The translations under genes were made by a program, and so were the position numbers. The notes under the pieces are model-generated. The model had not been told where the DNA came from. It was given only the letters and a program-made list of their open reading frames with translations, and searched no databases. 52,659 nt of DNA. It comes from Moniliella sp. 'wahieum'. Its lineage: Eukaryota. Positions 1 through 52,659 of the stretch are shown here, one piece after another. The stretch's first letter is position 1, and each line of letters starts with the position of its first letter. The DNA is taken from positions 62,001 to 114,659 of the forward strand of contig RSEE01000152.1 in NCBI GenBank assembly GCA_003971905.1, given 5' to 3'.

Positions 1-517
1 ATTTCCTCAATTCGCCACGGCACTTGGTTTCCTGTACGGATCCGGCAGCTGTGCGCGCGTTGTTCGATTCGGTCGTGCCGGATGGCGCGACGCCTACGGG
101 GGCCAAGATCGAAGAGCTGATGATGGAGTATTGGATGCGATCGAGATTGCCAAGCAGGCCAAGGCGACCGGTCGACCTCTTCCCGAAGGATTTGTCGAGC
201 CGCGTAAACGCAACTACCTCATTCTGACCGATGGTGCCGCAACGGACGATGTGGAGGAAGTGATGTATCGATTGCGCGACGCTTGGACCAGAACCACTTT
301 CCTCCTCTTCGCAGCTTGGCTTCTCGTTTGTCCAAGTGGGCGACGATCAGCAAGCGACCGAGTTTCTCAAGGAACTGGACGATGCCATCTCCTCTGCCCA
401 GGGCGTGCGGGACATTGTCGATACCACACCGGCCAGTGGCATGGCCTTGTCGTACGACTTGATCGTCAAGGCCCTCTTGGGGGCATCAACCGCCGCTTTG
501 ACCGGCGCACCAATTAA
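1..517 (+). CDS. von Willebrand factor A (vWA) domain protein, 3' part (5' end outside window)
   Basis: Stitched frames give GATPTG...YLILTDGAATDDVEEV...FVQVGDDQQATEFLKELDD...RDIVDT...KALLGGINRRFDRR* (TAA ends at 517). This is the typical C-terminal half of fungal vWA proteins. Two or three frameshifts. Confidence 0.8.
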   Translation, partial: FPQFATALGFLYGSGSCARVVRFGRAGWRDAYGGQDRRADDGVLDAIEIAKQAKATGRPLPEGFVEPRKRNYLILTDGAATDDVEEVMYRLRDAWTRTTFLLFAAWLLVCPSGRRSASDRVSQGTGRCHLLCPGRAGHCRYHTGQWHGLVVRLDRQGPLGGINRRFDRRTN

Positions 518-1426
518 AGTCACTAAATCCCACCCTTGGGAAACACACGTTTCCTCTCGTGTGAGTTGGAGTTTCCATTATCCTACCTTTTTTTCTTATG
601 GGGTTTAGCCACCCCCCTCTCCCCCCCTGTCCCTCCTCGCTCGTACGCAGAGGCACTGGTAACCCACCATTTGGACTGCGCGATGGTGGCCATCCCATCC
701 TCGCTTTGTGCCTTTGACGAAACTGGACTAGGATGTACCGAGAAGTCCGCTTGGTGGAATCGAGTAGAAAATGAGTTTTGCCTGTCCCGCCCACTGCAGC
801 GCGGTAGACGGATACAGCGCGGAGATCGAGGCAGGCCAGAACAACCTCGCCCCACCACCGTGCTGAACGCTAAATAGAGCGGAAGCACACTACCTTGCAT
901 AGTCCTTTGCTGCTCCGCTACTGCTCCTCGGTTAGGGGGATGGGTGTGCGGGTGCGTAGCGGTCCGTCTCGAGGGTCGTGATGGGCAGGGCCAAGGCTGC
1001 CGCGTGACGGGAGAGGAAGAGGGCTGCAATCCTACCGTAACACGAAGTGCTTCCGATCGAGGGTGCACGACAAACTAGGCCCACCTCGTGGGAACTATGC
1101 CGTAACTATACCATAACTACACCGTAACTGCACCGTCGGTTCAACGTGCGCACCACCGTGTGGTGGTGGTCGACGCACAAGTGGTACGTATATAGTGCCC
1201 GAGGGAGGTACGTGGTTGGTTGTTGGTTGTGCCACTTCCACCTCTACCTCGACTCCCACCTCTACCTCCACCTCCACCGCCACCTCCAACGGGGCCATGT
1301 AAGCTATAGATGGAGTGGGCGGCCCGGGCGAGTCCGTAGCCCGAAACGGGTTCGTGGGCAGTGCGAGGGTGAGGGGTGAATCAGTAGGATCAATGTATGG
1401 AGGAACAAGAGCAAGGTCCGAGCGTG

Positions 1427-1550
1427 GGGATGGGGATGGAAATGGGTAGGAGAATGGGAATGGGAATGGAAATGTGAATGGGAATGGGAATGAGGATGGG
1501 AATGGGGATGGGGATGGGGATGGGGATGGGGATGGGAATGGGGATGGGAA
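1427..1550. repeat. (GGGATG/GGGAAT)n hexanucleotide microsatellite
   Basis: Directly visible tandem run. It explains the spurious PSPS/HPHP/IPIP ORFs. Confidence 0.95.
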
Positions 1551-1747
1551 CGCATACAAACCGCCTTGCGCAATCTTTCTTTCTTTCTTTCTTTCTCTTG
1601 CATTCATTTAGTTGTGGACGCGTGTTGCACCACGCGTCCACGGGTGGCGCAGGGTGGTAGGGGAGGAAGGCCAAGCATCACATGTCACACCCATAGCTGT
1701 GCGTGGGATTACATGGTTACATGGTTACACCCAGCACGCACCACGCG

Positions 1748-3385
1748 TCACCTCATCGGGGCATACGACCAACGTTGGACCAAGATCTGGGCAGCTACCA
1801 CGCCAGCACACACACACACGTGTCCACCCCGAGCGAGCGGTAAAGAGTACGAGCGTCCTGCGGTGGGAGGTGAGTCCATGCACGCACCTCGCCCTGCACC
1901 CAGGCACGCCAGCTGCGCCGTGGGTCCCGCGCCAGCCCCTCGTCCCCCCATGCATCGTCGTCCGGCTGAGAGAGCGGGAGTAGGAGCGCATCCGTGTCTG
2001 GCTCGGTGGGGCGAGTGGAAGAGGGAGGGAAGGGGATGAGGCCGAAGCAGAGGCCGAAGCAGAGGCCGAAGCAGAAGCACAGGTAGAGCCAGAGCCAGAG
2101 GTAGAGGTAGAGGCAACTCGGACTTGCGGGACATGCATCGGAAGCAGATTGCCCGCGGAACTTTTGCCCCATGCCCAGGAGGTGCGGGGCGAGGAAAAGG
2201 AAAGGAAGGAGGAGGGTGGGGCGTGGGCTGGGCCAGGGTGGCGCAGGAAGGTCATCAGAGCCAAGCAGAGCAGAGCCAAGAGAGCGTAGGTGACATAAGG
2301 ACGGTAGGGAGACCCAAGGTAACAGCTTTCTACCCCCCACCCACTGGGGGTCAAGCTCAGCAACGCCAGTCCGGGGAGAGAGATACCCATGGCCATGCTG
2401 AAGGACTTGATGGTGTACTCGGTTGCGCCGCCAAAGGGGATCCAACCGGTGTATCGTGTTGGGTCTTGTGGTTCTGCGGGCGGGACAGGGGCAGCCGGGT
2501 GGGTGTAGACACAGGCATCGTGGTCGTCGCCCGAAAAGATGAGGACCGGGTTAAGTTTGTGAAGGATTTCCATGGTCAGGTTGGGAGACAGTTGGGTTTG
2601 GTATTGGTATCCATCCGCCTGGGGCAATGGGCGTCCGGACTCGCGCTCAGGGCCACAGGAAGCGTTTTCAGGGCGAAAGAGGGGGACATGGGTGAGCAGC
2701 ACCACCTTGCTATGGGCAAGGGAAGGACGAAAGGTATCGAGAAACGTCTGTGCGTCCTGTTCGTACGGCTGGGTTCGGTTGTCGGCCGACAAGCTGATGG
2801 TATCGAGCACGACCATGTCATATTCGCCGCCAGCAGGGGGGAGATATGGTTCGCCGGGCCAAACTGGGCGGCAAAGCGTTGGGGCGCACCGGGGACAATG
2901 TCGTTGCCAAATCCAATGTCATGGTTGCCCTGCACGCTCCAATCGACCTGCCCCTGCAGGGGAGGCGGGAAGATGCGTGCGAGTCGGTCGCGCTCCTCCA
3001 TCCAGCGAGGGGCGTCGATGGGCCATTCGCGGCCACCGTCAACAGGTCGCCAAGGAAGAAGGTCCTGTGGGCGCGGAGGAAGGAGAGGAAGCGCCAGGAG
3101 CGCGCCTCCCAGCGGTCGGTCAGGACACGTGTAACCCACTGCAGGGGGGCAAGGCGGCCGGGGTAGGAGAAGGCGTCGATGATCTGTGGGTCAGCGACGA
3201 GGGCGACATGGAGTGTGTCCTGCTGCGCGCTGGGCGGGAGGGGCCAGGCGCATTGGTGTGCGATGCGCTGGGGGGCCCAGAACTCGGAGACGAGCGTGGC
3301 GGCGACCCAGAGGAGCGCGAGGAGGAGGCGGGAGCGCCAGTGCCAGCGGCTGGCGGCGATGCGCGGCGTTGGGGCGCACGGCCAT
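1748..3385 (-). CDS. CDC1: Cdc1/PGAP5 (MPPE1)-family Mn-dependent metallophosphoesterase (GPI-anchor remodelling)
   Basis: N-terminal TM segment (LLLALLWVAATLVSEFW), then calcineurin-like motifs in order: VADPQIIDAFSYP, FFLGDLL, GNHDIG, LLTHVPL, SCGPERE, GYQYQ, FSGDDHDAC, KSFSMAMGI, followed by a C-terminal TM. ATG at 3385. The stop is uncertain (1725, 1748 or 1795) because of frameshifts. Confidence 0.88.
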
Positions 3386-3790
3386 CGGGGGGGGGGGGGG
3401 GGGAGCGGCGGGGCGGCTGCTGATCGGGGCGGGAGCGGCGAGGCGTGCTTGCGCGTGGGCGAGCGAGTGGCGCACCGATGGGAGCCCACGTGCAACTTTC
3501 AACGTTCAACTTGAACGTTCACCTGGCCCCACTGTGCGGGGCGGAAGGCGTGTGCGGAACAGAGATGCACCGAAGCAGCCCTGGCGGCTGGCCGGCGGCG
3601 GGGATGCAGGCAGGGCGCACACTGCCTCTGTGCCGGCGGGGCCGAGTGGGGGCAGCGTGGCTCAACTCAAACCAGAATAGGCAGGCCGCACCACAGCGCA
3701 CGCCAGGGGCCAGGGCCAGGTGTTGCAGCACCACCCACACTCCCGCTCCTCCCGCTCTCTCCCTCCTGCTTCTCCCCCTTGGCGCCGGCC

Positions 3791-5481
3791 ATGCGCGCCC
3801 TCCTGCGCGTCCTCCGCGCCCTCGCCATTGCCCTCGCCGTCCTCCTCGCCGCCCTCACCCTCGTCCTCCACGCCGCCTTTCTCGGCCTCACCCTCCTCCC
3901 CGCCCCGGCCCCCGCGCCTGGCCCCGCACTCGACACGGCCGTCTTAGCCCAGCTGCGCGCCGCCGCCCACGACCCGTCCAACCTCGTCCTCGACCCTGGC
4001 GGCGGCGGCGCCTTGGCCTCGCTCCCCACGCCCACTGGCGAGGCTGTCGTGTCGTGGTACACGCCCTCGTACGTCCCTCGTGGCACATGGGGCCTCACTC
4101 GTCCTGGTGCCCGTTTGGCCCCCGTCTTTGCTCATGCCCGTCAGCGTGCCCACAACGTCTCGGAGTACCCTGGGATGCCTGCACGCGAGCGCGAAACGTC
4201 ACGACGAACATTGTTGGCCTCGTTGGAGCACCGCGACTGGTTCTCCTTTTCGCTCCGGTGGAACGCCACGTTGCGCGCGCTCAGTCTCCGTCCGGCCCTG
4301 GCCACGTCGCTTGAGACGGACCAAATCGAGTGGCCTGCCACCTGGCTTCAATGTGCACCCTCTTCATCATCACCATCTTCGTCTTCGTCGTCTTCTTTGC
4401 CTGTGCCCGTTCCCACACTCCATTCGTCGACCGCGTGGGACGTGCCGTACCCTTCGACTATCATGACCTACCGCCCCTCGTCCGACGTGCGCCACCACCC
4501 CCGCTGTGGGTGCGTTTGGCACGGTGGGCAACCAGTTACTAGGCAACCTACTTGCCGTCTTGCCCCCCGCTGACGATGCGCTGCACTTTGCCCAGACGCG
4601 TGGGCTGGTGGGTGAACCATCGTCGGCGATTGTACCTGTGTATGCCCACTGTCGTCCGCTCACGTCGGGGGAAGGATTTCAATATGCCGAGTACGAACAA
4701 GAGATTCTAGCAGCTCAGGGTCAATCGACTGCTGTCCCACTCTCCCGACCCTCCACCCCAACCGGGCCCGGCCGAATCGAGATGCAAGTCTACCTGGCCG
4801 AACGGTTTCCGTCGTACAGCACCATGCTCTCTCTTCTCCTCGATGGGCAGGGAGAAGTGGAGCAAGTCATGTTGCCCAAGACGAGGGTGGTGCCCAGTGA
4901 GCCGCATCATCTAGTCTCGCACCCCAACAACGTGGTCCTCCCCTTCTTTGGGAGCCGATGCCCAAGCGAGTGACGTTACCAACCCCGCCACTGGCTTCTC
5001 GTCCCTTCCCAACGGCGTCGGTCTCGGGAAGAATTCGCCCCCTCTGCCGGTGAATGGTGCAAGGCCGAAATGGGGCTACGGGTCTGGGTACAACGGTGCG
5101 GTCTGTACCGGGTTAGGCGGCACGTACGCGCTGCGATCCGCTGTGCTTGGCTGGCTGGGCGCATGGGACTGGTGGTGGTTCCGAAAGGTAGTACGACCGT
5201 GTAGCAAGCTTCTCCGACTTGTGGTCAAGGTCAGTGTGGTGGTAGTGGCTGTGATTGGGGTGCTTGCGGTGCTGCGGTTGGTCGCGCGGAAACGAGGGCA
5301 CACACGTTCGGTCCCATTACCTGCACCGATTTCCTTCTCGTCGCACGTGCACCAAGGACGATGGGATGCACCCTGGGTTCGCATGTACCAACTGGTCGTC
5401 CCGCCATCCTCGAGTCATGAGCCAGACGTGTCCTGGCCCACCACGCGTGGCGAGCACGACCTTTCCGCGCCTAGGGGGTAG
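3791..5481 (+). CDS. Hypothetical membrane protein (N-terminal signal anchor, C-terminal TM helix)
   Basis: Three consecutive overlapping ORFs (3779-4573, 4506-4973, 4948-5481). It starts MRALLRVLRALAIALAVLLAALTLVLHAAFLGLTLL and has a late hydrophobic stretch VVKVSVVVVAVIGVLAVLRLV followed by RKR. No family recognised. The 3' end may extend to about 5850. Confidence 0.6.
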
Positions 5482-7379
5482 GCCAAGACGCACCCTACCC
5501 GCCGTACCCGGCGCACGAAAAGGGCTCTCCACCTTCCCCTCGCTCACCTCGGTCGCCCACGCAACGACGAACATCACCTACGCTTCGACGACCTGCGTCG
5601 TTGGCCAGCAGCCCAATTACGCCTGTCCTCCCTCGATCCGGGCGGAGACAAGTGACGTTGGCCTCGGCAACATTGGAGTGGGGGTGAGCCTAACTCTGGT
5701 CCTCCTGCCCTTTTCTCCCCTGAGTCTGATTCGGGCTGTGCCGCGCCGCCGCCGCTCGTGTCGGTCCGGTCCGATCCGTACCCTCCTACTCGTGAGGCCG
5801 ATTCGGCGCCGTTGCAGAGCCCGTTGCAAGGCCCGTTGCGTTGATGACAAGGTGCACGGTTGTGCCGCTTGTACTCCAAGCTTCGAACTTCAAGCTTCAA
5901 GCTTCATACATGATTAATGATTGCTCATCGAGCTACTGCAGCAGGGCGGTGCACCGTGCCCCTTCGCTCTAGCTGCTTTCTCATTCCAAGTCCTTAGTTC
6001 CGGCATGTTAGTTCTTGGTTTTTGGTTCTCGGTTCCTGGTCCCCTCTTCACTCGTTTCGTTCCACTCGAACGCTGCGGTGCCCGCTCGCTCGCGTCCACC
6101 CATACATGTCACATCTCACATGTCACATGTCATCAGTCTCATTTGCCTCCCACTCCACATGGCGCTGAATCGCTTCGCTCCCCGCGCCTCTGACGCCCCC
6201 AAAAAACAAGGGTCGCGCACCGACAGAGAAACAAAGTATGTATACATACCCTGTTTCGACCGTCTACACCTCCGCCCGCATACGTGCTACGTGTAGCTAG
6301 TCGTGTGCACCAAGGCGGCCAAGCGAGCGGGATGGAAGGGCGACAGGCGACAGGCATAGATGAATGGAGGCACCGTACCACTAGGTATACATGCGGTGTG
6401 GTGGTTTGTACAAAGGAGGAAAAGGATGTATACGTACAAGATTTTGCTCAGTTATCGCCAGCAACCGTATTAGTGACCGTCATAGTCAAAATGCCCCTTT
6501 TTAGCCATCACAAGAGCACCATTGGGATTGATCGATCCCCGCCGAGAAGCGGTGGGCAGCCGTCCGATCCAACACGGGCAGGACAAACGAGACAAAGAGA
6601 TGAAGTATTGTACTGTACTAGTTGCCATTGAATAAAAGGTTGCTTTTGAGCATCCGAGACGACCTTATATCGCTGGCAGTCACAGGAACGTCAAGAAACT
6701 AAAGCAGAAACAGGCACTGAATTTATATCACTTCAAAACGAAAGAGACACCACACAGTAAATCATTGAAGGCTCTCCGTGTATTAAAAGCGCCCTCTAGA
6801 AAGTCCGTTTGTACGCTCTTCCGCGATGAATCTCTCCTGATGCGTTCAATTCATCCTACTCATATCTTCGGGTCCAGATTCGAACTTCATCATTCGTAAA
6901 AGTCCATTGTTCAGTATAGCCAACTCTTCCCCCCGCGGGGAAGAACATTCATGTACAAGGATTATCCAGTCACGGTTTACCCTCTGGAGGCATGTGTTGG
7001 TCCGAACAGTAGGGGTCCGGACAGCAGAGATCTTGCTATAGTCTCACCCCCACAATGCCATCAGCGCCAATAGTACATGAAAATAGCAGCACGCGATCAC
7101 ACCTGAGTATCAACGTTGCGTTTCTGAGAGTGAAGAAGCGGGGAGGGAGAGTAAAAGAATGTTTGAAAAGAATAAGAGGGAATAGGGGCATGAGCTTGAC
7201 AGAATAATGGCAAGGGGAACCTGTGCTGAAGATCACACAGAACGCAACAGAAGCGGGGAATTCGTACGTAGCAATGGAGACAACAGAAACGCATTAAGAA
7301 TATCGCGCAAGAAAAAAAAACTGTTGTTGTGCCATCTCGAGGAGACAAAACGTCCGATGGGAAGCGCATGAGCGCCCAT

Positions 7380-9441
7380 TTAACAGGTATCCATAAGGCT
7401 ATTTTTGGGCCAAGGGTACCGGTCTCGAGGCCAGACAGTGTAGTTGGGATTGGTGTACACGTCGTAGTGCCTGTCAATGTAATCTTTGGTAGGGTAGTCA
7501 GGAGGGTCGCACGAAAGGCGAGTTTGGCCCGGGCGCTGATACAAGCGGATATAGTCGATCGAAAGTATGGCTGGAAACACGAGTTCGTCCCAGTGCACCT
7601 GAACAAATCCAGAACTGACGCCTACATGCCAAGAAGAGGACGGGTGAGAGGGTTAGAATCGAATCGAACAAACAACGCAAACAGAGCAGCAAACAACGAC
7701 TATACGCACCTAAGTTGACCACAATCGACATGGGCTCAACCGGCACCAATCGTTGTGACACATTGACGGATTCTTGCGGACCAATCATAGCCGCTGACGC
7801 TGTCCAACGCGTTTGACCGCCCGAGTACCACGACAGCTGACCGGCCGAGCCGTCACCGTCAAAGTCAGGGTCGATCTGGACCCCAAAAGTGTAATATTCC
7901 GATCCGGGCGTATCGCGGTAGGCGCTGTCGGGGATGGGCGAGACGCCCGACATGGCTTGTTGGAACACACCACCGCGGTAGCTGTTCCAGTGGGTACTGC
8001 CGTCGAATGCATAGGAATCATTCGAGAGAGGGAGATAGTCTTGGCTAAAGGGGCACATCTGAAGACTTTGGCTGGCTTGCCCTTGCATGCCGCTATTTTG
8101 CGCTTCGAGGATGTCCACCTCAGGGGCACCACGGCCTACGTTGGGCCTTGGTCCCGGGTGGTCCTCATTGGCACACGTGCAAGAACTCAACTTTTGTCCG
8201 GGCATGTAGGACAGGTCCGTCGTACTGTGCAGAGTACTGTCCATGTGCGTTGAGCGTCGCCAGCAACGTTTTGTCCGGGTTTTTTGGGAAGGTTCCCCAG
8301 TCGCAGGCTTGGTACCTGTGAGCAACAGAGATCTGTCAATGAAACTGTCTGATGGAGATGCAGAGGGGGTTTGAAAGGGACGTACGAGTAGGGCCAGGTA
8401 CCTTCGCTTGTACCGAGGTAGCCTGGGCGAGCCAAGTTTCCCATCGTCCACAGACCCGGCCAGAAACCACGTTGACTCGGAACACCTGGGAGTTTGACGG
8501 CCATCTCGAGATAACCGCCTTGGAAGCAAAGTTTGTTCCAACTTGCAGCATACCTGATTGGAAATTGAGATTGTGGGTGTCCTTCTGCACCATGGTGATC
8601 TGCAATGCACCGCCAGTAGTGTGATTGCTTCAGGGGAGTACCATTCGTAATCCTGGGTGGCACCATACCAGAAGTCTTGGGCTTCCCAAAACGGATCATC
8701 GCCCGGCCAAAACGTTCGGCCTTCTTCTTCAAACTCATCGGAAAAGACCAATCGATACTCAGAACCGCCTGCTACGGCCGCGGGGGTGGGAGAGGTCCAC
8801 GTGTACGCCGACTTGGGTGTGTCGGGATCGATGAGCTGAGGAAGGTAGGGAAGCTCCCCGACTTGCCCCGTGTTGTTGAGGTTGACCATGTGGTGGGTGG
8901 GATTGAGAAAGTGGCGAGAATAGGGTAGCCAGCAAAGAGCATCAAAATTCCCAACAAGAGAACGGTCACAGTAAGTATATTGAGTAGGCCACGGAAATCA
9001 ACCCGTGCCAAAAATGGGACTTGCCGTCCTCAGCGTGGAGGTAATCGTCTGGCTCAGCCTCCTCATCCTGCCAGGCCCATGGACCGTCTGTGGGAAGAGG
9101 AGTATCTTCTCTCATCAACTGCCTTTGACTCGAGGCAGGGATGCCGAGAGAAAAGAAGGGTAGGTGTGTTGGAGTCGGGAGGCTTGCTGCATCTTGCTTG
9201 TGGGGGTGGAGCTGCGGGTACCCGACGGTGACATAGGTCGTCCTCCTGCCAGAGCTGATGGGTTGGAGAATGATGGGCTGAGATGATACGGGCCTGGATG
9301 GTATGCGCTTGAGTTCGATGAGAAGCGCTGGCGCGGGACAGGGCTATTCGAAGCAGATGGTGGTGTCCAGCTGTTGCCCCTGGCCATGGGGGTCGCGACG
9401 GGTATACTAGATGGGCGTTGCTGGGTTCGTGGTGGCGACAT
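7380..9441 (-). CDS. KRE6: KRE6/SKN1-family beta-1,6-glucan synthesis-associated protein (GH16, type II membrane)
   Basis: Motifs RGLLNILTVTVLLLGILMLFAGYPI (TM), LVFSDEFEEEGRTFWPGDDPFWEA, SWNKLCFQGG, WPGLWTMGNLARPGY, GRGAPEVDILEAQ, DYIRLYQ and WPKNSL. Introns at 8316-8385 (GTACGT..CAG) and 7622-7709 (GTGCGT..CTAAC..TAG) restore the frame. Confidence 0.95.
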
Positions 9442-10254
9442 TGGTCTGGGTTGGCCGGAGCGTCAAATAAGTGTGTTGACATGGTGTGGATCGGAGAGAG
9501 GGTGGTGGCAGTGGTCGGTAAGGAAGGAAAGGAGAGGGGAGGAAAACGAAGAATAGGGGAAAAAGACGGAGGGGAGAGGGCACTGTATATGGCCCTGCAG
9601 AGACGTTCGCAGCGGAGAGAAGGGGACTACTATAATACCAACAGGGGGTGAGATATTTGAGAAAGAGAGGGCGTTTGCAAAGTGGCTCGGCGGATAAGAG
9701 GCGAGGGCCTTGTTGGGTATGTGGGGGTTTCCCCCGACGCAGCGAGGGGCAGTGGTATGGCAATGATATGGCGGATGTGCGCGGATGGGGTTATGGGATG
9801 GTTACCGCCGGCGTCACGCGTCGCGGCGTCCGTCGGTCGTCAGGTGTGGAGCCAGCCTCTGCATTCCGACGCACTGGGCCAGTGCCAAAGCCACCTGTCT
9901 CCGGTGTAGATCCCAGCAGGAGGCCACTGTGGGGTTTGCCCCCGGAGCTCCAGCGACAGGGTGCGGCGCCGCTCTCTGTGCCTGGCGCCGATATAACACG
10001 TTTTTGAAGCTCAGCCACCTGGCGGGGGTGCCTGCCATATGCTGCTACCCTGCCGCTCACTGGCCGGCACCGCGGCCTAGCAGAGGACGTAGTGTCCGCT
10101 ATGTAATATGTACCATGGACCCAGCTTGGGTGGCCAGGCGCCTTGCCCCCGGGTCTCACACAGAGTCCCTCCCTTCCCTACCATGCAACATCCACAGCAC
10201 CAGTATCGGCCTTAGGCCGTACGCCTCGCGCTTTTTGGCCCCTGGGATCTCATT

Positions 10255-11840
10255 TGTTCAAGACGTTCAAGCCTCAGGCCTCAGGCCTCAGGCCTCAGGT
10301 CTGAGGCTCAGCATGCTCGCGCTGAGACTCTCGTTCCTCTCCGCCGCGGGGCGCGCGAGAGCACCACGAGATCCGGCATATCAAATTCCCATCTCAAGGC
10401 GGAGCAACAAAGCTGTTGCTTGTGGCAGAGTGTTGCACACTCACATGCATCACAGTTCCTACCCGTCTGTATGGAGACTTCGTGGCTTGGGACTCCCAGC
10501 CTCTTCATTGACTCATTCGTCGCCGCGTAAAGAAAATGAGTCTTGTGCCTCCTGAGGTTCAGTCCTCAGGCTGAGGCCTAGGACCTGTTTTGAGGGTTGA
10601 AGTTCAAAGTTCTCAAGGTACGTTCAAGAGGCTTGCGGCCTGTGACGCGTGGACGCCTTATCGACCTGATCATTAATCAGTAACGTTAACCACATATCTA
10701 TCGGGTATACTGTCAACGTAGTCAACGTTTATACCCTGATAATCTCGATAATCGATAACTGAATATGTCTATCAACCTGCCGCCACACGTACACGTATAC
10801 CTCCGTACCCTATAGCGCCCAACCGTAGTGTTAGTTTTGCGTTCATGCTTCAAGCTTCAAGCTTCACAAGCACATTCACAAAAACACTCATTTAGATATG
10901 GTAGAAATCACGAGAAAATGCCTTTGCGGACTTCGGAGGCAATGGTGCGCATTTTGATGTTGAAGTTAACCACGTTAAACGAAGACCAGCAAGTTTGTAA
11001 GTCACGAGATCACCGGGATCATCAGCACTATAGATTAGCCGCTAATCACTACTAGTCATGCTAGTCACTAGAGTTACTAGACACTAGCCACTACTCAGAA
11101 GATTCAATATTCAGGCCTAGGCCTCAAAACGTCTTGCATCCGGCACCCACCCGCCACTAACACGCCACATATATACTCAGTCCTCACTCCCATCGGGGCC
11201 GTGCTCATCCCGATCATATCGATGATTCTTTCCTGTACACATATGTACACGTCGAGTGCTCACACATTAAAATAAACAGCTCCTTACTATATTAGCTTCA
11301 TTGAGATGTTTCCAATATCCATGTCTTGCTACACGCGCTCCCGGCAGGACGTTTGCAGCGGGGCAGGATCTGTCAAAGAGAGTGTCAAACAGTTGGACAG
11401 AAATGGTACATGGTGCATGGCAAGCCAACCGTGTGCGCGCCCTTCGCCACTCGAAACCTGAGGCGGGGTCTGAGGTGCCGGTGCCTGTTGTGAGCCTGTT
11501 GTGAGGCTTGATCGATGATGGATCACGATCAACGTCAACGTTCAACGTTCAACGTCCACATTCAACGTTCAACGTTCAACGTTTAACGTTCAACCCCGCA
11601 CCCTCCTGTGCAACACGTTGCGCGTGATGCCGTCGGTTGGATTCCGAGAGAGGCCGTACTTCCGGTGCCCATCATAGCGAGCGACCGCGGAGGTCCGCAG
11701 CGGTTTTGGCGGGGTACGGGCGGTACGGGCCACACTTGCCCAACTAAAGAACAGACAAGATCTCAAAAGCGGGTTTGCCCTACAGCGTTATACGAATAGT
11801 ATGAATGACATGCCACTGAGAGTGACTAGTGACTAGTGAC
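10255..11840. repeat. Cluster of 7-bp-period palindrome arrays (AGGCCT-C, AAGCTT-C, AACGTT-C, ACTAGT-G)
   Basis: AGGCCT at 10276/10283/10290; AAGCTT at 10852/10859; AACGTT at 11537/11544/11564/11571/11578/11585; ACTAGT at 11825/11832. Confidence 0.9.
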
Positions 11841-12722
11841 AGTGGATGAGCAAAGAGTTATTCGTTCTCGGGTCCATATAATCGAAAGGGCACTTACGTG
11901 AATTATGAGATGAATGGACGCAAGATATGGGTGTGGCCACTCATGTATCTGTATTCTGCATATTTCGTCGTGCACTGGCATCCATGATGAACGTAACCGA
12001 GCTACCACTGGGTTGGCAGGGCAGCACACCTTGGTAGGTCCTAGGCCCATCTGGTCACTTAACGTGCTTAATGTTCGCCAAGTCAGAGGATCACGGCCAT
12101 CGCCCACGTTCACTTGAGTTGGAGAACCAAGTTGGTCAGAGGTGAGTCCGAGGGGGAGGGGATACATAGGATACATGCTGCCCAGCCCTAGCCCAGCGGA
12201 CCCACAGTTATCTCGTGCAGCCGGATTGGCTCGGGCGCACGCCGGCCGTTCTGTTGCACCCCAAACCGAGAAAGAAAGATGGGAGAAAACATATACATTT
12301 TGCATATGCCAATGCTCTGCGTGTGCGAAGATGTGGAGCAATCGCCCAGCCCCCGTAGCACGAGGGTTTTGGGGAACAAGACTAAGAGAAAGGAAGAGAA
12401 AGGAGAAGATGGGAGAGGGGAAAGGGAAAAGGGAAAAGGGGAAAGAGGGGCACATGGCGGGAGTATAGGACAGCATGAGTAGAGTCAGCCTACATTGAGG
12501 GGATATTACAGCAGGACAAGGGAAAGAAGACTGGTACCCATGGGAACCTGTGTGGATGATCTCCACTAAATTGCATACGTCCTGCGTCACCTTGGCCCTC
12601 GCCCTCCCCACGCGCCCCACGCCCCTCGCCGCGCGCCGCGTCCAGCACCGACCAAGCTCACAAGCAAGACATGCGACAAAGGGGCCTGACGCTTCCACGT
12701 ACCACATCTACGTGATGGACAC

Positions 12723-14148
12723 TTAACGTGGTGTCGAAGCGCCTCCGCGGCCTCCACGGCGTCCAGCCTGGGACGCAGTACGTGCAAAGCCACCGCCACC
12801 TCGTCCGCCTCGCATCGGAGGCACCGACGCAGGGTTCTCGTCTGCACCAGAACTTGGTGGCGATGACCCGATCCCAGCTCGACCGTCACACCCTGATGCT
12901 GGTCCGAGTGGGCAATCGCCTTACGCGCCTCGTCGGGCGAAGCAAAATCAACGTACGCCCGACCGGCGGGGAGCATGCTGATGTTCAACACGGTCCCAAA
13001 CGTGGCCATCGCAGCCTTGAGTGCATCGGGTTTGACCTTGTCCACGTTGCGCACGTACACGCTTGCACCGGGTACACGAGCGGGAGGCGTAGGCTTTGAA
13101 GGGGCAGCCTTGGCGCCGTTCGAGGGGGTCGTGGTGGGGGTGGGAGTGGCAGGCTTGGACGTGGACTTTTGGCCAGGCGGCGGGACCGCACGAGCAGGTG
13201 GAACCACCTTGGTTGCCGTTGCCGGTGCTTGGTTCCACTTGGCAGCGTTCGTCGCGGCCAGGTTGGCCCAGCTCGTAGGCTTGGTCGGCTTAGGTGCCGG
13301 CGCCGGGGTAGGAGCCGGAACAGAGGCGGCGGCGGGCTCAGGGTTCGCTCGGCAGGCTGGGATGCAGAATTCGTCGTGACCGCCGCATCGGGGGACGTGG
13401 CATCGGGAATCTCCTCAATGCTCGCCGGTTCGTCTCTTTCGTGGGTTCAGCAACAGCGGGTTCGACCTGCTGGGTGCTCGAGGTGGCAGCGGGCGCCGTC
13501 TCGGTCGTATCTTCGGTCGCAGCGGGAGCCTCTGGCGCAGACTCGGTGGCGGTCTCAAGGGCGGGCAGGTCATAGGCGCCTCGGGGAGCGCGTTGCTCGC
13601 TGCTTCTGCAAATTGGCAACAGCGGTAATGTCCACGTCGTGGGCGACGAGGTGGCCTTCGTGTTCGCCTGGGCAACTTCAGTGTCGATGGCCTCATCCCT
13701 TCCTGGGCAATTTCTTCCTGGTCGACGTCGCTCTTGAGGTAGCGGAACATATCATTCAGGATCCAGTAGCGGCCGCCTTCGTCGGCGAGGAAGAAGGTTT
13801 GGCTAAAGCGGCGCCAGGGGCCATCGTTGCTGCTGAGCTCGCCGAGGACTTGGATGAGGATGCCATGGCGGCCGAAAGCTGGCCATCGTAATTGCTGACG
13901 CACACTTTGCAGTTGTCAAAGCCAGCCTCGGCGATGGTCTGCTTGATGGCAGCGGTGCCGACGACAGGGCTGACGTCGGCATCGCTCTCCTGGCCAAAGA
14001 CGAGGGTGGAGCGGGTCGAAGTAGAGGCGGTAGAGCTGGGAGGGGTCCTGGTGGGGAGGGTGTAGTACTGGGTGATGAACTGGTTGGCGACGTCGGAAGC
14101 GTCGGGGACAGCGCGGGGCGTGTCGGCGGGGGCGACGTGTGTGCTCAT
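12723..14148 (-). CDS. BRE5: G3BP/Bre5/Nxt3-like NTF2 + RRM + RGG protein
   Basis: NTF2 domain (VANQFITQYY...GILIQVLGELS...RRFSQTFFLA...YWILNDMFRYL), acidic/Pro-rich linker with KPTSWANLAA, RRM (SVYVRNV...AYVDFAS) and an RGG tail MRGGRGGGGFAR...RGGRGGASTPR* (TAA at 12723-12725). Confidence 0.9.
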
Positions 14149-15302
14149 GGTGGGGGTGGCGGGCAGAGGGACGGGTGGGTTCGTGCGCGAAGGTCCGAGT
14201 GCGGGAAGGCTGATGCGCCGGCTGACGCCGCTTACGCCGAAGACTGGGCATAGGAGAGTGCAGAGTGAAGATTGAACGTTGAACCTTTGCAGTCTGAACA
14301 CTGGATCCCACGCGTACCGAGTATCAAATTTCAAACACGAACCTTTGAACATTCATATTCAGCATCGACATTGCGTGTGCAATTTGGAATTGCGGGCCGT
14401 GCGCGTAGCTGCCAATATGTTTCCTCGGTGCAAACAGGCCACGTGGGTTGCGCCTCCCCCATTCGCTTACCGCTGCGGCTGGGGCATGCTATAAGCAACG
14501 CGTGCGAAGAAAGCAGGGCAGAAACACAGGAGAACAAAACAGCGGCCTATACAGGAGCCTGGTTACTTCTTCGCGAGCTCCTTCTGTGAATGCACACGTA
14601 CCCACCGGCGGTGCGTGTGGCCTGTTCTACAACTTCCTTGAAGTTTGACCGGTAACCGATACCCCTTTGTATGTCTCCCTCTCATCACGCGCGCGTCTAA
14701 TTCATCGCGTGTGATTGTTTCTCTCCCTCTGGTATATAAGGCACCACATTCCATGCAGCCTGAACGAATACCATTGGCATCCAAAAATCCCCCCTTGATT
14801 CTGACTTGCTTTCTATCGGCGGGCCATCCTCCTTTGTTGACCTCACATACACATATACATGTCAAACCGTCCTCCACGCGTCAACGGCCCTCGCTTGCTC
14901 TGGTAAGCGGTTCTCAGTACACTCTCATTCATATCGGTACAGTAATCGCCCATGGGTCGGTATGGCATTCCTACATCGACCCCACCGAGCATGAGCCCAT
15001 GGACGAAACGAACGTCAATGCAGATCCGGGTACCAGGCTTTTCGACATCCAAGAAAGGAAAAAGTTACATTTGCAGGGACATCCTACCCCTGCCACCAAC
15101 ACGATCCCGTAACTCGTGTGGCGGGCATGGGGGCGCAGAGAGTCAAACAAAGGGGGCGGGGGGGGAGAGAGATGACAGAGGGACAAGTTGCAGAACATCC
15201 TTTTCAGCATCGTTCTAAAAGTGCGGGACGAAGTAGAAATGACTCGATGACGGAGAGGTATATACTCCTCGCCCATTTGTCAAGGACAGCTGGGCAGCAC
15301 TG

Positions 15303-16637
15303 TTATCTAGCCGTTTGGTGGGCGGCGAGGCCGTTAGTCATCTCTTCTTCTTCTTCATCGCCATCGTCATCGTACTCTTCATCGTCATCGTCATCGTCAT
15401 CCGACACCGGTACCTCCGCCCCTTCCTGTGCATGGTCCAGCGCTACGTTGGCCTTCCGTTGCATTTCGGCCGGCCGAGCAGGGCCGGGGGTGTGATAGAG
15501 GCTGTGGCAGCGGCTGTAGCCCTTGTTCGGCTGGCAAAGCGGGGCCAGGGTTGTAATCTCCTTGTGGCTCCTGTCGTGGCTCCAGTTGGGGCATCGGCTG
15601 GGGCTCTTGTTCGGGCCGGGCGGGGGGGGTGGGTTGGTACGAGCTTCGGAGCGAACAGGAATGCGAACACCCTGCTGTGCCAGGGTGGCGCGACAACTCT
15701 GTTGCTGGAAACTGACCAGGATATTGGCGCGGGGGTTGTAGCATGCTGTGTGTGGATTGGGCAAAACCAAACGCAACAAACATCAGTAAGCCTACCACAC
15801 TGGTTTTTTCCTCGCCCTCCTTCTCGCATAGCGAAAGAACACTAGAAACTGTCGGGAAGGAAAAGGGGGGGAGGGGGGGAGGTATAGGGAGAAGAGGGGG
15901 AGGGACGTACTGAATTGAGGTGTGTACATGCGCACCACGATCGAAGTCACTCCTTCCGATGCGTTTCCATCCAAGTTCAGCGCCGAAAGGGAGAGAAGAG
16001 ACGATAGTTTCCTACTTCCCTCACACTCAAGTCGGGCAAAAACAAAAAAAAGTCCAGCCTCTCCGTCCAGATCACGACAATGTAGGCCGAGCTGATGGGC
16101 GTACCAAGTAAGTTGCGCATATACTGACGCGTGTTGTTCATCGGCACTGGAGTACGGGGCCTCCTCTCACCATTATACGCGGCGGCGGAACCGGGTATTG
16201 CCGTTGGCCTCCTACCTCGTGCGGACGAAGCGCGTCGGCATGTTGCCGGACTGGCTGTAACTGGGGTTGCTGCTGCTGCCATTGCACTTGGTACTGATGA
16301 CCCTGTGATATTGCTGATGGTCTTGGTACTGATGACTCTGATATGCTGGTGGTCTTCGTACCGGTGATCTTGCTGGAACCGGTGGTCTTGGAACCGGTGG
16401 TCTTGGAACCGGTGGTCTTGGAACCGGTGGTCTTGAAACCGGTGGTCTTGGTACTGGTGGTCTTGGTACTGGTGGTCTTGGTACCTGTGGTTGGTACCGG
16501 TAATCTTGGAGCTGGTGATCCTGGTATTGCTGTACTTGCTGCGATTGCGGTTGCGGTTGCTGCTGGGGGGGCAGTGGTTGCCCTTGCGGTTGCTGGTGGA
16601 ATTGCTGTGATGTTGCTGCTGCTGCTGCTCCTGTTGT

Positions 16638-16677
<40 letters not shown>

Positions 16678-17665
16678 GATGAAGGCGGATGGAGCACCCG
16701 GATGCGCGCTCTACGCTCCAATCCTCTCTAGGAGGAAGTGTGGCAATGGGCAACCGTGCGTACTCTAGTATATCCTCCCCGCCATCGGCCAACACTCGTT
16801 GGGCCGGCGTGGGTACTAGGCTCTGTGCTAGGGTCCGTACTAAATTCCGTACTAGGTTCCGTGCTAGGCACCGCCTCGGGCTCACGGGGGGTTCGGTGCG
16901 GCACAAATGCGGGGCCTACCAACGGACGAAGCGGAGGGGAATGAATGGGGGGATATCGAGTCCTCGTCATCGTCGTGGTTCAAAGTGAGCAACATGCTAG
17001 ATGTGAGCGTGCCAGATTCCACCAGCTCGGCAGACAGGGTGAGAAAGGAAGTGTCAAAGTGGCTTGCATGAGGAAACCAAAAGGAGGGTTAGGTTCCGGT
17101 CTCGTCTCCTTCTAAGTGCCTGGGTGCTGGAACGAGAGAAGAAACGGTTATAGGAATCAAGGACGTACAGTAGGTCTACATCTCGTCCGTCGCAGCATGG
17201 TAAATTCGCAGGCGGACAATGGTAGGTGGAGACAAGGGCCGTCGGTCCTGATTGGACCAAGAGAAGAGGAGAAAGGCCGGGTTAGTGGAGGTGACGGATG
17301 TACCGAGAGCGGTATTTGACTGTCTGTTGCAGTGCAAGACAGGGAAGAGGGAGAAAGGGATCCACTTACCTTGTCACCATGTGCTGCGATCCGTCCCCGC
17401 AGCGGGGATTGCTCAAGAATAATCTCGTACGCGTTTCCAAAGAAAAACCAATGCACACCACACCTAACCGTTAGACACCGACCGAGCATACACCCACCCG
17501 AACCAAGCAACGCGCCACAGCGCTACCGAGAATACTCACAAGCCTAATGCGTTCCTTGAGCGCGTCCCTCGGGCAGGACATCGCGACCGCTCTTGCCAGA
17601 GCGACGGTGGCGTGCTGATCGCCCGGGTGATTATCAGGAGGAGGTTGGGGCGCGGGCGGGTCCAT
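15303..17665 (-). CDS. Velvet-family regulator with a discontinuous (VelB-like) velvet domain
   Basis: N-half reconstructed across introns: YEIILEQSPLRGRIAAHGDK|DRRPLSPPTIVRLRI...|HFDTSFLTLSAEL. C-half: MRNLLGTPISSAY...DLSVREVGNYRL...YTPQF|TCYNPRQYPGQFPATELSRH.AQQGVRIPVR. Introns at 17248-17369, 17063-17168, 15746-15910, plus one starting at 17539 (acceptor unclear). Acidic C-terminal tail. Confidence 0.88.
16355..16485 (-). repeat. 15-bp coding tandem repeat, (Y/F)QDH(Q/R) pentapeptide, inside the velvet insertion
   Basis: About eight units of gaaccggtggtcttg / gtactggtggtcttg on the + strand. Confidence 0.9.
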
Positions 17666-18965
17666 TTTATCGGAGAGCAAGTGGAGGATCCGTGATGGTG
17701 GTGACAAGCGAGTGCGACAGGAAGCGAGGGTGTCGAGGAACAGACGAGGCGGACGGGTGCAGACCGAGAGGAAGAAGAGCGACGGGGACAGCCAAGAAGC
17801 GCCAGCGTGCGTTTCTTCCGTCGTCGGCTGGGCCGCGGGGGAAGGGAGGGGGGGCAGGGGTGGTGGTGGTGGCGGTGGCGGTGGTGGCCGGAGTGGGGAG
17901 GGGGCGGTGGGGGAGCACAGACAGCGTCCAGCGCCCAGCGGCTGCGCGGACGTGCTGTGGGGGCAGCAACGTGCCAGGCGACCCAGAAGACCGGTAAGAC
18001 CGTCGTGGCCACTGGCGGGTGCAGCTCCGTCGCATAAAAAGCTTCTCTGCCCGCGCCGGCGATTAGGAGGAGCGCGTCGGCGGCAGCGTGGACGCCCAGC
18101 AGCAGGTGCGCATCCGCGCAACGGGATGGATCGAGCGCGCGTCGGGGGGGCTGCGCGGTGCCTCTGGCGGTGATGGCGACGGCCGCTGGGTGCGAGCCGG
18201 TGTGGCTGGCTTCCTTGACAGCAGACCCATAGTGCGCGGGGCAGGAGAGCGCACAGGAGGCTGTCTATGGTCGATGCATGTGACCCGAGTCGAATTGGCA
18301 ACTGATTTCAATTTGGGGTGCCGGTCCCTTAAGCGGCTGAAGCTTGGAGCTTCAAGTGAAGCTTCTCCTATGCACGCCTCCTGCCTCCTGCCTTGCCTGG
18401 CGTGTTGCCCAGCTGGAAGCAGCCGCGCGCAGGTCACCAGGTCACGGGGGGCGTCGCTCGTACCGACGATGACCAGTGGCCTTCTTGCGTTGGACATTCG
18501 TTGAATTTTGCCGGCACCGATCCGAATCGACGCCAGAGCATAGAGCGCCACAGCCAAAGCCGGATGATCGATGAAGCTCGCCCCCACCCCAACCGACACA
18601 TGCAACGGTAAGTAGCAGACAAGCCAGGTAACGGCATGGTAACCATAGTAGCCAAGCCAAACCGCCGTCTGGCGCCGTCGCATTCCGACCCGCTCGCATG
18701 GGTCTCTTCTGGCCTCGTGCCCGATCCGGACTCGAGACTCGTCTGAGTGCTCAGGGCCCGCCTCTGCACCGGGCTCCTTCCCGTCCCTCTCCCGAGCACT
18801 CTCGGCAAATGCACCAGCCGCAGCACGCCCAGGGCCAAGACTGTGCCACATGCCCGTGCGTATTTGCCTGTGGCCATGCTGTTGCGCGTTGCGCACGCCT
18901 TACGTATCGCCCATGCTTGCCTGGGCTTGACGCGTTGACGTTGAAAGAGACAGCCTATCGTATAT

Positions 18966-20010
18966 CAGGCTTCAAGCTTCAAGCTTCAGCGCCTCTTCAG
19001 CGCTCAGCGCCTCAGGCTGAGCGCTGAGGCTTAGCGCTAAGGCTTAGCCCTGAGGTTCTCAGACTGAGATCTCAGATCTCACCGGCACCCCACGCCACTG
19101 CGTCACCGGCCACCTGCTCCCCGTTCCCCCCCCAACAGTCTATATATATATAGGCCTTACCTGCTTTTTTGGCTCTCGTTCGCGTTACACGTTACTAGTA
19201 CTCACCCTATTATTCTCGCCAGCGCCATGCCCACGCATGGCCAAGCATGACGCCGTCTGCGGCCTGGCACCTAGTCCCCTATAGTGACCCTATAGTGACC
19301 CGCCAGTGACCCTACGACGGGAGGATCGATGAACGTGATAAACGCGCAGGCGCTCAGATGCTCAGGATGAACGATGAAGCTCATCGATTTAACCTACCGT
19401 ATAGTATTCAACGAATTCTTTATTCCTCTTCGGTTCCTCGCTCTTTCCGACTTCGCTCCTCTCCTCTTCTCTTCTCTCCCCTCCTCTCCCTCCAAGCTCC
19501 ACCTCCGCGCGGCTCAGGAACAATGAAGAAGTAAAACACCGTTGTCGGCTATAACCAGGTATACTATAGTAGCTATCGACAGCTTCTAACTCCTGAGACC
19601 CTAAGGCCTAAGGCTTAGGCTTGAAGGCTGCTCAGGCGCTCAGGGCTCAAGCTTGAAGGACACAGCGGAAATGCTCCAACAATTTGAAGCATGAAGCTTG
19701 AAGGTCAGCGCTCGCTGAGCGCTGAACGTGCTGAACGTTGAACGTACGCTGAACGTACGCTGAACGTACGCTGAACGTTGAACGTTGAACGTACACTGAT
19801 TCAACGTTGAACGTTACGTTGAACGAACCGCACCAATTCACACGCACTACACACACCCGAGATGTCTGTGCTGTGGCCTTTTGCATACCTGCCCCCCTCT
19901 CTTTGATCTCTCTGCCTCTCTCTGCCTCTCTGCCTCTCTATGCCTCTGTCGATGTGTTTTGCACCAGTGTTGCACCTCTCATTAGGCCTTAGTACTTAGT
20001 GGCCTTAGTA
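18966..20010. repeat. Cluster of 7-bp-period palindrome arrays upstream of the velvet gene
   Basis: AAGCTT, AGCGCT, AGATCT (19067/19074), AGGCCT, AACGTT and AGTACT units, plus an 11-bp derivative (gaacgtacgct)x3 at about 19740-19772. Confidence 0.9.
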
Positions 20011-20028
20011 CCTTTCACTTAAAGTCTA

Positions 20029-20630
20029 CTAGAAGACCACCGGGCCTACGGCCCGGTCAGCTGGGGCTTCGCCCCAGCTGTGCTGCGTCGCCACCTTAGC
20101 CACCGGTCCGCCTTCGCCACCGTAGCCACCGTTCCCCCCCATCGCCACCTTAGCCACCGGTCCACCGTCGCCATCGTAGCCTCCATTCCACGCTGGAGGA
20201 ATTTTATCACCCATGTGCATGGCTGAGCGCGCGGGGTGGGTTGCGGGCTGCGTCACCCGCGCAGCGAACGCAAACAAATAGGTAAGCATGACGTAAAGTA
20301 AAAAGGGGGTCTGCGATATAAAAAGAGAGATTAACGCGTAACGCGTAACGTCTATCGAATATCGCGACCCACAGACCGCTGTGTATCTCCACTGGCAGCA
20401 CCCTGGCCCAATTTGATTTCCCGGCAGAGGGATTCAACAGCTCATCTATCAGGCTCAGGCATGTGTGGGAAGTCACGTGATTTGTAGCTAATAGCTGGTA
20501 GTATAGTAGCAAACCAAAGTGCAGCGGTACTACAAAGTAAGACCATAGTAGACTACGTTGTAACGCGTAACGCGCAACGTACAACGGAACGGCGGCGGGT
20601 AAAAGTATGAAAAGTAAGTACAAGTAGTGA
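20029..20630 (-). mobile_element. Non-autonomous Helitron-like element, copy A
   Basis: The minus strand ends ...CAGCTGGGGC-GAA-GCCCCAGCTG ACCGGGCC-GTA-GGCCCGGT GGTCTT CTAG|T, i.e. two GC hairpins followed by CTAG and a T. It has an internal GGTGGCTA(A/C)GGTGGCG minisatellite. About 20029-20250 is homologous to copy B. The 5' end at 20630 (TCACTAC...) is a guess. Confidence 0.7.
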
Positions 20631-21359
20631 AAAACGGCATTTTCTCAGACAGGTATCCTCATCGGCCTCATCGGTCACTCGGTACTCACACCAGTACTCA
20701 GCAACTCAGTACTCGTATTCATACTCAGTCTTCAGTACGCTCAGCCGGAGGACTCAGACTGAGTATTCATCGTGCACGAAGAGTTGAACCTCCACAACTG
20801 TTTGCACTTGGTGGCCACCAGCAACCAACGTGATAATCTCCACCCCCTTTCTCTACCATTCACCATCTACCCTGCCCTCATCGCAGTGTCACCAGCTACG
20901 CGTATGAACTCGTTTGTTGGCAACTGACCCAAGAGCGTCGAAAGATGCGTTGTGCATCTGAGCATCGGTGTCGCTGAGGCCTAGTGAAACGTGAGAAAGT
21001 TGAACTCAAAAGGCTGAGGCTGTGACATGCGAACGTTGAACCAAGGAGCAGACGCGGTGTGCGCTACTGAAATGGACTGTCAAGTACGGTGAGAGTATGG
21101 AGGTCATGAGATCTAAGAGGCCGTGACACAAATCAACACTGACGGGTCCCCAACTCCGTACCCTGTGCCGTTCCTCACGCAGCAACAGGGCAAGTAATGG
21201 TTTGATGTTCTCGCTTGAGCATATTTGGGCTTGCCCTAGTCCAAGGTTGGCGCATTGCATTGCCTGAAGCTGTGCGGGTTCCGATGCTCAAGTTTGTGCG
21301 CTCCATCCCGGACTCCCACATCCACAAGAGATGACAGGGGAGGAGGAGAGGAGAGGAGA

Positions 21360-21484
21360 AGGGAAGGAGAAGGAGAGGAGAAGGAGAAGGGAGGAGAAGG
21401 AGAAGGAGAAGGAGAGGAGAAGGAGAAGGAGAAGGAGAAGGAGAAGGAGAAGGAGAAGGAGAAGGAGAAGGAGAAGGAGAAGGA
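21360..21484. repeat. (GAGAAG)n microsatellite
   Basis: Directly visible polypurine tandem run. It explains the EKEK/poly-L/poly-R ORFs. Confidence 0.95.
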
Positions 21485-24400
21485 GAGAAGACACGATGGA
21501 ACCACAACTCGTTTGGAACGCCAGGGAGAAGAAGCTGTTTCCTGGAACAAGCGAATGCGACAAGAATACCAAGTATTAGGGGCACACTCAAGAACTTTTC
21601 TTTTCCCTTTGTCATGATATGACGACGCGAGAGGATACTAGCCACCGAGACGGCGAGCAAGATGTTTGGACACGGGAAAGAATTGACTGATGGTCTCATT
21701 GGAGATGGTTCGCCGCTCATGCCTACTATCCACGCGTGTATACATCCAGTTTGGAGGCGAATGGTGGCGCCAGAGGGTCCCGACCTATGGCGGCTCGCCT
21801 TGTTTTCTAATTGGTTTAGCACGAATACGCACATGATACACCGGATGAGCGAGCGGGATAGGCTCACCAGCGTTTCTTTGTCCCTGCCTTACGCTCCATC
21901 TCCCAAGCAAACGTATGTACGCACAGGGATACAAAATGGGAAACGCTTCGCCCCCCAAGCCCGCCCATGCAGCGTGTGCTGTCACCTCGTGCCAAAACCC
22001 ATTCGTGGATCCACAACCGACACGGCATTGCCATACTGCAGGTCAAACCCCTCTGATCAGTTTTCTTCATTCCGATCCAAACATCGAATGTGGCGCGAGT
22101 CGTGGGTGTGGATACGAAGGAACGGGTTAAGAGAAGGGTGCGCAGAACGGTAAACGTTAAACCTTCTCCGAGTCCTCGGCAAGTTTCTTCCAGTGTCCAA
22201 CATCTTTTTGGCACTCTCGGCACCGTGGTATCTGCGTGTCGTGGTGGCCAGAAGGAACAACGAGTGTTGCGTGGGCCCCCGATACTGGAACGTGGCATAC
22301 GGGGCTCCCCGCTTGCCTATTTGAGACGCCCATATGCATCAGCTCCTGATTCCCCCCGCGTATCCCACACGCGTAATAGGGCGGAGGTCTTCAGTTCTGT
22401 GTGCCAACACCTTCGGAAAGCCTTTGGCCTCTTCCCTGTCCCGAAGTCCCCAAGGTGTAGTCCACGTCCAGTATCCCTGATCCATGCAATAACTCTATCC
22501 TTTGCAAGGCCCCATCCCGGGCATAGTCCGTGTGCCTGGTCTCCCTCCACCGCCGCGTGCAACTACTGTGTTCCTACCTATGGCACGTGGAAAAGAGAGA
22601 GAGCCTCCGGCTTGCACAGCGTGTATGTCCTTGTCTCTCTTCCCTGGCGCCTTTCCCTCTCCTATTTTCTAACACTCGTCCTTCGAATCGGGCCATTCCG
22701 GGCCACCTCGCCGACCATGCGCTTCTCCCGGCCAAAGTACCTTCTTGTTATGCTTCTCCTTGCTTCCCAATATAATACCTCCTTCTCTTCCAGGCTGTCT
22801 CCGACCTCATCATCGTCTGTTTGCCCCCGTCCTCTCCCCTTGTCATACATGGTGCCTTTTTCTTTCGCATGCCTCTCCTCTTGGTACGCCTTTCACTGAG
22901 AGTGCTCGGGTCGGGTCATCTTCATCCTCCAGCATCGTCCCCCGTATCAAGACCCTCCTCTACCGTGGCATTTTGAAGAAGTGCATTGCATCAGCATTGG
23001 CCTTTGTTGCTGGGCGTATTCTCGCCGATCCGTTCAGACCTCTGGGTACCTGGCCGGCTATAGGCTTCTCTGCCATAGCGGCTCTACATGGAACGGGGGA
23101 CTGTGATCGAAAGGTGGACCAAGGAGCATCCCTTATTGATTATCGATCATCTCTCTCGACGCGGTTCAAGCTTGATGGGCAAAGTAAAAACACTTGATGG
23201 GCAAGGTAAAACGCTTGATGGGTAAAGTAAACCCCCGGTGTGCTCTAAATCCTATCATGAATCACTATGTAAACCCAGTATACAGCGAGGAGGATCCGAT
23301 CGCACTTGCCATGTCCCACGTCGAAATGCACACCTCTCCGATCCTCTGTATTATGCACGTGCCACATATCCATTTGGGAACCGAGCGTGGCGGGAGGGCC
23401 GCGGTTCAGCGGCTCAGCGCTGAACAAGGCACCTGGAAGCGACCGCCCAAGAGTATCGAAGATCCGAAGAGAAGGGAGCCGCGAACCAAGCATCCGCTGT
23501 TGGGAGTGTCTAGTTTGCGATCCCCATCCCGCATACGTATGGACTAGAAGACATGCTAGCAAACGTATCCTCGGTGCCGGTGAGCGGTGACTACACCCTA
23601 TTGTCCCTTGTTTGGTATGCGCTTAGCGCTTAGCGCTTATCCTGTTTTGACATGATCTGACACCTCCGAAGCCTTATAGGATACGTGGGTTGGTGTATAC
23701 ACCCGTGGCTTTCGAACCCTGTCTCTACGACCGGTAGGACCTGACGGGCCTGAGGCTGAGGGCGCTGAGAGGCCAGAGGACTTTTGTGTGTTGGAATAAG
23801 CGGGGCCCATAAATATTCAATGTCCTAAAAACGTTTTAAAATTCACCCCCCCCCCCCCAGCCACATCCCCGCGACCTGCATTGCTCTCCGTATTTACTAG
23901 GCTTCTCTCCACAATCATTAATCAACGTGCCTTGGGGGGTGCTTCCGCTTCTCGATTATCGAAGTTACTGCGCGGCGGCGATGAAGCTTCAAGTTCTTCA
24001 AGTTCAAGCTTCAAGCTCAATGTCCAATGTCAAGGGTGCGAGCGTTGGTGGGGGCGAGCCACTGTGGTGAGCCGGTGAATGAAGAGCGAAGAGTGTCTTT
24101 CTAGTGAAGCTCATCTCGAACCGTGTTGGAAATGCTAGTACGATGGATTCACAGGATTTACTCGAATTGTGAAAATGCAGAGTGAAAGGGATCAATTGCT
24201 GCCAGTGCGTATCTCCTGCATGTGCATGAGTGCTAAGCTGAGCGGCTCAGCTCTTATAAGTTGCTCTCATCCCCCTCTCCAACCTGCTCTTTATTCCTCT
24301 ACCCTGGATACATATCCTACCTGCCAACAATCTACACCAGCACAAAGAACAAGCATTTAAAGAAAAGAAACCATGGATCCATAGAAAGGCAGGACGAGAG

Positions 24401-24612
24401 GCAGACGTGCCTCATCATGTCAAAGAGGATCATGAAAGACAAGTTCACATCAAAAGACGGGGGCACAGAAAAGGTGCCTTTCCCTAGGGATCATCGACCA
24501 ACTTGATCCAGCGAAGAAAAGTAACAGACAGAGAAATCGAGGAGCCGCCAGACGGCTGGGGGGGGGGGGGCTTGTGGCTAGCTTCACGTTGGGGTAAGCA
24601 CCACAAGGGCGC

Positions 24613-26263
24613 TTACCAAGTACGCGTCTCAAGCAGCAAGTCGCTCTCGGGCGCGAGACCAATGCAAGCGCGGAGGAAGTTGGTCACGGCGGCACGCTGG
24701 CGTGCGAGGGAGTTGACCACGTCCGTGCCCGGCTTAACCAGCGGCGCTTTGAGCGAGTACGACAAGAGCGAGAGCACCGAGTACAAGTCTTGGAACTGGG
24801 CGGTATCGTCTGTGCCTTCGGCATAGGTGATGCGCGTGCTGAGTTCAGCCAAGATGGCAAGATCAATCAGCAGAGGCGAGGCCAGCAACGAGTCTTCGCA
24901 AATGTTGGTGATGTACAAATGGTTCCGCCGCCCAACATCAACTCGGAAGTGTAGTCGTCCATGGCCACCTTGTCATCGCCAACGGCAGGAATGTACTTGA
25001 TGACGATCGAGTGGTCCGGCGACTCGCCCTTGACACCCGCCTTGCCCGATGGCTTGTACAGCAAATGGTTCGCCGCCGTACAGTCGTCCACAACGGACGA
25101 CTTGCTGATCTCCTTGGACCGGAACTGCCGAGCGGAGGATAGGTTGTAGCCATCATTGTTGCCCAAGTGGTTGTAGGAGACAACGGCACGCGGCTTGATG
25201 CCAGCGTTGGTGAGGTAGTCAAACAGGACACTCTTCACCTTGGTCTGGCCAGTCTTGAGGTCGTCACCGGCAATAAATGCGCGGCGCTCCGCCAGCTGGA
25301 TCGCACCGGGCACAAAGGTGTTTTGGCGGAGCGCCATTGATGTACGGCACGCCTTCCAAGATCGAGGCCACAGCAAAGATGGTCGACGGCGACACTTCGC
25401 TGTGCGACGTTTCGATCGAATGCAGCAGCGCATCGGCCGTGTCGTTAACACCGGGAATAATGTCCGAGTAACGTTCCGTGTTGGCGGTCCAGACGACAAT
25501 CACTTGGTCCAAGCCATTGTCCGCCTTGAACTACGAATGTCGTTGCGCACATGCTCGACGTGCGCTTTCTTGTCCGTGCCGGGGATCACATTGTCCGCGC
25601 GCGCCTCCTGGTTGGCAGCGATAAAGTCGGGGTAGTACACCGACGGCAACGGCTTTTGGCCCGCCAAGTAGGGCGCAACTTGACGCTGCAAGTCCCACTC
25701 GAGCACCTTGGCACGGTGCATCGAGTCAGCCAGGTGAGCGACGAGATGTCCCATCCGCCCACAACAAAGTCGTTGGGGTGCACCATGGGCAGCATGGAGG
25801 CAAACGGGACATTGACATCTTTGCCATTCTCGTCGTCCGTGCCCAAACGGATGGTAGAGGCACGAACAAGGGAGCCGTAGTAGTTGGGGTGCTGCAGACC
25901 TTCCTTGGTGTGGAAGGAAATGTTGTGCTTGTTGGCCAAGATGGCGGCCGTGATCGTGGTGCCGTTGTTGCCTCCCCATCCGATGAGCATGAGACCCGTC
26001 TTGGGTACCTTGCGTTCGGTGCGGAACTGGTAGCTAGCCTTAGCAGGCGTGGCCTTGAGTGTGGTCTTGCCATCGGGGGCGACGGTCTTGGTGACATGGG
26101 TGGTGAGGTAGTCGTACTTGGACTGATGTGCGCGTCGGTGTACTTGACATGGGCGAGTCGACCTCGATCGACTCGACCTCCTCGTGACGCACGGCGGTGG
26201 GGTCGATAACCGCCGGCTCGCAGCCGACGGAACAACAGAGGCAGTGGTAGCAATGGGGGCCAT
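24613..26263 (-). CDS. INO1: Myo-inositol-1-phosphate synthase
   Basis: Motifs [82 protein letters not shown] and [16 protein letters not shown]. No introns seen. Several 1-bp indels. Confidence 0.98.
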
Positions 26264-26658
26264 GGTGCTACGGTGAAAAAGGAAAAATCAAAAAGGGTAG
26301 GTGAGGTGGAGGGGCGACTTAATGTGATAAAGGGGAAGGGCAGGTGTGCTTGCTGCCCCGGTGGGAGTTATCTGTGGCAGATGAGGCGAGAAGGATGTGA
26401 GCCATGGAACAGACAGAACACGAGAAGGAACGAGGAAGAAAACGTACGGCAACTGCACAGTTGGTTGGAGAAAATGGTGGGCGACGACCAGAAGGGGGGG
26501 AGCCACTTGGTAGCCAGTGGATCCGATCCAGAAATCGGCAGGGGTTGGGGGTTGGAGAAGGAGAAGAGGATGAAGAAGGCGTCGACGAGCGGGTGGGGCT
26601 TGACGAAGCGGAGGCGGTGGGGGTGGGGAGGCGGGAGGGCGCGGAGGCTGCGGGGCTG

Positions 26659-26666
26659 CTTTTATA
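26659..26666 (-). promoter_or_regulatory. Putative TATA box of INO1
   Basis: TATAAAAG on the minus strand, about 400 bp upstream of the ATG, in otherwise GC-rich DNA and followed by a CT-rich leader. Confidence 0.55.
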
Positions 26667-26970
26667 GGAATGAGCAGCTGCCTCCGAGGGCAACTGGGGG
26701 GTTTTGGCTTTGGCTTTGGCTTTGGCTTTGGCTTGCGCGTGCCGCCGGCTTGCCAAGGAAAGAACATGGATATGAACATCAGTCGGGCTGGGCACGAGCA
26801 GCACCACGCAGCAGCTGCCGTCCCGCGATCGGCGCTGCACACGGCGCGTGTGGGCGACGCGCGCGGGGACTGGCGCTGTGCCTGGCTGCGCATTCCGCGG
26901 GGCACGCGCCCAGGCACGGCGGGGTGGCGCGTGGTGGTGTGTGATCCCGACGGGTGAGCAGGCCGATTGA

Positions 26971-26980
26971 CATGTGAAAT
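26971..26980 (+). promoter_or_regulatory. UASINO/ICRE-like E-box CATGTGAAAT upstream of INO1
   Basis: Exact match to the S. cerevisiae UASINO consensus, about 710 bp upstream of the INO1 ATG. Function in this organism is unproven. Confidence 0.4.
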
Positions 26981-27290
26981 CGGGCGGCGTGGGGCGGGCG
27001 GCGGCGCGCTGTTGGGGCAGGGGCGCACGGCAGCGCAGGTGCGCGCACGCGGCCGCCCGGAAGCGTTCGTGCCGGCTGGCCCGTCCGCAGCCCAGGCACA
27101 GGGGCGCTGTGTGGGGAGGCGTCGGCCGGGCGGAAAGCGACGGAGATAGCGGGGTGGTGCATCATGCATCATGCATCACTAGCACTTGCAATCCAATTAG
27201 TCCCCCCCTCTCGCGCCCCCAACCCAACCTCCACCAGCCCACACCAGCCCACACCTCCCCCTGTGCGCCTGGGCGTGGGCAGCAGGCACT

Positions 27291-27339
27291 CGGCCAGTCC
27301 CTCAGCCATCCCCACCGGGGCTGGCTGAGGGACTGGCCG
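27291..27339. repeat. Perfect 18-bp inverted repeat (hairpin)
   Basis: cggccagtccctcagcca (27291-27308) pairs with tggctgagggactggccg (27322-27339). The 13-nt loop itself contains cccc/gggg. Confidence 0.9.
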
Positions 27340-27999
27340 GTCTGGCCCAGCCGCTCGCTGCGATCGCACCTCCCTCGCCCTCTTGTGGGCAAGACACCAG
27401 CCAAGACAGCGCCCGCCGCAGCCCAGGCCCATGCGTGTTGAAAGCCACGTCGCCAATGCGCTCCAGCACTCCGTCACATTCACAGCCCATGGAATGCAGC
27501 CGAACAGCAATAGGGAGCCTGCCACCCAGCACGCCATCTCTCCTCCCCGCCCACTTTCAGATCTAATCCATCTAACGAGTACACTCATCGTACTGAACGT
27601 ACTGACCCAACCAGCCAACCACGCGGTTCGTCACGTTCAGCTGCAGCGTTCTGCCAACCAGTCCCCGCTTCAACTTTCCCGCTTTGAGGTTTGTCCCATT
27701 GATATCTGTCTGCAGCGCCCATTGGCGCTCATCGACATCCACAGTAGTAGTATCATGTGAACAGAATCTGTGGTATAAATATGGTGCGGCACTGCCAAGG
27801 CACCTCCGGCCTCCCATCTCAACGACCGCCGCCAAAAGGTCCCGGTCAATGGTTCAACGTTCAACGTGATCGTTCAAGCAACCAAACGCCACCGTTTCGA
27901 CCCAACCAGAAGGAGCCTAGCGGGGCAGCTCCTAATAGAGCCATTGGTGTCATAATTAATGTTCAGGCAACCCACACGTGCCCTTCTCCAGAGAAGCCC

Positions 28000-29321
28000 T
28001 TGGGGCTGGCGAGTGGGAATGATACTGCGGAATCTCTATCTCTAGACCACGTCCATTTCATTGACAGAGCTTAAGGCTGGGACAGGGAGAACGCTACGTC
28101 TAAACCTAACCGTTCATCTTGCGGGGGTTACTTGGAAGCGCCACCAAGGTCAAGGAACCAGTGGGATCGCCAGGATATCAGGACCCTCCGGTTCTCGCCA
28201 TCCGGTCCCGTAATTAAAATCCCAAATGGGGTGTGCACCACACTTTTACATCAGCATCGCGTAAGCCACCGGGGCGCGGCCAGCCAGCAGCCAGCGCGTA
28301 TCGGTGATATTATTTTCCAGTGTGGAAGGTTCCAGCGTGGAACGGTGGACCGGGGGAACGGTGGCTACGGTGGTGATGGTGGGTCAGAGGAACGGTGGCT
28401 AAGGTGGCGACACAGCACCAAGCTGGGGCAAAGCCCCAGCTGACCGGGCCGTAGGCCCGGTGGTCCTCCTTGTGTGAAATTTATCAACGATGCTCAGTCC
28501 CACAGAATCGCAAAACCAAAACGAGACAGATGCCGTCAGTTCCATTGACCCAACAGCAAAACCGCTTGATCAGCTTGATCTCCATAAACATGTGGCGTGT
28601 TGCTATCTTTTGGATATCGTTCGACCCCAGGTGGACATTCCGATATGTCATTACCTTGCCAACAAAACAAGAGGGGGGAGGAAAGAGGCAAAGGGGAAGG
28701 AACGTACCTCGGCCGGCTTCTCCGCTCAGCCTGAGCGCTCAGTAAGCTCGGTCAATGTCTCGCTTCCTGTCACCTGACGTTACTTGTGTTTCGTCTTGAG
28801 CGGCCCGAAGACAAAATAGCGGCACGCAGGAAAGTCAGTCATGTTCGCACCGAGGAAAGGAGAGGCGCTAGTATCGAGTACTTCATCGCTGTCCGACCTG
28901 GTCGCATGCTACTCATCCCCCTCGAAGCCAGCGAAGGCAGCTCGAGCGGCCGCCTGCCTGCCCCCCGGTACCGAATGGTCGTATCGAGAAACACATCAAT
29001 GTTGAATCCCGATGGACATTTGATCGAGTCCGCCAAGGTCCGATCAATCTACGCTACCTATGTTACGGAAAGAGCACGCGCGAGCCCACTACGGGTTCTG
29101 ACGGAGCTTTGACGTTCAAGTACAGATTGTTGGATTTGGCCAAAAGAGGGAGCGGGGAACGAGTTCAAGTCAGCAGACTGGGCTTCGCCCCGTGTGCCTA
29201 CAGGGACCGTGGAAATCATCAGAGGGTGGGAAGGGTAGGAGAGGGACGATGACTGGGCTTGCGCCAGAGCGGTAGGGCGTGTGGAGACCTGGGAAGGGAC
29301 TGCCTGCGTACGCACATCCAT
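28000..29321 (-). pseudogene. NSE4: Degenerate Nse4/EID (SMC5/6 kleisin) homologue interrupted by a Helitron-like insertion
   Basis: Collinear Nse4-like blocks across frames: LAKSNNLYLNVKAPSEPVVGSRVL, FNIDVFLDTTIRY, GRTAMKYSILAP, VFGPLKTKHK*RQ, AEKPAE|..SNDIQK, IVDK [insertion] KSVVHT.HLGF*LRD, SIIPTR. Apparent stops at 28780-28782, 28726-28728 and 28214-28216. Recognised by eye only. Confidence 0.55.
28251..28472 (+). mobile_element. Non-autonomous Helitron-like element, copy B (222 bp)
   Basis: Proposed boundaries A|TC (28251) to CTTG|T (28472), with no TSD. It has the same double hairpin (28421-28441 and 28443-28461) and minisatellite as copy A, in the opposite orientation. The terminal CTAG is degenerate (CTTG). 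Confidence 0.68.
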
Positions 29322-29611
29322 GCTGCGTGTGGGGACAGATGGGTGCGGCCGTGGGGGCGGAGCAGCAGACCAGCAGCAGAAGAGACGTGGCGCGCCACGA
29401 CAGGCCAACAGACGAACGCGCACCGCGTTGGGACTCCAAGCAATCAACACCTGGCACACCAAGGCCTGTAGAGCCGATTACCTAAGATGCGCCGCCCGTT
29501 CCCGGCGGCGTCGGCAACTGAATCGGAACATGGCATTGGCATCCAATTAGTCCGCACCGTCCCCTCTGTCGGTCGGGGCTGTCGCAGCACCACCTCCCCG
29601 CTGGCGTTGGA

Positions 29612-31588
29612 ATGCTGCGGTCGTCGCTGCTGGGGCGCGCACGCGCTGCTGCCCACCGCCCATGTCTACCGTCTTGCTCCCTTCTCCCCGTCCTCGCCAC
29701 CCGAGCCAGCTCCTCCGCCGCCCACGACGATCGCCACCCCCCCACGCCGCCCACGCCGCCCGTCCCACCAGTGCGTGCGCAACCGGGGCAGGCGGCGCGC
29801 GACCTGGCCTCCACCTCGCTTGAACTAGAGATGCACGAACCAGACAGAGGCGCGAACGTGGCGCAGCTCAAAGCATGGCAAGAACAGTACTTCCCCAGTC
29901 GTCGTCAACGCCCGGGCCCCGCCTCGTCCGGCGGCTTCTCTTTGTATCTGCTGCGCTTGGTTGGCCGCGTCGTCCTGGTCGGGGTGGTGATTTGGACGGG
30001 AGACCAAGTGTACCGAGGTGGCTGGATAGCCTATGCCGAGTTGGTTGGCATTCCTCATCTGACCGCCGAACCGCGTAGGCTGGTACGGCAGCACAGCGAC
30101 CCGTATGGATGGAACGAAGAGTATCTACTTGACCATGCGTTTGCCGCGCCTGGGGTGAAGGGCACCCCATCCTCCTGGCCATGGTGGGCGCGACGCGACC
30201 TCGGCCACGCATGGTACAGTCTCGTGCACGGTGGTACGGCCGAAGGACATCCTTGCTGCTGCGCCGCAGCCGCCCGACCCACCTTCGCCCGCTGCGATGG
30301 AACAGTACCGATCGGACAAGGAGCGGTACGCTGCCTACGTCACTAGCTTGGCCCACGACCAGGGCATCCGCGATGCCGAGGAAACCATCAGTGCTACTCT
30401 GGCAGCGATGGATGCGTACCCTGGCTCGGTGTGTACCAGCTTCCCACCGCAGAAAGTTTGGAACACGCCTTCCCCGATGCACACGCCATGGCAGCAACAG
30501 TGGTGGATGCCAATGCGGTGGCGGTACGAACGCACGTGAGTTACCTCCGTACCAACTGGCTACCCCGAGTGCGCTCGAGAGTATCGTCCAGGACGACAGC
30601 AAGATGGTGGAGATGCTTGCGTTTGTCGGGCCCGAGGGACAGCGGCACTTGAAGCTGGCCCCACAACAAGTTGCTCTCTTGCCAACCGCGTGGGGGCAGC
30701 CTATGTCGACTTGGGAAGGCCAGATGAATCGGTCAAATGGTACTTGAAAGCGTTGGCTTCCCTGCCCTCGTCTTCCTCTTCCTCTTCGTCTTCGTCGGAC
30801 CCCTCCCCCCTCCCACCTGCCCCGCTGACGCGGGCGATCATCACGTCTCCTGGGACTAGCCACGTCGTACGCCTCGCCGCCGAATCCGGATTCCGGGAGC
30901 GTGCCCCGCAAGGCAAGGGAACAGCAGTTGCAACAGTCTCTTTGGTACCAAGGCCTGGCACTGCGCGTCATTCGTACCGAACTAGACCGCTTGGCGAACC
31001 GAACCATCAAAGCCACTGAGGCCGATGAGCATGTACGTCCTCAGCGCTGGAACCATCCTATCCCTTCCGCAGGTTGGGGGGAGATCAAGCACGCCTTGCC
31101 TCCCACCCTGCTTTCCCGTCCTTTGCCTATGCATGATGAGCCCCTCCCCCCCGCCCTGGCCCCGACGATGGACGAGGGGAACAACTGTACTTTGCCTGGC
31201 TCCTAGCGCAAGACGCAACAGCTACTATGCTCCTAGGCCAAACGACGTATGCACTTACCAAAGTCCACTCGTCCGGGTTAGTAGGCTGGGTCTCGACCGT
31301 GCTCGGGCTCGGCTCGTCGTCGTCTCGGACCGAGTCGGTGGCCTGGACAAGGCAAGCTGGCTTGGAGGCAGACGGGCCCTGGCGTTGCTTGGAGAAACTC
31401 GAGAAAACCTTCCGGGTCCGGCTCCGGGTCCGACCCGGATACCTGCCGGTCGGAGCCGAGGGGACGTTGGCCGACGGTGGGTGCGCAATCCCGTTTACAC
31501 CAGCGTGGCCAGGGAGCTGCTTGGTGTGGCGCAGACGCTGGAACAGAGTGCGCAGCGGTGGCTCACGTTCTTGCAGCCTTCCACGTGA
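29612..31588 (+). CDS. Putative mitochondrial membrane protein with TPR-like helices
   Basis: Arg/Ser/Leu-rich presequence-like N-terminus (MLRSSLLGRARAAAHR), a TM segment (LLRLVGRVVLVGVVIW) and a TPR-like segment AYVDLGRPDESVKWYLKALA. Chain of frameshifted ORFs ending ...SAQRWLTFLQPST*. Confidence 0.6.
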
Positions 31589-31783
31589 AAAGCGATAAGT
31601 GAGAATGGAGAATGGAGAGAGGAGACGCAGCAGCGCTCTCATCGCTTTCAGCGCTAAGCTGCGTTGTCCCCATCGATACCTGTACCCCTTGGGTGGGTTG
31701 CGTTCATCATATACATAGAGCCGTACAAAGTACTATAACAGGTGGTGTGTGACTTTGTCCCAGACCAATCCGCATCATCCGGG

Positions 31784-31992
31784 TGTCACAGGCCTAGCTA
31801 GCGATGCTGGCGATGGTCGATGGAGATGGCATTCAAGAGCTAAGGAGAGCTAGAGCTATGGGCCTTGATAGGCTCCTGGCCTGGAGCCAGTGGAAACCGT
31901 GGAAGGGTCGGAACTCACTGCCCCGGTGCACTGTGTGGATCGGGCCACGTGTCACTGAAGGCCGATGGGCTCTAGACCACTGGTGGTCAACA
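31784..31992 (-). repeat. 3' LTR (209 bp)
   Basis: tgtcacaggcctag...tggtggtcaaca, a direct repeat of 36823-37033. Confidence 0.97.
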
Positions 31993-32010
31993 CCCCCGCT
32001 GGCCAGAGGT

Positions 32011-35000
32011 CTATGGCACGATGGAAGGTTGTAACGTCCTCAAGCTGAGGCGAGGCAAGTTGGCCAGGAGTGAGACCTTAGTGGCTGGTTTGGTGAGGAT
32101 GTCGGCCGGGTTCTCGTTTCCAGCATGTGCGCGATTTTGACTTCGCCGAGTCGACATGCTGGCGTACGTTGTGGTACCGGATGTTCAGCTCACGTAGTTT
32201 GCCCGTGCTGCCCACTTTTTCGGCCAAGGCAAGTGCCGCCATGTTGTCGCAGTACCAGTGTATGGGCTCGTCTGAGGTGATGGCACCGAGCTCCAGTAAG
32301 ATGTTTTAACGTAGTTCGCATCAATGAGGCCCTCATATCCCGCGTATATTCGGCCGCAGCAGTGTTGGTGACGCTCTTGGGTTGACGCACGCTCCTCCAG
32401 GAACTGGAACCCCGTAGACGAAAAAGCAGGCATCCCGACGTGGAACGCCATTGGTCAGGGTCTCCAGCCAGGTCGGCATCAGTGTATTAGCGCGAGAGCG
32501 GGTGCGTCAGGCGGGTGTTAGTCGGAGACCGTAGCCCTTGGTACCGTAGAGGTAGCGGAGGAAGTTTGTTGCCGCAGCGCGGTGGGCCTTGGAGGATCGG
32601 CAGTTGCTCGGCTTAGAGCTGAGATGCCGAACAGCGCATCAGGGCGGCACATGCGGGCAGCCCACAGCCCAGATCCTACTTGGCTCTGGTAGTCGCGTCT
32701 CTCGGCGGGCAGTGCGGGCGGTTCGGGGTCGGTGCGCGCGGGGATCATCTTGCTGGGGTGGGGGAGGCCCATAACCAGGGGTGGCGGAACCTCATGTTTG
32801 GCAATGGATTCCTCAATGAATTTTGGCTGGCTAAGGTACAGTTTCCCGTTTATGGTGTCGTACTGGCAGCCAAGATGGTAGTGTAGGGGGCCGTTTCCCC
32901 GCACCTCGATATGGGTGTTGATCTCAGTGAGGAAGGAATCGTAGCGTGCGTGAGACGTGCAGGCGATGAGAAGATCGTCGGTGTGCACGGCAAGGAGGAC
33001 CGTGTCGCCTTTACGGGGTCGGATGAACAAGCACGGCTCAGCCAGAGATTGTACAAAACCCATGTCTCCGCGGAGCAAGTCACGGATGAATACCGCCCAG
33101 TTTGCGCCGGATTGGTGGAGGCCATATAGGCTTTTCCGGAGACGCCAGACCTTGCCTTTTTCCTCGGGAAAGAATGGGGGTGGGCGGAGGTACACTTTTT
33201 CCGTGAGGGGAGCGTTCAAATAGGCAGAGTGCACATCAGCAGTGAAGAGGTGGAGGCCGAACTTTCCAGCAAGGGCGATAAGGCTGAGGATGGCAGGAGT
33301 GCGCACGGCAGGGGCGAATGTTTGTCCCCATGTGTCAGCATCCTGCTGGTGGCCCCCGGCAACGAGACGGGCTCGGTAGCGTAGGAAATTTCCGTCCGCG
33401 TCCGTTTTGGTGTTGATGCGCCACAGACCAATCAGCAGCTGCGCGTCTGGAGGGGGCGTGACGACTTCGAATGTGCCGTAGCGGGCTAGGGTGTCGATTT
33501 CCGTGCGCATCGCCTCCAGCACTGGTTCGAATGAGGGGTGTGATTGGAGGCCCTTCATTGTCTTGGGTGCAACAGGTACTCCGTCCTTGGTGAGCTGGAT
33601 GCGCTCGTGCGGCCCTGGCTCGCTAAGGGCGATCATCGCCTTGTATTCAGGCGGATGGAGACCGTCGCTGTACGCGGCAGGGCAGTGTCGGGCAGTGGGA
33701 AGCGTAGGCCGATCGCAGGACTACGACTACCGTCAGGGAGGGGAACCGGAGGCAGCGCGGCAGCGTGTGCGTGGAAGTCACCATCATGAGGTCGTCCGCT
33801 ACGGGGAGCTGTGCCCAGTCAAGGTCAAAACGGCGCTGGTGGGTCCGGGCGGGGTACCGTCTGGTGGTGGGGGTGGTTGGATGGGTGTCGTTTTGTCTTG
33901 CGATGGTCGCGTCAGTATCAGTGTTGATTCTCGGTGGTTGTTGGGATTTGCAACTTCAATTTTGTTCATTTTTCTTCTCCCTTTTTGGTTTCAGTGTCAG
34001 TCATAGTTCTGTCAGGCAGGGGTTGAGCGGGGAAGCGAGATACGTCAGGCGGAAAGCGGTCGGGGAAAACCTCGTGGTATTGGCGCTGGGTCCACTTGTA
34101 TGGTTTTGCCCATTGGGATCGGAACGTGCCCATGGACGGGTCGTACACAGCCCAGCGCCAACCCTTTGTACCTCGACGCGTCGTACCCGACGAGCATGGC
34201 TTCGACAGCCCGCGGACTGAGCTTATGGTCACGTTGGTCCTGGGCCAGGTGAAGGTACGCCAAGGATCCGAAGGCGTGCATTGGCAGCGGTGGGGGTGAC
34301 CCCTTGTACAGCTCAGCCCGAGATTGTGTGCCCTGGCGTGGAGATGTCGGTGGCATGAGGTTGTGCGTCCAGCACCCTGCCAGCAAGGCATCCTGCCACC
34401 AGTTTGATGTCGGGAGGCCCGAGGCGATGATGAGTTGGCGCGCGCGTGTGGTGATTGCCTGGATGGCTCGCTCGGCCACCCCATTTGATTGACTTTGGCC
34501 TGGTATGGTGGTTTCCGTCGTGATACCTTCGGATTCAGGAACGGACGGAGTGCGCTGGTGAGCTCGGGGGCATTGTCTGTCTTCAAGATGCGAAGCAGAC
34601 GTCCTTTCCGATGCGTTGCTCGCGGGTGATGAGTTTTTTCAGCTCCGCCGTGGCTTGTCCTTTCGTCTTTAGGGGAACAGCGAAGGTGTAACGGCTCCAG
34701 TCATCAACCGCGACCAGGGCGTATCCATGTCCCATGCCAGTGATGCGAGGGAGGTCGACTACGTCGGCGTGCAGTACTTCGAAAGGACGTTCCGAAATGC
34801 GGCGGCCGTGGCGCGAAGGGTGGCTGGGCGCTTTGGCCAGAGCTTTTGTGCAGGTGGGACAATGCCAGAAGGGGCGGATGCGTCGGATTTGGGCAGGGCT
34901 GACGCGGAGGCTCGCTCGCGCGTTGGCGGTTAGTGTCGGGAGTAGGTCTAAGCGGCGTGGTTGTACTGTTGGTTGAACGTACATGACGTGCTCGATGGTG

Positions 35001-36674
35001 TTGGCTGCGGTGTGTTGGGTGGCGACGGCAGCTTTGGCCGCGTGTTCGTTTGTGGGTGTCGGTTTCGGGACGATGTTCAGCTTGTATGAGGAATCCGCGA
35101 TTTGGTGATATTTGCCATGCTTGTCATTTAACCAGATACCTTTTCGGTGGGGGGCGAACCAGGATGCGTGGCCTGCGTCACTTATTTGCGCTACGCTCGT
35201 GAGATTGCTTGCTATGCCGGGGACGTATAGACTGCCGGGTAGGTCTACATGGATACATTTGCCGTCGGTACACTTGATACCGATGCTACATGTTCCGCGT
35301 CCACTGGCTTTAATATGTTTTCCATCAGCGATTTCGATTGAGCGGTTGCTGGGCTTGAGGGTTTTGAATACCCTGAGATCCTTCCAGATGCTAGGATCCG
35401 CGCCCGAGTCGTGACGAGACTGGATGTCCTGGTTGCCCGCGAGTTCCTATTTGTCAGATAGGGCAAGGTCCACAGACAGGGTCTCCCCTTCGGAGACGTC
35501 GTCTTCGGTGGCAATGTGCGCTCGCGCGGAGCTGTTGCGGTGCCATTTGTTGTTCGAAGGAACCCCGGTGTGGCCGGACGGCTTTCTCGCAAGAGCACCC
35601 CCCTACGGGGAGATGCACCGCAGGAGGACCCCCGCTATGCTGCTGGGATCCCGCGCTGTCGTGTTTGCCAGCGCCCGAGTTGGCGGTCCGGGGGTGACGG
35701 CCCCGGTACGGAATTCTGTACTCTGGGTCCGCTGGGATTCTCTCCACGTCTTGCATTGTCTCCGCCAGAGTCATGTGCTCTAGGCGGCGACGGTCACCAG
35801 GGTCGCGGAGGGCCCCGACGAGGATACGGCGGAATTGCTCGTCCGACATCGGTGTGGTTGCGCTGATCCGGTTGCGGAGCGTCCCCATTTCAGATAGGAA
35901 CTCGCTCCCGCTGCGCCGGTTTTGGTAGCAGTGGTGAAAGCGACTGGACAATTCATGATACGTCTTGCAGTCGACCGTACCGTATTTGTTTCGCAGGGCA
36001 CGGAGCAAGTCAGCTGACGTGTCAACGTTGTCCTGTGCAATAATGGCAGATTGAACGTCGTTCGGGAGGTGGGACCACAGAAGGTTCTGGAGGCGTAGAT
36101 CGAGGGACGAGTCGTAGTGTGGTGACGATGGACCGGAGCGAACGATGTCCTTCGCGGCGGGGTGGATGCGGTCCAGGATGTTGAGGATGGAGGGCTCCCA
36201 GAGCACATATTCGGTGGGTCGCGGAAGGCGTCCTTGCGCGTCGCGTTGGTACGCTCGATCTCTTTTGACGCGCGTTTCTCAGCGTGGCGAAGCTCGGCCA
36301 TGTCCTCACTCGCGGATGCAAGGGCCTCACGGGTGTTTTGCGGCTTCGTGAATTCAACGGCCAATACATATTTCTCCAACGCGAGGGTGAGCGTGTAGAT
36401 CCAATTTTCCTTTCCGCCCGGTGTTTTCTTGCTCTTCGGTCCATACGCCGCCGTGTGTGCATCCGTAGCGAACGAGCGGCATGTGGAGCGGAGATTGTCA
36501 GCGCTGGTGGGCTTGAACGCGCGGGTGCTTGCGAGGAGGTTGTCTCTGACGTCGGTGAGGGCCTGTTGCCAGGTCGGGTCGGAGACAGGGGTGGTGGGTT
36601 CGTCGTCGATGTCCTGCGCCTCTTCGATGACAGAGACTTCGGGAGGAGGGGTGTTTTCTTCCAGTTCGGGGCAT
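32011..36674 (-). CDS. Copia gag-pol polyprotein (frameshifted in this assembly)
   Basis: Gag (LLRALRNKYG), protease DSGA near 35405, integrase (LHADV, VDDWSRY, KTDNAPEL, NGVAERAI), RT (RARLVAGG, DVHSAYLNA, LRKSLYGLHQSG, HTDDLL) and RNase H (STSG, AEY, CDNMAA, NPADILTK). Confidence 0.92.
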
Positions 36675-36822
36675 GGTGGCTGATTTTTCCTTTGTTTTTT
36701 TTTTGAATTGGTTGGTGTGTGGTGCCGATGGTGGCGTTGGGGTGGTGGTGGTGACGGTGGGCGCCGATGGTGGTGCTGAGTATTGATCCTTTGCGCCAGT
36801 GGGGTGCTTCAGATTGTAGCTC

Positions 36823-37033
36823 TGTCACAGGCCTAGCTAGCGATGCTGGCGATGGTCGATGGAGATGGCATTCAAGAGCTAAGGAGAGCTAGAGCTATGG
36901 GCCTTGATAGGCTCCTGGCCTGGAGGCCAGTGGAAACCCGTGGAAGGGTCGGAACTCACTGCCCCGGTGCACTGTGTGGATCGGGCCACGTGTCACTGAA
37001 GGCCGATGGGCTCTAGACCACTGGTGGTCAACA
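36823..37033 (-). repeat. 5' LTR (211 bp)
   Basis: Identical to the 3' LTR except for two single-base homopolymer-length differences. Confidence 0.97.
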
Positions 37034-37960
37034 ACATTCGGCTCAGCATCCGCCCCAACGCATGATGCGCATCGGATTGTCCGCGGTGCTTTGACCAACC
37101 TTGCCTTTGACGACGGCTGTGCTTTTTGACGGAGGTGGACTGAGGATCCTGATGACGTGTGGCATAATGAAACACGCGTGATGCACGATGAGTTGGTTCC
37201 ATCGCGTTAGAATGTTTTCTTGGCGCAGTGAGGCGCTGCGCGGCCGGAGGCTGAGCGGCCTCCGCGAAGCTGAAGCTAGCCTGAGGCTTCCCTGAAGCCT
37301 GAAAACTGGAACTGTGGAAGACGACGGAATTGGGAAGCTGGAAGCGGCAAGCTTTACTTTGCTGCGCATGGGGTAATTAAACTCGCAGTGTCGTCGTGCG
37401 CCGGCCGGCCGGCCACGGCTCGGGATGAGGTCATTGCGGGGGGAAAACAGGTGCGGTGCGGCCAGCCACCGCCGCCACACCACGCGCAGGCCCAGTGTCA
37501 CCGCGCCATTGTCCCATCCCGCACGGGGGCAGTCTGCGCCGCTGGACGGCTCCGGTCGTCTGTCATCATGTCATATAACTTGCATTGCACTTGCCCAACC
37601 ACCGCCGTCGCCTCGCACGGCCCCCTGCTCGCCATCGGCATGGCGCAGGCAAAGATGACCAGCGAACGTGCCAAGCTCACTCTCACCCATTGCCCTCCCT
37701 CCCAGCACGCCCCGCCAGGGCCCATCGCGACACTGCCCAGGTCGTACTCTCTCGGCTGATGCGTGCGCTGATGCATATCTCGATCTCCGCCGCACCCACC
37801 TGCCCCCTACGCGCCCACAGGCCCCCCCTAGCTAGCCAGCCCACTGCCCAAAGCGCAGATGAGAACCCCCTCAGCGGGGTGGGAAGAACAGCAGGGCTGA
37901 GCAACGCGCACACAGCCCCCCTCCCTCCTTCTTCCTCGCCTCTCCTTGCCACGACGAGCA

Positions 37961-37969
37961 TATATAAAA
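37961..37969 (+). promoter_or_regulatory. TATA box of the secreted-protein gene
   Basis: TATATAAAA, 115 bp upstream of the ATG at 38076. Confidence 0.65.
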
Positions 37970-38075
37970 CGGTGGCACTCTCTCCGTCACAGAATGATAC
38001 TTTCCACCCCCCCAGCCTCAGCCCTGTTCCGTCGCCACTTTTCTACCACCGCCCTTCCACCCGACCTCTGCCACC

Positions 38076-38972
38076 ATGTTCTCCAAGACCTTTCTAAGCG
38101 CGCTTGTTGCGTCCGCCTTGGTCGCTGGCCAGGTGGCCGCGTTGCCACAAGCTGGGTCCGGCTCGGACTCGTCGTTCTCGAGCGCCACGAGCACCGCCTC
38201 GGTTTCGTCCGCGTCGTCTCCTTCCGCGTCCAGCTCGAGTGCCTACGGTTCGTCGTCCAGTGGTCGGTCTTCCAGCGCATCCTTCAGCGGTTCGGCCAGC
38301 GCGACGTCCTCGGGTCTCGGCCCGCTGCCCACGGGCCGGCCCGGGAACTCTTCCACCGGCACCGCGATTAACGTTACTGCCCTCACCACCACGGAGACCA
38401 ACCAGACTGGCTTTGAGTGCTGGTCGATTTCGGAAGATGTCAATGTGACTTCGAGCGCGGCCGGGGTGGCGGTTCTGTATGGGTTTGAACCGACGGGCAA
38501 TGTGACCTTCTCTCTCTTCTCGCCGGGCTACGATGCAGGTCACGTCAATGCGTCTACGTCTTAGTATGTTTCTCCCTTGCTTGAATTGCCTTCGGCTGTG
38601 TTCATCGCGGAAGGGCCGTGCTAACCTACGTTGCTTGTGCATTTCTTTTCATTTCTCAGCTGGGCGTACATCACCTCGGTCTGGCTCAGTTCTCTCTCGA
38701 CGCTTCCAACGCCACCTCGTCCAACGGCACCAACGCCACCCTGCCTGTGGCCAATGCCACTTTGTCCGAAGCCGAGGTTGCCTTTGTCTCCCCGGCGCGT
38801 TTGGTCTCGTGCTGATCGACGCCAACGCAACCGCACCCGTCTCGTTCAACCTCTCCTTCCCGGGCCCGAGCCAAACCACGTTCCTGTCCACGGGCGTTAC
38901 CGGTACCCCCAACCACACCGTCCTCCCACGGGGCAGTGCAATGCGACGAGCCAGCTGGCGGCGCTGGCGTGA
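38076..38972 (+). CDS. Small secreted protein: Ser-rich stalk plus fungal cupin-like domain
   Basis: Signal peptide MFSKTFLSALVASALVAGQVAALP, Ser-rich region, then INVTAL...FECWSI...PGYDAGHVNA..|YWAYITSGLAQFSL...FGLVL...FPGP...PNHTVL.TGQC. Intron 38564-38659 (GTATGT..CTAAC..CAG). Confidence 0.75.
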
Positions 38973-40145
38973 GCTGGCACGTGAAGCACGCCCATCAGCG
39001 GGAGCTGAGCATACGATGGATAGCATCCGTCCACGGTGTGGTGGTGGAGCGAGTGCGATTCTGCGGGCAGCATTTTTTCCTTAAATTCCCTGGATCCTTC
39101 TCATAACCCACATGATCGGCCATCCCGATTGTGTGGTGCGATTAGCTGTTTGCGTGAGCTCGGCCGCGTTGCCGTCGTAGGGAATGCGGGGAACGCGAAC
39201 GAGCGTCCATACTATGGCTTCAACCTCTTTCTTCCCATGCATCTTTTATCCCAACGTGAGTACTATTGTTGAGAAAACAAATCAATTCTTCTTCTTTTCA
39301 AACCTCCTCTATAGCTATCCCGGATGAGATGGCCATCCTTCCTTCGGGGCGTGGTTGCCGGGCCCGTAAAAGCCGTCGTAAGCGAGGAGATCGCAGACTG
39401 CTACAACGGTTATTGTACATGCTCATGGATGAGAGATGTCAACTGCTTTTTGCATGGAAGGAGTGGCCACTACAAGGGCCTTAATGTGGGCTAACTTTTT
39501 GGTTTCGGGATGAGAGCACAGTGAGGTGGGCGGGCGGGGGGGGACTAGGAGAGGGAAATGAAGGACTGGGAAAACCGTGCATGCAGCAGGAGGTACAACA
39601 AAGTGAAGGTGCGAGACAAGGGCCAGAGAAGACAGTTGAAACTATGCAAAGAGCGAGTAGAAGAGCCGACCGAACCACTCAGCCTCGTTGGCTCGGCCGC
39701 AGAGAGAAGGAAGGAAGACGAAATGCGCGGGAGAACACCGTTACCTGAACCTAGCCCCATTGGGGGACCCCCAACAGCAAGGGAAGAGAGAGGAAAAGAA
39801 GTGTTTTTGTCTCTGGCGTCATATATCATAGGAGTGGGGGGGGGGGGGGGGACTTTTGAGGCCAGACGAATGCAACCTTTGGAAACTGAGAGAGGATGGG
39901 AAAGAAGATGACCAAGATGACGGACTATTGTGATTGGGCACACCGGCCACAGCGCCTAACTAACCACATCCACATTTAGGGGCTGGACGAAGTAGGACGC
40001 CAGAGGGGCAGAGTTGCACGAGGCAGCCTTAGAGCAAGGGGGACCCTGGCTGAGGACCCCGGCAGCTCATTGGAGTAGTGGGAAAAGGTAGGGGAAAGAA
40101 CAGTCACCGGTGCTCCCAGAGGGGCGGGCCAAGCCGGAGGTTAGC

Positions 40146-43100
40146 TCAGGCGGGTAAAGAAGGAGCGCCAGGAATCCCAGTTGCCACCAAACGGCATCTG
40201 GGACCAAAATGGCTGCCACACTGTCCTCTTGTCGCCTTGGCCATCATGTCCAGCTCAGCATGTGGCTGGGCAAGAGGAGGCGGAGTTGGACGAGCGGGTT
40301 GGCCAGGGGAGGGGGCTGGTTCCCCTCCGAGGCGCTGGTCTCCCTTCCTGGGTCGCACAGGGACGACACAGCCGACGCGCGGACAGGGGTTGGAGGGTTG
40401 GGCGCCGTAGAGGGCGGTGCAGGGGCTGTGGGAGCAGGATGAGGGACCGAAAGCGTTTCTGCCATATCCACCTCCGCCGCCACGTCGGACAAGGAGTGGA
40501 GGATGCGAACCAGTTTGCCTGCCAAAGGATGAGACAGTTCCATCTCCTGTAGCGAAGCCAAGCAACGTGCCATCAGGGCCCGGCAACGAGCTGCCGTATC
40601 GGAGGCCTGTTTCATCTGAACAGGGTCAACTGTTGGCATGGTCGCCGACGTAGTGCCGCTTGCTCCCGACACTGCATCTGCTTGGCTCGGTCGGAACGAG
40701 GAGGCACCCGAGCTCAGGTGGGGCTCAAGGAGCAGACGATGGTACCGGCCTCAAACAGCATGTAGACCCAGACGCTGGCTAGCTTGCGCGGCGGGTACAG
40801 GGCCTTGTACGCATCTGCAATGTCCAGAATTTCCGCCGCCGCTTGGATGCTCACCTGCGCCGCATGGGAGAGGGGGAGGAAAAATGTTGGCCGACAGGTG
40901 GGGTTGGCAACCGTCTTTGGATCGACAGCATTGTGGCTCGGCGAGGATGATGGGGCAGCAGGACGGGGAGGTGCAGTTGGCCGGATGGTCTGCCGATGCT
41001 GCTCTACCAGGAGACTGGTAATGCTCACCTTCAGTCCCGGTCGGGTTGGCGTAGTTGGCACAGCGGGTGAGACTCGGGATGCCACCTCATCGGACCTGCC
41101 CATCGTACCGTGAGGGGCGGGCTGGGTATGGTTTGGGCCGGGGGACGAGCCATTGCTCGTGGGTCCTTTGTGGACCGCAGCGCGTCTTGACCAGGCCGTT
41201 CAGCCGCGACGGGGGGCGCGAATCCATATTTGCGCAGCGTTTCAAGGTCAAAGTGGAGTAGGTGGGGCTGGACAATGAAAAGGCGGTGGAGGAGGAGGAT
41301 GTTGAGGTGGGTCCAAGCGCGCACGCTAAGGAAACTGGGGGGTGCACCGGCATGTCGGGGAGGCATGACGAACAGCTCGGGAGGCCGTAGGGGATTGGCA
41401 TCGGGCGCCGGCGGCTGGGCATAGGTCAATGGCATCCGTTCTGTGCGGATCGATGGGGGCATGTTCTCAGACAGTTGGGTGAGCATACGCATGATGCGCA
41501 GATAGCTTTCCCTCAGCCGCTGTTGTAGATCAGCTCGCCCGGCGCCGTCGCCTCCCTCGCCTGCATCCCACAAGGCCAAAGAATCGGATAGCCAGCGGGA
41601 ACCCGCCTCCCCATCCTGGTCTGTGTCCATCGGACTCTGCTCAGCTGATCCCCTGAATATGCCAAGGGATGTAGTGTCTCTGGGCGGGGTCCACACAGAC
41701 CCAGGTGAGGTGGGCTGCAGGGTTGGTATGTAGAGAAGATCGAGGATGTGCTCGGTGATGACACAAAGTTGCGAGACGACAGAGAAGGACACATCGATCC
41801 GAGCAGGCACGCCCTTGAGTTCAGGGATCACCGTGGGCAGAACAAACATGACACTACTTTTTGTGAGCCACGGTTGGGTGACGTCCAAGCCAGTGGGGGC
41901 AGGGAGGTCGACATCCACCTGAGCGCGGCGGATCATACAAGGGCGCTCCGTGAAGACCGAGATGAACTTGTCACTGGGGACAAAAAGAAACGCAGGTCAA
42001 TACGGCTCTGGTGGCCAAGGTAGGTAGACTGGTAGGAAGGCCGGCCGCAGCCAGTCATACAGTACAAACGAGCACCAAAAGACCCGACGCCGGACCAGGA
42101 TGATTTCCTCCAGCGTATAGGCGCCTGCAGCAGCGTACATGGCCCGTTCTTCTTGCGCGTAAGCTTGTTCCTCCAAGGTAATAGCGTCGGTCACCATGCT
42201 TGGTACCAAGCGATTGGGTCGGTCCAAGGTTGATGCGATCCTCGGTCGGTGAGGCGCACCATCCGTTCCATTTCCATTTCGCCTTGCTTTCGATGAAGAT
42301 TCATATCGAGCACAAGGCGACACACGAGGCCAGTGGACTGCCACCCTTGGTGGATGCGCCCTGCCGAGTAGTCCGTCATGGCCAGTAAGAAGAGGGCTTG
42401 GGCAACCCAGATGGCACGGATGTGGGCATAGGACATGAGTGCGATTCGGCACTTGTCCACTAACCGGTCCAAATCTTCCTCCGTCACAATGTCTCCCGGT
42501 TGCACAGGTATGCCTGCCACAGGGTCGACTCCTTTGGGCGAGCTGTTTTGTGTGAGGGTATTGGCGGCCGCACAACATAACAACTGAAAGAGCAACGGAA
42601 TGGACTCCTTGAGTGAAGCGATGTAGGAAGAGAGGGTTTGATGGCGGGCAGACGCAGGGGCAGGAACTGCCCGGGCGGATGCAGGATCGGGTTCGACACC
42701 CAGGCTAGGAGCAAAGAGAACGTTGGGAGCCAGCAGAGGCCAGTGGTCGTGGATAAAGGCGATATAGATCTCAATCAGACGCGATTCGAGTGGGGTGATG
42801 ACTTTGGGGTCTTGCCTAGGGCCCTCTTCCACCACCGCCAAGGGGGGAGGATTGAGGCCAAAACGACCAAAGGAATTGGGTGATGGCTCAGGCGCAGCCG
42901 GGGTAGGTCGGCCGGGTTGGCTGGTGGGGGGAGGCGGCAGGGAAGATCCGCGCATTTCTGCTACGGGCGGTAACCTAGGATGTGGCCGAGGTACCGGGGG
43001 AGAAGGGGCATCCTTAGGGGCGGGAGCAGGCACTGGGGGAGAAGGGGTTTCGATAGGAGCGGAAGCAGGCACCGGGGCGGAAGCAGGCGCCGGGGCGGCA

Positions 43101-43638
43101 GCGGTACAGCGGCGCTTGCGTGCGTGGCCACGGGTGGGCGCGCTGGCCTTGTCTGCGAAAGACGGATCAGGTCCACTGGAGCGTTTACTGGCCTGGGCAT
43201 CCTCACGCATTTTTCGCTGGGCCGCCCAATAGCCCTTGGGGGGGCCGCGCTTTTTGGGATGGGGGTTAAACTGGCACCGGTCGCCACATCCAATGCTGCT
43301 GCAGCCGGAGCAGGGCTTGTTGCCGTCGCATTTTATCTTCTTGTAGGCGCAGCGCGTGCATGCGTTCAGGACGCGCCGCTTCTTCTTAGTGTCGGTGTCG
43401 GTGTTGGTGTTGGTGTTGGTGTTTGGACCAGTGCCAGTGCCAGTGCCAGATGCAGAGGCAGCCGGGACGAGAACAGACCGATCAGCATCCACACCGTGCT
43501 GCTGCCGGCGTGGCTCGGACGAGAGCAAAGATGGCGGGCATGGGCGGGGGCATGGGCGGGGGGACAAGGGTGGGGGACAAGGGGTGGGCGCAGACGACGC
43601 ACTGGCCGGGGGGGGTGAGGAGGGGAGTGGTGAGGCAT
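40146..43638 (-). CDS. Zn(II)2Cys6 transcription factor with fungal-specific (Fungal_trans/MHR) domain
   Basis: ACTRCAYKKIKCDGNKPCSGCSSIGCGDRC..KKRGPPKGY, then FIHDHWPLL, DMNLHR and RRRVFWCSFVL|DKFISVFTERP. Intron 41974-42060. The start is inferred across a frameshift, and the 3' end is uncertain (about 39960-40240). Confidence 0.92.
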
Positions 43639-45191
43639 AGGGCAGGTGGTGGTGACTTGGGTTTATGGGTTAAGGTTGCGATGGACAGCGGACAGAGATG
43701 CTTTCATCTTTCAACTTTCGGTCTTTCTTCGGTCTGAGCGGCCTCCTGGCCGATGCACCGCAGCAGCTGGTAGCAGCAGCAGCACCGATCGCCCGCCATC
43801 TGGGTCACCCATCGGGCTTTACGAAGTTTCAGCTCCACGCTGCACGATTAGATAGGCTTTGAAATTTGACATGTCACTAGTGCCACTTGAATATGATCAC
43901 CAGCTGCCCTGCCGTGCGCAGGCGCAGCAGGGGCCCTGCATGGCGCCCCAATCGCCCGTCTGTGGGCGTGTCCCAGCTCCAGCGCCAGTCACGCGTGTCA
44001 CATAGTGTCACATCCTGTCACATACAGGCCGCAGCTCCCCCCAGCCGCCACTCCATTCATTAATCGAACCATTAATCATGCACGGTGTCTGATGACATGG
44101 ATGACACACGAGGAAGTGCTATCGGATGACTACCCATCTTCATCACAGAGCATGGCTGCACAACTAATTTTGAAGCTTTTGAAGCTAGTTTTCCCGAGCG
44201 CCTTTTTGGAAGCTTGAGCTTGAGCACTGGAGGGGCAAAGGAACGCTGCGTCTACACCAGAAGTATATCGTACTGGACCCCGCGCGGGTTGGGACGCCCC
44301 TGGGGCTGCCGCCCGCCCCTACTCTTCGTCTCTATTTCGGAAACCATATGTAGCTGTGGTCGATCTAGACCCTATTGCACCTGCTTCGCCCTCAGGCTGA
44401 AGACTGGGAGCCTCAGTACTGAGCTGAACACGCACAATGTCAGACTTTGCCCGAGGGAAAACCCACGCCGACGTTGTCGGCGCTCACCGTGACTTCCCCC
44501 CACACATTGGGTATTGTATAGTGCACCCGCGCGCCAATGAGGCCTAGTAGGGAATGCTGACCCGCCCCGGGCCCCTATCCCATTTTCGTCGCTGTGGTCT
44601 CTGGTCCTAAAATGAGATAGTCGGGCTCTCTCGTCCGCATCGGTGCGACCGCCAGTGCTTCTATTTTTGATTTGGAGGAAAGAGACATATGTGGAGGGGG
44701 AGTTGCTGCTCATCACGTCCAAGCAGATCTGCCTTTCGTCCACAGGTTGGCGTTCCCATCGCCCTCGCGGGCACCTTCCTCACCTACCGACGGACATTCT
44801 CAGCAACAAGTCGCCATACTGATGGGACAGGTCCTAAGCAGCACTTATTGGACTCTCTTCTCTCGTCAAGGATCGCAATGAGATCCGTATAGGTAATACT
44901 GGGCATTGAACTTCTCGACGGAAATGGATGCCCCGTCGAGAGGATACAGACGACCAAGAGCTGGTTTCACCGTGGATTGAAGCTGGACTAAGACGACAGC
45001 TGGTAAGCTAGGAAATGCCTGGGTCTCAAACATAGATTGACGCAAGGATGATGGTACAACGAAAAGGACAAAAGTGGGAGGCAACTTAATGCTCCAAAGC
45101 GCGACTGGGCTCAAAGGAACATGGCGGGCATCATGCATCATGAGAACGATAGTAAGCTCGTACATCATCATTGATTATATCAATGGTCGAA

Positions 45192-47702
45192 TCAAATATA
45201 GGAAGGCATTCCCTCTTTTAAAGAGCTTAGAAAGGCGGGCAACAGAGTGCGGGTATATAGCAGGGCAGGTGGGGGAGCAATCGTGTGGATCGGTGTGTAG
45301 TGCACCTGCACGCGATCAGGCCCTTCAGCGAGAAGATGCTGCCCACACGGATCAAACGAATCGAACCAGTGGCGAGGATCCGTCTTCGACTCGGTACCCC
45401 GGGCAGGCGAAACGCAAAGCCCCGAAAACGGCGTCATTGGTGCCACATCCGCATCGTTTTGGCTTTGAGTCATCAAACGAGTCACCATCCCATCCACGTT
45501 GCGTACCAGCGCATCCATCCAGTGGGGACAAGCCTCCCTTCCTAGCCCTGCAGGTGGATGAGTATCCGGGTGGGCAAGGATGAACCCCCTACGGACAATC
45601 AGCTCGGATCGAACATGGTCCCAAACACTCCAGTTGACCAGCGCGTCCAACTCTTGCATCACCCCGGCTCGCATCGTTGGCTCCAGTGTGTTGAGAAGTC
45701 CGTCACAGTTGACCTCAATTTTAGTTTTGCCCTTCTCCGAGCTCACATGAGGCGAAGAACCCGAAGACGGAGAGTGCAGACCGTCCGTTTCAGAGGTAGC
45801 CATGAAGGCACATCCGCGCTCACACCAAGCCAAAATGGGATCGGCCACCTCGGGGATGCAGCTGAGCTCATGGAGTAATGTCCACAAATTTTGCTCATGA
45901 CGAGCAATCAACGCCGACCAAATCTCGCGGGTCGAATCCCCTCGCTCCCGTGTGGCGATCAAATCCTCGAGAAACATTTGAACGTCCCCCAGCCGGTCCG
46001 CAAGATGGGCTCGTTTCGCTGCCAAGGCACAGACGGGAAGTAATGCGTTGAGCAAGTCTTTGATCAGCCCGGGTACAAGCCCTGACTTCATGGCGTCATT
46101 GGCGTTCTGCAAGTCACGAGCGTAGAATACCTCCCGAAGTAACAACTTGAGCCGAGCAAAGGCCAGTGCATCCTGCTCCCTCCTCCTTGGTCAAGGGACG
46201 AAGCGGCTCGCCGCCTACAGTTCCTGCTCTTTGAAAATCCTTGGCAGCCGCCGCTTTGACCTGATCGCTCGCAACGGGGTTAGCGGCATTCAGGTGACCA
46301 ACATATTGGGATCGGGCAAAGGACGCTTGCATCCGCCATACATGGGCCTCCTCGTCCGCCTGCTCTGCTCCATTTCGTAGCCCACGGAGCAGAATGACTG
46401 TCAAAATGTCGATCCCTTCGCTGCGGGCCTTCGCCACGACAGCCTCTCGCTCAGCGGGTGAGACAGTGTGAACATATGCCTTGACAAGCTTCGCGTAGGA
46501 CTCGTATTTTTCAGGGATGCTGTTGGCGACGGGTGCGACTCGGGTGGTTTCGAACAGCTTGTGCTCCCGAGCAAAGTTGTTGCGCACAATGCGCTGGATC
46601 ACACTCTGTGTCCCGGCAGGCCGAGCTAACAGGAGCGAGATCAATCCCTGCACGATCCCCACAGCCGAGGGGGAGCGCAGTACCTGGCGAACCGCCCAAA
46701 ACGGAAAGCTCGCTACTCCATTTTTGAGGGAGCGGAACATGAGATCACTCTCGGGTTCGAACATGAGCAACTGAAGCAACAGGTTGGCAAGGCCTTCGCG
46801 CACGACACGAATCACGTTCTGTTTGCTGGGGGGCAAATCACGGATCAGGGGCGTGGCAAGCGAGGCCCAAGCATGTCGCATCCCCCGGGCTCCTCGATGC
46901 ATTCTACCCAAAACGCTCGCCAGTCCCATGCTTGCTGTCGTGCATGCTGACCTGCGCGGTGCCAGATCTGTCCTTGGGGCCCCGATTCCAAAGGGAAGAG
47001 GTGGTCGATCCGGGCTCGAAGAGAAGGGGGGATTTGAGCGGGGCGGGCCAAGCCACGTTTGATGCGAGCTCTCCAAGGTGTGCTGGACTCAAACTGGCCC
47101 TCCCCCTCTTGCTCACCTCCCACCTCGTCCGCAATACCAACACCACGGGAAAAGAAATGGGATCCAAGATCAGCTGCCATGAGGAGGCGGTAGCGAAGCA
47201 GAGTCATCATTCCTCGCTCCAGTGGCGATGACATTTGGCGGATGGCCAGGTCGTCAGCAAGGGCCTGGATGCGCATCCGCCAGAATCGGTCGGGGAGCGA
47301 ATCGAGAAAGGGGAAACCTTGAGGGACGCGTGGAAGATAAATCGAAAGATGATGGGCTCGGGACCAGGATGACGCTGGCCGTCCATGAGAGTGCGTGTGG
47401 GCGTTGGGTTCTTGCTCCTCCTGATGTCCCCATTCGGCGCAGGGGTGCAGACGGGGGCGGGGGCAAAGGGCGGTCCGTAGAGGGCGAGCTGGCCAGGACG
47501 CATGAGGTCGTCCAGCTCGCGGCCAAGTTGAAGCGAGACGAGGGAGCTGACGAGGTAGTGGCGCTGCTCGGGGGACAGCGCGGGGGAGGCGGCGGGCGGA
47601 GGGGGCACGAGTGAAGGGCGTTGGACAGGGGGGCATCATCGGCGATGGTGCAGTGTCCGCTGCGGCGCTGGCGGCGGGGAGGGCATACGCGACGGCACCC
47701 AT
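45192..47702 (-). CDS. PXB + DUF3818 protein (Lec1/Ypr097w-related)
   Basis: N-terminal LSPEQRHYLVSSLVSLQLGRELDDL..PGQLALYGPPF...FPFL..FW, as in PXB. Later FPFWAVRQVLR..AVGIVQGLISLLLARPAGTQSVIQRI and LIARHEQNLWTLLHEL, as in DUF3818. Confidence 0.72.
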
Positions 47703-50700
47703 CGTGCGCAGGACGGCACGAGGACGAGGACGAAGACGAGGACGAAGACGAGGACGAGCTGCGCAAAACGAGGGCGGCGGGGGTTGAGCTTCGCAGGACG
47801 AGTCGATCCTCCATTCTGCATTCACGCGCAAGCATCCCCGCCCGCAATCTCCGACGGGCCCTTGCGTCGCCGAGGCCAGCAGCCGGGCATTGCAATTTGA
47901 AACCACCCATGCCATCTCATCGATCATCCATCATCGGTCATGATCTGGCGCCTAGCTTGCTTTTCCGAGTTGACCAAAATGCGACGAGCAAGTTTCAAAG
48001 CACATTTTCCCATCGAGTGCGAAGTGCGCGGGCCAACTTTTGTCGAGCAAAAAGACCCATGTAACGGGCGAGGGTGGGGGTAGCCGAGCCCGGCCGAGCT
48101 CGGCCGAGCTTGTTCGGACGTTGAACGAACCCATGTAATCCGTTATGTCCAAACGTAGCATGTTCCCATCTCTATCTCGATCTATGCAGCTATGGGATCA
48201 AGTCCCGTTTTCGTGCGGCTGAGGGGATCTGTACGCGAGCTTCTGCGTCCCTGCATGATTTTAGCATACTTCAACTATTTTGGTCTTTAGTTTTGTACGC
48301 ACGTCAGCTCTGAGTCGAGCCACCGGATCTGGACGTCGAGCGTCTCGTTTTCGTTTGAGATTCTCCCCTCATGCCTTTACCCGATTTATAGCCGAGGGCG
48401 GAGAACCTCTGCCCTTTATTAGCTTGAGCACTTTTCTCGTTTTGACTGTTCCCGATTCTGGCTGAGTGTGGGAACCTTTTCTTACTTAGTTTGTGCTTCT
48501 TTCTGGGAGACAGTAATCTCGACTCCTTTCCCTTTCTTTCTTCGTTGTGTTGTCTATCCTTTCTAGATCCTGCATGTATAGCCTTGATCCGTCAGTTCCT
48601 TTGCTCTCCTAGCGGCGAATTTCGTCTTTGTCTCTTCTCGTCCACACATTCCGTCTGTTTCTCTCGTCTTTAGTCCTTGTACACCATCCTTTTCCAATGC
48701 ATCGTTGACCTGCCAGACAACTCCGCGGTGCGTTACTCTTAGTACTTGCGAACCAGTTGTCCCTCCGACCTGCTTCCAGCAACCCCCTCTTGGTCTCTTC
48801 CCGTATTTTTTTCGACCGGGCATCCATTGCCGTCGATGTCCAGCTTTCTGCCTTCTCTGTACGGATCCCGCGGCGATCCTATAAGAGGTGAGTTGTTCTG
48901 CCTCAGACGGAACCTGTCCTAACCTGTCTTTGTTTTGCCTACGGCAACTGAAGGGTTGGCTTGTTTCGGCGCATACTCACCCTTTTTTGCCACCCGAGCC
49001 GATACCCCAATTGATAGGCCTCACCTCGTCGTCGCTATAGTTCCCTTCGGATCTGCCAGTAGTGTTCGGGTTCGATCAATCGTGAATGGCCTGTCCTTCT
49101 CCACTCCAAAGGAAATCGCCCTTAAACCATGGGACGGGTTCTAGTCCGGGGCCCGCGGTGTGACGAGCCATCCTGCAACGTTCCATCTTTTTATACCAGT
49201 GACGATGATGTTGGGCAACTGCTGGTGGGCACCCAGTTCCGTTTTTCTCGTGTTGCCTCTGTCGGTGCGCAAACACGAGGAGAACAGGGCACAGTCCTGG
49301 CAGCAATTGGAGGGCTCAACTTCGGTGTTGAAGATGAAGCCCCGCGGGGGTCGCTTAGCATCCTGGTTGTTCTTACATCAATCAACTACTGTGGTCGATG
49401 GACTGACCCGCAGCGCACCCTGTTGCAACCCTTTCTTACTGTTTTGTTGTCCTGGGCACTGTTCCCGACAACAACAATAAGGGCAACGCTACTGCGGATA
49501 TGGCTATTGCCACTTCCCATTCCCTGTGGGATGGGAGAGGAAACATGTCTCCCCAAGCGAGAAGCAAGCTCAAACCGAAACTTTCTCCCCGCGACCTCCC
49601 TTTTGTTGCGAGGAAGAGGAGAGGAACGCCAGTGTAGTGGTATTCAGCGGTTCAGGAGATCAAAGCCTTGTCCAAGCAGGCTAATCCTAAGGAAGGAAGC
49701 ATTGGAAAATCATGGCGGGGTTACGGTGTAACGTCTTCCCTCTCAGCAGTGTAGGAAAGGCAACACAACTATAGCCGTGCTCCCGCCACCGCATATAGTA
49801 AGAACATTTCCAGCCGCCAGTTTTGCTCTACGTGGCAACGATGGTTTGAGGATGCCGGAAGGAGCGGAATGAGGTGGTCGGAGATGGGTTCTGGTTCAGC
49901 CATGCCCACCTCTTAAACCTGTGTATCCTCTTTTTCTCTCGAGAGTCGCTGCCCCGGGTTTTGGGAGATATATACGAGGCGAGGGAACCACAGTATACTT
50001 ACCTTCCGATACTAGTATATACAGCTCTAACCTCCCGCCTTGCCACCCGACGTGGGAGGTTGCTGTCCCCTTTCTCCCGCGGTAGCAAGATAAGCAATTA
50101 TACCCTGATGCCCCTCTCCCCCCCGGTTCGGACTTGCCACTTACGGGGCCAAACCAAACCGTCGTCAGCCGGCCCAAGGCGCAGCACAGCCCAACGTTCC
50201 GGCCCTGCTATCACCTCTCTCGTTCTCGTTCTCGTTCTCGTTCCACGTTCCGCGTTGCACAGCGCGGCGAGGGGCTCGTCGATGGCAGCCAGACGGAGCA
50301 GCAGTAGCCCCCCCCCTGCCTATAGGCGTCCCATGCACAGCCCCACCTCTCCTTTCCCCGCTCACCTTTCACCTTTCACCCTCCAACCTTCAACCTTCAA
50401 GCTTCGTTTCAAGCTTCGCTTCAAGTTTTACCCTGCCACCTGCTACCCGCAACGGTGCACCTGGCCATCCACCCCCCCTTGGTGGGCCTTGGCTTGGGTC
50501 GGCGTAGTTCGAGGGGGTGGCGGGGCAAGAGAAGGGGGGTGTAGTCTACGTCTAGATCTCATCCCAGCTAGCTACCTCTCGGACCCTGAGGCGGGGAGGG
50601 GACGAGACGCACGCGATCGGCGCGTCTCCCAGCCGAGCGCAGGGCCCGACCCACGTGGCACGTGGCCAGGCGAGCCGCTCGCGACCTGCCACGGATCGAC

Positions 50701-51028
50701 CGATGGAGCACACACGCACGCAAGAGCAGAGCAAAGGAAAGGAAGGGCAAGCGCCGATAAAAGTAGATTGAGAACGGCACACGCGAACAGGTTTAACCAC
50801 TTACCAGCCGAGCCACCTCGCCTTCCCACAGAGCGAGAGCGAAAGGGAGGGAAAGGGAAAGGGAGAGGGAGAGGGAGAAAAGGAGGAGGAAAATGTACCC
50901 CAAGGCAAGCAGGCGCAGCCAAAGGGGGAGAAGCACGGGACAGTGGCTTGTCCGGGCTGTGTTTCGCGTCTGGTGCAGCTCGTACCGAGACGTGTGGCAC
51001 GCCGTGCCCCGGGCGAGGGGGGGGGGGA

Positions 51029-52659
51029 TTAGGCGCGGCGCGGCATGGTCCAATCAAAGTCGGCAAACTCGTTCTGGTCGGCCGGGGAGAGGACCGAGTT
51101 GACGGGGGTGAGCGTGGGGCGTTCGCTGGTGAACTCCGTGTCGAACCAGGAGGTGTCGGTCTTGGATTTGAGCGTCGGCTTGAACGGCGGCTCGAGCCGT
51201 TTGGCATAGAGCGCGTCCCAGTCCACATCGGCAAAGTACGGGTGCCGCTTGATCTCCGCCGCATCCTCCGGCCCGGCCCAGCCGTTTCTTCGTTCTTCGG
51301 TCGCGCTGCAATAGGTGCATCAGCAACGGCACACTGTGCGGCGGCATCTGCAGCGGGAACAGCGGCTCATCTTCCAGAATCGCATCAAAAATCTCATCTT
51401 CATCGTCACCCCGGAACGGCGCTTGACCCAGAATCATCTCGTACAGCAAGATCCCAAACGCCCACCAGTCAACGGCACGTGTATAAGGCTGCTCAAGAAG
51501 GATCTACCAAACGAAACCGGGTTAACACCAACATCTAACGGGAGCACAAGGGGGGAGGGGGGGGGGGGAGAGAGAGACGTACTTCAGGGGCCATAAACTC
51601 GGGGGTACCACAGAACGTGTTGGTCGTAGCACCGGCGTGCATGTTTTTCTTTGCACAGACCATAATCTGCCACCTTGACGTGGCCATCGAGGCTGAGGAG
51701 GATATTGTCGAGCTTGAGGTCGCGATAGACAATGCCCTGCGTATGGAAGTACTCCAGGGCAAGGAGCACCTCGGCGGCATAGAACTTGGTCCGCTGGCGG
51801 GAGAAGCGCTCGGTTTGAATGTGAAGCATCAGGTCTCCGCCCGAGACGTATTCCATGACAAAGTAGATACGTGTCTCGGTTTGGAAGCACGAGTGGAGAC
51901 TGAGCAAGAACGGATGCCGTTCCCGCGACGCGGCCTGGAACACCCGCTTTTCGCTCCGCAGACTCTCAATCTCGTCATTCTCAATGCAAAACGCCTTCTT
52001 CAACACCTTGATCGCCACCAACTCGCCCGTCGCACGCTCCTCGGCCAACATGACCTTGCCAAAGTTGCCCTTGCCCAACACACTGAGGAAGTTAAAGTCT
52101 TGCAACGTAACCGGCTTCCCCGTCGGGCCAGGCACATCCAGACCCGAGGACACATCGACCACTGGTGCAGACGCGGGTGCTGGTGCGGGCGCTGGCGCTG
52201 GCGGCTGGGCCACCACCAGTTGCGAGTCCGGTGCGGGCACGGGAGCAACGCGGCCTTGGTGTACGGACTGGGCTCGGGAAGTGCCGAGGGAGTTTGGGGA
52301 GCCGGTTGTATGGCGATTCCACTGCTGGGCGGCAGTTGGGGCCCGTGGGGATGGGTGCGACCGGAAGAAGGCGACGAGTAAGAAGGCATTGTCGATCCCG
52401 GCGACGAGTAGCTGGCAGGCAGTTGTTGCTCATACCGCGTCCGGTCATTGTACCCAGGGGAGGCAGATGGCGCTGGCGCGGTCGACGGGGGGTAGGGCAC
52501 CCGCTGGTCGGCTGGGGTGGGAGTAACAGCGGGCTTGGCCACTGGCGGAGGAGGCTGGCTAGGGCGAAGTGCCAAGGGCGATTCGTGCGCCGGGACCGTC
52601 GGGGGAACGGTTGCGGGGGAGGCAACGGCTTTGTCTTTCGGTCAGGCCGAGGCCGAGGC
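51029..52659 (-). CDS. PKC1: Protein kinase C, catalytic domain and AGC tail (5' part outside window)
   Basis: [97 protein letters not shown] and EFADFDW. Intron 51504-51582. Confidence 0.96.

Follow-up and report, generated by a model that had tools for sequence, protein, structure and literature searches.

Which process tiles short palindromes at a 7-bp period through the intergenic DNA of Moniliella sp. 'wahieum' contig RSEE01000152.1? For the stretch analysed here (the window, 52,659 bp), the initial annotation had reported such arrays and made their interpretation hinge on enrichment over dinucleotide-preserving shuffles and a peak at 7-bp spacing, both of which are seen: the same 6-bp palindrome recurs at spacing 7 in 18 pairs, where 100 such shuffles average 0.28 and never exceed 2. 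Spacings of 14 and 21 hold 6 and 4 same-palindrome pairs (0.26 and 0.28 in shuffles), and all other spacings lie close to background. The arrays are present where they had been placed, two of them with qualification: AAGCTT copies do occur near 50400, but at a spacing of 12 bp, and neither of the two adjacent 7-bp tandems (TCACCTT and TCAACCT) is palindromic; the AGTACT units at 20690-20715 exist, but are decayed. The window has 42 exact 7-bp tandems 14 bases or longer, including 2 G homopolymers; 23 contain a 6-bp palindrome, which is of the A....T type in 21 (10 different hexamers), and 19 contain none.

The rule that these units obey is narrower than the A-NNNN-T description from which we started. 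A TNA triplet, a 4-bp palindrome and the same TNA follow one another at 54 sites, with 15 of the 16 possible palindromes in use as cores (CCGG alone is absent), and at 50 of these 54 the core is templated by the two adjoining bases. The rule can be written as TNA-xy + y'x' + TNA-xy, a 5-base direct repeat whose copies are separated by two inverted bases. This form occurs 35 times against 0.155 expected and its mirror 31 times against 0.145 (200 shuffles), with strand symmetry kept. Both halves of the rule are specific: among 41 five-base repeats that start with TNA and have a 2-bp gap, the gap is the reverse complement of xy in 35, and among 52 five-base repeats with a reverse-complement gap, 35 start with TNA (the next class has 4). 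The 61 rule-conforming events use TCA 33 times, TGA 17, TAA 7 and TTA 4, such that N may be any base.

At 22 of 24 isolated events the pre-event target was non-palindromic (it was palindromic beforehand at the other 2), and the event itself therefore makes the palindrome. Seven sites (0.01 expected) carry a complete 7-mer nnTNAnn, then two bases that are the reverse complement of the adjoining end, then the 7-mer once more, so that the target duplication is 7 bp. We consider that the heptamers are probably the excision footprints of a cut-and-paste transposon, itself lying outside the window, which duplicates 7 bp of target and whose flanks are sealed as hairpins on excision, with re-insertion building the arrays. 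Integration with a 7-bp stagger centred on T-N-A would duplicate the 7 bp of a target ab-TNA-xy; at excision each flank would be closed as a covalent hairpin flush with the duplication edge. Opening of both hairpins by a host nuclease, some 2 nt away from the tip, would then leave each flank with a self-complementary 3' overhang of 4 nt, reading xy y'x' on the one and b'a' ab on the other. End joining that mostly retains one overhang and loses the other would yield either ab-TNA-xy-y'x'-TNA-xy or the mirror form, each of which adds 7 bp net and has a new 4-bp palindrome in its middle. Such a scar would hold a perfectly symmetric target, y'x'-TNA-xy, at which re-insertion and excision could add one more identical unit; together with replication slippage, which probably lengthens existing arrays too, this would generate arrays in which an A-NNNN-T hexamer alternates with a single spacer base. 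We infer the hairpin chemistry of excision from the sequence of the joints. The process is of a known kind, and its density and regularity here are unusual.

The spectrum of joints, counted on non-palindromic targets and compared with shuffles, comprises 12 + 13 joints with one overhang retained (0.10 + 0.07 expected), 3 + 2 with the full duplication and 2 P bases (0.01 + 0.01 expected), 5 + 3 retaining 3 bases (0.29 + 0.28 expected), and one in which the 7-mer is exactly doubled, with no P bases (0.10 expected). Small-deletion classes (3 bases, 4 + 1 and 4 + 2 bases kept) are in excess over shuffles, and variant joints of 6, 8 and 9 bp are built in the same way as the 7-bp scars. Joints with both overhangs retained (11-bp spacing) are absent from the window (0, with a chance expectation of 0); an 11-bp unit, TGAACGTACGC, at about 19739-19775 is one base off the predicted both-overhang joint. 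Exact 7-mer doubling is rare (1), and any model must assume near-constant opening of the hairpin off its tip. Of the two explanations offered initially, the templated cores, the non-palindromic targets and this joint spectrum uphold the lineage-specific mutational or repair process. As to the element, two scans of the window for inverted ends of a resident element with an nnTNAnn duplication gave only array-derived matches, no DNA-transposase family in Pfam matched any of the 274 translations of at least 90 aa (from 291 ORFs in the window), and the only transposon-related Pfam matches were a copia reverse transcriptase and integrase.

The 61 events group into 37 loci (Table 1), a density of about 0.7 scar loci per kb across the window, which rises to about 1.6 per kb where long ORFs are absent. 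Twenty-three loci fall within the 27% of the window free of stop-free ORFs of at least 150 aa, and the remaining 14 lie at ORF edges or inside ORFs without a Pfam match. That the arrays spare coding regions and the copia element (31784-37033), as had been claimed, agrees with the finding that none of the 37 loci lies inside a Pfam-matched domain stretch or the element. Judging from the ORFs, sites appear to occur in both 5' and 3' intergenic DNA. Selection against 7-bp frameshifts, and perhaps also a preference for open chromatin, would limit scars to non-coding DNA. In 80 metagenome contigs that encode INO1 relatives (680,034 bp) there are 14 + 1 such sites, compared with 50 + 7 in the window; these contigs are thus about 50-fold sparser, and by this comparison the scars are lineage-specific.

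Table 1. Putative scar loci and heptamer arrays, by position in the window; no strand is assigned to loci.
Positions	Feature
1678..1727	Two isolated scars, TCA-CATG-TCA-CA and GGTTACA + TG + GTTACA (right copy 1 base short)
3499..3508	Isolated scar TCA-ACGT-TCA-AC; target TT-TCA-AC non-palindromic
5873..5920	TCAAGCT-unit array, then TGA-TTAA-TGA-TT scar
6104..6132	TCACATG-unit array, hexamer ACATGT
10256..10311	GTTCAAG + AC + GTTCAAG (full 7-bp duplication, 2 palindromic bases), then TCAGGCC-unit array
10738..10758	GATAATC + TC + GATAATC, then TAA-TCGA-TAA unit
10842..10866	TCAAGCT-unit array
11104..11113	Isolated mirror-form scar AT-TCA-ATAT-TCA
11525..11594	Longest array, ~10 TCAACGT units, some decayed
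11821..11844	TGACTAG-unit array, hexamer ACTAGT
14273..14333	Isolated scars TGA-ACGT-TGA-AC and TCA-AATT-TCA-AA, upstream of NTF2 domain of minus-strand NTF2/RRM gene
18928..19081	Mixed-unit cluster, ~150 bp: CTTGACG + CG + TTGACG, TCAAGCT x3, TCAGCGC, TGAGCGC, TCAGATC
19600..19642	TAAGGCC tandem and GC-TCA-GGCGC-TCA-GG joint
19685..19825	Composite cluster: TGA-AGCT-TGA, TGA-GCGC-TGA, GCTGAAC + GT + GCTGAAC, TGAACGT tandems, 11-bp TGAACGTACGC x3
19982..19998	TTA-GGCC-TTA-GTAC-TTA-GT, two adjoining scars with unlike cores
20332..20350	TAACGCG-unit array, hexamer ACGCGT
20560..20579	Second TAACGCG-unit tandem
20657..20672	CCTCATC + GG + CCTCATC, full 7-bp duplication and 2 palindromic bases
22151..22160	Isolated scar TAA-ACGT-TAA-AC
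23619..23639	TTAGCGC-unit array, hexamer AGCGCT
23915..24020	TCA-TTAA-TCA scar and imperfect TCAAGCT units
27158..27178	TCATGCA-unit array, hexamer ATGCAT
27852..27867	TCAACGT tandem, target already palindromic before the event
28565..28580	CTTGATC + AG + CTTGATC, full 7-bp duplication and 2 palindromic bases
39819..39828	Isolated scar TCA-TATA-TCA-TA
43860..43869	Isolated mirror-form scar TT-TGA-AATT-TGA
44091..44106	GATGACA + TG + GATGACA, full 7-bp duplication and 2 palindromic bases
44169..44225	TTTGAAG + CT + TTTGAAG; also CT-TGA-GCT-TGA joint retaining 3 bases
45128..45142	TCATGCA tandem directly past 3' end of minus-strand PXB/DUF3818 gene ORF
47917..47926	Isolated scar TCA-TCGA-TCA-TC at 5' edge of PXB/DUF3818 gene ORF

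For hAT, Transib, RAG and a MULE, flank hairpins and P-nucleotide excision footprints are established features (PMC5499845, PMC5873905), and Transib and RAG1 are among the enzymes that make flank hairpins (PMC5499845). As in RAG-made V(D)J coding joints and Transib excision, the palindromes here are even and centred exactly on the flank edge, mostly reaching 2 bases to either side, as would follow from opening of the hairpin 2 nt off its tip, and a minor spectrum of trimmed joints accompanies them. Unlike in Transib, the duplication is 7 rather than 5 bp and the target is centred on T-N-A; unlike the products of RAG and Transib, these joints have built up as tandem arrays in the germline genome. 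The window showed no Transib-like gene. Footprints of Ac/Ds and other hAT elements, including those in S. cerevisiae and Candida albicans, are likewise reported to keep both copies of the target duplication, with short deletions and hairpin-derived P-nucleotide palindromes (PMC5873905), and there as here a few joint types predominate. By that account, however, Ac/Ds palindromes centre on the complement of the element-adjacent base, whereas here even palindromes lie flush with the duplication edge (34 + 6) and joints with a complemented edge base number 0 to 1 in each of four classes; a fifth such class has 5, some of them array ends equally compatible with the flush form (11830 was inspected by eye). 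Duplications of hAT elements are normally 8 bp; the flush joints and the 7-bp duplication do not fit classical Ac/Ds-type hAT chemistry.

Duplications of 7 bp are recorded for two basidiomycete cut-and-paste elements, hAT7 of rust fungi, which groups with Ac/Tam3-like hAT elements, and Kyakuja of Laccaria; the supplement text of the same source holds no Ustilaginomycotina entry ('Ustilag', 0 occurrences; PMC12730594). The duplication here, as read from the 9-bp class, shares that length; no hAT7- or Kyakuja-type transposase gene was found among the window ORFs matched to Pfam. P-type excision leaves element-end sequence at the joint, not flank-templated palindromes. Galileo, of the P superfamily, is given a 7-bp target duplication GTANTAC (PMC4168063), which resembles the present target in being an odd-length palindrome with a free central base, but has A-N-T rather than T-N-A at its centre and belongs to an animal element. 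Among MULEs, a flank hairpin was demonstrated in vitro for Muta1; Muta1 and its relatives are described as having duplications of 8-9 bp, in contrast to the 7 bp here, and as leaving few footprints in yeast because more than 90% of excisions are precise (PMC5499845). We tentatively raise the possibility of an uncharacterised transposon lineage, or a cargo-less domesticated relative, that joins a 7-bp, T-N-A-centred stagger to RAG/Transib-like flush flank hairpins and has been very active in this poorly sampled smut-related fungus, its scars forming a visible share of the intergenic DNA. To our knowledge, a 7-bp duplication, a T-N-A centre and flush hairpins do not occur together in any described lineage. 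Should such a lineage exist, re-targeting of its own scars would constitute a distinct, non-slippage route for the birth of palindromic tandem repeats.

If the footprint reading holds, past transposition by an element that is now rare or lost has left a dense and legible record in this genome. The scars would then show that the enzyme staggers its cuts by 7 bp and targets T-N-A at the dyad, and that the host opens hairpins 2 nt off the tip. It would also be a concrete case in which insertion-excision cycles, not slippage, make tandem repeats and perfect palindromes de novo. The general mechanism of hairpin-type excision footprints with P nucleotides is already well known; for the palindromic heptamer pattern itself our literature search found no published description, in line with the initial annotation, which knew of none.

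Other origins account for parts of this evidence. A host nuclease or domesticated transposase acting with no mobile element, which would break nnTNAnn with a 7-nt stagger and let fill-in, hairpin or fold-back intermediates and rejoining write the 7-bp units, would suit a window that has neither element nor DNA-transposase domain, and where 37 loci in 52.7 kb are very dense for a stretch with few visible DNA transposons. We nonetheless think it unlikely, as a 7-bp duplication is a classic product of staggered strand transfer, and simple fill-in should give exact doubling, of which there is a single case compared with 25 P-type joints. We know of no free nuclease that gives 7-nt staggered ends with hairpins. 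Transib target duplications are 5 bp long. A Transib-like element that duplicates TNAxy and leaves 2 P nucleotides on one side only would explain the commonest product, which is precisely a 5-bp repeat around a 2-bp inverted gap, and flank hairpins are named for Transib (PMC5499845); yet such an element could not yield the 7 sites where all 7 bases (ab-TNA-xy) are repeated around 2 P bases (0.01 expected), and T-N-A would sit off-centre within five bases, which seems odd for a symmetric transposase dimer. This origin strikes us as very improbable. The IS1031 and PIF/Harbinger groups typically make three-base TNA or TWA duplications. Harbinger elements being listed with 3-bp target duplications (PMC12730594), a PIF/Harbinger-like element might duplicate TNA and leave 2 bases of each inverted end behind, as in Tc1/mariner footprints, and so give a 4-bp palindrome automatically; but element ends would yield few fixed cores, independent of the flank, where 50 of 54 cores are the flanking dinucleotide plus its reverse complement, and the 9-bp class repeats 7 bases instead of 3, all of which makes such an element hardly credible.

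Growth of hairpin-prone palindromic heptamers as ordinary microsatellites, the units being merely those that survive replication slippage, would be consistent with arrays of up to about 10 copies and with the tandems that lack a palindrome (19 of 42), from which it follows that 7-bp slippage does happen here. Slippage cannot, however, make the first unit, given that 22 of 24 isolated events add two inverted bases to single-copy, non-palindromic targets, and it leaves unexplained the TNA requirement, the 9-bp class, the clustering of unlike cores within 150 bp and the fact that such sites are some 50 times sparser in other INO1-bearing contigs; as a full account it is highly doubtful. The other initial proposal, a selectively maintained binding or structural code, with TNA-N4-TNA at gene boundaries as the signal for a dimeric factor or chromatin feature, draws on the position of the sites in non-coding DNA and on the recurrence of T-N-A in a 7-bp register. 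It is scarcely tenable against the use of 15 of 16 cores, which leaves no fixed recognition motif, the setting of the core by the adjoining bases (50 of 54 sites), which a binding requirement does not predict, the 6-, 8- and 9-bp variants built in the same way, and sites that, going by the ORFs, seem to adjoin 5' as well as 3' ends of genes. We advise against annotating the arrays as binding-site codes or as ordinary microsatellites. Some scars may be used secondarily as binding sites, and units that adjoin genes could change regulation there.

The heptamer arrays described in the initial annotation are present where it had placed them. The window contains 42 exact 7-bp tandems that are 14 bases or longer; 23 of these carry a 6-bp palindrome, which in 21 of the 23 is of the A....T type, these 21 using ten hexamers. 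Copies of one 6-bp palindrome are separated by 7 bp in 18 cases, versus a mean of 0.28 (maximum 2) over 100 dinucleotide-preserving shuffles of the window, and the proposed spacing peak is specific: apart from echoes at 14 and 21 bp, no further peak stands out. At 54 sites a TNA triplet is followed by a 4-bp palindrome and the same TNA, with 15 of the 16 possible cores in use. The core of these sites consists of the two bases after the second TNA and their reverse complement (TNA-xy-y'x'-TNA-xy, where y'x' is the reverse complement of xy) or takes the mirror form on the other strand (ab-TNA-b'a'-ab-TNA), a flank rule obeyed by 50 of the 54. The two forms occur 35 and 31 times, respectively, versus 0.155 and 0.145 in 200 shuffles. 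Of 52 five-base repeats in which the 2-bp gap reverse-complements the final two bases, 35 start with T-N-A and 4 belong to the next class; among the 41 five-base repeats starting with TNA around a 2-bp gap, that gap is the reverse complement in 35. Because the inferred pre-event target is palindromic in only 2 of 24 isolated events (those with no other within 30 bp), the palindromes are created by the event, rather than selected from pre-existing sequence. No clear signal of an extended target preference beyond T-N-A emerged among these 24, and C or G occupies the centre in 84% of them and in 50 of all 61 events, compared with 70% of TNA sites outside ORFs.

The length of the underlying duplication was addressed by classifying all joints that fit ab-TNA-(p bases of xy y'x')(q bases of b'a' ab)-TNA-xy. 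At seven sites, versus 0.01 expected, the complete 7-mer ab-TNA-xy is repeated around exactly two bases, which at all seven reverse-complement the end next to them (hereafter P bases). When all 7-bp repeats separated by 2 bp were listed blind, 14 rows had a reverse-complement gap, and 7 of these are T-N-A-centred. The seven sites therefore require a 7-bp duplication centred on N, and exclude one of 3 or 5 bp. When the spectrum was restricted to non-palindromic targets and unambiguous assignments, with expectations from shuffles, one 4-base palindrome was kept and the other side trimmed by two in 12 + 13 joints (0.10 + 0.07 expected), three bases were kept in 5 + 3 (0.29 + 0.28), the full duplication carried two P bases in 3 + 2 (0.01 + 0.01), and exact doubling occurred in 1 (0.10). 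Joints keeping both palindromes, sought across the window, numbered zero (0.00 expected).

A loop-less perfect palindrome at a joint denotes a hairpin, covalently closed, that was opened away from its tip, as is established for V(D)J coding ends and hAT footprints; PMC5873905 and PMC5499845 set out this model and count hAT, Transib, RAG1 and the MULE Muta1 among the systems with flank hairpins. A fixed-length duplication with symmetric T-N-A at its centre is the mark left when a symmetric transposase transfers strands with a stagger. From the joint patterns observed in the window we infer the hairpins, their opening position and re-insertion, as follows. An element would insert with a 7-bp stagger and, upon excision, leave flanks closed as flush hairpins, with the palindrome centred on the duplication edge; opening 2 nt off the tip would yield 4-nt self-complementary 3' overhangs, of which end joining would retain one and lose the other. 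The perfectly symmetric 7-mer of the scar could then be targeted again, and excision would add an identical unit whichever overhang stays. Pure arrays may thus arise because re-insertion into a symmetric 7-mer adds identical units, and local re-insertion would explain the clustering of different cores within 150 bp.

Ac/Ds joints carry palindromes centred on the complement of the base adjoining the element, according to passages of PMC5873905. With this geometry adapted to a 7-bp duplication, Ac-type joints number 0, 0, 0 and 1 in four classes, and 5 in a fifth which includes array ends also compatible with the flush form (one was checked by eye). Since flush even palindromes number 34 + 6 against these few, the scars resemble RAG/Transib-type coding joints more than classical hAT joints. 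Flush nicking is typical of RAG. Duplications of 7 bp are known from three lineages: hAT7 in rust fungi, Kyakuja in Laccaria (both PMC12730594, whose supplement text has no Ustilaginomycotina entry) and Galileo in Drosophila. The 7-bp GTANTAC target of Galileo sets a precedent for odd-length palindromic targets whose central base is unconstrained (PMC4168063). The passages of PMC9942834 on the Cryptococcus T1 transposon give neither duplication length nor footprints.

The 61 events fall into 37 loci, approximately one per 1.4 kb. No Pfam-matched domain stretch contains any of the 37, and neither does the copia element. With stop-free ORFs of at least 150 aa as a crude coding proxy, 23 of the 37 loci occupy the 27% of the window outside such ORFs, and the remainder sit at the margins of ORFs or in ORFs that lack Pfam matches. 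As judged by ORF orientation, clusters would occur both between convergent 3' ends and upstream of genes, and therefore appear to represent general intergenic filling, marking neither promoters nor terminators. As control DNA, 80 metagenome contigs encoding INO1 relatives (680,034 bp; G+C 45-53% among contigs with hits) contain 14 seven-base and 1 nine-base sites (the nine-base class being a full 7-mer plus two P bases), versus 50 + 7 in the window, or about 50-fold more per base in the latter. The two closest of these contigs (14.8 kb; 78-80% identical across the matched domain) contain no scars.

Features of the window by position
Feature	Position	Remarks
Full 7-mer with 2-base gap	10258, 10740, 20659, 28567, 19723, 44093, 44171
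Scar clusters, putatively between convergent 3' ends	5873-6132, 10256-11844, 23619-24020
Scar clusters, putatively upstream of genes	14273-14333, 18928-20672, 43860-44225
Different cores within 150 bp	18928-19081, 19685-19825
Array end checked by eye	11830
11-bp unit TGAACGTACGC	about 19739-19775	three copies inside heptamer cluster; one base off both-overhang joint (ACGT + GCGC); possibly amplified afterwards
Adjacent exact 7-bp tandems TCACCTT and TCAACCT	50362-50400	T-N-A in unit, non-palindromic; could reflect exact doubling of the target with no P bases, or simple slippage
Copia-type LTR retroelement	31784-37033	minus strand; LTRs about 210 bp
Dispersed non-coding repeat, about 170-190 bp	20032-20200 (+), 28320-28468 (-)	two inverted copies
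15-bp tandem GGTGGTCTTGGAACC	16348-16510	about 11 copies
(GGAGAA) microsatellite	21339-21486	about 25 copies
(TGGGAA) microsatellite	1425-1550	about 21 copies
G17 run	3387-3403
G16 run	39836-39851

These observations bear on several other accounts of the arrays. A binding or structural code, as entertained in the initial annotation, is scarcely credible, given that it is contradicted by cores templated from their flanks and by the general intergenic placement of the scars. The same flank-templated cores contradict a 3-bp TNA duplication with remnants of element ends, to which we attach equally little credence. A 5-bp duplication with one-sided P addition is very improbable, as the nine-base class speaks against it. 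Slippage probably lengthens arrays, but it is unable to make the founder events, and is very unlikely to be the sole cause. Activity of a cargo-free host nuclease or a domesticated transposase is unlikely.

With respect to the cut-and-paste transposon that we favour, no element with a 7-bp nnTNAnn-type duplication was found in the window, where inverted ends flanked by 3-, 5-, 7-, 8- or 9-bp repeats were array-derived or chance matches only. No Pfam match to a DNA-transposase domain was obtained among 274 of the 291 window ORFs of at least 90 aa, the 17 omitted either overlapping the copia element or being a few bases different from ORFs included in the scan. The LTR pair of the copia element, a candidate dated internal control, differs in alignment by two 1-bp indels only, and contains no 7-bp indel. 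Matches to RVT_2, rve, Pol_BBD and SH3_retrovirus fall in different frames of this element, hence an interrupted coding region is possible; the boundaries inspected showed no obvious 5-bp duplication of the target.

We know of no family that unites all the inferred properties. The mechanism class itself is already known, and any novelty would lie in the combination of a 7-bp T-N-A-centred target, flush 2-base P joints, such a density of loci, and growth into palindromic heptamer arrays; in keeping with the initial annotation, no account of this combination was found in the literature consulted, mostly abstracts.

Pfam searches with stop-free ORFs of the 52,659-bp window (G+C 58%) matched a fungal Zn2Cys6 factor, Velvet, KRE6/SKN1, myo-inositol-1-phosphate synthase, an NTF2/RRM protein, a PXB/DUF3818 protein and an AGC-type kinase, among others, besides the copia-type retroelement. 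The best matches of the KRE6-like ORF, at about 40% identity, are from Ustilaginomycotina (for example, Tilletiaria, Violaceomyces, Exobasidium, Tilletia, Ustilago), with one further match at 81% identity spanning one-third of the query. As this ORF is closest to Ustilaginomycotina proteins, the host is a smut-related, poorly sampled basidiomycete. Used as a metagenome query, the ORF retrieved no relatives; a search for look-alike stretches of the window in the other genomes surveyed, and Rfam and tRNA scans of the window, likewise gave no match, and codon-position GC, tried for gene prediction, failed to distinguish coding frames in the window. The 15-bp tandem lies within a long minus-strand ORF bearing the Velvet match, and is probably a repetitive low-complexity protein segment. 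The dispersed repeat has no visible inverted ends, target duplication, or Rfam or tRNA match; its two copies are 96% identical over the first 48 nt, with a pair of GC-rich stem-loops at one end and CGCCACC(G/T)TAGCCACCG sub-repeats in the interior.

Follow-up and report, generated by a model that had tools for sequence, protein, structure and literature searches.

Dissimilar palindromes that stand side by side in the same 7-bp phase are a consequence of an insertion rule at T-N-A triplets and not a separate system. Under this rule, a T-N-A gains a 7-bp unit whose 4-bp palindromic core mirrors the two bases on the left or the right of the triplet, and neighbours are mixed because one T-N-A received such insertions more than once. 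Both the rule and the two-sidedness of the donor flank were observed directly. The core sequence is thus not free, as a preliminary description of this DNA had proposed, but follows the two bases beside T-N-A.

The analysed window and its paired copies

The window, meaning the whole stretch of DNA analysed (52,659 nucleotides; G000:C152:62001-114659), belongs to an assembly of 69.5 Mb in 223 contigs. Since its Pfam matches comprise KRE6, velvet, INO1, Zn2Cys6, and a copia-type RT, we judge the window to be fungal DNA. For the KRE6 piece, the best matches among named relatives belong to the Ustilaginomycotina (Tilletiaria, Parajaminaea, Violaceomyces; ~40% identity), which makes the source a smut-related lineage without a close annotated relative.

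Parts of the assembly are duplicated, with ~4% substitutions between contigs C152 and C162 and ~2.7% between C1 and C25. These are either haplotypes or duplicates, and they served as natural pairs for comparison. Two other sampled loci have second copies only as 70–82% paralogues; two further second-copy searches were dominated by an LTR repeat, one of them with partial 89–92% matches. The alignment of C14 to the window is confined to 37036–39672, and no close second copy was found for 43860–43881. One-base indels between copies number 1,115 in ~240 kb, which suggests noisy base calls. The following features of the window are referred to below.

15977..16906 (minus strand): velvet-domain ORF (PF11754, E 3.3e-06); coordinates are ORF bounds
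18965..18993: homotypic AGCT array
19982..19998: mixed chain TTA GGCC TTA GTAC TTA, containing the pair at 19984
19989..19995: 7-bp unit present in the window and absent on C162; its placement slides between 19988 and 20000
19996..20011: continuation TTA GTGGCC TTA GTAC, a 9-bp-period unit common to both copies
20029..20330 (minus strand): Helitron-like insertion of 302 bp with TC...hairpin-CTAG ends, between A and T, without duplication
~31784-37036: copia-type LTR retrotransposon, with RVT_2 at 32518-33636 and identical start sequence at 31790 and 36829
43858..43881: triple mixed chain TT TGA AATT TGA CATG TCA CTAG T

The mixed chain at 19984 lies in a non-coding stretch upstream of the minus-strand velvet-domain ORF. 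Its neighbour, the Helitron-like insertion at 20029–20330, is missing in the C162 copy, has at least 41 genome matches to the query stretch, and stands outside the T-N-A rule. A second short Helitron-like insertion (~28034–28472) shares the hairpin end of the first and is also missing in the C162 copy. At ~11026–11126 of the window, a short segment with many T-N-A units seems to have been inverted or replaced on C162. Elsewhere in the sample, L031:414-1281 is a solo-LTR-like repeat of ~870 bp with TGTCAC...GTGACA ends, a 5-bp duplication, and at least 38 other full-length matches.

Mixed chains at the individual sites

Two of the three examples put forward in the preliminary description read exactly as given, namely AGGCCT-T-AGTACT-T at 19984–19997 and ACATGT-C-ACTAGT at 43869–43881, the latter preceded by AAATTT-G at 43862, so that three palindromes stand in a row. 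The third, AAGCTT-C-AAGCTT-C-AGCGC near 18974–18992, had to be discarded as a mixed example. In 18974–18993 the third hexamer is AGCGCC, which is no palindrome, and only a homotypic pair remains, within the AGCT array.

The locus around 19984 reads CC TTA GGCC TTA GT GGCC TTA GTAC on C162 and CA TTA GGCC TTA GTAC TTA GT GGCC TTA GTAC in the window. The copies differ here by one whole 7-bp unit (GTAC), not by two paired substitutions. A paired, symmetry-preserving change from AGGCCT to AGTACT, previously thought necessary, is therefore not needed, as C162 shows the locus without the GTAC unit as one 7-bp indel. Within the chain, GGCC mirrors the left flank CC of the C162 copy (CA in the window), and GTAC mirrors the right flank GT. 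Two alternatives are possible at this site: the unit may have jumped in from the TTAGTAC that lies 16 bp downstream, or C162 may have lost it. The continuation at 19996–20011 would have arisen either as a 9-bp scar or by slippage duplication. In the triple chain at 43858–43881, AATT mirrors the left flank TT, and CATG misfits the present right flank.

Mixed pairs exceed chance in one class of palindromes

Whether mixed pairs exceed chance depends on the class considered: the excess is marginal for all hexamers in the window but strong for A-NNNN-T palindromes joined by T-N-A. Heterotypic pairs of 6-bp palindromes at distance 7 number 19 in the window against 12.5 ± 3.5 in 100 dinucleotide block shuffles; 19 was reached in 5 of these shuffles, and in 22 of 100 when 6-mer counts were kept. 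Homotypic pairs at the same distance number 18, against 0.4 in shuffles. Palindrome pairs in the window offset by 3 and 5 bases were also frequent (34 and 27 vs ~14).

In a 503-kb sample (C152, C1, and 19 other 10-kb loci, with second copies left out), 35 heterotypic A-NNNN-T pairs lie at distance 7 and 24 at distance 14, against 3, 7, 10, 10, 3, 2, 7, and 4 at distances 6, 8–13, and 15. The remaining palindrome pairs show no excess (118 at distance 7 vs 95–131 elsewhere), and the effect is confined to A-NNNN-T hexamers. Two such palindromes joined by one base form a T-N-A junction.

Framed accordingly, the core of T-N-A-(4)-T-N-A is a palindrome in 74 of the window's 164 cases and in 264 of 710 cases in 303 kb, the latter a 5.95-fold enrichment. 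Among the symmetric triplets only TNA is enriched, with 0.6–1.0-fold values for the ANT, CNG, and GNC control frames, and core lengths of 2, 6, and 8 bp in TNA frames give 1.16-, 0.52-, and 0.57-fold. All 16 of the 16 palindromic cores are in use (303 kb), and 71 of the 74 palindromic sites in the window lie outside Pfam-hit ORFs.

Identical neighbour pairs in T-N-A phase number 70 in the 503-kb sample. The related suggestion that neighbouring cores stay self-complementary more often than random ones holds in part: 17 of 111 non-identical neighbours in this phase (15%) are palindromic vs ~6% by arithmetic, but 94 are not.

Palindromic cores mirror the bases beside T-N-A

Isolated units were defined as palindromic units with an identical triplet on both sides (n = 184; 503 kb). 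The core matches the left flank in 57 of them, the right flank in 62, both in 28, and neither in 37; hence 147 units match at least one flank, against 24.4 expected. In the 16 mixed chains, both flanks are matched in 7, only the right in 4, only the left in 1, and neither in 4, giving a total of 19/32 flank matches. Random flanks (20,000 draws) yielded on average 0.06 both-matches and 2.0 matches in total, with maxima of 2 and 9. The chain at 19984 was scored as right-only; if the C162 flank is used, it matches on both sides. One exception is a polymorphic CTAG unit between CGCG and CG in the C1/C25 pair, which is palindromic and not flank-mirrored.

The seed unit is thus part direct and part inverted copy, and, as had been argued before, slippage alone cannot make a mixed pair. 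A P-nucleotide-like inverted copy of terminal flank bases is present in 147/184 units and in 10 of the 31 seven-base indels between copies described below. Both ends donate mirrored bases, as seen in the left and right counts above (57 and 62) and in the corresponding splits of 22 and 14 among 9-bp forms.

Units are gained between copies and then decay

The comparison of the two copy pairs covered 239,563 aligned columns with 7,193 substitutions and considered pure indels with 10-base anchors. Indels of 5, 6, 7, 8, and 9 bp number 10, 20, 31, 11, and 6, with the peak at 7 bp. The 31 seven-base indels comprise 10 non-duplicative insertions that follow the rule, 6 duplications of palindromic units, and 15 outside the strict rule; a direct copy of the adjacent unit accounts for 8/31. 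The indel at 19989–19995 is excluded from the 31, since nearby substitutions break its anchor. The events can be polarised in an LTR repeat. Among 39 copies of one piece, 5 have a rule-type unit of their own that the other copies lack, which aligns as a clean 7-bp insertion in two cases and inside a 10–11-bp insertion in three, so that the events are gains.

Once present, the units show no upkeep of symmetry. Of the ungapped aligned sites, 138 have a palindromic core in one or both copies; among these, 115 are identical, 21 have lost symmetry (19 by one change and 2 by two changes), and 2 are palindromic in both copies yet different, both of which look like register shifts. Divergence between copies is 3.0–4.9% at core positions, 3.8% in the flanks, and 1.9% at the outer T and A, and 196 of 584 aligned sites hold a gap. 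Palindromic symmetry is thus generated, not maintained. The earlier proposal that form and phase are “maintained or generated” stands in its second half, through the insertion rule, and falls in its first, with symmetry lost in 21 cores against 2 that changed and kept it.

Separately, one 7-bp indel between C1 and C25 (joined C1 stretch, position 87015) completes an odd palindrome of 13 bp whose arms are 6 bp long, and resembles fold-back copying more than it does the T-N-A rule.

Longer scars and the size of the target

In the commonest product, a copy of 5 bp appears to be combined with 2 inverted bases; the overlap is 5 or 6 in 152 of the 349 frames that fit the rule. Longer forms occur as well. 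In 541 kb, 34 frames with a 9-bp period show duplication of all seven NN-TNA-NN bases together with 2 mirrored bases. Those that are not plain duplications make up 20/465 TNA frames vs 3/302, 1/1353, and 3/1580 for control triplets. The corresponding values for 8-bp-period forms are 24/327 vs 1/239, 4/986, and 2/1092, and one 11-bp form retains both palindromes (541 kb). Among the six pure 9-bp indels between copies, 3 are of scar type by eye, with an overlap of exactly 7, and 4 by a looser script. Four 9-bp-period scars lie in the window.

10256..10271: scar around TCA; all 7 bp duplicated and 2 mirrored bases added, unlike a plain duplication; overlap 7
10738..10753: scar around TAA; overlap 7
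28565..28580: scar around TGA; overlap 8
44091..44106: scar around TGA; overlap 7

Gains of 7–11 bp were seen, shorter spacers being inseparable from control triplets. In exact 14-bp duplications, the T-N-A centre falls at position 3 in 11 cases, at position 2 in 11, at positions 1, 4, and 6 in 4–5 each, and at positions 5 and 7 in 0. Because the 9-bp forms combine the full duplication with mirrored bases, both flanking dinucleotides are duplicated, and either end can add its mirror. These forms suggest a 7-bp target with a hairpin at each end; trimming of a 9-bp target by one base on each side would give the same picture.

Excision footprints as the favoured explanation

In our judgement, the units are probably, though by no means certainly, excision footprints of a transposon with a 7-bp target site duplication (TSD), later amplified by slippage. 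A cut-and-paste DNA transposon would insert at NN-T-N-A-NN and duplicate these 7 bases. Upon excision, both flanks would be sealed as hairpins, which the host would open ~2 bases from the tip before joining the ends. In the usual outcome, four bases of one end would replace those of the other, leaving a 7-bp gain that consists of T-N-A and a 4-bp palindrome derived from the left or right flank, and in a rarer outcome more of both ends would be retained, leaving gains of 8, 9, or 11 bp. As T-N-A would survive, a repeat strike would be possible, and one left-type plus one right-type event would place two unlike palindromes in 7-bp phase. Slippage would then multiply units into homotypic arrays, which ordinary substitutions would erode. 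We infer the hairpin intermediates, the transposase as cutter, and the order of events at 19984.

Flank hairpins followed by end joining are described as the route of hAT, Transib, MULE, and RAG (PMC5499845). At Ds donor sites in Candida, this route yields deletions and palindromic insertions (PMC5873905). TSDs of 7 bp are given for fungal hAT7 and Kyakuja and of 2–5 bp for the CMCT clade in the main-text passages of a further study (PMC12730594). By analogy, the pattern behaves like a flank-hairpin excision footprint and can be considered a putative member of this group.

Several observations speak against excision footprints, the failure to find an element in the ~0.84 Mb scanned among them. 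No flank is matched by 37/184 isolated units and 4/16 mixed chains, 15 of the 31 seven-base indels fall outside the strict rule, and the polymorphic CTAG unit of the C1/C25 pair is not flank-mirrored. The 264 cases in 303 kb, less ~30 expected by chance, extrapolate to ~50,000 units per assembly, which is very many for so scarce an element. Finally, published Ac/Ds footprints, with 28 types in 128 clones, are more varied than the products here (PMC5873905).

The element itself was sought in ~0.84 of the 69.5 Mb, where no candidate combined inverted ends with a 7-bp NN-TNA-NN duplication; inverted ends with 5–9-bp duplications gave only chance-like and array-to-array matches in the same ~0.84 Mb. 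Larger insertions between copies are LTR-type or Helitron-like, and none has inverted ends with a T-N-A-centred duplication. The hAT transposase profile PF05699 had 0 matches, with controls likewise silent. The EnSpm-type transposase profile PF02992 had 2 matches (C17 and C34), around both of which no inverted ends or matching duplication were found. No other copy is listed for the C34 match; the C17 match belongs to the following gene.

L082:8181-9985 and L083:1-1240 (C17), with a copy on C62: decayed EnSpm-type transposase gene (PF02992), with T-N-A arrays and an LTR piece upstream

Neither this gene nor its C62 copy was found to have inverted ends. It was also considered as a domesticated enzyme and rejected, given no codon-position bias (15/18/16) and many frameshift differences; as controls, the INO1 piece has 5/5 changes in one position, and the KRE6 piece gave an ambiguous 3/1/1.

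Alternative explanations

A host or domesticated nuclease acting without any element could make a 7-base stagger centred on T-N-A, after which the ends would undergo filling, hairpinning, or a 2-base snap-back and then be joined. Such an enzyme would suit the huge number of scars and the repeat strikes in the face of no element found in ~0.84 Mb, the recency of events that still distinguish the copies (~10 strict cases against 7,193 substitutions), and the very uniform products. We nevertheless hold it to be unlikely, as there is no candidate enzyme, the sole well-scoring EnSpm-type gene is decaying, and duplication followed by hairpinning would be two steps that a transposon naturally supplies. 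Correspondingly doubtful is the proposal that a sequence-specific T-N-A-breaking activity, be it a domesticated transposase or an unknown nuclease, is recent, genome-wide, and hairpin-repaired and writes palindromic tandem repeats into non-coding DNA.

Polymerase template switching, in which the nascent strand would fold back 2–3 bases past T-N-A and re-anneal to give a 5-bp copy and 2 inverted bases, accounts for the commonest product (152/349) and has a longer fold-back-like counterpart in the indel at position 87015 of the C1/C25 pair. In yeast, such switching has been documented for short inverted repeats (PMC8604942). We consider this origin improbable to a greater degree than a nuclease, because it predicts neither the 8-, 9-, and 11-bp forms that duplicate both flanks nor the restriction to TNA among four symmetric triplets with a fixed 4-bp core. 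Nor were the symmetry-restoring paired changes of template-switch correction seen, with 21 changes breaking symmetry vs 2 keeping it.

Selection or strand-to-strand conversion could instead keep form and phase, for instance in protein-binding sites or cruciforms, and would fit the location of 71/74 sites outside Pfam-hit ORFs and the lower divergence of the outer T and A (1.9%) relative to the flanks (3.8%). The scarcity in ORFs, however, follows from removal of frameshifts. Cores diverge like flanks (3.0–4.9%), 21 symmetry-breaking changes stand against 2 that keep it, and 196/584 sites are gapped. In addition, all 16/16 cores occur with no fixed core, and units also arise inside LTR copies, which together make this explanation very unlikely.

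Chance neighbours of slippage microsatellites, or assembly error, can scarcely be credited despite the marginal all-palindrome count in the window, some mixed pairs that look accidental (one from a 2-bp slip), and the many 1-bp differences (1,115), given 35 A-NNNN-T pairs vs 2–10, the 19/32 flank matches, and 115 sites identical in separately assembled copies; chance is refuted for the A-NNNN-T class, although single sites may be chance.

Relation to known systems and biological meaning

If the units are excision footprints, their closest counterparts are the footprints of hAT Ac/Ds, Transib, and MULE Muta1 and V(D)J coding joints, which are alike in the retained target duplication, the inverted terminal flank bases, the donor role of either end, and end joining (PMC5873905, PMC5499845). 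In contrast to these, the pattern here has a 7-bp target with a fixed T-N-A centre, one dominant length, and tens of thousands of copies; repeated strikes seed tandem repeats, and the element was not found in the ~0.84 Mb scanned. The 7-bp duplication length is shared with hAT7 of rusts and Kyakuja of Agaricomycotina, for which the main-text passages of PMC12730594 give no T-N-A-centred target and contain “hairpin” and “footprint” 0 times.

As in slippage microsatellites, homotypic arrays here gain and lose whole units (70 identical neighbour pairs; 6 duplicative indels of palindromic units), but slippage does not produce a seed unit that is part direct and part inverted copy. Template-switch quasi-palindrome mutation likewise copies nearby bases in inverted orientation, but the known cases homogenise existing arms or invert spacers (PMC8604942), whereas a gain of fixed length occurs here at a fixed triplet. 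The literature searched, which mostly excluded subscription journals, contained no description of a genome-wide pattern of this form.

These results provide a rule for seeding tandem repeats without slippage and a mutational signature dense enough (~0.8 units per kb) to shape non-coding DNA. The scars would record the past activity of a nearly vanished element, and with the target fixed as 7 bp with a T-N-A centre, the enzyme becomes searchable. They also carry a warning that a dyad motif in a fungal promoter need not be a binding site but can be a scar.
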